Shown: positions 1 through 64,000 of the stretch, in pieces
Numbering within the stretch: the stretch's first letter is position 1
How the letters are laid out: each line of letters starts with the position of its first letter
Source: an uncultured Alphaproteobacteria bacterium
Lineage (GTDB): Bacteria; Pseudomonadota; Alphaproteobacteria; HIMB59
Direction: 5' to 3'
Assembly (NCBI GenBank): GCA_902538085.1
Contig: CACBDV010000001.1
Span: 43,766-107,765 of the forward strand
Length of the DNA: 64,000 nucleotides
The notes under the pieces: generated by a model
Databases searched by the model: none
Told to the model about the DNA's origin: nothing
What the model saw: the letters and a program-made list of their open reading frames with translations, nothing else
Made by a program: the position numbers and the translations under genes

Positions 1-2
1 CC

Positions 3-53
3 GAATCAATTAAAAGATTTAAAAAACTTATGCGTAAGAAGAAATTTGACTAA
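3..53 (+). CDS. rpsU: 3' end of a gene entering from the left, probably 30S ribosomal protein S21 (partial)
   Basis: Frame from position 3 reads [16 protein letters not shown]-stop (TAA 51-53), resembling the basic C-terminus of alphaproteobacterial bS21; only 16 codons visible. Confidence 0.5.
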
Positions 54-1441
54 TTCTCCAGTCCTTTAATTATATCTTCACAAACTTTCTTAGCATCTCC
101 AAATAACATCAAGGTGTTGTCTCGGAAAAATAATTCATTTTGAACACCTGCATATCCACTAGCCATACCTCTTTTAACGAAAAATACTTGTCCAGCATTT
201 TCTACATCTAAAATAGGCATACCATAAATGGCACTAGTCTTATCAGTTTTTGCAGCCGGGTTAGTTACATCATTAGCACCAATCACAAATGCAACATCAG
301 TCTCAGAGAAATCTCTATTAATTTCATCGAGTTCTAGAACTTCATCATAGGGAACATTTGCTTCTGCAAGTAACACATTCATGTGTCCCGGCATTCTACC
401 AGCTACAGGATGGATTGCGTATCTTACTTCTGCACCTGCAGCTTTAAGTAAATCACCCATCTCTCTCAGTGCGTGTTGTGCTTGAGCCACAGCCATTCCG
501 TAACCAGGAACTATGATTATTGTTTTGCTATTTTTCATCATAAATGCAGCATCAGCAGCGTTACCTTGTTTTGCTTGACGATCATCTTTGACTCCACTAG
601 CACTAGCTGCTTGTTCACCACCAAATCCTCCAAGCAAAACGTTTAAGAAAGATCTATTCATTCCCTTACACATTATGTAACTCAAGATAGCTCCTGATGA
701 CCCAACAAGGGCGCCGGTAATAATCAATAAGTTGTTGGATAAAGTAAAACCAATTCCGGCAGCGGCCCATCCAGAATATGAGTTTAACATTGAAACAATA
801 ACGGGCATATCCGCTCCTCCTATTGGAACAATTAATAGGACCCCGATAACAAATGAGGCAAAAACGATAAGCCAGAATAATTCTTGGTTTTGATCGATAC
901 AAAACTTAACAATTAAAGCAATAATACCTAAACCCAAAAGTAAATTAATAAAATGTTGACCTTTGAAAACTAAAGGATTTCCTGAGACAAAACCTTGGAG
1001 TTTTCCAAAAGCTATAATAGATCCTGTAAAAGTCACCGCTCCAATTGCTGTTCCAATTGACATTTCTATTAAACTTCCCATTGGAATAGATCCAACAGTA
1101 CCTATGTTAAAGGCACTAGGATTGTAATATGCAGAGGCAGCAACAAACACAGCAGCTAATCCAACCAAGCTATGGAAAGCAGCAACTAATTGTGGTAATG
1201 CAGTCATTTGAATTTTAACTGCGATGGATGTTCCAATCAAACCACCTATTAAAAAAGCTATTCCAATTTCTTTATAGCTTAGTACACCAGGATTAGACAA
1301 TGTTGTGACTATGGCTATAGCCATCCCTAATATTCCTAAAAAATTTCCTCTCCTTGCAGTGGAGGGATGTGATAACCCTCTAAGAGAAAGTATAAATAAA
1401 ACCGATGAAACTAAATATGCTGCAGTTGTTAAAGTTGACAT
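50..1441 (-). CDS. pntB: NAD(P)+ transhydrogenase subunit beta
   Basis: 463 aa; [56 protein letters not shown] motifs. Confidence 0.98.
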
Positions 1442-1448
1442 TTTTTAC

Positions 1449-1838
1449 CTATTGTTTCTTTTTAAACATGGAGAGCATTCGATTTGTTACAACAAACCCC
1501 CCAAATATGTTAACGGCAGCAAGAGTTACAGCAACTAAACCAAAATATTTAGAAATGTTACTATCAACAGGGCCTGCGGCCAATAAAGCTCCAACAATAA
1601 TTACAGACGAAATAGCGTTTGTGACACCCATTAAAGGGCTGTGTAAAGCAGGAGTAACCGACCAAACCACATAATAACCTACAAAACAAGCCAATACCAA
1701 AACAGTTATACCAAAAATAATAAAGTCACTATGGCCCCCAGATGTTTCGGCCACACTAGATGCTAACTGGCTTGCTTCATTTGCAATTTGTTGTGCCTTG
1801 TATGATAAATTTTCTAATTGATTTGAAATTTCTGACAT
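1449..1838 (-). CDS. pntA: NAD(P)+ transhydrogenase subunit alpha, membrane part (PntAb)
   Basis: [18 protein letters not shown] and [16 protein letters not shown] motifs; between pntAa and pntB (three-gene split arrangement). Confidence 0.95.
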
Positions 1839-1850
1839 AGTAACTCCTTT

Positions 1851-2966
1851 TTATTTTATTAAAATCTTTCCAGCTGAGCAAATCATTGTAGCTTTAATAA
1901 TTTCATCACTTTTATTAATCATAGATTTTTTCTTATCTTCAAAGTTCATTAATTTTAAAAAGTTAGAAATATTTTTTGAAAAAAGGCTTGAGGCATTATT
2001 TGCTACTCTGCCAGGAACGTTGGCATGACCTAGAATCTTAAGGCCATTTTTTGAAACGACTTTTCCAACTTGGCTAAATTCGCAGTTACCTCCAGATTCT
2101 ACAGCTAAATCAACAATAACTGAACCATTTTGCATGTTTTCCAACATTTCTTTTTTTAAAATTAAAGGTGCTTTTCTTCCTGGTATTTGAGCAGTACATA
2201 TTACAATATCCATTGTTTTTAAAGTTTCGGCCAATAAAGCTTCTTGTTTTTTTTGATACTCGGCACTCATTTCTTTTGCATAACCACCCTTTGTTTCAGC
2301 ATTCTTGGACTCCTCATCCTCGACCATAACAAATTTACCACCAAGACTCTCAACTTGCTCTTTTGAGGCTATTCTTACGTCTGTAGCAAAAACAATAGCA
2401 CCTAATCGTTTAGCAGTTGCTATAGCTTGTAAACCTGCAACACCTGCACCTATGACTAAAACATTTGCCGGAGTAACTTTACCAGCAGCCGTCATAAATA
2501 ATGGTAATACTCTGTTAAATTCTTGAGCAGCATCTATAACCGCATGATATCCAGCTAAGTTTGCTTGAGAGGACAAAATATCCATATCTTGAGCTCGAGT
2601 AATTCTTGGGACTAATTCTAAAGCAAACGCTGATATTTTTTTAGAATTTAAAATTTTAATACTGTCTTGGTTGTTCTGTATACTGATTTGCGAAATAACC
2701 ATTGAGTTATTTTTAATTAGTCTAGACTCGTCTGGGGTTGGGCAATTTATTTTTAAAATAATATCAGAATTCTTAAAAACTTCTTTTGAAGTAGATAGAC
2801 TCGCTCCAGACTCTCTATACGATTTATCATTAAAACCTGAAAGTGAACCTGCCCCCTTTTCAATAAATACTTGGTGACCGGCTTTTACATAGTTTTTTAC
2901 ATCATCAGGGGAAATAGAAACTCTATTTTCAAACTTTTTTTTCTCTTTAACTGCACCTATTATCAT
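1851..2966 (-). CDS. pntA: NAD(P)+ transhydrogenase subunit alpha, soluble NAD-binding domain I (PntAa)
   Basis: PRITRAQDMDILSSQANLAGY, GAGVAGLQAIATAKRLGA, GGYAKEMS, DLAVESGGNC. Confidence 0.96.
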   Translation of the reverse strand: MIIGAVKEKKKFENRVSISPDDVKNYVKAGHQVFIEKGAGSLSGFNDKSYRESGASLSTSKEVFKNSDIILKINCPTPDESRLIKNNSMVISQISIQNNQDSIKILNSKKISAFALELVPRITRAQDMDILSSQANLAGYHAVIDAAQEFNRVLPLFMTAAGKVTPANVLVIGAGVAGLQAIATAKRLGAIVFATDVRIASKEQVESLGGKFVMVEDEESKNAETKGGYAKEMSAEYQKKQEALLAETLKTMDIVICTAQIPGRKAPLILKKEMLENMQNGSVIVDLAVESGGNCEFSQVGKVVSKNGLKILGHANVPGRVANNASSLFSKNISNFLKLMNFEDKKKSMINKSDEIIKATMICSAGKILIK

Positions 2967-3060
2967 TATTGTTCCTTTTAGAAGGTATGTTGTATATCAG
3001 ATAAATCTAATTTGTTAAGTCTAAGATTTATAAAATTTATTAAAAATTTGTTCAAAGTAT

Positions 3061-4389
3061 TCATAAACCGGCAAATTTGAATGCTTTTTTTTGATTGGTT
3101 TCAACATTTTTTACTGAAAAATCTTTAATTAAGTCATGAAAAAGCTTGTACCAATTTATTTCAGCCCTCAAATGAATGAAGATTGACCCCAAACCAACCG
3201 CTGCTCGATCCATAAATACAAACTCTCTTGGAGGTTTAACTCCTCCATATTTTTTAAGTTCTTTGTGGACTTCACTAGCTATTTTAGCTCCATAGATACC
3301 ACTATCTGAGTCTTGTATTTTTCGGACCTCATTCTTTAAAATTGGATCATACAAGAATAAAGCCCATTTATTTAAAACATTCATTAATTTATCATCAATG
3401 TCTTTAAACCCCCATACTTGATAAGCGGTTTTTATCTTTTTATTATCTTTTTCTTTTAGGGCAAAATAAAGGTCAATTACGCCTTTAACAAACTTAGGTG
3501 GAAATATCCTTACGCAGCCATAATCAAATAAATTAATATTATTTTTATTATCTACTGAGTAATTACCTAAATGTGGATCTCCATGAATTATACCGTATTT
3601 ATAAAAGGGTAAGTACCATGCCATAAATAATTTTTTTGCTAATTCATTTCTAGTTTTTTGTGGTGCATTTTTGTATTCAATTAATTTTTTACCATTAAGA
3701 AATTCCATTATTAAAAGTCTGTTAGTAGATATTTTTTCGTAAACATTTGGGATTTTTATATATGTGTTATTTTTATGAATAAATTTAAATATTTTTAAAT
3801 GTTTGTTTTCTAAACTATAATTTAATTCTTCTTTTAGTCTTGCTTCTATTTCTTTATAGATCTCTCTAATTTGAATTGATTTATTATAACTAGAGTAAAT
3901 TTTAAATATTATTTTAAGTTGGTTTAAGTCAGCTTCTACTGCTGAAGACATATCAGGATATTGAAGTTTACACGCAACATAATCATTGGTTTTCAATTTG
4001 GCCTTATGTACCTGACCTAAAGAGGCAGCAAAACTTGCCTCTTGATTGAATTCTTTGAAATTATTTTGCCAATTTTCACCTAATTCAGCTTTCATTCTTC
4101 TTTTTACAAACACCCAAGACATCGGAGGTGCATTTGACTGTAATTCAGCTAATTTTCTAGAATACTCTTCAGGCAGTAAATCAGGAATAGTGGCGCTTAG
4201 TTGTGCCACCTTCATCAAAGGTCCTTTTAAATTGCCTAAAATCTCTGTGATTTGAGCCGCGTACTTTTGATCACTCAAATCAAAATTTAAATATTTTTTT
4301 CCTGCAAATTTAGTAGCTAAAGAAGTCATGGAAGTTGTGACTTTTGAGTACCTTTTCACTCTTGATACTAGATTATTTTCTTCTTTCAT
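3061..4389 (-). CDS. AarF/ABC1/UbiB family atypical kinase
   Basis: LKGPLMKVAQ, AASLGQVH, KLQYP, HGDPHLGN, DYGC motifs. Confidence 0.92.
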   Translation of the reverse strand: MKEENNLVSRVKRYSKVTTSMTSLATKFAGKKYLNFDLSDQKYAAQITEILGNLKGPLMKVAQLSATIPDLLPEEYSRKLAELQSNAPPMSWVFVKRRMKAELGENWQNNFKEFNQEASFAASLGQVHKAKLKTNDYVACKLQYPDMSSAVEADLNQLKIIFKIYSSYNKSIQIREIYKEIEARLKEELNYSLENKHLKIFKFIHKNNTYIKIPNVYEKISTNRLLIMEFLNGKKLIEYKNAPQKTRNELAKKLFMAWYLPFYKYGIIHGDPHLGNYSVDNKNNINLFDYGCVRIFPPKFVKGVIDLYFALKEKDNKKIKTAYQVWGFKDIDDKLMNVLNKWALFLYDPILKNEVRKIQDSDSGIYGAKIASEVHKELKKYGGVKPPREFVFMDRAAVGLGSIFIHLRAEINWYKLFHDLIKDFSVKNVETNQKKAFKFAGL

Positions 4390-4395
4390 TTTAAG

Positions 4396-6147
4396 CTAGA
4401 TACTTTTTTCAAACTCATCTATTAGACCTGAAATCATTGAGAGTCCTTTCTCCCAACTATTTTTTTGTTTGAGATCCACATTAAATGGTTTCAAAACTTC
4501 ACTATAGTGTTTCGAGCCACCACTTTTTAAAAGATTAATGTAACTTTCCTTAAAATTTGGTAGGCCTTCATCATAAAGTTGAATCAAAATATTTACTAAA
4601 CAATCTCCAAAAGCGTATGCATATACATAAAAAGGAGTATGAATAAAATGAGGTATGTATGTCCAAAAATATTTATAACCATCTGTTAATTCAATATTAG
4701 GACCAAGACTTTCTGATTGTGTTTTCATCCAAAAATCACAAAGTTGATCAGATGATAACTCTCCTTTTTTTCTCTCATTGTGAACTAACTTTTCAAATTC
4801 AAAAAATGATATTTGCCTGATAACAGTATTAATCATGTCCTCTATTTTTGATGCAAAAAGATATTTTCTGGCACTCTTATCACTATCTTCAAGTAGTGTT
4901 CGAAAAGTCATCATCTCTCCAAAAACACTTGCTGTCTCTGCTAGAGTAAGAGGAGTGCTTGATAACAATAAACCTTGTTTAGCAGACAAATATTGGTGAC
5001 ATCCATGTCCAAGTTCATGAGCTAATGTCATTACATCTCTGGTTTTACCGTGGAAGTTTGTCAAAATGTAAGGGTGAATTGAAGGAATTGTAGAAGCTGC
5101 AAATGCTCCTGGAGATTTACCTGATTTTAATTCTGCATCAATCCAACTGTTATTAAAAAATAATAATACAATATCTTTAAAACTTTTATCAAAGTTAGCA
5201 TATGAGCGGATTACAATATCTTTTGCCTCAGACCAATTTATTTTTTTATTAGGTGAATCAGGATAAGGCGCATTTCTATCCCAATAATTAAGTTTTTCTT
5301 GATTAAAAAGTTTGGCTTTAATTTTATAGTATCGATGTGAAATATTCTTGTAATTGGAAGTAACACTTTCAGTTAGTGCCTCAACGACTTCATTTTCAAC
5401 ATTATTCGCTAAATTTCTTGAGTCTGTTGGAGATTTATATTTTCTCCACTTATCATTAGTAATTTTATCTTTTGCGAGAGTGTTTGTAATAAATGAAAAA
5501 GTTTTTACATTCGATTTAAAAACATCTTCAATACTTTTAGCTGCTTTTTTTCTGGTAGTTGCATTATGATCAGATAATAAATTTAAAGCTTCTGAACTAT
5601 TTAAATCTTTATCATCGATTTTAAATTTTAAATCGTTTATTTGTTCTTCAAAGAATCTCACCCATGAAGAGTTAGAGGTTAAATTCTTATCAAGGAAAAT
5701 CATCTCACTTTTTTCATCAAGTTGATGTTGTTTATATCGACGAATATTAATTAACCAATTTTTATATTTGCCAGCATTTGATAAAAATATTTCAAATTCT
5801 TGGTCATTTGTAGCATTTATTTCGTTTGTAAAAAAAATCAAGTTTGATGATATCTCTGTAAGTTTTTCATTTATACCTTGATAGAATTGAACCGTCTCTT
5901 GGTCGTTCATATTTGTTGCGTATATCAAAAAAGCGAAATTTCCAATCTTGTCACCAAGTTCATTACCGTCTTCATACTCTTTAATGGTGCTTTCGAGATT
6001 TTGAGCTTGATTAACTAATTGACCTTTATATTTTTTGTTGAAAGATTTAGAAAAATTTCTATATTTTTCCAGATCAAGATCAATTCCTTCGTCTTTTATA
6101 GAAGAGTAAAAATCTCCTAAATTCCAGTTCGGCAATTTTTCAGTCAT
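4396..6147 (-). CDS. pepF: M3B family oligoendopeptidase F
   Basis: TLAHELGH zinc motif, LAETASVFGE, HTPFYVYAYAFG. Confidence 0.93.
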   Translation of the reverse strand: MTEKLPNWNLGDFYSSIKDEGIDLDLEKYRNFSKSFNKKYKGQLVNQAQNLESTIKEYEDGNELGDKIGNFAFLIYATNMNDQETVQFYQGINEKLTEISSNLIFFTNEINATNDQEFEIFLSNAGKYKNWLINIRRYKQHQLDEKSEMIFLDKNLTSNSSWVRFFEEQINDLKFKIDDKDLNSSEALNLLSDHNATTRKKAAKSIEDVFKSNVKTFSFITNTLAKDKITNDKWRKYKSPTDSRNLANNVENEVVEALTESVTSNYKNISHRYYKIKAKLFNQEKLNYWDRNAPYPDSPNKKINWSEAKDIVIRSYANFDKSFKDIVLLFFNNSWIDAELKSGKSPGAFAASTIPSIHPYILTNFHGKTRDVMTLAHELGHGCHQYLSAKQGLLLSSTPLTLAETASVFGEMMTFRTLLEDSDKSARKYLFASKIEDMINTVIRQISFFEFEKLVHNERKKGELSSDQLCDFWMKTQSESLGPNIELTDGYKYFWTYIPHFIHTPFYVYAYAFGDCLVNILIQLYDEGLPNFKESYINLLKSGGSKHYSEVLKPFNVDLKQKNSWEKGLSMISGLIDEFEKSI

Positions 6148-6152
6148 CTAAA

Positions 6153-6446
6153 CTATTTTTTTTTAAATTGTTCTATTTGTTCTTTTGTTGCTTCTGATTG
6201 ATATTTACTTTTCCATTCAGAGTAAGCCATTCCATAAATAATCTTTCTTGATTCCTCATAGTCTAGATCATAGTTTTCCTCTTTTGCATATTTTACATAC
6301 CATTTTGATAAACAATTTCTGCAAAATCCACTAAGATTCATCAAGTCAATATTTTGTACATCAGTCCTATCTCTTAAATGATTAATTAAATGATCAAGCA
6401 CGTTAGCTTTAATTTTGTAATCTTGTTCTTTTGATATTTTACTCAT
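6153..6446 (-). CDS. DUF1244 family protein
   Basis: RTDVQNIDLMNLSGFCRNCLSKWY and IYGMAYSEWK signature; near pyk as in other alphaproteobacteria. Confidence 0.88.
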   Translation of the reverse strand: MSKISKEQDYKIKANVLDHLINHLRDRTDVQNIDLMNLSGFCRNCLSKWYVKYAKEENYDLDYEESRKIIYGMAYSEWKSKYQSEATKEQIEQFKKK

Positions 6447-6493
6447 GGTAATTTACTAATATCATGTTATTTATTAATTTCTAAACAAATCAA

Positions 6494-7930
6494 ATGAAAC
6501 TTAGAAACCGTAAAGCCAAAATTGTTGCAACATTAGGACCAGCCTGTGAGACTGAAAAAGCTATTGAGAAATTATTTTTATCTGGCGCTGACGTATTTCG
6601 TCTTAATTTTAGTCATGGTGACCATGAGGATCACAAAAAAAAAGTTAAAATTATTCGAAATTTAGAAAAAAAACATGATCGTTATATTTGTATTTTAGGT
6701 GACTTACAGGGTCCCAAATTCAGAGTTGGTAGATTTCTAAATGTCAAAGAACAACTAAAAAAAAACCAAATATTTACTTTTGATCAAAATAAAAAAGACG
6801 GTGATAGTTCTCGAGTCTACTTGCCTCATAAAGAAATTTTCAAATCTATAGCAATCGGACAAAGGCTGTTAGTGAATGATGGTAAGGTAAGGTTAAAAGT
6901 AAAATCAAAATCTGCTTCTGCAATTAAATGCGTTGTAACAGATGGTGGAGAAATTTCTAATAACAAAGGATTGAATATTCCAGATACTAAACTTGATTTA
7001 AAAATAATTACTCCAAAAGATAAAAAGGATTTAGAGCTAGCTATTAAACTTGATGTTGATTGGATTGCTCTTTCATTTATTCAAACCACAAAAGATTTAT
7101 TAACAGCAAAAAAACTTATTCCTGCAAAATTTAAAGTAATGGTTAAAGTAGAAAAACCTTCTGCTATGGAAGAAATTGAGTCGATAACTGAAAATTCTGA
7201 TGGAATAATGGTTGCTAGAGGAGATCTGGGTGTTGAAACCAACCCAGAAGATGTGCCAATTCATCAAAGAACAATGGTCGCTGCTTGCAGGAAATATGGA
7301 AAGCCATGTATTGTTGCAACCCAAATGCTTGAGAGTATGATTGACTCACCTACTCCAACAAGGGCTGAAGCCTCTGATGTCGCTACAGCAGTATTTCAAG
7401 GAGTAGACGCTGTAATGTTATCTGCAGAGTCAGCTGCTGGTAATTATCCCAAAGAGTCTGTAGAAATGATGGATAAAATAATTAAACGTGTAGAAAGTGA
7501 TCCTAAATATTTAGCTAATATTCAAAATTATAATTTGAATATTGTAAAAACATCAACAGAGGCAATTGCTACTGCAGCACTTGAAGTAGCTACCATTGCT
7601 GAATGCAATTGTATTGCAACATTTTCTCAATCAGGAAGATCTGTTTTAAGAGTCGCAAGGATGAGGCCTGATGTGACCTTAATAGGACTAACAACTAATA
7701 AAAAAGTTGCTCGTCAAAATGCCTTAACTTGGGGTACTTTTATGGATGTTGTAGATGAAATTTCATCGTCAACTGAGATGGTTGACCGTGCCTGTAAAAT
7801 AGCAAAATTAAGAAAAATTTTAAAACATGGTGAAAAAATAATAATCACAGCTGGAGTGCCTTTTGGAAAAGTTGGAAATACCAATATTCTTCGTATAGCT
7901 AAAATTATTTCTGAGAGTAAATTAACTTAA
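6494..7930 (+). CDS. pyk: pyruvate kinase
   Basis: KIVATLGPA, RLNFSHG, DLQGPK, MVARGDLGVE, ATQMLESM, PTRAEASDV, MLSAESA. Confidence 0.98.
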   Translation: MKLRNRKAKIVATLGPACETEKAIEKLFLSGADVFRLNFSHGDHEDHKKKVKIIRNLEKKHDRYICILGDLQGPKFRVGRFLNVKEQLKKNQIFTFDQNKKDGDSSRVYLPHKEIFKSIAIGQRLLVNDGKVRLKVKSKSASAIKCVVTDGGEISNNKGLNIPDTKLDLKIITPKDKKDLELAIKLDVDWIALSFIQTTKDLLTAKKLIPAKFKVMVKVEKPSAMEEIESITENSDGIMVARGDLGVETNPEDVPIHQRTMVAACRKYGKPCIVATQMLESMIDSPTPTRAEASDVATAVFQGVDAVMLSAESAAGNYPKESVEMMDKIIKRVESDPKYLANIQNYNLNIVKTSTEAIATAALEVATIAECNCIATFSQSGRSVLRVARMRPDVTLIGLTTNKKVARQNALTWGTFMDVVDEISSSTEMVDRACKIAKLRKILKHGEKIIITAGVPFGKVGNTNILRIAKIISESKLT

Positions 7931-9118
7931 TCTAGAACAAGCAGTTTTAATTCTTTGGCAGGCATCCTCTAATATGGAGTCAGAAGTTGCATAAGATATT
8001 CTAAAGAAACCCTCTAATCCAAAAGCAGAGCCTTGTACACCTGCAACACCTACCTCTTCAAGAAGATAATCCATGAAGTCACCATCAGTTAAAAGTTTTT
8101 TACCAGACTCCGTTGTTTTACCTAAAACATCTTTACATGAAGCAAAAACATAAAAAGCACCCTCTGGATTTCTGCAAGATAATCCAGGTGTTTCATTTAA
8201 ATGCTTTACAACTAAATTACGTCTTCTAAGAAAAGATTTATTGTTTGATGTGATAAAACTTTGATCTCCATTCAATGCCTCAACAGAGGCTGCCATTGAT
8301 ATTGATGCTGTTGAAGATACGTTTTGTGATTGAACTTTGTTCATTGCATTGATCAGACTGATTGGACCTGCTGCGTAGCCTACTCTCCAACCTGTCATGC
8401 AATAAGACTTGGATAATCCATTCATCGTCAATGTTCTTTCTTTTAAAAATGGGCAAACTTCAGCTATTGTATTGAACTTATTTGTGTCGTAAACGATCTT
8501 TTCATAAATATCATCTGATAAAATAAAAATATTTTCATAACTTTTAAGAACATCTCCAATAGCTACCAATTCCTCTTTGGTATACATAGATCCAGTCGGG
8601 TTACTTGGGCTATTTAGCATCAACCATTTTGTTTTTGAAGATATATTTTTTTCCAAATCCTCAGGTGTAATCTTAAAACCATTTTGCTCACCGCACTCTA
8701 CAATTATAGGTTTTCCATCATTTAAAATTACAATGTCGGGGTAACTCACCCAATATGGAGCGGGGATAATAACTTCATCACCTTGATTAATTGTTGCTGA
8801 AAAAGCATTATAAATTATGTGCTTTCCACCAACTCCAACTGTAATATTACCAAGTTCATAATCTAAGTTATTATCTCTTTGAAATTTTTTTTGAATTGCA
8901 ACCTGCAAGTCTGGAGTTCCCTTACCTGGTACATACTTTGTAAAACCCTTATTTATGGCATCTATTGCTGCGCTTTTAATGTGATCAGGTGTATCAAAAT
9001 CTGGCTCTCCAGCTGCTAAAACAATCACATCCTTACCAGCCCTTTTCAGTTCCTGAGCCTTCATATTGGTAGCTATTGTTAATGATGGTTTTATGTTATT
9101 AACTCTATTTGAAATCAT
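7922..9118 (-). CDS. aspC: PLP-dependent class I aminotransferase (aspartate aminotransferase)
   Basis: AGEPDFDTP, PYWVSY, NSPSNPTG, DDIYE, SKSYCMTGWRVG. Confidence 0.9.
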   Translation of the reverse strand: MISNRVNNIKPSLTIATNMKAQELKRAGKDVIVLAAGEPDFDTPDHIKSAAIDAINKGFTKYVPGKGTPDLQVAIQKKFQRDNNLDYELGNITVGVGGKHIIYNAFSATINQGDEVIIPAPYWVSYPDIVILNDGKPIIVECGEQNGFKITPEDLEKNISSKTKWLMLNSPSNPTGSMYTKEELVAIGDVLKSYENIFILSDDIYEKIVYDTNKFNTIAEVCPFLKERTLTMNGLSKSYCMTGWRVGYAAGPISLINAMNKVQSQNVSSTASISMAASVEALNGDQSFITSNNKSFLRRRNLVVKHLNETPGLSCRNPEGAFYVFASCKDVLGKTTESGKKLLTDGDFMDYLLEEVGVAGVQGSAFGLEGFFRISYATSDSILEDACQRIKTACSRLS

Positions 9119-9165
9119 TTTTTTTATTTAGTTATCTATAAACTTATTTATAAATTTCTACAAGT

Positions 9166-11148
9166 ATGCCGTTTAAAATAGTAAGTGAAAATAAACCAAA
9201 AGGAGATCAGCCTCAAGCAATCAAAAAATTGATCGATGGTTTAGAAAAGAGAAAACAAAGCCAAGTATTATTGGGTGTAACCGGCTCTGGAAAAACTTTT
9301 ACGATTGCAAATGTTATTGAAAAATATAACAGACCAACATTGATTATGGCTCCAAATAAGACCTTGGCTGCTCAATTATATGAGGAATTAAAAGTATTGT
9401 TTCCTAAAAATGCAGTTGAGTATTTTGTGAGTTATTATGATTATTATCAACCAGAAGCTTATGTACCTCGATCAGATACATTCATAGAAAAAGAGTCCTC
9501 TATAAATGAGCAAATAGATCGTTTTAGACACTCAGCGACTAGATCATTAGTAGAAAGAGAAGATGTAATTATTGTAGCAAGTGTTTCATGTATATACGGC
9601 ATCGGGTCCGTTGACTCTTACTCTAAAATGACTTTAGAAATAAAAAAAGGACAGAACATTAATTTAATGGAGTTCCTGAGAGAATTGGTAGAGTTACAGT
9701 ATAAAAGAAACAATATTGATTTTAGAAGAGGTATGTTTCGAGTAACTGGAGATCGGGTTGATGTTTTTCCTGCGCATTTAGAGGATATAGCTTGGAGGAT
9801 AAGTTTTTTTGGAGACGAGGTGGAAGATATTAAAGAGTTTGATCCCCTCACAGGTGAATTCATTCAAAGCTTCGAAGAAGTAAAAATCTTTGCAAATAGT
9901 CATTACATTACACCAAAACCACGATTAGAGAATGCTATTAAAGAAATTAAGAAAGATTTAAAAATAAGACTAGAAGAGTTTGATAAGGAAAAAAAGTTAC
10001 TTGAATTTCAAAGATTAAAAGAAAGAACTAATTTTGATTTGGAAATGATTCAGGCAACGGGAACATGCTCAGGAATTGAGAATTATTCGAGATATTTAAG
10101 CGGAAGACAACCTGGTGAAGCACCACCAACTCTATACGAGTTTATTCCAGACAACTCACTACTTATTATTGATGAATCTCATGTATCCGTACCTCAAATA
10201 AATGGAATGTATAAAGGTGACCGATCAAGAAAAAAAACATTATCAGATTATGGATTTAGACTTCCGTCTGCATTGGATAATCGGCCTTTAACTTTTGAAG
10301 AATGGAATATGATGCGTCCCCCCACTATTTTTTTATCTGCAACTCCTGGCCCATGGGAATTGAATGAAGTCGAAAATGAGTATGTTGAACAAATCATAAG
10401 GCCCACAGGTCTAATTGATCCTGAGTGTGTGATCAAAACAACTGTCAATCAAGTGGAAGATTTAATGGGTGAAATTAAAATAACACTCAATAATAAAAAT
10501 AGAGTATTGATTACAACTCTTACAAAAAAAAATGCTGAGGACTTAACCAATTACTTGAAAGAACATAATTTAAAGGCTGAATATATGCATTCTGATGTTG
10601 AGACTATCGATAGAATAAAACTTATTCGCTCTTTAAGAATTGGGGAGATTGATATTTTGATTGGTATCAATTTGCTCAGAGAAGGACTAGATATTCCTGA
10701 GTGTGGTTTAGTAGCCATCCTTGACGCTGACAAAGAGGGTTATTTAAGGTCAAAAACCAGTTTAGTACAAACCATAGGTCGTGCAGCCAGAAATATAGAT
10801 GGAAAGGTGATTTTGTATGCAGATGTGATGACTAAAAGTATTAAAGCAGCTCTTGAGGAAACAAAATATAGAAAAAATAAACAAATTGAATTTAATCAGA
10901 AAAATAATATTACCCCTCAATCAGTTAAAAGAAATATTGGTGAAATTATCGAGAGCATCTATGAAAAAGATAGCTATACTGTGGGTACATCTGAAATTGA
11001 TAAATTGAGCCCTAATAAATTTGAAAAGCATATTCAAAAATTAGAGAAAAAAATGTTATCAGCAGCTGAAAATTTAGATTTTGAGAAAGCTGCAATGTTC
11101 AGAGATGAAATAAGGAAACTTAAAAAAGATCAAATGGGTGTGAATTGA
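9166..11148 (+). CDS. uvrB: excinuclease ABC subunit B
   Basis: GVTGSGKT Walker [33 protein letters not shown]-terminal UVR domain. Confidence 0.99.
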
Positions 11149-12071
11149 TTGAGAGTTTATTAGGGGTATTAATAAGTCTTGCTCTATTAATATGTTCATG
11201 TGATTTTGCAATTAAAAATTCAATATTAATTTCACAAGTTTATAAAATTAGACCTATCCTTGTAGGAATATTTATTATAGCAATCGGCACTTCCCTCCCT
11301 GAGTTTGCAGCAACATTTCAAGCATTAAAGTTAAATTCTGTGGGAATAGTTGCAGGTAATCTTGTAGGAAGTAATATAGCAAATATTTTATTGGTAGGGG
11401 GTATCATGCTATATCCCATTACTAGCTTAGTGACTGATAAAAGGGATAAAAGTACTTTTTTATTTTTTTTAATTTTTTCAATTGTTTTTTTTATTTTCAT
11501 AATATTTAATTTTAATATTGGCTACACGTACGGTGTTTTACTTTTTGGATTACTTTGTTTTTTTATTTATTTTGAATTAAAAAAACCAATTGATGAGACT
11601 AATACAATATCCGAGATAGCACATTCTTCATCTTTTTTTATTATTTTAAAAATAATATTAGCATTTATAGCTTTATTTTTTAGTTCTAAGTATTTTATTG
11701 TTTATGCGAAAGATCTAACTAGCATATTTGGTGTTGCAGAAACTACTATTGGAATAACAATTGTTGCTTTTGGTACTTCTTTGCCTGAGGTAATTGCAAC
11801 AATTTTATCAATTGTGAAAAAACAAAATAATTTGGCAATTGGAAATATTCTCGGATCAAATATAGCCAACATATTTGGAATAACGATTATTGCTGTGCTA
11901 ATCAATGGAAGTATAAATTTTTATGAATTACTTGGTCAAATTGATAAATGGCTATTTTTAGTGACTTCTTTATTATTTTTTATAATTATTTCTTTAAAAT
12001 TGGCTGGAAAATTAATTTCTCTTGGCTTTATATTAGCCTATATGATCTATTTTGTGTTCCTATATTTGTAG
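11145..12071 (+). CDS. calcium/sodium antiporter (YrbG/CaCA family)
   Basis: Two alpha repeats GTSLPE...GN(L/I)xGSNIANI; about 10 hydrophobic segments. Confidence 0.92.
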
Positions 12072-12080
12072 AATGAATAA

Positions 12081-14273
12081 ATGAAAAAATTAAAAGTCCT
12101 AATACCCATAGCAATACTTTTAATTTTAGTGATTTTATTTGGACTTAGTTTTCTAAGATTACCTATGAATATTTTATCTCAAGAAATGGTCGAAAGAGAA
12201 ACTAAAGGTTTTGTTACATTGAACAGTTTATCAAATCAAACTTTAAAAATTATGCCTAAACCAATTCTCTCTATAGATAATTCAAATTTCAAAATTAATC
12301 ATTATTTAATCCAAACTGATTTAGCAGCTTCTGATATTGAAATTTCTAGATCTATTTTTAACGCAGATGATATTTCAATTACACTCAACCAAGCAAGAAT
12401 AGAAAATATAAATTCAAATTTTGTTAATAATGCGATTTTACTAGAGGGTGATATCGATAATTTAAAATTAAAGATCTCTAACGAGGGCAATAATACAAGA
12501 ATAATATCAAACAAATTTAAATATAAAGGCTCTGATTTATATTTTGATATTCATACAACTGACTCAGACATAAATAAAATTGATTTTTCCATAGAAAATC
12601 TTGAAATAGATGAACTAGTATTACTTTTAGGGGAAAATTACCAGGATTTTTTAAAAAAAATAAATTTTCAAAGTCTTGACATAAAAGGTGAATATGTAAA
12701 AGAAAATTTAAATATTGAAGACCTAGTTATTACTTTAGCTGACAAATCACAAATTAATATTGAGGGGAATATCAATTTAAGTAATTTCATTAGTTCTGAT
12801 TTATCAATTAGAGGTCAAAATATCTCCTCAGATAATTTATTTCAAATGATTAATAATATAAATATTTTCAATGAAATTATAGACATTCCTCAAGGAATAA
12901 TTGAAACTTTTGATTTAAACTACAATTCAAATAATTTAACTATAAATAAAATCTTGTATGTCTCTGATCAAGGAACAAACTTAGATTTAAACGGAACTAT
13001 TGAAAATCTTGATTTTTATAATGCTAACTTTAATGCTAGTCTTAACTCTAGTTCCAAAGATGACTTATCAGTATTATTAGAATTTTTACCTTATTCGGAA
13101 TTAGTAAAGCAATTTGAATTTGATGAAATTGAATTATCCAGCAATTTCGCAAATAATATTTTTACAATTGATCAAATAAATATAACTAATAAGGATGAAA
13201 ATATTATTCAAATAAGCGGTGCTTATGGGCTTGATGATATCAATAGTCTACAATTAGATATTCAATTAAACCGGTTTAGACAATTTGAGTTAATTCCATC
13301 TAACTCATTAATTAGATTATTAAAAACATTAAATACGGGACATATCAACGCGAGAGGCCTTATAAATGGCTCAAATTTAGCTATTGAAGATCTTCAATTT
13401 ATTAATTTGGAAGGTTCGAATTTATTAATTGACGGCAATTTAGATCTTAATAATTTTAATAATGCCTCTTTGAATATTGGAATTGAAAATTTAAATAAAA
13501 CAGAACTATTAAATATCATCTCTGAATTAACTAAGGAAGATTTTACGAATATTGTGGATCTTGTTGACTTTGATTATTTAGAGTCAAACTTATACGTTGA
13601 TCCAGCCAGTGATTTATTTTTGATAGAAAATTTAGATCTAATAAATAAAGATAAAATTTCAAATATTTCTGGATCAATTAAAAATCAGATGTTTACTGGT
13701 ACAGTCAAATTAAATGATTTAAATTTATCTAATTTTGATCGTTTATTTTTAAATACATCTCGTGTTAAAGGAAAAATTAATCTATCTTTAAATGTTTCTG
13801 AACCTATTAATCTTAAAAATATTATAAATTTATCTGGAAAAATAGATGGTGATATTAACGTTAATATTACTGAAGAGGAATTTGCACTAGTTTTATTTAT
13901 TCAATCTCTATCTCAAGATATTGAGGATTTTGAACAAATTAATGAATTATTAAACACATTAGCAAATTCTTTCATTAATCAAAGTAGTTCTATTTCTGGA
14001 CAAATTTCAAATAATAATTTGAATGAATTTAAAATAAAAAACATAATTTTAACATCACCAGACGGAGAGACTTTAGAGGCAGAATTAGAATTAGCTTTGA
14101 ATAATTTTAAAATTACAATTTTTGATATTATTGACAATGAGGATTTTGTTATAAAATATCAAAATGGAAATTATTCCTACGAAAGAGTCATAACTGATGG
14201 GACTGTAAAAAAACCTATAGAAGATTTAATTCAAAAAAATATAAATAAGCTTTTTGAAAATTTATTTCAGTGA
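12081..14273 (+). CDS. large membrane-anchored protein with internal repeats, AsmA-like (tentative)
   Basis: 730 aa; single N-terminal TM helix; LKIMPKPILSI resembles the AsmA N-terminal LPxP motif; about five internal beta-rich repeats. Confidence 0.55.
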   Translation: MKKLKVLIPIAILLILVILFGLSFLRLPMNILSQEMVERETKGFVTLNSLSNQTLKIMPKPILSIDNSNFKINHYLIQTDLAASDIEISRSIFNADDISITLNQARIENINSNFVNNAILLEGDIDNLKLKISNEGNNTRIISNKFKYKGSDLYFDIHTTDSDINKIDFSIENLEIDELVLLLGENYQDFLKKINFQSLDIKGEYVKENLNIEDLVITLADKSQINIEGNINLSNFISSDLSIRGQNISSDNLFQMINNINIFNEIIDIPQGIIETFDLNYNSNNLTINKILYVSDQGTNLDLNGTIENLDFYNANFNASLNSSSKDDLSVLLEFLPYSELVKQFEFDEIELSSNFANNIFTIDQINITNKDENIIQISGAYGLDDINSLQLDIQLNRFRQFELIPSNSLIRLLKTLNTGHINARGLINGSNLAIEDLQFINLEGSNLLIDGNLDLNNFNNASLNIGIENLNKTELLNIISELTKEDFTNIVDLVDFDYLESNLYVDPASDLFLIENLDLINKDKISNISGSIKNQMFTGTVKLNDLNLSNFDRLFLNTSRVKGKINLSLNVSEPINLKNIINLSGKIDGDINVNITEEEFALVLFIQSLSQDIEDFEQINELLNTLANSFINQSSSISGQISNNNLNEFKIKNIILTSPDGETLEAELELALNNFKITIFDIIDNEDFVIKYQNGNYSYERVITDGTVKKPIEDLIQKNINKLFENLFQ

Positions 14274-15203
14274 TCTTAAAACAAAATCAATAATATCTTT
14301 TTCAATCTTACTTTTATTTAACCTGTTGATTTCTTGAATTCCAGTAGGAGATGTAATATTTATTTCTGTTAAATAGCCATCTATCACATCAATACCAACA
14401 AAAAATAATTTTTTTTTCACCAAAAATGATTTTATTTTTTTACAAATGTACTTATCTTTGTCAGTGATATTAGTTTCTACTGCCCTTCCACCAGCATGAA
14501 AATTTGCCTTTATGCTATTAGTTCTAGGCACTCTTAGTACAGCTCCAGCAATGTCCCCGTTTATGAGAATAATTCTTTTGTCTCCTTTTTTGAAATTTTT
14601 AAGGAATCTTTGAATAATTACTGGGCAATTCGAAAATTTTTTTATGTAATTTTTTAAGAACGTATTGAGATTAGTCTTATGGCTAATTTTTTGAATTCCC
14701 AATCCCCCATTTCCATAAGCGGGTTTTATAATAACCTCTTTATTCTTCTTTATAAACTTTATGATGGCTTCTATATTTGATGATATTAACGTCGGAGGAG
14801 TTAATTCTGGGAAGTTCATCATAATATGTTTTTCTGGGAAGTTCCTAATCTCCTTTGAATTATTTAAAATTAAAGGTTTTTTTAATTGATCTAATAAATA
14901 GGTATTAGAAATATAATTTAAATCGAAGGGTGGATCTTGTCGAATAAAAATGGCATTCATCTGTTCTAAATCAATTTCTTTTAGGATCTTTCTTTGATAT
15001 GAAAGCTGATTATTTTTTTTCAAACTTAATCTAGAAACGTTAGATTTAATTTTATTAACTTTATTAATCTCACTAAATACCCATCTTGGATCATTGTAAT
15101 AACAATCTATACCCCTATTTAAAGACTCCTTGATTAACATATAAGTAGAGTCCTCGTTAATATTTATTTTTTTGGGATCATCCATTTGAAAAAGAAATTT
15201 CAT
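14262..15203 (-). CDS. gshB: glutathione synthetase
   Basis: QMDD, RQDPPFD, RNFPEK, GDKRI, ANFHAGG, TEINITSPTG. Confidence 0.96.
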   Translation of the reverse strand: MKFLFQMDDPKKININEDSTYMLIKESLNRGIDCYYNDPRWVFSEINKVNKIKSNVSRLSLKKNNQLSYQRKILKEIDLEQMNAIFIRQDPPFDLNYISNTYLLDQLKKPLILNNSKEIRNFPEKHIMMNFPELTPPTLISSNIEAIIKFIKKNKEVIIKPAYGNGGLGIQKISHKTNLNTFLKNYIKKFSNCPVIIQRFLKNFKKGDKRIILINGDIAGAVLRVPRTNSIKANFHAGGRAVETNITDKDKYICKKIKSFLVKKKLFFVGIDVIDGYLTEINITSPTGIQEINRLNKSKIEKDIIDFVLRSLK

Positions 15204-15210
15204 AGCAAAT

Positions 15211-16545
15211 TCAATAATAGGTATTATTTAATAATGATAATATATCTTTTTTATGCTTAAACTCTTCAATTAACAAATCTGCAGGATTTTTTTGTTTTTC
15301 AACAATATTATATAATTTTTCAAGATGAATACTTTCATCACTTCCTTCAGAATTTAGATAACCTCTTTTTTCTAATCCCTTTTTAGCGAGGTTAAGAAGG
15401 TTTTTACCATGCTCATATAAGGGCGAATTAATAAAGTTACTTTTAAGTCCTTTATAAGGGACCTCTTGATACAAATTTAAAATATCATTCTCTTGCCAAG
15501 AACTAGTTTCTTTCCACAGATGTTCAAGATTTTCATCATCATAAAGTATACCAACCCAAAATGCTGGAAGAGCGCAAATCATTTCCCATTTCCCAGCGTC
15601 TGCTCCTCTAAGTTCTATATATGACTTTAATCTTACCTCTGTAAAAATTGTGGAGAGATGGTTTATCCAATCTTGTATTGATATGTTGTAATTTGAAAGG
15701 TCTTTATTTGCGGTTTGTTTAGTTAACAATTCATTAAATGTATAATCTGTTGTGTCATATTGTTTTCCATTTATCTTTAAAAAATAGTTTTTTACTTCCA
15801 AAACAAAGTCAACATATTCCTCAATAGAAAAATTCTTGTTCAGGAATGATCTTTTTATTCCACATCTTTGATCATCAGTGTCTTGCCATGTATAAATTCG
15901 ATTACTCACTAAATTATTATATTTCGACTCACGAAAGGGCGAATTACAAAATATACCCATAACTATTGGTTGAATTCTATTAGAAACAACAAATTTTTTA
16001 ATAAGATCTGTTTCACTAAAATAATCTAAATTTGCTTGAACTGTGCATGTTCGGGTCATCATATCTAAACCTCTTGAGCCAACTTTAGGCATATATTCAC
16101 TCATAATTTTATAACGCTCTTTTGGAATAAAAGTTAAATCCTCTAATTTACTTATTGGATCAAATCCCAGTCCTAAAATGCATAATTCATTCAATTCGGC
16201 ATATTCTTTTAATTCTCTTAAATGTTCATAAGACTCCGTACATGTTTGATGAACATTCTTTAAAATTTTACCAGATAATTCTAGTTGACACCCTGGCTCT
16301 AAAGTAATGCTAGCACCATTTTTAGACAAAGATATTAATTGATTGAAACTATTGTATTCTTTTTTTTGCCAACCCTTTGATAAGAAAAATTGAAATAAAT
16401 TTTGTATACTTACCTCTCCATCAAATTGAAATCTTTTATTATCTTTATAAAAGATAAATTTTTCATGTTCAGTTCCAATGCCCTTATACTCAGGGTCAGT
16501 AAAATTTGAGTAGAAATAATTTATAAGATCTGATTTTTGTAACAA
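15211..16545 (-). CDS. gshA: glutamate--cysteine ligase (alphaproteobacterial/plant-type GCS2)
   Basis: IGTEHEKF, TLEPGCQLELSG, TCTVQANLD, IFTEVRLKSYIELRGAD; adjacent to gshB. Confidence 0.95.
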   Translation of the reverse strand: MLQKSDLINYFYSNFTDPEYKGIGTEHEKFIFYKDNKRFQFDGEVSIQNLFQFFLSKGWQKKEYNSFNQLISLSKNGASITLEPGCQLELSGKILKNVHQTCTESYEHLRELKEYAELNELCILGLGFDPISKLEDLTFIPKERYKIMSEYMPKVGSRGLDMMTRTCTVQANLDYFSETDLIKKFVVSNRIQPIVMGIFCNSPFRESKYNNLVSNRIYTWQDTDDQRCGIKRSFLNKNFSIEEYVDFVLEVKNYFLKINGKQYDTTDYTFNELLTKQTANKDLSNYNISIQDWINHLSTIFTEVRLKSYIELRGADAGKWEMICALPAFWVGILYDDENLEHLWKETSSWQENDILNLYQEVPYKGLKSNFINSPLYEHGKNLLNLAKKGLEKRGYLNSEGSDESIHLEKLYNIVEKQKNPADLLIEEFKHKKDILSLLNNTYY

Positions 16546-17130
16546 TTAAAACACACTATTTTTATGAAAATTACATTTTGTTATTTGATTAGAATAATCT
16601 TTAGCTTGACGTTCTACTTTTTTTGCCACCTCTAAAAGCCATTTTTTTTTGTTATAAGATTTTTTTTGATATCCACCCTTGCCCTCATGATAAGCAAGGT
16701 AATGATTATAAACGTCACTTTTGTCAATTTTTAACAGACGGTAACTTCCATCAACATACCAACCTATAAAATCACTAGCATCTCTAAAATTTTTTCTATC
16801 GGCATTAAAGTTTTTTGTTGAAACTTTATACTCCTCCCATGTTCCATCTAAGGCCTGACTGTAACCATAGGCGCTTGATGGCCTTAAACCAGGTATAAAT
16901 CCTAATACTTTTTTCCTCGGAGGCCTTGCAGTTCTTTCAAAAGAGGACTCTTGTTTGATAAAGCTTAATTGTAAACTAACTGGAACCCCCCATTTATTTT
17001 TTGTTTTTTCTGCGTATGATTTCCAATTAGGATTTGTTTTGAAAATATCGCAAATATTTGCTGTGTTAAAAGACCTATCGGTTGTAATACAACCGGATAA
17101 TAATAGAAAAAATATCAGTAAGTACTTCAC
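16546..17130 (-). CDS. lipoprotein with lysozyme-like/SLT transglycosylase domain
   Basis: Lipobox LSGC; QESSF catalytic-Glu motif, SSAYGYSQALDGTW, YLAYHEG. Confidence 0.85.
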   Translation of the reverse strand: MKYLLIFFLLLSGCITTDRSFNTANICDIFKTNPNWKSYAEKTKNKWGVPVSLQLSFIKQESSFERTARPPRKKVLGFIPGLRPSSAYGYSQALDGTWEEYKVSTKNFNADRKNFRDASDFIGWYVDGSYRLLKIDKSDVYNHYLAYHEGKGGYQKKSYNKKKWLLEVAKKVERQAKDYSNQITKCNFHKNSVF

Positions 17131-18470
17131 TAGTTAAAATTTTTCCTTAAAAAATCAATCATTATATCTAATCCCTGTAATGCAGCTCCTTTGGAGTCTT
17201 GAGACCAAGCATAGGTGTCAAAGTGAATCCAAGGTATATTGGGAGATTTTAAAAATTCTTGAAGAAAAAGTGCTGCCGTAATAGATCCGGCCATACCATC
17301 TAAAGATGCATTACTAATATCTGCTACTTGAGATTTAATTTTAACCAAGTATGGAGAATACAAAGGTAATCTCCAACATCTCAATTTTTCTTTATTTAAA
17401 TTTTCAATTTTTTTTGCAAATGTTTCATTATTACTAAAATAAGCAGGAAGGTCTTCACCCAGAGCTACTCTTGCTGCTCCAGTGAGTGTTGCAAAGTCAA
17501 TAATCATACATGGGTTATAAGAAGATGCTTTTTCTATTGCATCTGCTAACAAAAGTCTTCCCTCAGCATCTGTATGGGCAATTTCGATAGACTTTCCTGA
17601 TACAGATGAATATACATCACCAGGTCTCATTGATTTGGATGATATTGCATTTTCAGCGATTGGGGCAATTAAAATAATTTTAGTTTTTTTTAAAAAATAA
17701 TTTGCTAACAAAAATAATGATATAGCGATAGCAGATCCTCCCATGTCTTTTTTCATATTTCTCATTGAGCTACCTGGTTTTATGTTTACACCGCCTGTGT
17801 CAAATGTAACGCCTTTTCCAATAATAACCAATGGCTTATCTTTTTTTGAAAGTTTTCGATTTGTTATTTCAATAACTTTAGGTTTTGAAGAGGAAGATTT
17901 ACCAACGGCACATGTCAAAGGAAAATTTGAATTTATTTCTTTTTCTGTGTAATCAATGAAATTAAAACTTTTAAACAAATTATTATTTTTAATTTTTGAG
18001 TAATAAGTTGATGGGTTTAATTTATTTGCAGGGCTATTTATCAAGTCTCTTGAAAAATTTATACAATCTGAGTAAAAAGTTAAAAACTCTAATTCCTTTT
18101 GATCCTTTATGTATAATAAATTTTTTTTGGATTTAGACTGATACTTATAGTTGCCCCAAGCCCATGCTTTGTGTATTTCAGACTCCTTTGATTTGGCAAA
18201 TTTATTGGAAATATAATAGTTACCAATGTTAGATGCAGAAAAAGAACTAATTGCCTCTAGGTTTTTATCTGTGCCCTCTCCTATTATAATCTCTTTCAAT
18301 CTTCCGTCTTCATAGGGAATTTTGAGAATTTTTCTTGATTCTGCCTTGAAATTATTAGATAAAGCCCAATTTTTATTAAAAGATGATTGTGTTAACAACC
18401 ATTTATCAAATTTACTTTGTGAAATGACAGAAATTTTTGTAGAACACTCAGTATTATCATTGGTAAACAT
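17130..18470 (-). CDS. M17 leucyl aminopeptidase family
   Basis: GKGVTFDTGG, MKKDMGG, TDAEGRL, ATLTGA. Confidence 0.94.
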   Translation of the reverse strand: MFTNDNTECSTKISVISQSKFDKWLLTQSSFNKNWALSNNFKAESRKILKIPYEDGRLKEIIIGEGTDKNLEAISSFSASNIGNYYISNKFAKSKESEIHKAWAWGNYKYQSKSKKNLLYIKDQKELEFLTFYSDCINFSRDLINSPANKLNPSTYYSKIKNNNLFKSFNFIDYTEKEINSNFPLTCAVGKSSSSKPKVIEITNRKLSKKDKPLVIIGKGVTFDTGGVNIKPGSSMRNMKKDMGGSAIAISLFLLANYFLKKTKIILIAPIAENAISSKSMRPGDVYSSVSGKSIEIAHTDAEGRLLLADAIEKASSYNPCMIIDFATLTGAARVALGEDLPAYFSNNETFAKKIENLNKEKLRCWRLPLYSPYLVKIKSQVADISNASLDGMAGSITAALFLQEFLKSPNIPWIHFDTYAWSQDSKGAALQGLDIMIDFLRKNFN

Positions 18471-18497
18471 TACTTATAATAAGGATATTAGAAAAAA

Positions 18498-20360
18498 ATG
18501 ACTAAACAACAAGCGGAAAAGAAAACTGTAAAATTCGAAACTGAAGTATCAAAGCTCCTAGATATAGTTGCAAATTCACTCTATACCGAAAAGGAAATAT
18601 TTTTACGTGAATTAATATCAAATTCATCAGATGCTTGCGAAAAGCTTAGATATGTTAGTCAGACTGACTCCAAAGCTCCTAAAACAAATAAATTCCAAAT
18701 TCGAATTCATCTTAATGAAAAAAATAAAACTATCTCAATAAAAGATAATGGGATTGGCATGGATGATAAAGATATGCAATCAAATTTAGGCACAATAGCT
18801 AAATCTGGCACGGAAGAGTTTATTAAAAAGATGGGTGATAAAAAGGGAGATATCAATCAAATTGGTAAATTTGGAGTTGGTTTCTATTCATCATTTATGG
18901 TCTCAGATCAAGTAGTAGTTAGATCAAAGAAATATGACTCATCCAGTGGTTACCTATGGACTTCAGATGGTAAAGGTACATTTTCAATTGAGGAAACGGA
19001 ATACAATGAAATTGGAACTGAAATTACGTTATCAATTAAGAAGGATGAGAAAGAGTTCTTAAGTAAATATAAAATAGAGGAAATCATAAAAAAGTATTCT
19101 GATTTTGTTCCTTTCCCCATTTTTGTGATATCCGAAGAAGATAAAAATGATAAGAAAAAAGATGATAAGACTGAAGAGCAAGTAAACTCTGCTGAAGCCA
19201 TTTGGCTAAAAGATAAATCAAAAATTAAAAAAGATGACTACAAATCTTTTTATAATCAAGTTTCAAACTATTATGATGAACCTTTAACAACTATTCACTT
19301 TAAAGCTGAGGGTGTTGTAAATTACACTGCACTTTTATATTTACCAAAATCGCAGCCTCAAGATCTTTACCATCCAGATCGGAAAAACAAGTTAAAGTTA
19401 TATGTGAATAAAGTATTTATTTCTGATAAGTTAGATGCATTAATTCCAGCTTGGCTTAGATTTGTGCCAGGTGTGGTAGACACAGAAGATCTTAGTTTAA
19501 ATATTTCTAGAGAAATTTTACAAAATAATGCCGTAATTAATAAAATATCTAATGCAATTACAAAAAGAGTTCTAAAAGAAATTCTGGAATTAAAAAAAAA
19601 GAAACCAGATGAATTTAAAGATTTTTGGAAGAATTTTGGGCCTGTTGTAAAAGAGGGACTTTATGAATTTAATGACTTTCATGATCAAATATTTGAGTTT
19701 TCAACATTTAACTGCTCTGAGAAAGAGGAGATGATAACTTTAGATCAATACGTAACTGATTTTTCAAATGATAAAAAGAAAATTTATTATATATCAGGTG
19801 AAAATAAGGAAAACCTGATTAATAGCCCTCAAATGGAACTATTTAAAAATAAAAAAATAAATGTTTTGTTAATTACGGATCCAGTTGACGAATTCTGGAT
19901 GCCAATGAAAATGAAATTCAAAGATTATGAATTTACATCTATTACTAAAGGTGAAATTGATATTGAGGATAAAAAAGAGTCAAAAAAAGACAAAGAAGAG
20001 CCAAAGGAAGATAAAGATTTTGTTGGATTTTTAAAAGACAATCTAAAAGACAAAGTTAAAGATGTAAAAATTTCTAAAAGGCTAACTACAAGTGCTTCAT
20101 GTTTAGTAGCTGATGAGAATGATATGGATATGCATTTAAAAAAACTGATGGCCGCTAATAATCAAAATATCTCTGATGAAAAAAGAATTTTAGAAATAAA
20201 TATTAATCATGAATTAGTTAATAAATTAAAATCTTTAGATAAAAACCAAAAAGACAAATTTTGTGAAATTCTTTATGATCACGCAAAGCTAATGGAAGGT
20301 GAAAACCTTGACGACCCAAAAAAATATACGAACTTAGTCTCAGAACTCGTTTCGTTATGA
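18498..20360 (+). CDS. htpG: molecular chaperone HtpG (Hsp90)
   Basis: FLRELISNSSDA, DNGIGM, LGTIAKSGT, IGKFGVGFYS, LNISRE. Confidence 0.98.
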   Translation: MTKQQAEKKTVKFETEVSKLLDIVANSLYTEKEIFLRELISNSSDACEKLRYVSQTDSKAPKTNKFQIRIHLNEKNKTISIKDNGIGMDDKDMQSNLGTIAKSGTEEFIKKMGDKKGDINQIGKFGVGFYSSFMVSDQVVVRSKKYDSSSGYLWTSDGKGTFSIEETEYNEIGTEITLSIKKDEKEFLSKYKIEEIIKKYSDFVPFPIFVISEEDKNDKKKDDKTEEQVNSAEAIWLKDKSKIKKDDYKSFYNQVSNYYDEPLTTIHFKAEGVVNYTALLYLPKSQPQDLYHPDRKNKLKLYVNKVFISDKLDALIPAWLRFVPGVVDTEDLSLNISREILQNNAVINKISNAITKRVLKEILELKKKKPDEFKDFWKNFGPVVKEGLYEFNDFHDQIFEFSTFNCSEKEEMITLDQYVTDFSNDKKKIYYISGENKENLINSPQMELFKNKKINVLLITDPVDEFWMPMKMKFKDYEFTSITKGEIDIEDKKESKKDKEEPKEDKDFVGFLKDNLKDKVKDVKISKRLTTSASCLVADENDMDMHLKKLMAANNQNISDEKRILEININHELVNKLKSLDKNQKDKFCEILYDHAKLMEGENLDDPKKYTNLVSELVSL

Positions 20361-20533
20361 GTGATCAAAACAAAATAGCAAATCCCATCGAATATATTTC
20401 AAAAAATACTGAAATAGTAATGTGTGATGGTGGAAGTGGTGATTTAGGCCATCCAGCTGTTTATTTTAAATTTGGTAAAAAAAAAGAAATTGTTTGTAAC
20501 TACTGTAATAAAAAATTTATAAAAAAAGACTAA
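20357..20533 (+). CDS. small zf-CHCC zinc-finger protein (NDUFS6-like), 58 aa, absent from the ORF track
   Basis: ATGA overlap with the htpG stop; translates MSDQNKIANPIEYISKNTEIVMCDGGSGDLGHPAVYFKFGKKKEIVCNYCNKKFIKKD, with the CDGG-x4-GHP...CxYC signature. Confidence 0.9.
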   Translation: MSDQNKIANPIEYISKNTEIVMCDGGSGDLGHPAVYFKFGKKKEIVCNYCNKKFIKKD

Positions 20534-21417
20534 ACTTTTTTTTCTTTATTTACTTCTCTCACTAAAAAATCCCTGAGGGCTTCAATTTTTTTAGAACCCT
20601 TCAATTCAGGAGGATAAGTAAAATAAATGATTGTCTTTGGAGTATTTGCATTAGGTAAAATAGGAACAAGATTGTTGTTAGATATTTTCATATATTCTGG
20701 TAAGGCACCAATGCCTGCTCCTCCTCCAATAGCTCTCATAACTCCATACATATTAGATATATAAATGGTTTTGGGTTTTTTTGATTTAGGAATTAAATCC
20801 AAAATACAGTTTACATCGGGTATAGATGGCTCAACATCATGACCAAAAGCAATTATTGTATGTTTTGATAAATCACTCACACTTTTTGGTATACCAAATT
20901 TTTCAATGTATTCTGGTGAGGAGTAAATTTTAAATTGAAACTCATACAAAGGAAAACGAATTAAATCCATTTGTGTAGGCTCTTTTAATCTTAAAGCTAC
21001 ATCAGCTTCACCTAAGGAAAGATCTGTGTATTTATTTTCAATTCTTATGGAAATATCAATATCGGGATATGAGTTTGAAAACTTTGCTATTCTAGGGGCA
21101 AGCCATGTGGTACCAAAGGCAACAGTGGCAGCTATGTGTAGTGAGCCTGTAGGTTTTTCTTTAGAGGAAGTTAACTGTGACTCAGTTAGAGCTATCTTTC
21201 CAAATATATCATGTGCTGTTTTGAATAAAATTTTACCTTGTTCAGTCAATGTAAGACCTCTGGCATGCCTTTTAAATAGCGATACTTTCAAATCTCTCTC
21301 TAGTGAGCTAATCTGTCTACTTATTGATGAATGACTTATATTCATTTTATTAGCTGCTTCTGAAATATTAAGATCTAGCGCAACATTATGAAAAATTTTA
21401 AGTTTGTCCCAGTCCAT
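20530..21417 (-). CDS. LysR family transcriptional regulator (VtlR/LsrB-like)
   Basis: MDWDKLKIFH N-terminus, HTH SISRQISSLE, LFKRHARGLTLTEQG. Confidence 0.92.
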   Translation of the reverse strand: MDWDKLKIFHNVALDLNISEAANKMNISHSSISRQISSLERDLKVSLFKRHARGLTLTEQGKILFKTAHDIFGKIALTESQLTSSKEKPTGSLHIAATVAFGTTWLAPRIAKFSNSYPDIDISIRIENKYTDLSLGEADVALRLKEPTQMDLIRFPLYEFQFKIYSSPEYIEKFGIPKSVSDLSKHTIIAFGHDVEPSIPDVNCILDLIPKSKKPKTIYISNMYGVMRAIGGGAGIGALPEYMKISNNNLVPILPNANTPKTIIYFTYPPELKGSKKIEALRDFLVREVNKEKKV

Positions 21418-21515
21418 GTTTTAATTTGATAATTTAGTTATTTATACTATCTATTTTTTTATTAGAAACTCATTAATTTTTTTTGTGATTTATAAAATGT
21501 CTGTAATATAGACTT

Positions 21516-23318
21516 ATGATTGGGCTTGAAATTCTTAAAAACAGGATAAAAGATGCACCTCAAACTTCAGGGGTTTACCTTTTTAAAAATAAAAAAGATA
21601 ACCCGATCTATATAGGAAAAGCTATTAATATCAAAAGGAGATTATCTAATTACGGTAATCTACCAAAACTCCCAAGAAGGCTTCAAAAAATGGTTTCACA
21701 AACAGTAAATATTGATTTTGAGCTAACAGAGTCTGAGAGAAATGCATTATTATTAGAGGCTTTACTTATAAAGAAATTTTCACCGAGATATAATATTCGT
21801 TTGAAAGATGATAAGAGCTTTCCATTAATTAAAATTACTAAAGGTGACTTTCCAAGACTTACAAGATTTAGAAATGAATTTTCTAATGAAGACAAAGTAT
21901 TTGGTCCATTTACCTCTGCGTTGAAAACAGACAAAGTCATAAAAATCTTGCAGAAATCATTTAAGCTAAGGAGTTGTAGTGATTTAGAGTTTAAAAATAG
22001 AAAACGGGCATGCCTACTTTATGACTTAAAACAATGCTCCGCTCCATGCGTAAATAAAGTTAGTCAAAATGAATACAAAAATCAAGTTGATGATACAGTT
22101 AAATTTTTTCAAGGAGGCCAAAAAAAAATATTTGATAAATTAGAAAAACAAATGGTTTATTTTAGTGAAAGTCAAAATTATGAAAAGGCAGCAGAGCTAA
22201 GAGACAGTATACAATCTTTAAATTTTATCATCAGAGAGGAAGTAAAAATCAGTACCCAAGATACAAATTATGACTATATCCATATTGACAATAAAAAACA
22301 TTTCTCAATATATATTGGTTTCATTAGATATGGACGATATCTTGGTGGTAATTTAATTTACTATTCTGAAAAATTTGAAGATGATATCGACCTTACTTCT
22401 TTAATTATACAATTTTATTTAAAAAACTTCAGACCTACTAAAATAATAATTTCAAAAAAAATTAATGGATATAATGAATTTAAGTCAATTATGAGAGATA
22501 ATTACAAAATTGATGTATTTCTAAAAAGCAGCAAAATTAATGGTGTTCAGAAAATTTCGAAACTTACCGCAAAAAAAAATGATAAAGAAGTTAGTCTTCA
22601 AAAACAAAAGTTTATTAATAATCAAGAAATTTTAAATTTAATGAAAAATAGGTTCAATATTAATAATAAAATTGAACGTGTTGAAGCTTACGATAATAGT
22701 TTTTTTGGTAACAACTATGCTGTGGCATCCTATGTGGTATTTAATGAAGATGGTTTTAGTATAAAAGATTCTAGAACATATAAATTTAAAGATTATGATT
22801 TAAAAAAGTTTGGTGATGCAAATTTAATGCGAAAGGTGTTTAAATCCCGTTTCTCCAAAGATGATAAAATTTTACCAGATTTAATAATAATAGACGGTGG
22901 TCAAACTTATTTAAAAATTTGCCAAGAAATTATTGATGAAAGCGGTATTAGTGAAAGCATAAAGTTAATTGGAGTATCTAAAGGTTTTAAAAGAGATTTT
23001 AGATTCGATAAATATCATACTCTTAGTGAAAAAAATCTATCTTTGAAGGATAGCCCTCAAATAGAGGGTTTTATCCAAAAAATGAGAGATCAGGCTCATA
23101 AATTATCCAAAAAAAATAGTATGAAAAGGATGTCAGATTCCCTTAAAACAAGTTTTTTAGATGATATATCTGGTATTGGTAAAATAAAAAAGATGAGGGT
23201 CATTAACTTTTTTGGAAGTGTTCAAAATCTAAAGAAAGCTAACAGAGATGAGTTAACTCAAATAAAAGGATTAAATTCAAAAAATATTAAGGCTATATTG
23301 GATAAGATAAATGGCTAA
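21516..23318 (+). CDS. uvrC: excinuclease ABC subunit C
   Basis: GIY-YIG domain (GVYLF...YIGKA, PRYNIRLKDDKSFP), Cys-rich CSAPC, UVR, IDGG, C-terminal HhH. Confidence 0.95.
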   Translation: MIGLEILKNRIKDAPQTSGVYLFKNKKDNPIYIGKAINIKRRLSNYGNLPKLPRRLQKMVSQTVNIDFELTESERNALLLEALLIKKFSPRYNIRLKDDKSFPLIKITKGDFPRLTRFRNEFSNEDKVFGPFTSALKTDKVIKILQKSFKLRSCSDLEFKNRKRACLLYDLKQCSAPCVNKVSQNEYKNQVDDTVKFFQGGQKKIFDKLEKQMVYFSESQNYEKAAELRDSIQSLNFIIREEVKISTQDTNYDYIHIDNKKHFSIYIGFIRYGRYLGGNLIYYSEKFEDDIDLTSLIIQFYLKNFRPTKIIISKKINGYNEFKSIMRDNYKIDVFLKSSKINGVQKISKLTAKKNDKEVSLQKQKFINNQEILNLMKNRFNINNKIERVEAYDNSFFGNNYAVASYVVFNEDGFSIKDSRTYKFKDYDLKKFGDANLMRKVFKSRFSKDDKILPDLIIIDGGQTYLKICQEIIDESGISESIKLIGVSKGFKRDFRFDKYHTLSEKNLSLKDSPQIEGFIQKMRDQAHKLSKKNSMKRMSDSLKTSFLDDISGIGKIKKMRVINFFGSVQNLKKANRDELTQIKGLNSKNIKAILDKING

Positions 23319-23865
23319 AATTTATACTATTCCAAATATTATTACCTTTGTAAGAATTGTTTTAATTCCAATAATTTTATATTTACTGTTCTCTGATAAT
23401 TCTAAAGTGGTTCTTATTGCAGGCTTACTTTTTATAGTATCTTCTATTTCTGATTATTTTGATGGATATTTAGCCAGAACACTAAATCAATCATCTAAGC
23501 TTGGTACTTTACTTGATCCTATTGCTGATAAACTTTTAATAGCAGCTGTCATTATAGTGTTGATAGACACAAGAGTAATTGCAAATATTCATGTTATTCC
23601 AGCTATAATTATTTTATTAAGAGAAATTGCAATTTCAGGTTTGAGAGAATTTTTAGCTAAATTAAATACTGATATGCCAGTCAGCAAACTAGCTAAATAT
23701 AAAACTACATTTCAAATGGTTAGTTTATCTATTCTCATAATAGGATTAGGTTTTGAATTAAATGATTTTCTTTGGAATTTAGGCTTAGTCACATTATGGC
23801 TTGCTGCTATAGTTACTTTGTTATCTGGATATAATTATGTAGCAAAGGGTCTCAAACATATTTGA
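23311..23865 (+). CDS. pgsA: CDP-diacylglycerol--glycerol-3-phosphate 3-phosphatidyltransferase
   Basis: PNIITFVR, DYFDGYLAR...G...DPIADK; uvrC-pgsA-moaD-moaE synteny. Confidence 0.96.
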   Translation: MAKIYTIPNIITFVRIVLIPIILYLLFSDNSKVVLIAGLLFIVSSISDYFDGYLARTLNQSSKLGTLLDPIADKLLIAAVIIVLIDTRVIANIHVIPAIIILLREIAISGLREFLAKLNTDMPVSKLAKYKTTFQMVSLSILIIGLGFELNDFLWNLGLVTLWLAAIVTLLSGYNYVAKGLKHI

Positions 23866-24116
23866 ATATTACATTAAAATATTTTTCTTGGATAAGAGTA
23901 AAACTGAAAAAAAGCCATGACTTAATTGAATTAAAACAAAATATTAGTTTTAAAGAATTGAAAAATTATCTCATTTCAAAAGACCCTGTATTCAAAGAAA
24001 TATTTGAAGATAAGAGCGTGAAATATTTTTTAAATCTTTCAGAAATAGATGATGAAAATCAATTAATAAATAATGGTGATATATTAGCTTTTTTACCTCC
24101 CGTTACAGGTGGATAA
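23862..24116 (+). CDS. moaD: molybdopterin synthase sulfur carrier
   Basis: 84 aa ending AFLPPVTGG; upstream of moaE. Confidence 0.92.
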   Translation: MNITLKYFSWIRVKLKKSHDLIELKQNISFKELKNYLISKDPVFKEIFEDKSVKYFLNLSEIDDENQLINNGDILAFLPPVTGG

Positions 24117-24577
24117 TGATTAAAATTACTAATGAAAGTTTTGATCTAGAAACAGAGTTTAAATGTGTTTCATCCAATACAAATGGTGCATACAGTTTCT
24201 TCTTAGGGACAGTTAGGTCTGATTTGAGCTCATCAAATAAGAAAATTAAAGGAATTTATTTAGAGTGTTATGAAGAGTTAGCATTAGTTCAGCTAAAAAA
24301 AATAAGGAGCAAAGCATTAAATAATTGGAAGCTAAATGAGTGTTTAATAATTCATCGAATAGGAAAATTAGATTTAGGAGAAAAAATTGTCTTAGTAATT
24401 ACTGCTTCATCTCATCGTGCAAACGCTATAAAAGCTTGTGAGTTTGTGATTGATAGCTTAAAAATAGATGTAGCTTTTTGGAAATTTCATTTATTAGATA
24501 ATGATCAAAAGGAAATGGTATTACAAAAAAGTTTAGATAATGAAAAAATGTTAAAATGGAAAGATATTATTAATTAG
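24116..24577 (+). CDS. moaE: molybdopterin synthase catalytic subunit
   Basis: FLGTVR, IHRIG, SSHR, LK...FWK. Confidence 0.92.
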   Translation: MIKITNESFDLETEFKCVSSNTNGAYSFFLGTVRSDLSSSNKKIKGIYLECYEELALVQLKKIRSKALNNWKLNECLIIHRIGKLDLGEKIVLVITASSHRANAIKACEFVIDSLKIDVAFWKFHLLDNDQKEMVLQKSLDNEKMLKWKDIIN

Positions 24578-25470
24578 CTATCTTTGTAGTTTGGATCAAC
24601 TTCTTTCATGTATAGGCTTGAAATCTTAGCTGTAATATCTCCAACTTTAAAAGTTTGATTATCTATTTTTCCTACTGGAGTTACTTCTACTGCAGAACCT
24701 GTTAGAAAAATTTCTTCAGCTTTTTTAATTTCTTCTGGATAAATATCTCTTTCGATTACATTGATACCTTCATTTTTAGCAATCTCTATTACGGCCTGAC
24801 GTGTTATTCCGTTTAAAAAACAATCTGGTATAGGAGTATGGATTTCACCGTTAATCACTAAAAAAATATTTGAACCAGTAGACTCACTTACCCTACCTTT
24901 ATAATCAAGCATTAAAGCATCTGTAAAACCATTTTTTTCAGCTTCATGTTTGCTTAGTGTACAAATCATGTAAAGTCCAGCTGCTTTAGTATCTGTGGGT
25001 ATACAATCTGGGGGAGGTCTTTTCCATAATGCTGTTTGAAGAGATATTCCTTTTAATCGATCTTCTTTAGCAAAATAACTTGGCCACTCCCAAGTAGCAA
25101 CAGCGACATTTATTTTATTTTTCTGTGCAGAGATTGCCATCATTTCGCTTCCTCTCCAAATGACAGGACGAACGTAACCATATTTTATGTTCATTTTTTT
25201 TATTGTCTCTTCTTGGGCATTATTTATTTCATCCTTAGAATATGGCACATCTATACCCATTCTTTGTGCAGAAAAGAAAAGTCTATCAGTATGTTTTTCT
25301 AATTTATAAATTTTTTCTCCATAAACTCTTAATCCTTCAAACACACAACTACCGTAATGTAGTCCATGATTTAAAACGTGAGTAGTGGCATTCTGCCATT
25401 CTACAAACTCACCATTATACCAAATAAAACCAATTCTCTTATCAAATGGGATAATTTCCATAATTCGCAA
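24574..25470 (-). CDS. ilvE: branched-chain amino acid aminotransferase (class IV)
   Basis: HGLHYGSCVFEGLR, KAAGLY, FLNGITRQ, FLTGSAVEVTP; true start may be the second Met. Confidence 0.95.
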   Translation of the reverse strand: MRIMEIIPFDKRIGFIWYNGEFVEWQNATTHVLNHGLHYGSCVFEGLRVYGEKIYKLEKHTDRLFFSAQRMGIDVPYSKDEINNAQEETIKKMNIKYGYVRPVIWRGSEMMAISAQKNKINVAVATWEWPSYFAKEDRLKGISLQTALWKRPPPDCIPTDTKAAGLYMICTLSKHEAEKNGFTDALMLDYKGRVSESTGSNIFLVINGEIHTPIPDCFLNGITRQAVIEIAKNEGINVIERDIYPEEIKKAEEIFLTGSAVEVTPVGKIDNQTFKVGDITAKISSLYMKEVDPNYKDS

Positions 25471-25520
25471 TAATGTATTATTATTTATTAAAATTCACAA
25501 TATAATTATATTTATATCTT

Positions 25521-25937
25521 ATGAATTTAAGTTTTGCTGATACCTTATATTTTAAGAAAGAAAATATCCTTGAAATAATTTTAGGTTTACATAGATCTTA
25601 TAAGTCTCTTCAAAGAGAAATTCAAATTTGTTGTGAGCTGAATAATTTAACGTTTAATGAGTTAATTGTTATTTTAGAAATAAAAAAAGGATTTAACAGA
25701 AAAGTAGATATAGCAAATAAAGTATTTTTAAAAAAACAAAATTTAAATTTAATATTAAAAGAATTACAATTAAAAAAAATTTTAATACTAGATAATAAAA
25801 ATATATCGATTACTCAAAATGGAGAGGAATTAATTCAAAAAACAACTGATAGAATAAATGAAAAAATTATCAAGATCTTCAAAAAAACTGATCCTAAAAA
25901 TATGTCTGGTTTTATTAATATAATTGAGTCGATGTAA
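25521..25937 (+). CDS. divergent MarR-family winged-helix protein (PetP position)
   Basis: KQNLNLILKEL and ITQNGEEL resemble the MarR recognition helix and wing; ilvE-MarR-RR-HK synteny. Confidence 0.6.
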   Translation: MNLSFADTLYFKKENILEIILGLHRSYKSLQREIQICCELNNLTFNELIVILEIKKGFNRKVDIANKVFLKKQNLNLILKELQLKKILILDNKNISITQNGEELIQKTTDRINEKIIKIFKKTDPKNMSGFINIIESM

Positions 25938-26605
25938 TGAATGATCAGCACATACTTTTAGTTGAAGATGATGAAATACTCCAGGCTCTTATTGAAAAAT
26001 TATTAATTAATAGTGAATATATGGTTTCTAAAGCTATAAATATTGAGGAGGCAAAAAAATTAGTAAAATTATTTTTATTTGATTTAATAATTTTGGACGT
26101 GATGCTTCCTGATAGCACAGGTCTTGAATTTTATGAAAATACAATTAAAAACAGAGTTAATACGCCAGTAATTTTTCTCTCTGCATTAAGTAATGTTGAC
26201 GACAGAGTAACTGGTTTAGAGCTGGGAGCTGACGACTACATTGGTAAGCCATTTGACTCAAGAGAATTATTGCTGAAGATTGAAAAAAATATCTCAAAAA
26301 AACAATCACTTAATATAGTTAATTTTGGGAATGATACTGAATTTGATTTGAAAAAAGAGCAATTACTATTTAAAAAACATAATATAAACCTTTCAAGTAA
26401 TGAAGTGAAAATATTAAAACTTTTAATAAATAATTCTCATCAATATTTAACCAGAGATTTATTAAACACAGAATTAGGATTAGATTATTTATCAAGAAGT
26501 GGGGATATGCAAATTTCTAGGTTAAGACTGAAACTTAAAAAAGAATGCAACCTAAAAGATATTATTAGATCAGTCCACGGAAAAGGATATAAAATTTTCT
26601 TTTAA
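25937..26605 (+). CDS. OmpR-family response regulator
   Basis: VEDD, LDVMLPD phosphoacceptor, GADDYIGKPF, C-terminal wHTH ending GKGY. Confidence 0.95.
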   Translation: MNDQHILLVEDDEILQALIEKLLINSEYMVSKAINIEEAKKLVKLFLFDLIILDVMLPDSTGLEFYENTIKNRVNTPVIFLSALSNVDDRVTGLELGADDYIGKPFDSRELLLKIEKNISKKQSLNIVNFGNDTEFDLKKEQLLFKKHNINLSSNEVKILKLLINNSHQYLTRDLLNTELGLDYLSRSGDMQISRLRLKLKKECNLKDIIRSVHGKGYKIFF

Positions 26606-27846
26606 TGTTGAAATGGGGTAATTTTTCAGAAAGCCTTTTAGTAAGATCAGTTTATTTAATTACAATACCTATTGTACTAGTTCAAATCATAGGAATTATA
26701 ATATTTTTTGAATTACACTGGGATTTAGTATTAAAAAGAAGTGCTCAATCTATTTCTAATGAAATTAAAATTTTGGAGATGCAGAAAGACTCCCCTTCAC
26801 TTGATAATTATGCAAATACTTTACAAATTATAAGAGCTGAAAATTTTGATATCAATGAAGCTGAGCAAGTTTCAAATTGGATATTTAAAAAAAGGATGAA
26901 ATACTCGTTAGGCCAAATTACAGGAAATTTTGAAGTTCTACAAAACCAAACCCACTTTATTTTTTTTGATGAAAAAAAATTAGAATATTTTTATTTAGTT
27001 CCAAAGAAAAGAGTTGAAACTAAAACTGTAGGTGGTTTTTTTCTTTGGACAATTGCCATAAGTATTATTTTGTCATTAATTTCATATTTATTTATAAAAA
27101 AACAAATTCAACCACTTAAAAGACTTGGAATTATCACAAGAAGTTTTGGAAGAGGTATTGAAACGCCAAATTTAAAACCGACTGGATCATCGGAGGTAAG
27201 AGGCTTAATTAAAGACTTTAATAACATGCACAACAACATTAATAGTACTCTCGATAATCAAAGAAATATGTTGGCTGGTATTAGCCATGATTTAAAAACA
27301 CCACTTACAAGAATTAATTTAATGATTGAGGAAATTAATAACGAAACTTTAAAGAACTCAATTTCTCAAAATATTTCTGAGATGAATGTTATGCTTAATC
27401 ATTATCTAGATTTCATTAAAAATGAAAAAAATGAGAATTTAGATGAGATTAATACTTCTAATTTTATATCCAATTTAGCTCAAAATTATGCAAAACTTGA
27501 AGTTTTAAACAATAATTCAAATAAAATATTTATCAGAAAAAATCAAATAACAAGAGCTATTATGAACATACTAGATAATGCAGATAAATTTGCAGAAAAG
27601 ATATTCATAAATTCAAATTTTATTAATAATAAGTGGAGAATTGAGATTGAAGATAATGGTCCAGGCACCAATTTATCACAGGAACAGCTGATCAGGCCTT
27701 TTGTAAAAGGTTCTGATCGATTAAATCAAGGTACAGGATTAGGACTATCAATTGTTCAAAAGCTGATTAAATTAAATAATGGAGAATTAAATTTCCAAAA
27801 GTCATCACATGGTGGCCTAAAAGTAACTGTTATTTTACAAATTTAA
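26605..27846 (+). CDS. EnvZ-like sensor histidine kinase
   Basis: Two TM helices, HAMP, ISHDLKTPL H-box, NILDNA, EDNGPG, GTGLGL. Confidence 0.94.
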   Translation: MLKWGNFSESLLVRSVYLITIPIVLVQIIGIIIFFELHWDLVLKRSAQSISNEIKILEMQKDSPSLDNYANTLQIIRAENFDINEAEQVSNWIFKKRMKYSLGQITGNFEVLQNQTHFIFFDEKKLEYFYLVPKKRVETKTVGGFFLWTIAISIILSLISYLFIKKQIQPLKRLGIITRSFGRGIETPNLKPTGSSEVRGLIKDFNNMHNNINSTLDNQRNMLAGISHDLKTPLTRINLMIEEINNETLKNSISQNISEMNVMLNHYLDFIKNEKNENLDEINTSNFISNLAQNYAKLEVLNNNSNKIFIRKNQITRAIMNILDNADKFAEKIFINSNFINNKWRIEIEDNGPGTNLSQEQLIRPFVKGSDRLNQGTGLGLSIVQKLIKLNNGELNFQKSSHGGLKVTVILQI

Positions 27847-27848
27847 TT

Positions 27849-28181
27849 TCAAAAAAGCTTTCCTCCATTTGAAATTTTAAATGATGGCATAACTAATACT
27901 GGATTATTTTCATCGTCAGGAAAACCTAAGACCAATACCTCTGAAATCATTTTACCAATTTGTTTAGGAGGAAAGTTTATAACTGCAGCTACTTGTTTCC
28001 CAATTAATTCCTCTGGAATATAGTGTTTTGTAAGTTGTGCTGAAGTTTTTTTTTGACCAATTTTTTCACCAAAATCTATGAGTAAATATAAGCTAGGATT
28101 ATAAGATTTGTTGTTTGGTTTTGCTTCGATTACAGTCCCAACTCTGATATCAACTTTTTCAAAGTCAGAATAATTAATCAT
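27849..28181 (-). CDS. csaA: tRNA-binding protein / chaperone CsaA
   Basis: DFEKVDIRVG, SAQLT, NFPPKQIG, SEVLVLG. Confidence 0.92.
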   Translation of the reverse strand: MINYSDFEKVDIRVGTVIEAKPNNKSYNPSLYLLIDFGEKIGQKKTSAQLTKHYIPEELIGKQVAAVINFPPKQIGKMISEVLVLGFPDDENNPVLVMPSFKISNGGKLF

Positions 28182-28675
28182 CTTTTTCTAATAAATGACT
28201 TTACCTTATTAAGACTATCAAATGCATTTCCAATAGAAGCCATAGTTTTATCCATACTATTATTATCTTCAATCCAGACATTAAAAGCATATAGGTAAAT
28301 TACGTTGCTTGTAATTTTTTCAAAGTGAGAATTTAAAAATAAATTAAAATAATTATTTATATTTTTAGATAAATTTAAAAAATATTTCGGTTTTTTCTGT
28401 GACTCCAAGTAAATTCTTAGTGTTATATTTTTATAATCATTCAGAAAATCTAATCTATTAATTATACCTTCAAAAATTTTGTCCTGTAAAGAAAGGTCTT
28501 TTGAAGGAATTTTTAATTCATTTGATATAAAATTTTCAAAATCATCAATAAAAATGTCGAGGTCTTGGTATTCTGAGCTAATTGATTTAATTTTAGTGGG
28601 AAAGCTCTTTAAATGAGCCATGCTATTAAGTTTTTTTAAATTTGTTTTATTAAGACTTTGTGTTTTTTTTCTCAC
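28178..28675 (-). CDS. divergent TetR-like/COQ9-like helical protein
   Basis: QDKIFEGIINRLDFL and VWIEDNNSMDKTMASI resemble the alphaproteobacterial TetR-like protein usually found downstream of proC; no clear HTH. Confidence 0.5.
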   Translation of the reverse strand: MRKKTQSLNKTNLKKLNSMAHLKSFPTKIKSISSEYQDLDIFIDDFENFISNELKIPSKDLSLQDKIFEGIINRLDFLNDYKNITLRIYLESQKKPKYFLNLSKNINNYFNLFLNSHFEKITSNVIYLYAFNVWIEDNNSMDKTMASIGNAFDSLNKVKSFIRKR

Positions 28676-29447
28676 TATCTATTTCCTTGGATCTTTTGTA
28701 AGCCCTTTGAAATGTAGTATATATTATTTTCTCTATATTTTGTGATTTAATATAATTAACTCCAGCTTGTGTAGTACCTTTCTTGCTAGAAATAGAACTT
28801 ACAAATTCATCTAACATTTTAGATGAATAATTAGTTTCTAATACATTTTTGAATAATTCTATTACATCTTTTTCATTCATATTATAGGGCTTAGAAAGTT
28901 TTTTAGATGCTTTTACAAAAATATTTACTATATACGCAATAAATGCTGGTCCACTACCAAAAACTGATGTAGCAAGATTAATTTGATCTTCATTTCTAAC
29001 TTTAATAATTGTTCCAAAAGAGGATAATATTTTTTTTAATTTATTATCATATAAATTTTTATTTTTCATATAAATATGAGTTTGAGATTTAGTATTTAAA
29101 GCCATTACATTAGGCATAATTCTTACAATTTTTTTTGTTTTTAAGGTTTTTTCAATCGTTGATAATTTAATACCAGCCATACAAGAAATTACCAAGGTTT
29201 CTTTTGAAAGATATTTCTGAAATTCATTTCCAGAGGTTAGGAATATATTTGGTCGAATAAGAAGAAATATATAATTATAATCATTTTTGATATTTAATAT
29301 TTTTTTTTTTAAATTAATATTTTTTATTACGCCTTTCGAATTTAATGCATGAATGTTCACAGCGTTTAGAAAATTTTTTGATAATAAGGATTTAGCCAGG
29401 TGTCCAAAACCTATAAAAAGTACTTTTGGCTTAAGCGTGGCCAACAA
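28650..29447 (-). CDS. proC: pyrroline-5-carboxylate reductase (divergent)
   Basis: ISCMAGI, RIMPN, GSGPAF, SSKKGTT. Confidence 0.9.
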   Translation of the reverse strand: MLATLKPKVLFIGFGHLAKSLLSKNFLNAVNIHALNSKGVIKNINLKKKILNIKNDYNYIFLLIRPNIFLTSGNEFQKYLSKETLVISCMAGIKLSTIEKTLKTKKIVRIMPNVMALNTKSQTHIYMKNKNLYDNKLKKILSSFGTIIKVRNEDQINLATSVFGSGPAFIAYIVNIFVKASKKLSKPYNMNEKDVIELFKNVLETNYSSKMLDEFVSSISSKKGTTQAGVNYIKSQNIEKIIYTTFQRAYKRSKEIDSEKKNTKS

Positions 29448-29883
29448 TTTTTTGATTAATTAAAGATTGTGTAGTTTCGACGACTTTATCGCCTTTTAGT
29501 AACTCGGAAAGAAGGTGATTGAATTCAGATAATATATTTTCTAGATAACTTCTAATATCTTCACTAGTTACTTTTCCTGAAATTGGGAGACTATGTCTAT
29601 AAATAATTTTATTATTATTATTTTGTTTAAGTGTGCCAATAACCAGATTATTGTTAATTTTATTCATATGATTGGTTAGAAAACTATATTCATAATTATC
29701 AATGCTAAATGATGATATGAGAACTTTTAAATCATCAATCCATTGAAAATCCATTATTACTTTTTGTTCGTGGATTTCCGTTAAAAGAGAAATATCGTTG
29801 TTTTTAGACAACTGTTTAACATTGAAAATATCCTCAAGAATAGAAATGGGGCTAGAATCAATGTTTTTTTGAGACATATACAA
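29431..29883 (-). CDS. YbjN domain-like protein
   Basis: MNKINNNLVIG, IIYRHSL and C-terminal VGHA resemble YbjN-type proteins; usual position upstream of proC. Confidence 0.6.
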   Translation of the reverse strand: MYMSQKNIDSSPISILEDIFNVKQLSKNNDISLLTEIHEQKVIMDFQWIDDLKVLISSFSIDNYEYSFLTNHMNKINNNLVIGTLKQNNNNKIIYRHSLPISGKVTSEDIRSYLENILSEFNHLLSELLKGDKVVETTQSLINQKIVGHA

Positions 29884-29910
29884 TATGTATCACATTACTT
29901 ATCTTAGTAA

Positions 29911-29926
29911 ATACTATATATAGTGT
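29911..29926. promoter_or_regulatory. palindromic operator resembling an NrdR box
   Basis: ATACTATATATAGTGT; core ACTATATATAGT is a perfect palindrome; 15/16 match to recalled consensus acaCwAtATaTwGtgt. Confidence 0.4.
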
Positions 29927-29950
29927 TAAATTGCTTAATATTGGTTAAAT

Positions 29951-30085
29951 TTAATCTTTTCTGTTGATTAAATATTTCTTTAATTTTTTAAAATCTGATT
30001 TTAAATCGTTAAGAATTTGGGCAACTTCAACTGAATTATAAAGTATTTTTGATAACTTAAGATAAAGTTTATCTTTGTGTGAAAC
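29951..30085 (-). pseudogene. possible truncated relic of accessory factor UbiK/BMFP
   Basis: DKLYLKLSKILYNSVEVAQ resembles the N-terminal helix of alphaproteobacterial UbiK; syntenic slot divergent from lgt; no ATG/GTG/TTG start outside lgt. Confidence 0.4.
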
Positions 30086-30110
30086 GTAAGTTGTATTATT
30101 AGTTTTTACA

Positions 30111-30887
30111 GTGTTTGAATATCCTAGTTTTTTATCGCCAGTAGCTTTTGAGCTGTTCGGTTTAACCATAAGGTGGTACAGCATATCTTATATTCTTGGA
30201 TTTATTTACTTTTATTTTTTTGCATATAATAATTTAAAGCAATTTGGTTTGGATAAAAAAAAACTTGAAGACTTATTTTTTTATTTATTTGTTTCTGTCA
30301 TAATTGGTGGAAGATTAGGCTATGTAATTTTTTATAATTTGAATTTTTATATTCAAAGCCCTTTTGAAATATTAAAAGTTTGGCAGGGGGGTATGTCATT
30401 TCACGGAGCTTTAATTGGTATTATCTTAACAACTATTATATTTTCAATAAAAAAAAATATTTCTATTTTTAAACTTTCTGATCTTTTAAGTATAACTGCT
30501 CCATTTGGAATTTTTTTAGGGAGAATTTCTAATTTTCTAAATAAAGAATTAATAGGAAAGCCAACAGAATTTTTTTTAAGCGTTCGTTACCCAAATGAGG
30601 ATTTTTTTAGACATATATCCCAAATATATGAAGCAGTATTTGAAGGATTAATACCAGCTATTTTACTACTATTATTCTATTATAAATTTAGAGTAAAACA
30701 CGGGTTTATAACATCTTTCTTTTTAATTAATTATGGATTATCTAGAATTATAATTGAAAATTTTAGAGTGCCTGACATTCAAGTAGGCTTAAAGTTTAAT
30801 TTATTATCTCAGGGCCAACTATTATCAATCCCAATTGTAATACTTGGTTTTTATTTTCTATATTTATGTCAATACAAACAAAAATAG
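30111..30887 (+). CDS. lgt: prolipoprotein diacylglyceryl transferase
   Basis: IRWY, GGRLGY, WQGGMSFHG, GRISNF, HISQIYE. Confidence 0.96.
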   Translation: MFEYPSFLSPVAFELFGLTIRWYSISYILGFIYFYFFAYNNLKQFGLDKKKLEDLFFYLFVSVIIGGRLGYVIFYNLNFYIQSPFEILKVWQGGMSFHGALIGIILTTIIFSIKKNISIFKLSDLLSITAPFGIFLGRISNFLNKELIGKPTEFFLSVRYPNEDFFRHISQIYEAVFEGLIPAILLLLFYYKFRVKHGFITSFFLINYGLSRIIIENFRVPDIQVGLKFNLLSQGQLLSIPIVILGFYFLYLCQYKQK

Positions 30888-31897
30888 ATACCATCATCAA
30901 ATCAGTTGGTTCAATTAATATTCAAGATTTTGTAGAAATCTCTAATTTTGATAAAGACTCAGGTTTCTATAATAAACCAAATATTGAAAAAATTGGCAAA
31001 GATGGTCAGTTTATGACATCTCCAGAAATATCCTCTTTATTTAGCATGGCCCTTACTAATCAGTTTTTAAAAGAATTTCCAAAGGTTAAAAATGTAAATT
31101 TATTGGAGTTAGGTCCTGGTAATGGGATACTTACATTAGATATTTATCATTATCTTAAATCAAAGAATATCAATGTTAATAACATTACTTTATTAGAAAG
31201 AAGTGATTATTTTAAAGGAAAAATTTTTGAAAGATCAGATGTAGAATTTAATTTTATAGAAAATATCTATGATTATGAAATAGATAACGACGATACTGTT
31301 TTTATTTACTCTAACGAATTTTTTGACGCCATTGGGTCTAAGCAATTTATATTTAATAATGGTAATTTTAATGAAATAAAAATATCAAGAGAAAATAATA
31401 GATATTTTTTAATTCAAGATAGTGTTGCGATGTCTGGAGAATTAATAGATCGCTATTCAAAATACAAATTTAAAAATAATGATATACTTGAGCATTCAAA
31501 TTTAATTTTGAATATACTAAGTGATATTCAAAACTTAAATTGCAAAAATTATTTTTTTACTACAACTGATTATGGCTACACGAAATTACCATTAAAAAGT
31601 ACTCTTAGATTATTATCGAGCCATAAAAAATTAGACTTATTTGATGAATTTGAAAATGTAGATTATTCTTTCGGGGTTAATTTCGAGTTATTAAAGGATT
31701 TTTTTATTAGTAAAAATCCACAAATTATAAACCAAAAAGATTTAATTTGTAATAATCTCCCAAACGAATACCTAAAATCAAGTAACAAGAATATTAGAGA
31801 AATTATTGAGTTAATTAGTGGAGAAAAATTTAATGATATGGGTCAGGTATTTTTGAATCTCTCTTTTAAAAAAGATGGAACAATCAGTAAAATTTAA
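30866..31897 (+). CDS. MidA/NDUFAF7-family SAM-dependent methyltransferase
   Basis: FMTSPEIS, ELGPGNG, NEFFDA, DYGY; lgt-MidA-pgeF synteny. Confidence 0.88.
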   Translation: MSIQTKIDTIIKSVGSINIQDFVEISNFDKDSGFYNKPNIEKIGKDGQFMTSPEISSLFSMALTNQFLKEFPKVKNVNLLELGPGNGILTLDIYHYLKSKNINVNNITLLERSDYFKGKIFERSDVEFNFIENIYDYEIDNDDTVFIYSNEFFDAIGSKQFIFNNGNFNEIKISRENNRYFLIQDSVAMSGELIDRYSKYKFKNNDILEHSNLILNILSDIQNLNCKNYFFTTTDYGYTKLPLKSTLRLLSSHKKLDLFDEFENVDYSFGVNFELLKDFFISKNPQIINQKDLICNNLPNEYLKSSNKNIREIIELISGEKFNDMGQVFLNLSFKKDGTISKI

Positions 31898-32588
31898 GTT
31901 TTTTAATAATAAAAATGGAAAATCAAAGGGAATTTATAATTCTCTTAATTGCGGATTAAAGTCTAGAGATAATAAAAATAATGTAAAAGAAAATATTGAA
32001 ATTGCTAAAAATCTCATATCTAAAGAAAAAAAAGTATTAATTATTCCTAACCAATCACATTCAAGCAAATGTCTTATAGTCAGAAAAAATAAATCTGTTT
32101 ACAATTGTGATGGTGTTGTGACACGAGATGATAAATTTATTCTCGGTATTACGACAGCTGATTGTTTGCCAATAATATTTATTGATTACCAAAATAAAGT
32201 CATAGGAATTTGCCATGCAGGATGGAGAGGTTTAAAAAGAGATATCATTGAAAATACCATAAATAAAATGCTTCAAATTGGCTCCATAAAGTCAAATATT
32301 AGGGCTTTTATAGGACCTTGTATAAGAAAGAACTCTTACGAGGTATCTCGAGAATTCATAAATGATATGAAATTCAAAGATAAAGGTTTATGGTCTAAAA
32401 AAGATGATAAATATTATTTTGACCTTCCTAAACTTGCTAAACGTAAATTGAATGCTTTTGGTATTTCTGAAATTGTAGACTCCAAAATAGATACTTTTAA
32501 AAACTTAAAATATTTTAGTTATCGAAGAAGTATTCATCTCAAATACAGAGATTATGGGAGAAATTTAAGCTTGGTATCTATAATTTAA
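31875..32588 (+). CDS. pgeF: PgeF/YfiH family purine nucleoside phosphorylase / peptidoglycan editing factor
   Basis: SLNCG, QSHS, TADCLP, HAGWRG, IGPCI, FSYRR. Confidence 0.93.
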   Translation: MEQSVKFKFFNNKNGKSKGIYNSLNCGLKSRDNKNNVKENIEIAKNLISKEKKVLIIPNQSHSSKCLIVRKNKSVYNCDGVVTRDDKFILGITTADCLPIIFIDYQNKVIGICHAGWRGLKRDIIENTINKMLQIGSIKSNIRAFIGPCIRKNSYEVSREFINDMKFKDKGLWSKKDDKYYFDLPKLAKRKLNAFGISEIVDSKIDTFKNLKYFSYRRSIHLKYRDYGRNLSLVSII

Positions 32589-32630
32589 CTTTGTATGGAT
32601 ATACATTTTACTATATAACCAAGCTAACTA

Positions 32631-33557
32631 ATGAAAATTATTTCTGGAAATAGTAACATTGAGTTATCTAAAGAGATTTCAGAATATCTAAAAATTCAAT
32701 TATCTGAAACAACTATGACAAGGTTTTCTGATAAAGAAATATTTGTTGAAATTGGTGAAAACGTTCGAGGAGAAGATGTTTTTTTAGTTCAATCAACTTC
32801 TTTCCCTGCCAATGACAATTTAATGGAATTATTGGTAGCAATTGATGCTCTAAAACGTGGGTCTGCAAAAAGAATTACTGCTGTTTTGCCATATTTTGGT
32901 TATGCAAGACAGGATAGAAAAACTGGACCAAGAACTCCTATATCAGCAAAATTAGTAGCCAATCTAATTACCACAGCTGGTGCAAATAGAGTTTTAACAA
33001 TGGATCTACACGCAGGTCAAATTCAAGGTTTTTTTGATATCCCCTTAGACAACCTATATGCAACTAATATGTTCATGAGTGATATTAAATCAAATAAAAG
33101 GGATGAAAATCTTGTATTTGTCTCTCCAGACGTCGGAGGTGTTTTAAGAGCTAGAGCATTTGCAAAAAAACTCGACGCTGATTTAGCTATAATTGATAAA
33201 CGTAGAGACGCTCCAGGTGTGTCTAATGCTATGAATGTCATAGGCTCGGTTGATGGAAAAAAATGTATAATCGTTGACGATTTGGTTGACTCAGGAGGAA
33301 CAATTTGCAATGCGGCTAAAGCTCTTAAAGAGAATGGTGCCACAGAGGTTTATGGATATTGTTCTCATGGTGTTTACTCTGGAAAGGCTTTAGACAACAT
33401 AAATAATTCAGTTTTAGAGGAAATGGTTTGTACAAATACAATTAAACCCACTTTTGAAGTGCCCTCATCAATGAGGTATTTATCTGTAGCTCCACTTTTT
33501 GGTGAAGCTATTAAGCGTATTAATAACGAAACTTCTATATCTTCTCTGTTTGATTAA
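32631..33557 (+). CDS. prs: ribose-phosphate pyrophosphokinase
   Basis: [39 protein letters not shown]. Confidence 0.98.
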
Positions 33558-33586
33558 TCTAGGATTTTGTTGTATAAACTCAGCCT

Positions 33587-34240
33587 ATGAAAATTAGTGG
33601 AAATATCCCAGCTAAAGAGCGAAAAAAAGGAAATACTAATCCATATTTAAAAGAAGGTTTGATACCCTCTATTATTTATGGTGGTAAGACTGACCCTGTA
33701 ATGGTAGCAGTCGACACTATTCAGCTTAAAAAAAGATTTGATGAGGGTGGCTTCTACTCAAAAATATTTGAAGTCGAATTTGGTGATAAAAAAGAAGCAG
33801 TAATTGTCAAAAGTGTTCAAAGACATAAAGTTAAACATAACCCTATTCATATAGATTTTCAAAGAGTGGATGAAAAAACAAAAATAGTAATATCAGTCCC
33901 TGTTGAATTTACCAACCAAGAGTTATCTCCTGGATTAAAACAAGGTGGTATCTTAAACGTTGTTCGAAGAGAAATCGAGTTGTCTTGTCTTGCTAATAAT
34001 ATACCAGAAAAATTTGTTATCTCTCTTGAGGGTAAGGAAATTGGTGATGATATCAGATTAAGTTCTGTGACTTTAAGTGAGGGAATGAAGCCCACTATTC
34101 AAGGTAGAGATTTTATGTTAGCTACGGTTCAGGCTCCAAAGGTTGAAAAAGAACCAGAACCAGAAGAAACCGAAGAGACAACTGAAGAAACAGCAGAAAA
34201 AACCGAAGATAAGAAAGAAGAAGAAAAAGCAGCCGAATAA
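33587..34240 (+). CDS. rplY: 50S ribosomal protein L25/Ctc with acidic C-terminal tail
   Basis: IPSIIYG, HIDFQR, SPGLKQGG; prs-rplY-pth-ychF synteny. Confidence 0.95.
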   Translation: MKISGNIPAKERKKGNTNPYLKEGLIPSIIYGGKTDPVMVAVDTIQLKKRFDEGGFYSKIFEVEFGDKKEAVIVKSVQRHKVKHNPIHIDFQRVDEKTKIVISVPVEFTNQELSPGLKQGGILNVVRREIELSCLANNIPEKFVISLEGKEIGDDIRLSSVTLSEGMKPTIQGRDFMLATVQAPKVEKEPEPEETEETTEETAEKTEDKKEEEKAAE

Positions 34241-34254
34241 TATAGTCTATCTAT

Positions 34255-34803
34255 ATGCTTACTTTATATTGCCTAGGCAATCCAACAGTTAAACATAAAA
34301 ATAATAGGCATAACGCTGGACTATTACTTGGAGAATTTCTAGTCGATAAATTAGAACTCAAACTAAAAAAATTTAAGAACTTTAAACTTTCTAATTCTTT
34401 CCTACTTGATGGCCAAAAATGTCAAATCGCTTTATCTGAAAGTTATATGAATGAGTCCGGAAACGGTATACTGAGCATCAAAACAAATAAACTCAGTAAG
34501 TTAGATGAAATATTTGTTCTATATGACGAACTAGATTTGGATTTAGGGGAGATAAAAATTAAATTTGCGGGAGGAAACGCTGGTCATAATGGGCTAAGAA
34601 GTATCAGTAGTAAAATTGGAGATAACTATTGGAAGCTCAGAATTGGAATTGGTCATCCTGGTGTTAAAGATAAGGTGACAAAACATGTACTGGGTAACTT
34701 TAATACAGAAGAAAAGAAACAGCTCATCTTATTATTTGAAGTTATATACTTAAACTTATCTCAGATATTTGTATCGAAACATTTATCTAATCTAGGCATT
34801 TAA
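34255..34803 (+). CDS. pth: peptidyl-tRNA hydrolase
   Basis: LGNP, RHNAG, YMNESG, DELDL, GHNGLRS, LRIGIGHP. Confidence 0.95.
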   Translation: MLTLYCLGNPTVKHKNNRHNAGLLLGEFLVDKLELKLKKFKNFKLSNSFLLDGQKCQIALSESYMNESGNGILSIKTNKLSKLDEIFVLYDELDLDLGEIKIKFAGGNAGHNGLRSISSKIGDNYWKLRIGIGHPGVKDKVTKHVLGNFNTEEKKQLILLFEVIYLNLSQIFVSKHLSNLGI

Positions 34804-35889
34804 ATGAAGTGCGGAATCATTGGCCTGCCAAATGTTGGAAAATCTACTTTATTTAATGCTTTATGTGAAAATGAGCAAGCTTTAGCAGCCAATTATCCTT
34901 TTGCAACAATTGACCCAAATAGCTCTTTAGTAAGAGTGCCAGATGATAGAATTCAAAAAATTGCTGCAATATGCAACCCACAAAAAATAATTCCTGCAGC
35001 TTTTGAAATAGTTGATATTGCAGGTCTTGTAAAAGGAGCCTCCAAAGGTGAGGGTCTTGGGAATGCTTTTTTATCTCATATACGCTCAGTTAATGCGTTA
35101 TTTCATATTGTGAGATGTTTTGAAGATGATGATATACAACACGTTGAAAATAGAATTAATCCTCTCGAAGATATAAAAATAATTAATGCTGAATTAGCTT
35201 TATCTGATCTAGAGATCTTGGAAAAAAATTATCAGAAACTAAAAAAAACTCAAAAAACAGATGATGATAAAAAAAAGATATTGATAATTGAAAAAGCAAT
35301 AGATCTTATTTCTAAAGAAAAAGGAATTTTGAGCAATTTAAATAAAGATGAGATTGAATATTTGCATATTTTTCAACTTATATCTATTAAACCCGTTGTA
35401 TATGTTTGTAATGTTGATGAAAATTCATCTGTAAGCGGAAATGCATACACTAAGTCTATTGAGGAATATTCTAAATTGAATGACTCAGAGACATTGATTG
35501 TAAGTGCTAAAATTGAGTCTGAAATTTCACAAATAAACGATCATGAAGAAAAAAAAATGTTTCTTGATAGTATAGGCCTTAAAGAAACCGGTCTTAAAAG
35601 AGTTATTAAAAAAGGTTATGAACTTTTAAATTATATAAATTTTTTTACTGCTGGTGAGAAAGAGCTAAGAGCATGGACGATTATTAGAGGTACGTTAGCG
35701 CCCAATGCTGCTGGAGAAATTCATAGTGATATGGAAAAAGGTTTTATTAGAGCTGAGACAATTTCATATGAAGATTATATTGAATACAAGGGAGAAAGTG
35801 GTGCTAAAGAAAAAGGAAAGTTAAGATTGGAAGGAAAAGAATATGTAGTCAAAGATGGCGATATTATCCACTTCTTATTTAATGTTTAA
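34804..35889 (+). CDS. ychF: ribosome-binding ATPase YchF
   Basis: [39 protein letters not shown] domain. Confidence 0.98.
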
Positions 35890-36631
35890 TATTTCTCCAA
35901 ATTTGTTGTTTAGAAATATAGGCTAAGACGAACAATACCAATAAAAATAGTATCACTTTTAAACCCATTCTCTTTCGGTCCTCTAAGCTAGGCTCAGCTG
36001 CCCAAGCTAAAAAAGTTGTAACATCTGTTGTCATTTGATCCATTGTGCTTTCAGTTCCATCATCATAATCAACAAGACCATCAGACAAAGGAGATGTCAT
36101 GGCAATTAGATTACCTGCCATAAATTTATTATAGTGTTGACCTTTTGGAACTTTCATATTCTCTGGTGGATCAACATATCCAAGCAACAATGCTTTAATG
36201 TAATCAGCACCTTTAGGTCTGGCTTTAACTATTAAAGATAAATCAGGTGGGTAAGCTCCGTTATTGGCAGCTCTAGCAGCATTTTCATTAAGATATGGGT
36301 TAACAAACTGATCTGAGGGAATTCCGTCTCTTTCAAACATTTCTCCTTCATCATTTGGTCCATCTAAAACTAAGTGTTCGGCTGCAATAGCTTTTATATG
36401 ATCTTCACTAAAACCAAGGTCCGCTAAATTTCTATAAGACAAATAATTCATGGAATGGCATCCAGCGCAAACTTCTCTATAAACTTTTAAACCTCTTTGA
36501 GCTGAGGCACGATCATATGTACCGAAAAAACCTTTCCAAGACCAATCATATTTTGGAATATCAATTTTAGCTCCAGCACCATACAAATTGAAACTAAAAA
36601 GTAAAAAAATGGCCAGTAGAGCTTTTCTCAT
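35879..36631 (-). CDS. petC: cytochrome c1
   Basis: CAGCH heme motif, PPDLSLI, FLAWAAEP, C-terminal TM. Confidence 0.97.
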   Translation of the reverse strand: MRKALLAIFLLFSFNLYGAGAKIDIPKYDWSWKGFFGTYDRASAQRGLKVYREVCAGCHSMNYLSYRNLADLGFSEDHIKAIAAEHLVLDGPNDEGEMFERDGIPSDQFVNPYLNENAARAANNGAYPPDLSLIVKARPKGADYIKALLLGYVDPPENMKVPKGQHYNKFMAGNLIAMTSPLSDGLVDYDDGTESTMDQMTTDVTTFLAWAAEPSLEDRKRMGLKVILFLLVLFVLAYISKQQIWRNIKH

Positions 36632-36632
36632 A

Positions 36633-37877
36633 TTAGGCTTTTTTGCTTTGCAAATAATTTGTGATAGTTAGAGGTTGTCGTGGTGTTTCTAAAAATCCTA
36701 CAAGTGGGGCTAAAACAAATATAAACAAAAACCAATATGCAGTTCCAATCCTTGAGATAAGTACATAAAGACCTTCAGCAGGTTTACCTCCAACATACAT
36801 AAGAACCAAAAAGTTTACAGCAAACAAGAGAACACAGTATCTCCAGATAGGTCTAAATAAACATGATCTAACTTTAGATGTGTCTAGCCATGGTAGTAAG
36901 CCTAATGCTAGAATGGAGCTAAACATAGCTATCACACCGCCTAGTTTATCTGGAATAGCTCTAAGTATTGCATAAAAAGGTAGAAAGTACCACTCAGGCA
37001 CAATATGTGCAGGAGTTACCATAGGGTTAGCTTTGATGTAATTATCGGAGTGGCCTAAAATATTTGGGTAATAAAAGAGAATAAATGCCAAAATGATAAA
37101 GAAAAATATTGTAGCATTTAGATCTTTAATAGTTACGTATGGATGAAAACTCACTGTTTCATCCCAGCTTTGAGGCTCTGTGCCAGTCGGATTATTAGAA
37201 CCAGTCATATGCAGTGTAATTACGTGAAAGACTACTAAACCGACAATTGCAAAAGCTAATAGCCAATGAAGTACATAAAAACGATTAACAGCTGAATCAC
37301 CAACAGTGAAGTCACCAAGAAGTAATGTGAGTATAGCATCTCCTACAACAGGAATAGCTGAGAAGAGATTTGTTATAACTGTTGCTCCCCAATAAGACAT
37401 CTGACCCCATGGGAGTGTATATCCTAGAAATGCAGTTGCCATCATCAGCATGAACATGGTCAAACCAAAAATGTAGACTAACTCTCTGGGTGCTTTGTAT
37501 GATCCGAAATAAAGAGCTCTAAAAATGTGAATAAAAGTAGCTATAAAGAAAAAGGAAACTAAGTTGGCATGCAAATATCTAATTAACCAACCAAAACTAA
37601 CGTCTCTCATGATCCTTTCAACAGAGTCAAAGGCATCATCGGCTGAGGGCTTATAGTGAAACCCTAAAAAAATTCCAGTTAAAATTAGACCTATAAGGCA
37701 AAACATCGCTATACCACCAAATGACCAAAAGTAATTAAGCGATTTTGGGACAGGAAACTTCAAATATTCTGCTTCCATCATTCTTATAAGAGGAAGTCTA
37801 GAGTCAATCCAACCTTTTATGCCAGTGTATGGTGAATTTAGTGTTTTTTTGTAACCTTGTAATTCATTTGAACTCAT
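36633..37877 (-). CDS. petB: cytochrome b
   Basis: LPWGQMSYWGATVITN, PEWY motif, heme-ligand His residues. Confidence 0.98.
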   Translation of the reverse strand: MSSNELQGYKKTLNSPYTGIKGWIDSRLPLIRMMEAEYLKFPVPKSLNYFWSFGGIAMFCLIGLILTGIFLGFHYKPSADDAFDSVERIMRDVSFGWLIRYLHANLVSFFFIATFIHIFRALYFGSYKAPRELVYIFGLTMFMLMMATAFLGYTLPWGQMSYWGATVITNLFSAIPVVGDAILTLLLGDFTVGDSAVNRFYVLHWLLAFAIVGLVVFHVITLHMTGSNNPTGTEPQSWDETVSFHPYVTIKDLNATIFFFIILAFILFYYPNILGHSDNYIKANPMVTPAHIVPEWYFLPFYAILRAIPDKLGGVIAMFSSILALGLLPWLDTSKVRSCLFRPIWRYCVLLFAVNFLVLMYVGGKPAEGLYVLISRIGTAYWFLFIFVLAPLVGFLETPRQPLTITNYLQSKKA

Positions 37878-37881
37878 TAAA

Positions 37882-38406
37882 TTATCCTATCTTTATTCTG
37901 TTATCTGTTAAAAAAACGTAAGGGGGAACAGGTAAGTTGGTCGGAGCTGGACCTTTTCTTATCCTGCCAGAAGTATCATAATGAGAACCATGACAAGGGC
38001 AAAACCATCCTCCATAGTCTCCTTTTGTATCCGAAGCTTTTTGTCCAAGAGGTACACAACCTAAATGAGTACAAACACCTAATACAACTAACCAATTATC
38101 TTTTTGAACTCTAGCAGAGTCCTCCTCTGCATCTGGTAGATCCTCTAAAGAAATATTTCTAGCACTGTCAATTTCACTTTTTGTTCGATGCTTTATAAAA
38201 ACAGGTTTACCTCTCCATATAACTGTCAAACTCTGGCCCTCTTCCAAGGGAGATAAATCTATTTCAGTTGATGCCAAGGCTAGAGTATCTTTGCCTGGAT
38301 TCATGCTTGATATAAAAGGAATAAGTAAACTAGCAGCACCAACCCCTCCTAGAGTCATTGCTGATAATTTAATAAAATCTCTTCTTGGTTTTTTACTATT
38401 TGACAT
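37882..38406 (-). CDS. petA: Rieske iron-sulfur protein of the bc1 complex
   Basis: Tat RRDF signal; CTHLGC and CPCHGS. Confidence 0.98.
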
Positions 38407-38463
38407 TTGGGTTTAAATCTAACTAGATTTTATTGGTAAGATGTAGCATAAGTAGTAGTCATC

Positions 38464-38919
38464 ATGACGCATAAATTTGCAATTTGTCTCTATCAGCCCG
38501 ATATGCCTCAAAATCTTGGTGTGATTATCAGAACCGCCGCTTGTTTAGAGTTTCCCCTTCACATAATCAAACCTTTGCCTTTCTCAATGACAGATAAAAG
38601 ATTTAAAGGCGCTGTGATGGATTACATAGACCATTGTGAAATTGTAAATCACGAAAATTGGGATAATTTTTATTTATATTCAAAAAAAAATAACAACAGA
38701 ATAATCTTAGCCACTACTAAAACCGACAATAACCTTTACGAGTTTAAGTTTGAAGATAATGATATTATTTTATTTGGAAAAGAAACAGCAGGTGTGCCAG
38801 AAACAATTCATAATACTGTCAATAACAAAATAACAATACCGATAAACAGCAAAACAAGATCATTAAATCTTGCTACCTCTGTTGCAATTATAGTTTCATC
38901 TATTAAAGCTGATTTTTAA
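38464..38919 (+). CDS. trmL: tRNA (cytidine34/uridine34-2'-O)-methyltransferase
   Basis: YQPDMPQNLG, FGKETAGVP, RSLNLA SPOUT motifs; minimal size. Confidence 0.9.
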   Translation: MTHKFAICLYQPDMPQNLGVIIRTAACLEFPLHIIKPLPFSMTDKRFKGAVMDYIDHCEIVNHENWDNFYLYSKKNNNRIILATTKTDNNLYEFKFEDNDIILFGKETAGVPETIHNTVNNKITIPINSKTRSLNLATSVAIIVSSIKADF

Positions 38920-39641
38920 GATAAAAAATCTAAAAATTGCCTCAGCTCATTATTCTCTTTTAAAAAAGAAATGGTATTTTTTGGAAATGGCATCTTGTAG
39001 ATCTTATTAAGCTCTTGTGATATTTTTTTTTCTTTAACAAAATCTGTAATGTTTTTTGAGAGTAACATTATAGCTTCCAAATCAGCTGGAAAGGTTTTTG
39101 TATTTTCAAATAATGATAGAAACCTGATATATCTTATTGCCCTTAGATAATCTTTTTGGATTTGTACAATTGGGTCAAAAATAAACTTCAAGTAATTATT
39201 TTTAAAATGCTCAACACCTGAATAAAAATCGAACACCTCCCCGATTAAATTTATATATATGCTATTAAATGTAAAATCTCTTCTTAAAGAGTCCTCTTTA
39301 ATACTCAAGGCATTAGCAATTTTTGAATGTCTTCCAGATGGGGCTACATCTTTTCTAAATGAATTTATCTGGAACTCAAAATCACCTAATTCAAATGATA
39401 TACTTTTATAGGCTTGATAATATTTTGCACTATCATATTTATCTAAAATTTTATCGACCGTTCGATCATCTAATTCTGGAATAACTACATCAATATCTTT
39501 GTTTTCGTAATTATCCGATAATAAAGACCTAGTGGCTCCTCCAATAAGATAAATATCCTTTTCTTCAAATGGAAGCATACTGCAGATTTCATCAAAATGA
39601 GAAATATTATAGATTTCTTCTACTTTTTTTTTTAAATTCAT
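38916..39641 (-). CDS. cca: class II tRNA nucleotidyltransferase (CCA-adding family), C-terminally short
   Basis: IGGATR, DID, RRDFTFN, KDYLRAIRYIRF; only 241 aa. Confidence 0.8.
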   Translation of the reverse strand: MNLKKKVEEIYNISHFDEICSMLPFEEKDIYLIGGATRSLLSDNYENKDIDVVIPELDDRTVDKILDKYDSAKYYQAYKSISFELGDFEFQINSFRKDVAPSGRHSKIANALSIKEDSLRRDFTFNSIYINLIGEVFDFYSGVEHFKNNYLKFIFDPIVQIQKDYLRAIRYIRFLSLFENTKTFPADLEAIMLLSKNITDFVKEKKISQELNKIYKMPFPKNTISFLKENNELRQFLDFLS

Positions 39642-39644
39642 CCT

Positions 39645-41462
39645 CTAATTTAATTCCATGAGTTCTAGCCATCTTTGCTCTTTATTTTCCAATTCTATTT
39701 GGAGGGAGCCTAATTTTTTAGTTGTGCTAATAAATAACTCATAGTCCTTTTTATAGAGATCTGGTGCCTCTATGATTTTTTCAAAATGAACAATTTCTTC
39801 TTTCAAAAGGTCTATTTGCTTAGGTAAATTATTAAGCTCATATTGTAATTTAAAGGTTAACTTCTTTTTATGTATATTTTTTAAATTTATATTTTTCTTT
39901 TCAGTTTTATTTTCAGTTTGAGATAAGTTATTTATATCGTTTTCAAGAAAATCTTTGTTTTTTAAGAAGTCATGATAGCCACCATTAAATAACAAAACAT
40001 CACCATTTCCTCTGAAAAATAATATTTTATTTACTAATTTGTCTAAAAAATCTCTATTGTGTGAAACAACTACAAGAGTCCCGTTGTAATTAGAAAGTAT
40101 AGACTCTACTAAATCTAAAGTATCAATATCAAGGTCATTAGTGGGCTCATCTAAGATTAAGCCACTTTTAGGATTTGATAAAACTTTTGATAAAAGTAGT
40201 CGATTTTTCATTCCACCAGATAAACTCCCGACAGGATCATTTGCTTTAGATGGATCAAAATGGAAATCTTTTAAATAACTGCATACATGTCTCTCTTTAC
40301 CCTGCGTTTTTAAGTAATCGCCACCAGAGGGGACTAAGACCTTCTTTATTGGTAAATTGTCTTTTAAATCATTTCTTAATTGGTCAAAATAGGAAAACTC
40401 TAACTCTTTTCTTAATTTTAAAGTTCCTGATTTTAAATTCAGTTCATTAAGCAAAATTTTTAAAAAAGTTGTTTTTCCAGATCCATTACCTCCCAAAAGA
40501 CCAATTCTATCTTTTTTGCTTATTTTTAAATTAAAGTTTTTTAAAATAAAATTTTTATTATTTTCTTCATAGTAAAATTCTGCATTGTGAAACTCTGCAA
40601 CATTTTTAAAATTCTTTGAATTCTCATAAATTTGATTAATTTCAATCTTTTTTGTAGCTTTTTTAAATTCGCTAATATCTTTGTCTAAATTTTCCTTTAA
40701 GTCTTTAGCTTGTTCTAACCTTCTAGTATTTCTTTTAACTCTTGCTTTAACTCCTTTATTAGCCCAATTCACCTCTAAATTGACAAATTGCTTCCTATTT
40801 TGTAGTTCTCTCTCTTCTTGTGATAAAAGAGTCTCTGACCAATTATCAAAATCACTATAACCTTTGTAGTTTATTTTTATTTTAGATCGATCTATCCATA
40901 ATATTTTATTTGTAAAGTTTTTTAGAAATTGTCGATCATGACTTACACATAAAATTGCACAATCTAGTTTTTTTAAATAATTTTCTAGCCAAACAATTGT
41001 GTCCAAGTCTAAATGATTAGTTGGTTCATCTAATAGCAAAAGATCAGATGGTTTGATTAAATTTTTGATTAGCCCTACTCTCCTTTTTTGCCCACCAGAT
41101 AGATGTTTAATTAAACTGTTTTTATCAATACTTAAATTATTGCAAAATATATCTATCTCATAATTATTATCTTGATTTTTGATTACAGATAAAATTTCTT
41201 GCTCAACGGTGTTATTATCATCATTTAATACAAAATTTTGGTTGAAATAATTTACAGCAAAATTATCAATACTCCATTTTTCACCAGCATCAATATCATG
41301 TTGACCTGATATGACATTCATTAGGGTTGATTTCCCTGCCCCATTTTTACCAACAAGCGCAATAAAATCTTTTCTATGAATATTTATATCAAGTTCCTTT
41401 AAAATTTCTTTTTTATGATAACTAACTGATCCCTCTTTAAGTGAAAATAAAAGTTGTTTCAT
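39645..41462 (-). CDS. uup: ABC-F family ATPase (Uup-like)
   Basis: Two ABC cassettes (GKNGAGKS/LSGG/DEPTN; GGNGSGKT/LSGG/DEPTN) and C-terminal coiled coil ending RWLEL. Confidence 0.9.
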   Translation of the reverse strand: MKQLLFSLKEGSVSYHKKEILKELDINIHRKDFIALVGKNGAGKSTLMNVISGQHDIDAGEKWSIDNFAVNYFNQNFVLNDDNNTVEQEILSVIKNQDNNYEIDIFCNNLSIDKNSLIKHLSGGQKRRVGLIKNLIKPSDLLLLDEPTNHLDLDTIVWLENYLKKLDCAILCVSHDRQFLKNFTNKILWIDRSKIKINYKGYSDFDNWSETLLSQEERELQNRKQFVNLEVNWANKGVKARVKRNTRRLEQAKDLKENLDKDISEFKKATKKIEINQIYENSKNFKNVAEFHNAEFYYEENNKNFILKNFNLKISKKDRIGLLGGNGSGKTTFLKILLNELNLKSGTLKLRKELEFSYFDQLRNDLKDNLPIKKVLVPSGGDYLKTQGKERHVCSYLKDFHFDPSKANDPVGSLSGGMKNRLLLSKVLSNPKSGLILDEPTNDLDIDTLDLVESILSNYNGTLVVVSHNRDFLDKLVNKILFFRGNGDVLLFNGGYHDFLKNKDFLENDINNLSQTENKTEKKNINLKNIHKKKLTFKLQYELNNLPKQIDLLKEEIVHFEKIIEAPDLYKKDYELFISTTKKLGSLQIELENKEQRWLELMELN

Positions 41463-41487
41463 ATTATTTCAATTTATAGCTTAGATA

Positions 41488-41562
41488 TGGCTGGGGCGGT
41501 AGGATTCGAACCTACGCATGCCGATACCAAAAACCGGTGCCTTACCGCTTGGCTACGCCCCA
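41488..41562 (-). tRNA. tRNA-Gln(UUG), CCA encoded
   Basis: Reverse complement TGGGGCGTAGCCAAGCGGTAAGGCACCGGTTTTTGGTATCGGCATGCGTAGGTTCGAATCCTACCGCCCCAGCCA; cloverleaf with TTG anticodon, GTTCGAA T-loop, U1-A72 pair. Confidence 0.97.
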
Positions 41563-41578
41563 TCAGGATTTAAAGAAC

Positions 41579-42397
41579 TTATCCGAAATAAGAGGATTTT
41601 TCAATTCTAACTGAAGGATAAAATTTATTAATCTCCCTAAAAATCGACCTTTCTTTTGCGATTTTCTTGAAAGATACAAAAATTGAAGATCCACTACCAC
41701 TCATGCCAAATTTTAAGAAATCTTTCCTATAATCCAAAAGGAACATAAATAATTCTTTAAACTCTTTATTTAGCAACATGGATGAACTAGTTAAGTTATT
41801 TTGAGATATTAGTTGTTTTTTTGCTCCCATATTATGGTTTTTAAAATAATTATAAATTTTTTTAGTTAAATTTTTTTGTGAAGGAAAAATTAAGTAAACT
41901 TTCCTCCAATAATATTTTTTTGCCTTGAGGTATTTATACTGACTTAATCCATCAATTATTTTTGGATATTTATCTTTAAAAATAATTACATCTGAACCAA
42001 TTAAAGGTGCATCTTTTTCAAAGTTTTTTGAAGTAATTTGATGATATTTATATAGAAATTTTAAAATTGAGGCTGCATTTGAGGATCCGCCTCCTAATCC
42101 ATAACCAACTGGTATTTTTTTGTAAACTAAAAATTTTAATTTTGTTTTAGTTTTGTATTTTCTATCAAAAAATAGAATTGATTTTTTTATTATATCATTT
42201 TTCAATTTGATTATTTTTTTATTTTGATCGTAATAAGTAATTTGTAACTTTGTAGAATTAGATACCTTAATTAAATCATTTAATTTTAAAAGAACGACTT
42301 TAGAAGAAATCTTATGTTTTTTGATAATTTTGTCATAATATTTAATTTTTAAATCAAGATTTATTTTAGCATAGCTTGTTAATTTACTTATTTTCAT
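41579..42397 (-). CDS. ispE: 4-diphosphocytidyl-2-C-methyl-D-erythritol kinase (divergent, Lys-rich)
   Basis: AKINL, KKIPVGYGLGGGSSNAA, GSDV, MSGSGS. Confidence 0.92.
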   Translation of the reverse strand: MKISKLTSYAKINLDLKIKYYDKIIKKHKISSKVVLLKLNDLIKVSNSTKLQITYYDQNKKIIKLKNDIIKKSILFFDRKYKTKTKLKFLVYKKIPVGYGLGGGSSNAASILKFLYKYHQITSKNFEKDAPLIGSDVIIFKDKYPKIIDGLSQYKYLKAKKYYWRKVYLIFPSQKNLTKKIYNYFKNHNMGAKKQLISQNNLTSSSMLLNKEFKELFMFLLDYRKDFLKFGMSGSGSSIFVSFKKIAKERSIFREINKFYPSVRIEKSSYFG

Positions 42398-43982
42398 TTC
42401 TGCCTAAAACTTCCTCGTATTTAAAATAATCTTTATGAAATAGTATAATTTTATTATCTAAAAATTTTGATTCTTTGTATCTGCCTAATTCATAATATAT
42501 TTGAGATAAATGATCTATTATTTCTGGCTCTGAGGGTTCAAGTTGATAAGCATCATAAATCCATTTTTCTGCCAAATCTAAGTTATCTTTCTTAAAATAA
42601 AGCCATCCCAAACTATCAAGTATAGCCCCATCATTATAATTTGAGTCTTTTACTGCCTTTTGAAGCATACTTTCTGCAAGATCTAATTTTCTATCATTCT
42701 CAACCCATAAATATGCAAGATAATTTAATATGTAAGGATATGAACTTTTAGATATATCAATACTTTTTTGGATAATTTCTTCAGCTTTTTTAATTTCATT
42801 ATTTCTCTCTAACAAAATACCATATTTAAAAAGATGAATTGCATCATCAGAATTCTCTAAAATACTCATGCAACACTCGTTTATAAAATCTAAAGCACCA
42901 CTATTATCATTTAAAAAATACATTTCCATCGCAACAAGAAATGATAACTCTAGATTTATCCAATCAGTTTGATGATCGTTATTATTTATAAAATACACTA
43001 AGTCACTCATATCAGTGTCTAATTCAAATGATGTTGAGATATAAAGGTAGTTTTTAAAAAAATTAAAATTTTTGTCAGTTGGGTTAAAATTTTTAATTAA
43101 TTTTAGTATTTCTTTACTTGGATTTAATTCTGCTAAAAATGAAATTTTTTTATAAAGATAATAATCCCTATTATCTGGATTTATTTCGATTAAATAAGAT
43201 AATAAAGCAAGTGCTTTTTTATACTCACGCGCATAAAAATAATAAGTGCTAGTTTGAAATAGTTGAAGATATATTATGTCTTCATAATCCTTAACTACGT
43301 AATTTTGATCTAATTCAATAGACAAATTATTAAAAGTAGTTGATGACTGAATAAAATCTGTCAGTGGAAAATTGATGTTATGATAATTGAAAATACTGTC
43401 CATTACATTTAATTCTTTAGAATTAAAGATAGAGAGTGTTTCTATATTTGATGTTACTTCTTCATTAATTTTTTTTAAACTGTTGAGGTCTTTTTGGTGA
43501 TGATAGTAATAAATAGTATTGATATATCTTAAGTTTGTAAAGCGACTATCAATTTCATTCAAATTTTCTAAATTATTTTGAACATTGTTTTTATTACAAT
43601 AATTCATCCAAAAATTTATGCTTTTTAGTATAGCCTCTTCAAAAATATAAATTTGTTTTTTGTCAGGAATATTTAAGCATTTGTCATCACCTAGATTCTT
43701 GAGAAAAAGAATAATTTCATGAATAAATCCACTTTCAATTTCACTAATATTATCAAAAGTATAATTCCCTATAATAATATTACTTAGTAAGGTTGAAGTG
43801 TGGTCATTTGAAAAATCATAAGCTGGTAATTTTTCCCAAATTAAATAATCATTATTGTATTCAGAATAAATTGAACTTAGAAGTTGATTTTCGAAAGTAT
43901 TTTTTAATTGAGACCCATATGCATATACAATAAATCCAAAAAAACATATAAAATATAAACTAAAAGATAATTTTTTAATCAT
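42384..43982 (-). CDS. exported tetratricopeptide repeat protein
   Basis: N-terminal hydrophobic signal; LNYLAYLW, ILDSLGWLYF, PEIIDHL typical of the TPR protein upstream of ispE. Confidence 0.85.
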   Translation of the reverse strand: MIKKLSFSLYFICFFGFIVYAYGSQLKNTFENQLLSSIYSEYNNDYLIWEKLPAYDFSNDHTSTLLSNIIIGNYTFDNISEIESGFIHEIILFLKNLGDDKCLNIPDKKQIYIFEEAILKSINFWMNYCNKNNVQNNLENLNEIDSRFTNLRYINTIYYYHHQKDLNSLKKINEEVTSNIETLSIFNSKELNVMDSIFNYHNINFPLTDFIQSSTTFNNLSIELDQNYVVKDYEDIIYLQLFQTSTYYFYAREYKKALALLSYLIEINPDNRDYYLYKKISFLAELNPSKEILKLIKNFNPTDKNFNFFKNYLYISTSFELDTDMSDLVYFINNNDHQTDWINLELSFLVAMEMYFLNDNSGALDFINECCMSILENSDDAIHLFKYGILLERNNEIKKAEEIIQKSIDISKSSYPYILNYLAYLWVENDRKLDLAESMLQKAVKDSNYNDGAILDSLGWLYFKKDNLDLAEKWIYDAYQLEPSEPEIIDHLSQIYYELGRYKESKFLDNKIILFHKDYFKYEEVLGRNENK

Positions 43983-44658
43983 GAATAACCAAGACTACCA
44001 AAAAAATATTCTTTTGGAATTGATGAATCTGGAGGAATTTCAAGTAAAAAAATCTCAAAATGATTCCGATAACCAAATAAATAGAGATATTATCAATAGT
44101 CCAAGCAAAGCCACCCGTATTGATCAAATAGAAGATTTTTTAAAAAATGAATTATTAAAGTTCAATATTAATCAACCAATCAATTTAGTAGAAGGTGATA
44201 AAAATTCGAAGATTTTATTTTTTTACGGTAAATGCGATATTACTGATGAAAAGATAATAGATAAAGCAAATGGTGAGTTATTCGATAAAATGCTTTCCTC
44301 CATAAAATTAGATAGGAAACAAATAAGCTTAGTATCTTATATACCAAGGGGACTCAGTGAGTTTGATAATAAACACAAAATGAATTCAATTTTACAACTT
44401 ATTAATTATCGGTTAATTGAATTGATTAACCCAAAATATCTAATAATTATGTCAAATTATTGCATCAAAATGTTATTGGCTGCAGACTTGTCTTCCATGT
44501 CTCTTCGTGGAAAGTGGTTTGATTTCAACACCCCGAATGACGTAGTACCCAAAAAATGCCGTGTGCTTTATGAGCCATCTTTATTAATAAACAATCCAGA
44601 ACTTAAGAAAGATGCTTGGGAAGATTTAAAGGAAATTAAAAAGCAGCTTGGTGGATAG
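43981..44658 (+). CDS. family-4 uracil-DNA glycosylase homolog with degenerate catalytic motifs
   Basis: GELFDKMLSSI, IELINPK, LRGKW, LLINNPELKKDAWEDL match the family; UDG-SLT-moaB synteny; GEAPG and HP motifs absent. Confidence 0.75.
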   Translation: MNNQDYQKNILLELMNLEEFQVKKSQNDSDNQINRDIINSPSKATRIDQIEDFLKNELLKFNINQPINLVEGDKNSKILFFYGKCDITDEKIIDKANGELFDKMLSSIKLDRKQISLVSYIPRGLSEFDNKHKMNSILQLINYRLIELINPKYLIIMSNYCIKMLLAADLSSMSLRGKWFDFNTPNDVVPKKCRVLYEPSLLINNPELKKDAWEDLKEIKKQLGG

Positions 44659-46342
44659 AATGAGAATTATCGTTTTATTAATTGTAACGTTTTTTTACTC
44701 ACAGAGTATCTTTGCCCTTAGCTCTAATGATATTGGCCTTTATAAAAGTATTTTTAATGATTACAGAAATGGAAATTTTGATAAAGGTGATAAAGATATA
44801 GCAAAACTAGATGATTTAATTCTTTTGGGTCATGTACAAGCTTTAAAACTTCTTCATCCAACAGCACATCGCTCTAGTTTTTTAGAGCTCCGAGATTGGT
44901 TGAGTGAATATAGTGATCATTACGAAGCTAGAAGGATTTATAAATTGGGAGTAAGAAGAATGCCGGATGGAGCAAAAAAACCAAAAAAAAATTCATACCC
45001 ACTTTTTGATGAGATCTTTCAAAAAGATAAGTCACAAGAAACTGTCTCCACTAAATCAAATAAAATATTTTCAAATAAAAATTACTCAAAAAAAATTAGT
45101 ATTTATAATACTGTAAGATCAAGAGTTGGAAGAGGATGGCCTACTGGAGCATTAGAGTATTTAAACCACCACATAAAATATTTTAATCAAAAAGAAAAAT
45201 CTTTTCTACTTTCCAAAATTGCCAATGGCTACTACCTTGCAGATTTAGATGATAAGGCGATAAATGTTTTAAATAATGAAGCTTTCTTGAGTCAACCATA
45301 CGATGAGGGCTTATGGATTAAAGGTCTTTCATATTATAGAAATGGGAAATACCAAAAAGCCTCGAGACAATTTTTAATACTCTCAAAAATTTCAGATAAC
45401 AAATGGTTAAGGGATGCTGGTGCTTATTGGTCATTTTTATCCTCAACAAAAGACGCTAATGATGAAATTACTTTCAAAGCATCTTTAGAAGCTCTAAATA
45501 AATCTTGCAAACCAAGTTTTAATATATACTCAATTTTATCTTGTAGAATTTTAGATAAAACCATTCAAGACTTTGAATTTAATACCTCATTAATGAGCTC
45601 AGATCTTGAGTCATTTTTAAATACCAAATTAGGTGAGAGAATTCAGGCCTTAATTGAAATCGATGAACTTCCAATTGCAGAGATAGAATTAAATAGACTT
45701 CAAAACATTACAAATGAAAGATTTAAAAGACTAATCCTAAATTTTTCTATTAAAAATGATCTGAGTTCCTTGCAAATTAAAACAGCAAAATACTTGTTTA
45801 AAGATGACGCCCCGATAGATTTTTTATATCCAACACCAAAATGGATCCAAGATTATAATTTCAATAATATTGACCCAACTATTATTATTAGCATGATTAG
45901 ACAAGAGTCGCAGTTTAGTGCTTTTGCAAAAAGTGGTAAAAGTGCATATGGATTGATGCAAATTCTTCCATCAACTGCTCGTATGGTAAATAAGAAACAT
46001 AAATTTAAGTCTAATCCAAGAATATTATATGATCCTGAAATTAATGTTGAAACAGGTAGCCTCTACCTTCAAAATTTATTATCTATAAATTATATCAATG
46101 GAGATTTGCTGAAGGCTTTAATCTCATATAATGCAGGGCCAGGAAATCTTTCAAAATGGATGAAAAAAACTACATTTAATGATGATAGTTTTCTTTTAAT
46201 TGAGTCTATACCATCAAGAGAAACAAGAATGTTTGTTGAGAGAGTTCTAACTAATCTTGTTATTTATGAATTAATAAATCATAATTCATTCAATTATGCT
46301 GATGAACTCATAGCCACTAATACTATCTTGATTAATGATTGA
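44648..46342 (+). CDS. soluble lytic murein transglycosylase (Slt-like)
   Basis: RQESQF, GLMQI, SYNAGPG, ETRMFV; N-terminal signal peptide; start likely the internal Met (MRII). Confidence 0.92.
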   Translation: MVDRMRIIVLLIVTFFYSQSIFALSSNDIGLYKSIFNDYRNGNFDKGDKDIAKLDDLILLGHVQALKLLHPTAHRSSFLELRDWLSEYSDHYEARRIYKLGVRRMPDGAKKPKKNSYPLFDEIFQKDKSQETVSTKSNKIFSNKNYSKKISIYNTVRSRVGRGWPTGALEYLNHHIKYFNQKEKSFLLSKIANGYYLADLDDKAINVLNNEAFLSQPYDEGLWIKGLSYYRNGKYQKASRQFLILSKISDNKWLRDAGAYWSFLSSTKDANDEITFKASLEALNKSCKPSFNIYSILSCRILDKTIQDFEFNTSLMSSDLESFLNTKLGERIQALIEIDELPIAEIELNRLQNITNERFKRLILNFSIKNDLSSLQIKTAKYLFKDDAPIDFLYPTPKWIQDYNFNNIDPTIIISMIRQESQFSAFAKSGKSAYGLMQILPSTARMVNKKHKFKSNPRILYDPEINVETGSLYLQNLLSINYINGDLLKALISYNAGPGNLSKWMKKTTFNDDSFLLIESIPSRETRMFVERVLTNLVIYELINHNSFNYADELIATNTILIND

Positions 46343-46856
46343 TGAAAAAATAACATTTAAACAAATAAATATTGCTGTAATCACTTTGTCGGATACAAGA
46401 AAAGAAAGTGATGATAAATCAGGTAATACATTAAAAGAACTTATACAAAAAAAAGGACATTCTGTTTCCCATTATCAGATTATTGAAGATGAACCTAAAC
46501 TCTTTATTCCTATTATTCAGAAATTAACAGCATCTGTCGAACACGATGTAATAATCACTTCAGGTGGGACTGGTCTGACGGGAAGAGATAATACTATTGA
46601 TGCCTTAAAAAAAATATCTCAAGTTGAAATTCCAGGATTTGGAGAATTGTTTAGACAATTAAGCTATAAAAAAATTGGAACCTCAACTATACAATCTCGA
46701 GCGAGTGCATTTTTATTAAATCAAACTTACATCTTTTGTTTACCTGGATCTACTTCTGCTGTTAGAGATGCTTGGAATGATATTCTTTTTCATCAATTAG
46801 ACATAAGACACAAGCCATGTAATTTTGTCGAACTAATACCTAGACTTGATGAGTGA
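46335..46856 (+). CDS. moaB: molybdenum cofactor biosynthesis protein B
   Basis: TLSDTR, DKSG, GGTGLTGRD, PGFGELFR, QSRA, LPGS. Confidence 0.95.
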   Translation: MIDEKITFKQINIAVITLSDTRKESDDKSGNTLKELIQKKGHSVSHYQIIEDEPKLFIPIIQKLTASVEHDVIITSGGTGLTGRDNTIDALKKISQVEIPGFGELFRQLSYKKIGTSTIQSRASAFLLNQTYIFCLPGSTSAVRDAWNDILFHQLDIRHKPCNFVELIPRLDE

Positions 46857-47451
46857 ATATGTTGTTGGAGTCGACGAGGTTGGCAGAGGATCTCTTGTTG
46901 GAAGTGCAATAATTTGTGCTTTCAGATCACAAAATTCCTTATTTGATAAACTTCCATTTAGTGTCTCTGATTCAAAAAAAATAAATAAAAAAAAAAGAGA
47001 GGAAATATATGAATATTTTAGATTAAATAAAGGTTTCGAATATAATTATCAAATTATTTTTGGAAAAAAAAAATTTATTGAAAGATTTAATATTCACAAT
47101 GTAGTTTTGCAAAGCATGAAACAATCGATAATTTTGTTGTCAAAAAAGTCAGATACGATCATCATAGATGGAAAATTTATTCCAAGCGAAATGAAAGGTT
47201 ATAAGGTGAAGTCTTTAATTAAAGCAGATGATAAAATTAATCAGGTGTCAGCAGCTTCAATTATAGCAAAAGTCTTCAGAGACAAATTACTTCTGAAACT
47301 CCACTCATTTGATGGTAATTATCAATGGAATAAAAATGCTGGGTACGGTACAAAGTCTCACTTAAGCGCTATTTATACACACGGGGTCAGCAAATATCAC
47401 AGGACCACTTATCAACCTATAAGTAAACTTATCAAAAAGTTATCTACTTAG
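46846..47451 (+). CDS. rnhB: ribonuclease HII
   Basis: GVDEVGRG, DSKK, IDG, AASIIAKVFRD, GYGTKSH. Confidence 0.95.
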   Translation: MMSEYVVGVDEVGRGSLVGSAIICAFRSQNSLFDKLPFSVSDSKKINKKKREEIYEYFRLNKGFEYNYQIIFGKKKFIERFNIHNVVLQSMKQSIILLSKKSDTIIIDGKFIPSEMKGYKVKSLIKADDKINQVSAASIIAKVFRDKLLLKLHSFDGNYQWNKNAGYGTKSHLSAIYTHGVSKYHRTTYQPISKLIKKLST

Positions 47452-47484
47452 TTATCAACAGTAGAGTATGTTTTTTTTACACAA

Positions 47485-47508
47485 GATTCTTTATAAATAT
47501 TAAGATTC
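47485..47508 (+). promoter_or_regulatory. two GATTC (CcrM-type) sites in the ccrM leader
   Basis: GATTC at 47485-47489 and 47504-47508, both in AAGATTC context, within 28 bp of the GTG start. Confidence 0.6.
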
Positions 47509-47512
47509 ATAC

Positions 47513-48577
47513 GTGTTGAAATCAAATAACCTATATTTAGGTGATTGTCTTGATCTATTAGCTAAAATTGAAGATCAGACAATTGATTTAATTTTCTTAG
47601 ACCCTCCTTATAATTTACAATTAAACAAAGTTTTAACTAGACCAAATCATTCCATTGTCAATGGTGTCAAACAGGATTGGGATAAATTTGATAGTTACTC
47701 GAGTTATGATGATTTTACCTATTCTTATTTAACTGAATGTAAAAGAGTTCTTAAACCTGATGGGGGATTATGGATTATTGGTTCGTATCATAATATTTTT
47801 AGAATTGGAAAAATTCTCCAAGATTTAAACTTTTGGATTTTAAATGATGTGATTTGGGCCAAATCTAACCCGTTACCAAATTTTAGGGCAACTAGACTTA
47901 CTAATGCGCATGAAACTCTTATTTGGTGTTCAAAAAAACCTAAATCTAAGTATCAATTTAATTATCATACTTTAAAGGTTGCAAATGAAGACAGACAAGA
48001 GAGAAGTATTTGGAACTTCCCAATTTGTTCAGGTAAAGAAAGGCTGAAAAACAATAAAAACCAAACAGCTCACCCAACTCAAAAACCCTTAGCTTTGATG
48101 AAAAAAATTATTATTCAGTCATCGATACAAGGAGATCTAGTACTAGAACCTTTTGCAGGCACAGCAAGTTTCTGTGCTGAAGCAAAATATTTGGGTAGAA
48201 ATTACATAGGTTTTGAAAAAGATGATGGTTATTTTAATTTAGCAATTAAAAGATTAAAAAAAATTAAATCTTTAAAAAATGATTTATTAGAGATTAATGA
48301 AAAAGATAAACCTATACAAAAAATACCCTTTGCAAGTTTAATTGACAATGGGCATTTAAAGCCAGGTGCTAAACTATATAACAATAAGAAAAGCTATAAA
48401 GCTACAATTTTACCAGATGGAAGTATTTCATATAAAAATGAGAGAGGATCAATTCATAAAATTGCTGCAAAAGTAAATAAGACATCGAGTTTCAATGGAT
48501 GGGATTATTGGCATTATGAGGATAAAAAAAAGAATTTAATATGTATCGATGAAATTAGAAAAAAGATGAGGAGTTAA
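47513..48577 (+). CDS. ccrM: cell-cycle-regulated adenine DNA methyltransferase (beta class, CcrM family)
   Basis: DPPYNLQL, IGSYHNIFR, NAHETLIW, HPTQKP, C-terminal GSIHKI...NGWDYW domain; rnhB-ccrM-mutY synteny; no cognate endonuclease. Confidence 0.95.
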   Translation: MLKSNNLYLGDCLDLLAKIEDQTIDLIFLDPPYNLQLNKVLTRPNHSIVNGVKQDWDKFDSYSSYDDFTYSYLTECKRVLKPDGGLWIIGSYHNIFRIGKILQDLNFWILNDVIWAKSNPLPNFRATRLTNAHETLIWCSKKPKSKYQFNYHTLKVANEDRQERSIWNFPICSGKERLKNNKNQTAHPTQKPLALMKKIIIQSSIQGDLVLEPFAGTASFCAEAKYLGRNYIGFEKDDGYFNLAIKRLKKIKSLKNDLLEINEKDKPIQKIPFASLIDNGHLKPGAKLYNNKKSYKATILPDGSISYKNERGSIHKIAAKVNKTSSFNGWDYWHYEDKKKNLICIDEIRKKMRS

Positions 48578-49572
48578 TTTAATATTCTTTTAAAGAGTGT
48601 TGGTAATGCAAGCTGGTTAGTTTTTGATTTTTCTATCCATACTGAATTGTTAATTTTTAATTTTTTCAGATTAAGTTTATAAACATTTATTTGGAAGAGA
48701 TTATTTGTAATTGTAAATTTAAAACTTTTGATTTTTTCTTTATTTTTTAAATTTAAATTTGCTATAAATTCTTTGTCCAAATTTGAGGGCAAATGGATAA
48801 AGTTTTTGTAAAATTGAAATTTTGGTTTTTTTATAAAACAAATATGTAAAGGAGAGTTTATTAAATAGAAATCTATTTCCTTATTATTTTTTTTTACATT
48901 TTTATTATTTTTAAATGATTGGAAAGCTGATTTACAAAAACTAGAAAATATGCATTTGGAGCATTCGGGGCTATTTTTTTTGCAAATAATAGAGCTATAA
49001 TCCATCATCGACTCAGCTAAACTCCTATAAGAAATCTTTTTTTTACAAGCTAAACTAATTATTTCTTCGATCTCATCATCATTGAGTTTGAAACCAGATA
49101 GTCTCTGTATTAATCTTTTAACATTGATATCAACTGGGAATGATTTTTTATTATGGCCGATAGCTAATATCGCGCTTGAAGTATATTTCCCAACACCAGG
49201 CAAAGAGATAAGACTATCTCTATCGTCTGGTAATTTACCATTATAGCTATTGTTAATAATTGTTACTGCTTTGAATAAATTCTCTGCCCTCTTGTAATAA
49301 CCTAATCCTGACCAAACTTTTAATAAATGTTCTAATCTTTTATTCTTAAAGGAATTAAAACTTGGAAAAATATTTATAATTTCTAATATTTTATTTTCTA
49401 CTGTTTTAACAGTTGTTTGTTGTAGCATAATTTCTGATAAATAAGTTAAGTATAAATTTCTATTCCTTCTCCAATATAAGTTTCTTTGATTTTTTTTAAA
49501 CCAATGTAGGATTAAAGGGATAAATTTGTTTTTATGAAAAAGTTCTCCAAGCTCAATGATATTGCTTTTCAT
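48574..49572 (-). CDS. mutY: A/G-specific adenine glycosylase
   Basis: SEIMLQQT, WSGLGYY, LPGVGKYT HhH, VDINV, C-x6-C-x2-C-x5-C Fe-S motif. Confidence 0.92.
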   Translation of the reverse strand: MKSNIIELGELFHKNKFIPLILHWFKKNQRNLYWRRNRNLYLTYLSEIMLQQTTVKTVENKILEIINIFPSFNSFKNKRLEHLLKVWSGLGYYKRAENLFKAVTIINNSYNGKLPDDRDSLISLPGVGKYTSSAILAIGHNKKSFPVDINVKRLIQRLSGFKLNDDEIEEIISLACKKKISYRSLAESMMDYSSIICKKNSPECSKCIFSSFCKSAFQSFKNNKNVKKNNKEIDFYLINSPLHICFIKKPKFQFYKNFIHLPSNLDKEFIANLNLKNKEKIKSFKFTITNNLFQINVYKLNLKKLKINNSVWIEKSKTNQLALPTLFKRILN

Positions 49573-49986
49573 CTTGTAAATAAGGTAAATAAAAAAAAGC
49601 TAAAAATAAATACTCTTATTCTAAAAAACTGGGAGTATATTTTTGGCAATAACAATAAATTTGTTCAATTAAAAAAAACTATAATAAATAATAAAACAGA
49701 ATCTGTAATTCTTGAATTAAGAGTTAGCCCAGAAAAATCTTTCGAAATGCATTCAAGTACAAATGAAATAGTTATAAAAATTGAGGAAGTAACTGGAGTG
49801 AAAGTAAATAAAATCCTATTTTTTCAAGATCTTTCTGATAAGAATTTAGAAAATAGTAATATTTCAAATTTATCAATGAAAGCAGAAGGAAAAACTCTTA
49901 ATAATCAAAAATTTAATGATATAAAAGACGAAGAAGTAAGATCTATTTTTGAAAATATTAATAAAAAGTTATATGAAAAAAATTAG
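49534..49986 (+). CDS. dciA: DciA/DUF721 family protein
   Basis: NWEYIFG resembles the W-x-x-I-x-G family motif; mutY-DUF721-dsbA-smc synteny. Confidence 0.6.
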   Translation: MKKFSKLNDIAFHLVNKVNKKKLKINTLILKNWEYIFGNNNKFVQLKKTIINNKTESVILELRVSPEKSFEMHSSTNEIVIKIEEVTGVKVNKILFFQDLSDKNLENSNISNLSMKAEGKTLNNQKFNDIKDEEVRSIFENINKKLYEKN

Positions 49987-50590
49987 TCTGATATTTTTTT
50001 TGGTTGCACTATCAGCAAATCCTGCAATATCAAAAATTTATGAATACAATAACTATTTAGAGGACAACAACATTCAACCTCTTGTTAAATCGTCTGAAGA
50101 AAATTCAGTTGATATTATTGAGTTTTCATCATTCAGTTGCTCACACTGTGCTGCATTTCACAATGAAACGCTTAAAGAATTAAAAGAAAGTAGCGTTTAT
50201 AAAAATATTAATTTTTACTTAATTGATTTTCCTTTAAATCAAGCTGCTTTTTATGGAGCTATTATTGCAAATTGTAGTGAAAATGTTCGCACAAGCTATG
50301 TTGACTCTGTCTATGAAAACTATGATGTTTGGACAAAAGCAAGTTCTGGAGAAGAAATTATTGAATTACTTAATAGCTACGGATTGCAACATGGTCTTGG
50401 GGATGAAGAGTTACAATCTTGCTTAAATGATGAGAATTCTCATAATGAACTTTTATCCCTTCAAGTTGATGCTCAAAACATTTTTGGTGTTGAGAGCACG
50501 CCAACATTTTTAATTAATGGTGAGAAAGTTCAGGGTAATCGACCTGCATCAGAATTTATAAAAATAATAAATAAAAAATTGAATAATTAA
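49949..50590 (+). CDS. DsbA family thiol-disulfide oxidoreductase
   Basis: CSHC, DFPL, STPTF; signal peptide from internal Met (MKKISL). Confidence 0.9.
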   Translation: MKILIKSYMKKISLIFFLVALSANPAISKIYEYNNYLEDNNIQPLVKSSEENSVDIIEFSSFSCSHCAAFHNETLKELKESSVYKNINFYLIDFPLNQAAFYGAIIANCSENVRTSYVDSVYENYDVWTKASSGEEIIELLNSYGLQHGLGDEELQSCLNDENSHNELLSLQVDAQNIFGVESTPTFLINGEKVQGNRPASEFIKIINKKLNN

Positions 50591-50591
50591 T

Positions 50592-53192
50592 TTGTTATCT
50601 TTAGATAAACTCTCAATTAAAGGTTTTAAATCTTTTGTAGAGCCAACAGATTTTGAAATCAAAAATGGTCTTACTGGTATAGTTGGCCCCAATGGTTGCG
50701 GAAAATCAAACATAGTTGAAGCAATAAGGTTTGGTTTAGGGGAAGTCTCTGCCAAACAACTTCGTGGCAAAGAGATTGATGATTTAATTTTCAATGGAAC
50801 TGATAATCGGCCCTCATGGAATATCGCTGAAGTAGGTTTGTTTGTAAATATTGATGGAAGTGATTTAGAAAATAAATTTCAATCCAAACAATTAGAAATT
50901 GCAAGAAAGATATGGAGAGGAGAAGGAACGAATTCATTCATAAATGGTAAAGAGGTAAGATTGAAAGATATTCAATTGCTATTTGCTGACGCCTCTACAT
51001 CAGCTAGATCAACTTCGATAGTTAGTCAAGGTCGTATTGGAGCAATCACGCAAGCGAAACCAGAAGATAGAAAAATGGTTTTAGAGGAAGCTGCGGGAAT
51101 ACTCGGTCTGCAATCCAGAAGGCATGATGCAGAGTTGAGGTTGAAAGGTGCCAATAATAATCTATTGAGGGTAGAGGATGTTATTCAAACATACGAAGAA
51201 CAATTAGCTATTCTTAAAAAACAAGCTAAAGAAGCTGAAAGATTTAGAAATATATCAACATTAATCAAGAATGCGGAAGCGTCTGTATTTTTCGTAAAAA
51301 GAAATGAACTTCAACTTATTCTTGAAAGACTTAATGAAGAAAAAGATAAAATAAAAGTAAAACTCGCTGATTTCCAGGGAGATGTATCAATTCAAGATCA
51401 AGCTTATGAGGATTTGAAACTTAAAATTCCACCAATGAGAGAGAAATCATACTCATTGAATAGTGAACTTGATAGGTTGAATATGACTGTAGAAAATCTT
51501 AAACAGGAAGAATTACGTTTTGAAGAGCACAAAATAAACCTCGAGCATCGTGTAAAACAACTTAATCAAGACTTACAAATTGAGCATACACAATTCGAAG
51601 AAACGACCAGTAAAATCAAAATTATTAGAAAAGATATTGAAGATTTATCCTCTAAGGAATTTGAAGCTGAAAATCGAGACAGTAACGTCAATCAATCAGA
51701 TAGAAGTTTATTAAACAATATTTCCTTTGATAAAAAATATGAAAATGCAGTAGCTGCTATTTTTGGTAAAGAACTTTTAGCATCATTGGAACCTGATGAT
51801 ATTTATTATTGGAGTGAGCACTCAGGTGAGCAGGCCAATAAAGAATTTAGTTTTAATTGTGAACCGGCTTCTAAAGTTATTAAGGCTCCAAACCAAGTAA
51901 TAAATAAGCTTAATAATGTTGCCATTGTATCTTCAAAAAAAGAAGGTATAGAGAATCATACAAAAATAAATATTGGACAAGCTATAGTCGATCTAGAGGG
52001 TAATTTGTGGCGTTGGGATGGGCTTTTTATTTCCAGTAGTTATGAGGCTAATATCTCAACAATACTGTCAGAATTAAAAGAAAAGAGGCTAAACGATCTT
52101 AAAAAGCAAGTTCTTGAGTGGGAAAGAATTTTAGAGGTCACTGTTCAAAAAACCGAGGACTTAAATCAGAGAATAAAAACTGCTAAAGAAGAATTAGAAA
52201 TTTCTGAAAACAATCCAGGAGATATTGATAGCAAAAGACAATTTTTACTTAATAAAATTAAGCAACTAGATGACGAAAAAAAACTTTTTGATAATAAATT
52301 ACAAGAGCAAGAAAATCTTTTAGAAAACCTCTCAAAAGAGCTGAGAAATAAAGAACAAAATTACTCTGTTGTAAAAGAGGAGCTAATACGAAAGGAGTCA
52401 GAAATTTCAAATTATTCAAATAATCTAACTCAGCTCGCTCAATCATGTAGAGAAAAAATTAATGTTGATTTATTAAACTTAGAAAATGAGGTAGATAAAT
52501 TCAAAAGAGATGATGATTTAGAGACCGCAGAGAAAAGAGTATTAAGATTAAACGCTGAAAGGGAGAGAATTGGTGCTGTAAACTTACTTGCTGAAGATGA
52601 ATATGTAAAATTAAGAGAAAAAGTTGATGAAACAATTAAAGATAAAAATGAAATTCAAGAATCTATAGAAAAATTACATGAGGCAATAAATAAAATTAAT
52701 AAAGAAGGTGTATTGAGACTAAAAGAAGCTTTTAAAATTGTTAATGAAAATTTCGAGAGACTATTCACTAAGTTATTTGGTGGAGGTAAAGCATATCTCA
52801 AACTTATCCAAAATGATGAAGATCCTTTAAACTCTGGTTTGGAGATATTTGCCAGTCCTCCAGGTAAGAAAATGCAAAATATAACTTTATTATCTGGAGG
52901 TGAGCAGGCTTTAACTGCAATTTCATTATTATTTGCTGTATTTATAGCGAACCCATCACCTTTTTGTATATTGGATGAGGTTGATGCTCCTCTAGATGAC
53001 AATAATGTGGATAGATTTTGTAGTATGGTTGAAGAAATTTCAGAAAAAGTTCAAACCAAATTTATTATTGTTACTCATAATCGAATGACAATGTCTAGAG
53101 TAGACAGACTCTATGGTGTTACAATGCCCGAGGAGGGAATTTCTCAAATAGTCTCTGTTGAATTAGAAGAAGCCGTAAAGTACGCTGAATAA
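50592..53192 (+). CDS. smc: chromosome segregation protein SMC (short, 866 aa)
   Basis: GFKSF, GPNGCGKSN, SQG Q-loop, hinge remnant WRWDG, LSGGEQ, LDEVDAPLD. Confidence 0.95.
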   Translation: MLSLDKLSIKGFKSFVEPTDFEIKNGLTGIVGPNGCGKSNIVEAIRFGLGEVSAKQLRGKEIDDLIFNGTDNRPSWNIAEVGLFVNIDGSDLENKFQSKQLEIARKIWRGEGTNSFINGKEVRLKDIQLLFADASTSARSTSIVSQGRIGAITQAKPEDRKMVLEEAAGILGLQSRRHDAELRLKGANNNLLRVEDVIQTYEEQLAILKKQAKEAERFRNISTLIKNAEASVFFVKRNELQLILERLNEEKDKIKVKLADFQGDVSIQDQAYEDLKLKIPPMREKSYSLNSELDRLNMTVENLKQEELRFEEHKINLEHRVKQLNQDLQIEHTQFEETTSKIKIIRKDIEDLSSKEFEAENRDSNVNQSDRSLLNNISFDKKYENAVAAIFGKELLASLEPDDIYYWSEHSGEQANKEFSFNCEPASKVIKAPNQVINKLNNVAIVSSKKEGIENHTKINIGQAIVDLEGNLWRWDGLFISSSYEANISTILSELKEKRLNDLKKQVLEWERILEVTVQKTEDLNQRIKTAKEELEISENNPGDIDSKRQFLLNKIKQLDDEKKLFDNKLQEQENLLENLSKELRNKEQNYSVVKEELIRKESEISNYSNNLTQLAQSCREKINVDLLNLENEVDKFKRDDDLETAEKRVLRLNAERERIGAVNLLAEDEYVKLREKVDETIKDKNEIQESIEKLHEAINKINKEGVLRLKEAFKIVNENFERLFTKLFGGGKAYLKLIQNDEDPLNSGLEIFASPPGKKMQNITLLSGGEQALTAISLLFAVFIANPSPFCILDEVDAPLDDNNVDRFCSMVEEISEKVQTKFIIVTHNRMTMSRVDRLYGVTMPEEGISQIVSVELEEAVKYAE

Positions 53193-53428
53193 TGGCAAAT
53201 GATGAAGAAAATGATAATAAAAAGCCAAGTATGCAAGGTCTTAGCTTTGCTTATAGAATCTCAACTGAATTATTAGGCGCTTTAATTGTTTCTGTTGTTA
53301 TTGGATTGTTGATTGATAAGGTGTTTGATAGCAAACCTATTGGTTTAATAACGTTGATAATACTTGGTTTTTTTGCAGGTTTATTGAATATTTACAGGCT
53401 TATACGTCGCATAGAAAACTCTAAATAA
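53192..53428 (+). CDS. atpI: AtpZ/AtpI family ATP synthase accessory protein
   Basis: Two TM helices, GLLIDKVFDSKP, GFFAG; first gene of the F0 cluster. Confidence 0.9.
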   Translation: MANDEENDNKKPSMQGLSFAYRISTELLGALIVSVVIGLLIDKVFDSKPIGLITLIILGFFAGLLNIYRLIRRIENSK

Positions 53429-53445
53429 ATCTGTTTTATTATCTC

Positions 53446-54198
53446 ATGGCTAAGGGTGAGAGTCCTCTCAAACAGTTTGAAATACAACCCATTGTTGACA
53501 TTAATTTCCTAGGTTTTGATATCTCTTTTACTAATTCTGCTCTATGGATGACTATTACAACAGCGTTTATTTTAATTTTTTTTACAGTGCCTTTTTTAAA
53601 AGCAAAAAAAACAAACTCTGTAAGTGACCTTTACCCGACCAGAATGCAAGTTGCTGCTGAGCTTGGTTTTAATTTTATAAATAGTTTATTAGCAGACACT
53701 GTAGGTAAAGAGGGCAAAAAATACTTTCCTTTAGTTTTTACTTTGTTCATGTTTATTTTATTTGGAAATCTTTTTGGTATGATTCCTTACAGCTTTACTT
53801 TTACTAGCCATATCATAGTGACTTTAGCTCTTGCAATGGGTGTGTTTATCTTTGTTACAGTTTTAGGTTTTGTAAAACATGGCGTAAAATTTTTTAGCTT
53901 TTTTGTTATCCCTGGCTTGCCCGTATATATGCTTCCTTTATTGATACCAATTGAAATAATATCTTACCTCTCCAGACCAATAAGCTTATCTGTTAGACTT
54001 TTTGCTAACATGCTTGCTGGTCATACTTTACTAAAAGTTTTTGCAGGGTTTGTCTCTGCGCTAGGTTTTTTTGGAATTTTGCCATTAGTATTCATAATAG
54101 CTTTAACAGGTTTAGAAATATTAATTGCATTTTTGCAGGCATATGTTTTTGCAATATTAACATGTTTGTATATTAACGACGCTTTACACTTACACTAG
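53446..54198 (+). CDS. atpB: F0F1 ATP synthase subunit a
   Basis: RPISLSVRLFANMLAGH, LQAYVF. Confidence 0.98.
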   Translation: MAKGESPLKQFEIQPIVDINFLGFDISFTNSALWMTITTAFILIFFTVPFLKAKKTNSVSDLYPTRMQVAAELGFNFINSLLADTVGKEGKKYFPLVFTLFMFILFGNLFGMIPYSFTFTSHIIVTLALAMGVFIFVTVLGFVKHGVKFFSFFVIPGLPVYMLPLLIPIEIISYLSRPISLSVRLFANMLAGHTLLKVFAGFVSALGFFGILPLVFIIALTGLEILIAFLQAYVFAILTCLYINDALHLH

Positions 54199-54206
54199 AT
54201 GAACAT

Positions 54207-54214
54207 AAGGAGGT
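54207..54214 (+). promoter_or_regulatory. strong Shine-Dalgarno site for atpE
   Basis: AAGGAGGT 4 nt upstream of the atpE ATG at 54219. Confidence 0.8.
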
Positions 54215-54218
54215 AAAT

Positions 54219-54446
54219 ATGGAACTAGTTGAAGGACTAAAATACTTGGGTGCAGGTTTAGCAGTGATCGGCGTGATCGGTGCTGGAATTGGTATTGGCA
54301 ATGTTTTTGCTGCTTTTATTACTGCTGTTGGAAGAAATCCAGCTGCAAGAAACGAAGTTTTTACCATGACAATGTTAGGTTTTGCCCTAGTTGAAGCTAT
54401 TGCTTTATTTGCATTGGTCATAGCATTAGTAATTCTGTTTTCATAA
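54219..54446 (+). CDS. atpE: F0F1 ATP synthase subunit c
   Basis: GxGxGxG, RNP loop, GFALVEAIALF proton-binding Glu. Confidence 0.98.
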   Translation: MELVEGLKYLGAGLAVIGVIGAGIGIGNVFAAFITAVGRNPAARNEVFTMTMLGFALVEAIALFALVIALVILFS

Positions 54447-54463
54447 CAGGGACTGACTAACGG

Positions 54464-54922
54464 ATGCCTCAATTAGAGCAAGTAGAGTTTTTTATATCTC
54501 AGCTTTTTTGGCTGGGTGTTTTTTTTGTAATACTGTTTACAGTATTGACATACATAACACTTCCTAAAATTAGAGCTTTTTTGAATCAAAGAGATGATTT
54601 TGTAAAATCACATATCTCAAAACAAGATGAATTAATCAAAAAAGCTGAGTCAATAATTGAAAACTACGAAGCTAAACTTACTGAGGCAAAGAACCAAGCA
54701 TCACAAATTATTAATGATGCCAAAGATAAAGCTTTAAAAGAAAGTGAAGACTTAATCAAAGCTACGGAAGAAAAGATCCAACATGAAATCAAACAAACTG
54801 AGGAAAGAGTCGCGAAAGAAAAGGATACTGCGATATCTGAACTAAACGATCAACTTAAAGACTCAGCAACTAATTTTTTGTCAAAAGTAACTAACATAGA
54901 AAAGGGTAATATCAACCTTTAA
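54464..54922 (+). CDS. atpG: F0F1 ATP synthase subunit b'
   Basis: MPQL...SQLFWL N-terminus, coiled coil. Confidence 0.9.
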   Translation: MPQLEQVEFFISQLFWLGVFFVILFTVLTYITLPKIRAFLNQRDDFVKSHISKQDELIKKAESIIENYEAKLTEAKNQASQIINDAKDKALKESEDLIKATEEKIQHEIKQTEERVAKEKDTAISELNDQLKDSATNFLSKVTNIEKGNINL

Positions 54923-55407
54923 TGAGCTATTTATTTCAAGATCCTAAGTTCTGGTTATTAATTTCATTTATTACATTTATTATTCTAATGATTAAACCTT
55001 TCAAAAGTATGATGATTGGTGGTCTAGACTCAAAAATAAATGAAATAAAAGAAAATATTGATAAATCTCTTAAATCCTTTTCTGAAGCTGAAATAAAGTT
55101 AAAAGATGCAGAAAAACAAACTGAAGATCTATCTAACAAAATTGATGAGATCATAAACAATGCTAAGTCCCAGTCTGAAGCTATCTCAAAAAATATAATT
55201 GATAAAACTGCCTTAACGATCAAATCAAAAGAAAAGAACTCTCTGGACAGAATAAAACAAATAGAGCTCTCTGCTGTCCAATCAATCAAAAATCAGGCTT
55301 CAATTGAGCTGAACAAATTAATTATCAATTATTTTTCAGAAATATCTGAGGATAGTAAGGCTAAAATATTAAACAAAAGTATTATTGATCTTAAAACTAT
55401 TAACTAA
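54922..55407 (+). CDS. atpF: F0F1 ATP synthase subunit b
   Basis: DPKFWLLISF TM anchor then coiled coil; operon position. Confidence 0.9.
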   Translation: MSYLFQDPKFWLLISFITFIILMIKPFKSMMIGGLDSKINEIKENIDKSLKSFSEAEIKLKDAEKQTEDLSNKIDEIINNAKSQSEAISKNIIDKTALTIKSKEKNSLDRIKQIELSAVQSIKNQASIELNKLIINYFSEISEDSKAKILNKSIIDLKTIN

Positions 55408-55478
55408 CAACTTTAACCACCACTGTTTTAAATAAGTATCTTTATCTATCACAATTTAAACTCTAAAATTAACTATAA

Positions 55479-56420
55479 ATGGCAGTTTATACCGAAGTAT
55501 CTCTTTCTGAGGCTCAAGAATTATTTCAACCTCTAGGAAAAATAATTGAATTTGAGGGTATTAAAGAGGGAGTTGAAAATACTAATTATTTAGTAAAATT
55601 AAGCGATAATAAAAAATTTATTTTAACTCTATTTGAGAAAAGAACTGAAGAACAAGATTTACCTTATTTTAATAATTTAATGAAATTATTTTATGATAAT
55701 GGCATTTCTTGTCCATTAAGTTTGACTTTGAATAATAAAAACTTATTTAAAATAAAAGGCAAACCCTGTTGTATTTATAGTTTTATTGAAGGTAGTCCAG
55801 TAGTGAAGCCTAATTTAGAGCAATTAAAATCACTAGGAAATTCAATTGCTAAGTTACATCAATTTGGAGATTATTCCGAACTTTTTAGAGAAAATATGAT
55901 GCTATTACCCACATGGAAGTTTATTACAAGTCAGTTTTCTAAAAACGAAACAAAAATAAATTCTAGTGAATACAAATATATATTGAATAACATTAATACA
56001 TTAAGTGATAGTTTTCCCCAAAATTTAAGAAAGATAAACATTCACGCAGATTTATTTAAAGACAACATATTTTTTGTTGGAGATCAGGTTTCAGGATTTA
56101 TAGATTTCTTTTTTTCCTGTACAGATACAATCATTTATGATTTGGCTACTTTTGTGAATGCTTGGTTTTTTTCAGAAAATAAATTTATTGAAGAAAATTA
56201 TGTGAGTTTCTTAAGATCTTATAAAGAGAGTATCGAATTAACACCAGAAGAGAAAAACCACTTTAATTTTTATTTAAAAGTGAGTGCAATTCGTTTTTTT
56301 TTAACAAGAATTTATGATTTAAATTTTAATCTTGAAGGAGACGTTAAACATAAAAATCCCTTGGAGTTTTTTGAAATATTTAAATTTCATGAAAATAATA
56401 ATTTACAGGATTTTTTTTGA
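55479..56420 (+). CDS. thrB: homoserine kinase type II
   Basis: MAVYT, EGVENTNY, LTLFEKR, IHADLFKDN, IDF; thrB-rnhA synteny. Confidence 0.93.
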   Translation: MAVYTEVSLSEAQELFQPLGKIIEFEGIKEGVENTNYLVKLSDNKKFILTLFEKRTEEQDLPYFNNLMKLFYDNGISCPLSLTLNNKNLFKIKGKPCCIYSFIEGSPVVKPNLEQLKSLGNSIAKLHQFGDYSELFRENMMLLPTWKFITSQFSKNETKINSSEYKYILNNINTLSDSFPQNLRKINIHADLFKDNIFFVGDQVSGFIDFFFSCTDTIIYDLATFVNAWFFSENKFIEENYVSFLRSYKESIELTPEEKNHFNFYLKVSAIRFFLTRIYDLNFNLEGDVKHKNPLEFFEIFKFHENNNLQDFF

Positions 56421-56860
56421 TAAAGGTATACACAGATGGCTCATGTCTCGGAAACCCTGGAAATGGGGGTTGGGCGTTTTTAATAATTAATAAAAATGAT
56501 ATTTCTTATAGAGCTGGATTTGAAAGAAATGCAACAAATAATCAAATGGAGCTAATGGCAGCAATCAAAGCGTTAGAATTCCTTGATCAGCATAATGATA
56601 TAAATCTTAATACCGATAGTAATTATGTTAAGCAAGGCATCACAAATTGGATATTTAATTGGAAAAAAAATAATTGGAAAACCTCATCTAAAAAGCCTGT
56701 AAAAAATAAAGAGCTTTGGGAACGATTAGACGAATTAAATCTTAGTAAAAATATTAATTGGATTTGGGTAAAGGCACATAATATCGATGAATTTAATAAC
56801 CAAGTTGATATTCTTGCTAGGAAAGCGGCAGAAAATTTAACTGAGTCTTCGTTTAACTAG
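56417..56860 (+). CDS. rnhA: ribonuclease HI
   Basis: YTDGSCLGNPG, TNNQMEL, TDSNYV, WVKAH. Confidence 0.96.
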   Translation: MIKVYTDGSCLGNPGNGGWAFLIINKNDISYRAGFERNATNNQMELMAAIKALEFLDQHNDINLNTDSNYVKQGITNWIFNWKKNNWKTSSKKPVKNKELWERLDELNLSKNINWIWVKAHNIDEFNNQVDILARKAAENLTESSFN

Positions 56861-58090
56861 TTCAGCTGTTTCAAGGTTTTCAATAGGACCTATTGATGAC
56901 AGAGTCAAATTTGAGTCTAATATTTTTTTTCTTGCTTTTTCAAGGTCCTCTAATTGCACAGAGTCAATCTTCGAAATAAATTCATCGAGAGATCTAACTT
57001 TATTGTGCATTAAATAACTAGAAGCGTTAGATCTACATCTCGTTGAGATACTTTCCTCTCCTTTTAGAATTCCCACTTTAAATTTAGCCTTAGTCTTCGT
57101 TAATTCCTCCTCAGTAAAGGTATTAGCATTAATATTTAATTGATCGCATAGTACGGGTATTAATTCTTTAACTTCCTTGTGCCCTGTGCCGGCATAGACA
57201 TAAAAAATACCTGAGTCAGAAAAGAAATCACCACTACTGTATATGCTATAAACCAATCCTCTTTTTTCTCGAATTTCTTGAAATAATCTCGAAGACATAC
57301 CAGAGCCAAGAAGTGTTGAATAAACTCTTGTTGCATAGTAAAGGTCTGAATGAATATCTACACCCTCAAAACCTAGTAACAACTTTACCTGTTCTAAATT
57401 TTTCTCTTGACGGTATTCTCCACCAACATAAGAAGATTTTGGAATATAATCGTCGTCGCCATGAGGGAGATTTTGGAATTTCTCCTCAACAAGTTTAATT
57501 ATTTTATCCTCTTCAAAATTTCCTGATACAGAAAAAACCATTTTTTTTGGGTTATAGAATCCTTTCATAAAACTCTCAACTTCATCCCTTGATATAGACT
57601 TTATAATTTCAGCCGTACCTAAAATTGACCTACCCATGGGTTGGTCAGGGTAAGCTAACTCGTCGAATTTATCAGCAACAATACTATCTGGCTCATCAGC
57701 ATACATTCCAATCTCTTGTAATATGACGCCTCTCTCTTTATCGAGTTCCTTAGAGTCAAAAGTTGAAAACTGTAATATATCGCTAATTACGTCTATGGAT
57801 AGTTCAACATTTTCCTTTAAACCACTCATGTAATAAGCAGTTATTTCTCTTGAAGTATAGGCATTGTGAGAATTACCTACTAGCTCAACCTCTTTTGCTA
57901 TTTGAGCAGCTGATCTATTTTTTGTTCCTTTGAATGCCATGTGCTCTAATAAGTGAGCAACACCATTAATTTCTTTTCGCTCATTTCTTGCCCCGACCTT
58001 GTTCCACATTCCTACACTTACTGTTTCTACGGTGTTTACATAATCTGTTATCAAGGTCATTCCATTTTTAAGCTTATGAATATTAGGCAT
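56837..58090 (-). CDS. M16B family zinc peptidase (MPP-like)
   Basis: HLLEHMAFKGT (HxxEH), NAYTS, SSRLFQEIREKRGLVY. Confidence 0.95.
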   Translation of the reverse strand: MPNIHKLKNGMTLITDYVNTVETVSVGMWNKVGARNERKEINGVAHLLEHMAFKGTKNRSAAQIAKEVELVGNSHNAYTSREITAYYMSGLKENVELSIDVISDILQFSTFDSKELDKERGVILQEIGMYADEPDSIVADKFDELAYPDQPMGRSILGTAEIIKSISRDEVESFMKGFYNPKKMVFSVSGNFEEDKIIKLVEEKFQNLPHGDDDYIPKSSYVGGEYRQEKNLEQVKLLLGFEGVDIHSDLYYATRVYSTLLGSGMSSRLFQEIREKRGLVYSIYSSGDFFSDSGIFYVYAGTGHKEVKELIPVLCDQLNINANTFTEEELTKTKAKFKVGILKGEESISTRCRSNASSYLMHNKVRSLDEFISKIDSVQLEDLEKARKKILDSNLTLSSIGPIENLETAELVKRRLS

Positions 58091-59435
58091 GTGCTTCTAT
58101 GTAATCTCCTAGTTCCTTGTAATTGTTGTCTAAAATTGCAAATTTTTCATCATTAAGAAATTCTATGTTTTTATCATATTTTACATTGTTGCCTAATGCC
58201 TTTTGGACAGTTTCCTGAAATTTTACTGGATGGGCACAAGCAAGACACATTGCTTTTTTTAAATTTAATTTTTCTGCACATACTATGCCAACAGCTGTAT
58301 GAGGGTCTAATAAAATTTTATAATTTTCATATGTGATTTTAATTTGATTTTCAACCTCTTTAGAAGTTGCACTCTCAGATAAAAATTTCTCAGATAATAA
58401 CTTATGAATAGAACTTTCTAATTTTTTGTTATGTTCATTGTTTTGTATATTTTGAAAAAGCTCATTTGTTGCTCCTGGTCCAAGAAGCTCTGCTAAAAGT
58501 CTTTCAAAATTACTTGATATTGTTATATCCATGCTAGGGCTATTAGTTTTTACAACATTGTAAAGATGTAGATCATTATTACTTATAATTCGATGTAAAA
58601 TATTATTCTCATTTGTCGCAACAATTAACTTATTTATTGGAAATCCCATTGACTTTAGCAAATGAGCAGAATATATATTTCCAAAATTGCCACTTGGTAC
58701 AACAAAATTATCAATATTATGATTAAGATATGACCATGCATAATAAATTGATTGAGGTAGCACCCTAAACCAATTAATTGAATTCACTGCAGTAAAGCTA
58801 TATTTATTATTTATATCTTTATCTCTAAAAAGTTTTTTTACTAAATTTTGACAATCATCAAAACTTCCATTTAGGGCAATATTAAAAACATTTTTACCTC
58901 CACTAGTTGTCATTTGTTTTCTTTGGAAGAGAGATGTGGAGTTATGAGGGTGTAAAATAAAAATACTAATATTTTCAATATCTTTAAAGGCTTGAATTGC
59001 AGCAGAACCGGTATCGCCAGAAGTTGCTCCGATAACTACTAATTTTCTATCTAGTTTCTTTAAATAGTATTCATATATCTTAGCTAACAAACACATAGCA
59101 TAATCTTTAAAAGCTAGTGTCGGACCATGAAATAAATTTAATAGATCGTTGTCACCTATGTTAGATATTGAAACAATTTCTTTGTCAAATTTACAATATG
59201 CCTCTTCGATAATCTTTTCAATTATTGGGGCTTCAAATAAATCTGATAAAAAAGGGGTTAAAATAAAATTTGCTATTTCAAAATAATTTTTTCCTTTTAA
59301 TGCATTTATTTGATTATTACTAAATTTTGGAATTTTATTTGGAATAAATAGACCTCCATCTGGTGCTAGACCGAAATTGAGTACCTGCTCAGCAGAGTAC
59401 TCTTTTTTATCATCTCGCGTGCTTATATATTTCAT
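58083..59435 (-). CDS. thrC: threonine synthase
   Basis: YISTR, GLAPDGGL, FHGPTLAFKD, ATSGDTGSAA, VPSGNFGN, SPSMDI, DPHTA. Confidence 0.96.
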   Translation of the reverse strand: MKYISTRDDKKEYSAEQVLNFGLAPDGGLFIPNKIPKFSNNQINALKGKNYFEIANFILTPFLSDLFEAPIIEKIIEEAYCKFDKEIVSISNIGDNDLLNLFHGPTLAFKDYAMCLLAKIYEYYLKKLDRKLVVIGATSGDTGSAAIQAFKDIENISIFILHPHNSTSLFQRKQMTTSGGKNVFNIALNGSFDDCQNLVKKLFRDKDINNKYSFTAVNSINWFRVLPQSIYYAWSYLNHNIDNFVVPSGNFGNIYSAHLLKSMGFPINKLIVATNENNILHRIISNNDLHLYNVVKTNSPSMDITISSNFERLLAELLGPGATNELFQNIQNNEHNKKLESSIHKLLSEKFLSESATSKEVENQIKITYENYKILLDPHTAVGIVCAEKLNLKKAMCLACAHPVKFQETVQKALGNNVKYDKNIEFLNDEKFAILDNNYKELGDYIEAHA

Positions 59436-60871
59436 TTAACAAATCTATCAACCAAATGATCTAAATAATATTTTGAGTTTAAATTCTCACCAGAAATGCT
59501 TTGTAACATTTCATCAGATGAATATAAAGAGGCTTTTTGATGGATATTAGTATTTAACCAAATGATTAAATTATTTATATTTTCTTCATTAGGGTTGTCT
59601 AAAAAAATATCAAATAGAGGACAATTATATTTAATTTGTGAGGCTATCATAGCACCAAGTGCATAAGTAGGGAAATAACCAAATATACCTTCATACCAAT
59701 GAATATCTTGGAGAACCCCCTCTGTTTCTGAAATTAAGTTGATTGACAAATTATTTAAATAGTTTTCGTTCCATAAATTTTTAATATCTTTAAAGTAAAT
59801 TTTATTTTTAAATATCTCTTTTTCAATTTTATACCTGATGTAAACATGGATCGGGTAAGAAAATTCATCAGCACTAACCCTTATAGGATTAACTCTCACA
59901 GTATGATAGTGCTCTAAAAACGATTTTTCCAAATCTTTAGAGTTATCAAAAATATTGTTTATAATTTTAAAATAAACCTTTGATTTAAAGATATGATTTT
60001 CAAAAAAAAGAGATTGGCTTTCATGGACGCTTAAACTACGAGATTGACCCAATGGCTCATAAAGATATTCATTAGGTCGATTCTGCTCATAAACTCCATG
60101 GCCTGTCTCATGAAATAATGCTGATAAGGACTCTAGTATATTGTCTTCAAACCTGGTTGTTATCCTTACATCATTTGTAGCTCCGCCACAAAAAGGGTGA
60201 TGAGATTGATCAATTCTACCTCTATCAAAATCAAAGTTGAGTTGTTCTAATTTTACTTTCACCATTTTTAATATTTCTGAGTCTGAAATATTTGATTTAT
60301 AAATATGAGGTGATTTAATTTTTTTTATATCCAAATATTTAGGTATTATTTCTCTCTCAATTACTGAAAAAAATTTGTCTATCTTTGATGAGTCATAATC
60401 CATATCATATTTTGAAATTAATGAGTCATAAGGTGATAGATTAGTTGCTTTAGCTAATTGACTAGCTTCCTCATGTACTAAATCTAATAAATCATTGAAA
60501 TCTTTTTCAATGACCGAAGAATCATTTTTTGATCTAGCCTCTCTCCATAAATGCTCACAAGTTAGTTTTTTTTTTATCAGTAGAGATTTCAAATCTGGGT
60601 CAATAGCATTTTCTTTGACGATAATATTCTTCATTAATTTTAAACACATGCTATCTGCCTCGCTTAATTTTGTATTTTCAGCTTTTTGAATTTCTTCTTG
60701 AATATCTTCGCTTCTAAATATTCTATCAGTAAAGTTAGATAAAATAGACATTTGCTCTGATCTAGACTCAACACTTTTTTTTGGCAAATTAGTTGCATTA
60801 TCCCAAAATAAAAGACCACTGACATCATTCAAAACATAGTAGCTTTTAAAATACTCTTTAAGTTTATTCAT
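59432..60871 (-). CDS. M32 family carboxypeptidase (Taq-like)
   Basis: HPF, DVRITTR, HETGH, HESQ, IRVSADE, GVLQDIHW, GYFPTY. Confidence 0.95.
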   Translation of the reverse strand: MNKLKEYFKSYYVLNDVSGLLFWDNATNLPKKSVESRSEQMSILSNFTDRIFRSEDIQEEIQKAENTKLSEADSMCLKLMKNIIVKENAIDPDLKSLLIKKKLTCEHLWREARSKNDSSVIEKDFNDLLDLVHEEASQLAKATNLSPYDSLISKYDMDYDSSKIDKFFSVIEREIIPKYLDIKKIKSPHIYKSNISDSEILKMVKVKLEQLNFDFDRGRIDQSHHPFCGGATNDVRITTRFEDNILESLSALFHETGHGVYEQNRPNEYLYEPLGQSRSLSVHESQSLFFENHIFKSKVYFKIINNIFDNSKDLEKSFLEHYHTVRVNPIRVSADEFSYPIHVYIRYKIEKEIFKNKIYFKDIKNLWNENYLNNLSINLISETEGVLQDIHWYEGIFGYFPTYALGAMIASQIKYNCPLFDIFLDNPNEENINNLIIWLNTNIHQKASLYSSDEMLQSISGENLNSKYYLDHLVDRFVK

Positions 60872-61535
60872 ATTTTCTTCTTATAATTAACAGCATAACG
60901 ATACTTGACAAGCTAAGCAAAAACCAAGTTATTGAATAATTCAAATGATTATTTCTCAAAAATACAAGAGGATTAAAGGTATATTTAGATACCCTATCAT
61001 CTAGCAGAACAAAATAATATTTGGATAGGAATGTATATTGATAAAACTGACTAAAATCAGTTTTATTAACAGAGTACCAAGTATTATTGGATAAATCATT
61101 CTCTGGGGTAAAAAAAGGTTTATCTGAATTAAAGTCTCTTATGTATACCTTAGGGTTGTCGATTGATTGATATCTTTGAATGATATTTTGAACTTGATCT
61201 ACATCTTTGTCTAAAAACCATCCAAAATTAATGACACTATATATACTATTTTTGTACTTTACCGGAAGTATTAGGTGATAACCTGGTTTTCCTTTAAATG
61301 TTTTTGACTCTAAATAAATTGGTTTGTTTAGAATTGTATAATTATCATCTAATTTTACTGTAACTAAATTATTGTAATTCAGATCATCTGAAAACAAAGT
61401 GGGATTGAGAATTGAATTACGAATATTATCCATTAAATCATTTTTCCAATTTAGTCGGTAAAGTTGCCACGAACCTAAGATAAAGGTTAAAATAGAAATT
61501 CCTATAAATACAAATGTTAATGATGACTTATTCAT
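60864..61535 (-). CDS. surf1: SURF1 family cytochrome oxidase biogenesis protein
   Basis: LGSWQLYRLNWK, NNHLNYSITWF; cox operon position. Confidence 0.92.
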   Translation of the reverse strand: MNKSSLTFVFIGISILTFILGSWQLYRLNWKNDLMDNIRNSILNPTLFSDDLNYNNLVTVKLDDNYTILNKPIYLESKTFKGKPGYHLILPVKYKNSIYSVINFGWFLDKDVDQVQNIIQRYQSIDNPKVYIRDFNSDKPFFTPENDLSNNTWYSVNKTDFSQFYQYTFLSKYYFVLLDDRVSKYTFNPLVFLRNNHLNYSITWFLLSLSSIVMLLIIRRKYE

Positions 61536-61578
61536 AAATAAAAATTTAGTTTAAATGTAAAAGATAAAAATCTTTGGA

Positions 61579-62421
61579 TTATCTTCCCCACCAATAGATA
61601 CTTATGTATAAAAACAACCAAACAACATCAACAAAATGCCAATACCATGCAGCTGCTTCAAAACCAAAATGTCTTTTTGGGGTTAAATGACCTTTTCTTA
61701 TTCTCAATAAACAGACTAATAAAAACAAAGTACCTATTAATACATGAAAGCCGTGAAAACCGGTTGCCATGAAAAAAGTTGAAGGATATATACCTTCAGT
61801 AAAACCAAAAGTTGCATGTTGGTATTCATATATTTGTAAAAGTGAAAATATGAAACCTAAAAAAACCGTGTAATATAATCCTTTAAGAGCCTCTTTATTA
61901 TTACCCTCTCTTAATTCATGGTGTGCCCATGTACAAGTAGTGCCTGATAAAAGTAAAATTAAGGTATTTAAATATGGGATGTCTAGTGGGTCAAAAGTTT
62001 CAATTCCTTTTGGGGGCCAAACTCCTATTCCAAGAGAGCCTGTGAAAACTTCTTTGTACTCAGCTAAAAATGTTTTAGGTAATAGACTTGCATCGAAAAA
62101 AGCCCAAAAGAAAGCGACAAAAAACATAACTTCTGATGTGATGAACAGAGCCATACCCCACCTAAGACCAATCTCAGTGATTGAATTATGTACTTTCAAA
62201 AAAGTACTCTCTTTTATTATGTCTCGCCACCACATAAACATAGTAAAAAGTATTAGAACAAGACCTGCCAACATAGGCCATAGCATCTCATAGTGCATAT
62301 ACAAAATAGCTCCTGAAACTAGAAAAAGAGCTGAAAAAGCACCAACTAATGGCCAGGGACTGGGATTTACAAGATGAAATTTATGTTTCTTTTCAGAGTC
62401 TTTAAATACTAAATCAACCAT
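61579..62421 (-). CDS. ctaE: cytochrome c oxidase subunit III
   Basis: FHLVNPSPWP, SEVMFF, ATGFHGFHV, AAWYWHFVDVVW. Confidence 0.98.
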   Translation of the reverse strand: MVDLVFKDSEKKHKFHLVNPSPWPLVGAFSALFLVSGAILYMHYEMLWPMLAGLVLILFTMFMWWRDIIKESTFLKVHNSITEIGLRWGMALFITSEVMFFVAFFWAFFDASLLPKTFLAEYKEVFTGSLGIGVWPPKGIETFDPLDIPYLNTLILLLSGTTCTWAHHELREGNNKEALKGLYYTVFLGFIFSLLQIYEYQHATFGFTEGIYPSTFFMATGFHGFHVLIGTLFLLVCLLRIRKGHLTPKRHFGFEAAAWYWHFVDVVWLFLYISIYWWGR

Positions 62422-62433
62422 CTAAACAATATT

Positions 62434-62970
62434 TCATTCTTTTTTCTCAAAAAAGGTATATGACAAAGTGACATTCTTCGTCCTACTTGCCTCGGGATCG
62501 TCAAGTATCAATGGATCTAAGTAGAAAGTGACAGGAAACTCAACAACTTGATTTGGTTTTATGGTTTGATCAATAAAGCAAAAGCATTCAATCTTATATA
62601 GGTATGGGCCAATTTTAGGTGGTAAAATGTTAAATATAGACGTACCTGTTGTGCTAACATTAGTATTGTTTTTAGCTTTAAAAACAACATCATACTTTAC
62701 ACCCTCTGTAATAATCATTTTTTGAGGAGCTTCGAACATCCAGTCCAAACCTTCATTTACCTGAGCTGAAAATATAACTTTTATATCAAGTTCCCCCGAG
62801 TTGATATTTTGGTGTTGTTCTTGAATTTTAACTTCTTTGTTAAAACCTTGAAATCCAGTTAGGTCACAAAAAAGCTTATATAGTGGCACAGAAAAAATTA
62901 CTAGACTTAGCATAAATCCAAGTATCAACATTAAAAAAATTAATGTTTTGTTTTTATTTGATACGTTCAA
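62434..62970 (-). CDS. ctaG: cytochrome c oxidase assembly protein Cox11/CtaG
   Basis: VPLYKLFC, KIECFCF, TLSYTFF. Confidence 0.96.
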   Translation of the reverse strand: MNVSNKNKTLIFLMLILGFMLSLVIFSVPLYKLFCDLTGFQGFNKEVKIQEQHQNINSGELDIKVIFSAQVNEGLDWMFEAPQKMIITEGVKYDVVFKAKNNTNVSTTGTSIFNILPPKIGPYLYKIECFCFIDQTIKPNQVVEFPVTFYLDPLILDDPEASRTKNVTLSYTFFEKKE

Positions 62971-63068
62971 ATACCAGATTTAATTCTAAATATTGTAATA
63001 AAATAAAATGCTGTTACGAGCATGAAAAGTAAAGCCAAGACTAATAAATTTTTATTTTTTCTTTTCAT
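62967..63068 (-). CDS. 33-aa single-TM protein between ctaB and ctaG (CoxF-like), absent from the ORF track
   Basis: MKRKNKNLLVLALLFMLVTAFYFITIFRIKSGI; ATG overlaps the ctaB stop (TAATG) and TGA overlaps the ctaG TTG start. Confidence 0.75.
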   Translation of the reverse strand: MKRKNKNLLVLALLFMLVTAFYFITIFRIKSGI

Positions 63069-63994
63069 TAGAATAAATATTTATCAATAACTGTTAAAGT
63101 GAAAATAAGAAACAGATACACAATTGAATATCCAAAAAGTTTAATTGATTCTTTCTTAGTATTTTGTGACTTATTAAGTTTAAAAAGTTTGTAAATAAAA
63201 TATGCATTGAGAAGATTGGAGCCTAAAAAAAAGCTCATTCCAGCGTATTTAAAGAAATATAAAGAGTTTACTGATGCAACCATTAAAAGAGTATAAATAT
63301 TCATCATAAAAATTGTTTTTTTTATGCCGTGTTTAACGGGGTACATCGGTATATCAGCGTCAGAGTAATCTTGGTTTCTAAATATAGCTAATGCCCAAGA
63401 GTGTGGAGGTGTCCATAAAAATATTATTAAGCATAATATTAACGGGTAGAAAATTTGTTCACTTGAAATACTTATCCATGCAATCACTGGAGGGAGAGCA
63501 CCTGCTAAACCGCCAATTACTATATTCTGTGCAGTTTTGTGCTTCAGATACATTGTATAAAAAACAGAGTAATAAAGAATTGTAAATGCTAATAAGATTG
63601 AGGCCTTAATATTTCCAAAGAAAAATAAACCTACTACAGAAAAAAAAGAAAAAATTAATCCAATACCCAGTGCTGTATTTGCTGAGATATTTCCTGAAGG
63701 AATAGGTCTAAACTTTGTTCTATCCATTTTAGAGTCAATTATTCGATCAAACCACATGTTTAAAATAGCTGAACCAGATGCTCCCATTGCTATAAGGGTA
63801 AGAGTCATTCCTTTTATAAATAAACTTTTATCAGATGGGGCTAATAACATCGCACATAAAGCCGTAAATATTACAAGAGAGATTACACCAGGTTTAATTA
63901 GTACATAAAGTTGTTTTAAAAAATTAACAACTTGCAAAAAGAACAGGTTTTGTTCTGTCTGTACAAAAGTTTGATGATGCTTTTTTTCTAACAC
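63068..63994 (-). CDS. ctaB: protoheme IX farnesyltransferase (heme o synthase)
   Basis: NMWFDRIIDSKMDRTKFRP, QNIVIGGLAGALPP, WTPPH. Confidence 0.96.
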   Translation of the reverse strand: MLEKKHHQTFVQTEQNLFFLQVVNFLKQLYVLIKPGVISLVIFTALCAMLLAPSDKSLFIKGMTLTLIAMGASGSAILNMWFDRIIDSKMDRTKFRPIPSGNISANTALGIGLIFSFFSVVGLFFFGNIKASILLAFTILYYSVFYTMYLKHKTAQNIVIGGLAGALPPVIAWISISSEQIFYPLILCLIIFLWTPPHSWALAIFRNQDYSDADIPMYPVKHGIKKTIFMMNIYTLLMVASVNSLYFFKYAGMSFFLGSNLLNAYFIYKLFKLNKSQNTKKESIKLFGYSIVYLFLIFTLTVIDKYLF

Positions 63995-64000
63995 AAATTA

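Follow-up and report, generated by a model that had tools for sequence, protein, structure and literature searches.

The stretch of DNA analysed here (64,000 nt, 29.3% GC; hereafter the window) carries a ccrM orthologue at positions 47513-48577 (+ strand), which encodes a 354-aa protein with an N6_N4_Mtase catalytic domain (Pfam PF01555 at 1e-59, residues 24-245) and a C-terminal RAMA domain (PF18755 at 1.9e-14, residues 269-351). The match to the NCBIfam CcrM equivalog model (NF050803) is full-length but divergent (489.6 bits, under the 830 cut-off), and the Caulobacter crescentus CcrM (M.CcrMI, PDB 6PBD, target GANTC) is matched at 1e-109 with an alignment reaching residue 353. The protein resembles this Caulobacter enzyme in its domain architecture, full-length alignment, orphan status and DPPY motif (aligned with CcrM D31-Y34), but differs from it in motif I (EPFAGTASF vs. 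DPFFGVGTT in the 6PBD chain) and in the loop past DPPYNLQL (NLQL-NK-VL), where Asn-Lys stands in place of Gly39-Gly40, with the Lys at the Gly40 position. Across the 1.25-Mb assembly, the ccrM product is the only protein with a PF01555 match, and a Pfam search of this 86% complete assembly found no second DNA methylase, the marginal matches being RsmD and PrmC. As in Caulobacter, the genome also encodes a GcrA homologue (C2:238731-239201; PF07750 at 111.7 bits, above cut-off, and 98 bits in NCBIfam, under the 280 cut-off).

Upstream of ccrM lies rnhB (46846-47451, + strand), which encodes RNase HII rather than a restriction enzyme, and downstream, in convergent orientation, a gene for a mutY-like HhH-GPD glycosylase (48574-49572, - strand; TIGR01084 mutY at 4e-56, under cut-off), such that no endonuclease gene adjoins ccrM. 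This arrangement is common: of 80 alphaproteobacterial loci from several orders, 75 have rnhB directly 5' of ccrM and 57 have the mutY-like neighbour in synteny. The ccrM leader includes two GATTC sites on the + strand, one at 47485-47489, within the 61-bp rnhB-ccrM spacer and 28 nt ahead of the ccrM start, and one at 47504-47508, 9 nt ahead of it. The former is retained, with diverging flanks, in relatives with CcrM identities as low as 73% (it is GAATC in locus L021, i.e., a W-to-W swap, and lost in L011), and the latter occurs in every one of the 21 clade loci examined, none of which has a GASTC in its ccrM leader. A sigma-70 consensus scan of the leader returned no match. By analogy with the Caulobacter ccrM promoter, where two target sites are likewise found in the leader, these two GAWTC sites could plausibly represent an autoregulatory methylation switch.

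The initial annotation of the window had noted a shortage of GAWTC and an excess of GASTC from a rough tally (35-40 vs. ~80 sites), and exact counts agree closely, with 39 GAWTC (20 GAATC, 19 GATTC) and 84 GASTC (48 GAGTC, 36 GACTC). The zero-order expectation is ~121 vs. 50, i.e., the reverse ratio of ~2.4-2.5 that had been anticipated from base composition, and the nine GASTC positions quoted at the time (4441, 7178, 7343, 7427, 7454, 18181, 37801, 44351 and 56961) are all exact. Under a third-order Markov model, the observed to expected ratio (O/E) is 0.41 for GAWTC and 1.42 for GASTC in the window, and 0.37 and 1.46 assembly-wide, which makes GAWTC the lowest and GASTC the highest of all 1024 5-mers in the genome. 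Shuffling codons genome-wide gave O/E of 0.26 for GAWTC (z = -50) and 1.73 for GASTC (z = +24), hence the combined Markov and codon-shuffle check that had been proposed leaves neither class near 1, the first being depleted and the second enriched.

The number of GAWTC sites per 5-kb window is close to Poisson (mean 2.42, variance 2.66), and the depletion is therefore even along the genome; among 467 windows, no horizontally acquired, un-ameliorated islands with normal GAWTC density were found beyond chance. Flanking bases matter little: O/E ranges from 0.10 to 0.41 across all 16 NGAWTCN contexts, and the search for a flank bias indicative of a reader was negative. Non-coding DNA is also poor in GAWTC (O/E ~0.42-0.48), at a density of 0.78 sites per kb outside genes (~0.6 per kb with tRNA sites excluded) vs. 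0.46 per kb inside.

Dissecting coding sequences by frame with a synonymous-codon shuffle of the genome, GAWTC is depleted in each of the three frames (O/E 0.19-0.35), whereas GASTC is enriched only where a codon boundary splits it as GAS-TCN (O/E 1.97 and 2.78, vs. 0.81-1.16 in the other frames). The surplus in this frame (+679) covers the entire coding surplus of GASTC (+647), which makes the excess a side effect of synonymous escape with no signal of its own. In the window itself, 500 such shuffles yielded the same pattern, with 15 GAW-TCN observed against 71.8 in shuffled sequences, 18 against 41.8 for GAWTC in other frames, and 66 against 29.2 for GAS-TCN (0 of 500 shuffles as extreme for any of these three), while GASTC in other frames was at 19 against 18.5. 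The underlying codon choices, which the initial annotation had described as Glu-Ser and Asp-Ser written GAG-TCN and GAC-TCN against the preference of the genome, are borne out: genome-wide, Glu is encoded by GAG in 82% of cases before TC vs. 31% overall, Asp by GAC in 83% vs. 22%, and Ser following GAA or GAT by TCN in 26-28% vs. 73%. The corresponding log-odds shifts, taken as an estimate of selection, are 2.3 and 2.85. The pyk gene illustrates this escape between 7178 and 7458 (+ strand), with GAG-TC at 7178, 7427 and 7454 and GAC-TC at 7343, all four in frame 0 and encoding, as initially annotated, IES (7178), AES (7427), KES (7454) and IDS (7343). Taken together, these data show selection against GAWTC at the DNA level, throughout the genome.

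Some GAWTC sites are kept, including those of tRNA T-loops (TTCGAWTC). Retained intergenic sites do not cluster, as nine regions have at least 2 sites where 8.6 are expected under Poisson, and of the four close GAWTC pairs considered as regulatory candidates, three were set aside, two being located inside tRNA genes and one ahead of the 16S rRNA gene. This leaves the ccrM leader pair as the sole candidate.

A genome of the same order (G020, 93% complete, 27% GC) is without a CcrM orthologue, and both classes are near expectation there (O/E 0.82-1.12 for GAWTC and 0.78-1.12 for GASTC), with little codon skew. All clade loci have NK or NR as loop residues, whereas the sister family has KD. Loci with SAR11-type loops are depleted in GAWTC alone; other alphaproteobacterial loci, with mostly Gly-containing loops, are depleted in both classes (O/E 0.44-0.82). 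A single Methyloligella locus with a QK loop still depletes GASTC (2 sites vs. 14.4 expected). Pelagibacteraceae loci, among which KK-loop enzymes occur, display the same GAWTC-only avoidance, and the GANTC sites of their ccrM promoters have a central base that is S or variable. Their pooled GASTC O/E of ~2 was discarded, since both the ccrM promoter cluster and the use of stop-to-stop ORFs had inflated it.

The caveat of the initial annotation that the phenomenon may not be entirely new was justified, since both the enzyme type and the skew were published for SAR11 in 2022. Using TfiI/HinfI protection, the same comparison that the initial annotation had proposed, Hiraoka et al. (2022; NAR 50:1531, PMC8919816) identified CcrM homologues specific for GAWTC in MAGs of SAR11 and Rhizobiales (M.PspCM15mP30I, M.PspCM15mP70I, M.AspCM15mP57I and M.RspCM15mP111I) that have Lys or Asp in place of Gly40, with GASTC almost unmethylated in MAG methylomes, and GAWTC depleted but GASTC spared in SAR11 subclades (log2 O/E of -1.73 vs. 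+0.43). The skew reported here (log2 of about -1.4 to -2.2 for GAWTC vs. +0.55 to +0.8 for GASTC) falls within the range of that study. Compared by published description, the enzyme of the window is similar to these homologues, being an orphan CcrM-type methylase from the SAR11 lineage sensu lato with Gly40 replaced by Lys, but its GAWTC specificity is predicted from sequence where theirs was assayed. Reverting Lys or Asp to Gly left specificity no broader (Hiraoka et al., 2022), and residue 40 is therefore a correlate rather than a proven determinant. Avoidance of the target is common, as GANTC is under-represented in CcrM-bearing Alphaproteobacteria (reference 77 in PMC8919816), but the present genome, unlike these and unlike Caulobacter, restricts its avoidance to GANTC sites with a central W. 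Overall, the phenomenon and the enzymology are already known for this lineage. Hiraoka et al. (2022) also reported reduced pressure on GASTC, although the word “synonymous” is absent from their main text and codon-level escape is not mentioned, which makes the codon-frame dissection, the selection estimate (log-odds shift of 2.3-2.9) and the conserved GAWTC sites in the ccrM leader modestly new.

Both the skew of the genome and the substituted loop favour GAWTC, instead of a GANTC-wide target, as the likely specificity of this CcrM. We consider it quite probable that the observations reflect one vertically inherited orphan CcrM orthologue with a putative GAWTC specificity, with GAWTC purged from the genome and GASTC a by-product of escape. 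The host is from a HIMB59-like lineage (formerly SAR11 subclade V) with one orphan DNA adenine methylase that, like characterised SAR11 homologues, would methylate GAWTC and largely ignore GASTC. GAW-TCN at Glu-Ser and Asp-Ser is removed where the amino acids allow, either by changing the central base to G or C or by switching Ser to AGY, with the central-base route yielding the GASTC surplus purely as a by-product, and GAWTC survives where it is constrained or used, including in tRNA T-loops and at the two ccrM leader sites. The initial annotation had likewise suggested a GAWTC target with which the genome co-evolved, and each sequence-level prediction of this reading is borne out. It is supported by the depletion across every frame, the 16 flank contexts and non-coding DNA alike, by a surplus limited to the escape frame, and further by the lone CcrM orthologue with its Gly40-to-Lys signature and the CcrM-less relative without skew.

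Other readings place the discrimination elsewhere. The enzyme might methylate all GANTC and a W-only discriminator act downstream (for instance a methylation reader, of which the GcrA homologue would be an example, or a different DNA-binding protein), reacting to methylated or hemimethylated GAWTC, with selection then stripping W sites only. Such a discriminator would have a candidate in the GcrA homologue of this genome, and would fit both a preprint on Pelagibacter NP1 that reports full methylation of 99.86% of GANTC, and the Pelagibacteraceae ccrM promoters, whose sites are S or variable despite GAWTC-only avoidance. We nevertheless regard it as unlikely: the similar depletion in 16 of 16 contexts gives no hint of an extended motif that a reader would recognise, the ccrM leader sites of the focal clade are W only, and SAR11-lineage homologues with Lys or Asp at position 40 discriminate at the enzyme level in assays, with GASTC almost unmethylated in MAGs (PMC8919816). 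It is also conceivable, if doubtful, that a W-specific agent (such as a nuclease, a reader or some interaction with replication or repair) operates across SAR11-like lineages without methylation itself being selected against, because Pelagibacteraceae seem to use GASTC too, and reportedly also methylate it, yet purge only GAWTC. The narrowing of the focal-clade enzyme would in that case be a secondary adaptation to the agent and not the cause of the skew. With GANTC-wide methylation reported for NP1, yet GAWTC-only avoidance in Pelagibacteraceae, avoidance and specificity may not be strictly coupled.

CcrM-type enzymes are related to HinfI-family methylases, and the avoidance of short palindromes is a classical outcome of restriction, as would be expected if a past or present GAWTC-cutting (TfiI-like) endonuclease, own or competitor's, had the methylase as its partner. 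This is very improbable given the rnhB and mutY-like flanks, whose synteny is common across Alphaproteobacteria, the lone DNA methylase found in the assembly, the even depletion along the genome and the CcrM-less relative without skew, and a methylated genome would in any case be protected from the cognate enzyme. Hardly credible at all is a translational codon-pair bias or mutational context effect independent of methylation, or positive selection of GASTC: the largest absolute effects do occur at GAN-TCN codon pairs, but GAWTC is equally depleted in the other two frames and in non-coding DNA, no GASTC surplus exists outside the escape frame, both classes stay at the 5-mer extremes even though the third-order Markov model absorbs context, and the same-order genome at 27% GC is without the effect.

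As the phenomenon and the enzymology are already published, the value of these results lies in confirmation and in a mechanistic refinement, namely that the GASTC surplus reflects escape and not function. The discrepancy in Pelagibacteraceae is the sole lead that could grow into something new, and the loop residues, read together with the codon-frame test, offer a simple sequence-only predictor of CcrM specificity. More broadly, this genome provides a textbook-grade, clean case of codon choice being shaped by a methylase target, in which one 5-bp word inverts the preferred codons for Glu and Asp in a single dipeptide context, with an implied per-site selection far above ordinary codon-usage selection.

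Across the window (29.3% GC), we counted 20 GAATC, 19 GATTC, 48 GAGTC and 36 GACTC sites, i.e., 39 GAWTC (central A or T) and 84 GASTC (central G or C), against ~121 and ~50 expected from base composition. This confirms the skew described in the initial annotation, in which all GASTC coordinates are real sites and the four within pyk lie in frame (IES, IDS, AES and KES). Genome-wide (1.25 Mb in 29 contigs, 30.3% GC, estimated 86% complete, with the window at C1:43766-107765), there were 603 GAWTC vs. 1621 GASTC sites, with observed/expected ratios (O/E) of 0.22–0.37 and 1.46–1.74, respectively, under Markov models of order zero to three. In the third-order model, GAWTC was the lowest of the 1024 5-mers (next lowest O/E 0.78) and GASTC the highest (next highest 1.27).

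When synonymous codons were shuffled gene by gene across 1219 long ORFs (93% of the assembly), coding GAWTC was again far below its expectation (529 observed vs. 2067, O/E 0.26, z −50). Depletion was strongest in frame GAN|TCN, in which Glu-Ser and Asp-Ser pairs can escape synonymously (GAATC 132 vs. 614.8, O/E 0.21; GATTC 127 vs. 665.7, O/E 0.19), with 270 sites vs. 786 in the two other frames (O/E 0.33–0.35). GASTC in this same frame was in excess (GAGTC 589 vs. 299, O/E 1.97; GACTC 608 vs. 219, O/E 2.78), as opposed to 334 vs. 367 in the other two (O/E 0.81–1.16), so that the coding surplus of 647 GASTC is entirely covered by the 679 extra sites of this single frame, which accounts for the positive GASTC O/E. 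Shuffling the window only gave the same picture, with 0 of 500 shuffles as extreme. The shift in codon usage before TC was strong: GAG encodes 82% of Glu (31% overall, and at most 51% before any other dinucleotide) and GAC 83% of Asp (22% overall), while TCN encodes only 26–28% of Ser after GAA or GAT (73% overall), hence two synonymous escape routes are in use. Interpreted in terms of mutation, selection and drift, the shifts in codon choice (log-odds 2.3 and 2.85) would correspond to selection per site much stronger than is usual for codon usage.

What is under pressure is the DNA itself rather than its translation. Depletion of GAWTC extends to the non-escape frames, to non-coding DNA (O/E ~0.42–0.48) and to all 16 NGAWTCN flank contexts (O/E 0.10–0.41), and is even along the genome (variance 2.66 for a mean of 2.42 per 5-kb window), with no island escaping depletion beyond chance at this scale. 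GAWTC density is higher in intergenic regions than in genes (0.78 vs. 0.46 per kb); however, 19 of the 71 non-ORF sites fall in tRNA genes, and the enrichment is modest once these are removed (~0.6 per kb). The T-loop word TTCGAWTC occurs in 16 of 30 tRNA genes (e.g., C2:239218-239291 and C3:36180-36253 of the focal assembly), and structural RNAs would represent a reservoir of obligatory, predicted methylation sites.

The product of window positions 47513-48577 combines an N6_N4_Mtase domain with a C-terminal RAMA domain, can be aligned to Caulobacter CcrM over its entire length (6PBD, E 1e-109), and scores 489.6 bits on the NCBIfam CcrM equivalog model, under its 830 cut-off. Its gene neighbors RNase HII (rnhB) and MutY-like glycosylase genes, and rnhB immediately precedes ccrM in 75 of 80 loci sampled from Pelagibacteraceae, Hyphomicrobiales, Marinicaulis, Methyloligella and others. 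This conserved order and the non-restriction neighbors identify it as the vertically inherited orthologue rather than as half of a restriction-modification pair. The assembly has no other PF01555 match and no C5 methylase, and it encodes a GcrA homologue; weak PF02086 and PF02384 matches, considered as further DNA methylases, correspond to RsmD and PrmC.

The loop L38-G39-G40-D41-L42 of Caulobacter CcrM aligns with L-N-K-V-L in the focal protein. Methylation of GAWTC rather than GANTC (any central base) was reported for MAGs of SAR11 and Rhizobiales, with complete blocking of TfiI (GAWTC) but only partial blocking of HinfI (GANTC) by four CcrM homologues, and all GAWTC-type enzymes carry Lys or Asp in place of Gly40, although back-mutation to Gly40 left specificity unbroadened (Hiraoka et al., 2022, NAR 50:1531, PMC8919816). 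The same study reported MAG log2 O/E of −1.73 (GAWTC) vs. +0.43 (GASTC), a contrast across 195 SAR11 genomes with the lowest values in a subclade V group, and O/E near 1 in a SAR11 MAG without methylation system. The focal genome lies inside this range, at approximately −1.4 to −2.2 for GAWTC and +0.55 to +0.8 for GASTC.

The closest CcrM genes (89–98% identity) come from marine single-cell genomes labeled uncultured Alphaproteobacteria or Pelagibacteraceae, and a relative at 73% is labeled HIMB59, from which we infer a HIMB59-like source lineage (former SAR11 subclade V). Since the compared genomes are mutually related, the following comparisons are illustrative rather than independent tests. 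Other genomes of the focal clade (NK or NR at loop positions 39–40) are GAWTC-depleted with a GASTC surplus in the escape frame only; a sister family (G019, G029; KD) displays weaker GAWTC depletion (M1 O/E 0.46–0.65) and about neutral GASTC; Pelagibacteraceae (KK, KN, KS, QN) are depleted in GAWTC and not in GASTC; and other Alphaproteobacteria, mostly with Gly-containing loops, are depleted in both (0.46–0.82 and 0.44–0.54). G020, a 93% complete genome from the same order as the focal one, lacks a CcrM orthologue, which looks like a loss within the order. It encodes only a distant 272-aa RAMA-less N6_N4 methylase (C1:114873-115604, 37% identity, loop DPPYFLSNGG), and shows no GANTC skew (GAWTC 0.82–1.12, GASTC 0.78–1.12) and little codon skew. 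Resembling the methylation-free SAR11 MAG, G020 serves as a natural control tying the skew to possession of CcrM.

Pelagibacteraceae complicate this picture. Their ccrM loci have three or four GANTC at fixed positions ~30–105 nt upstream of the start, around a TTGAC box, two being always GAGTC and two varying among GACTC, GAGTC, GAATC and GATTC, a pattern suggestive of a switch that reads GANTC in SAR11 proper. Despite these GASTC promoter sites, their genomes avoid GAWTC only, with a shift from GAA/GAT to GAG/GAC before TC (0.47–0.56 vs. 0.15–0.19), and a preprint describes almost complete GANTC methylation in Pelagibacter NP1. If both hold, methylation alone cannot be the property selected against in this family, which keeps alive a W-specific reader as the discriminating agent. 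However, specificity at the level of the enzyme is still favored in the focal clade, given the published assays and the presence of Lys40.

In the focal genome, the 61-bp spacer between rnhB and ccrM contains a pair of GATTC sites, at −28 and −9 relative to the ccrM start and with a spacing of 19 bp, paralleling the two GANTC sites of the Caulobacter ccrM promoter. Close relatives all keep both; among relatives with 73–75% CcrM identity, the intervening sequence is no longer conserved, an additional site is seen at −48, and GAATC replaces GATTC at one of the sites. No GASTC occurred in the clade leaders examined, a small sample in which AT bias alone favors W. By analogy, this arrangement fits ccrM autoregulation through GAWTC methylation. 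The ccrM frame starts with GTG immediately followed by TTG (47513-47518), and neither a Shine-Dalgarno-like sequence nor a sigma-70 consensus promoter was found in the spacer; co-transcription with rnhB is possible, and both the start and the promoter are tentative. Just upstream, the rnhB 3′ end (47409-47459) holds three exact TTATC[AT]AC words and a fourth, TTATCAAA, within ~50 bp. This is the only cluster of at least three within 120 bp in the assembly, and is kept in relatives with otherwise diverged leaders. The word resembles a DnaA box (TTATCCACA), so the cluster could serve as an array of binding sites for a regulator of ccrM.

Overall, the phenomenon is already known and our analytical additions are modest: the caution that it might not be entirely new was well placed, as both the GAWTC hypothesis and the TfiI/HinfI assay are published (PMC8919816). 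The main text of that study leaves synonymous or codon-level effects unmentioned, and the codon-frame dissection is a small addition to it. The proposal that the target is GAWTC and that the genome has co-evolved with it is supported, the GAWTC specificity of the focal CcrM being a prediction.
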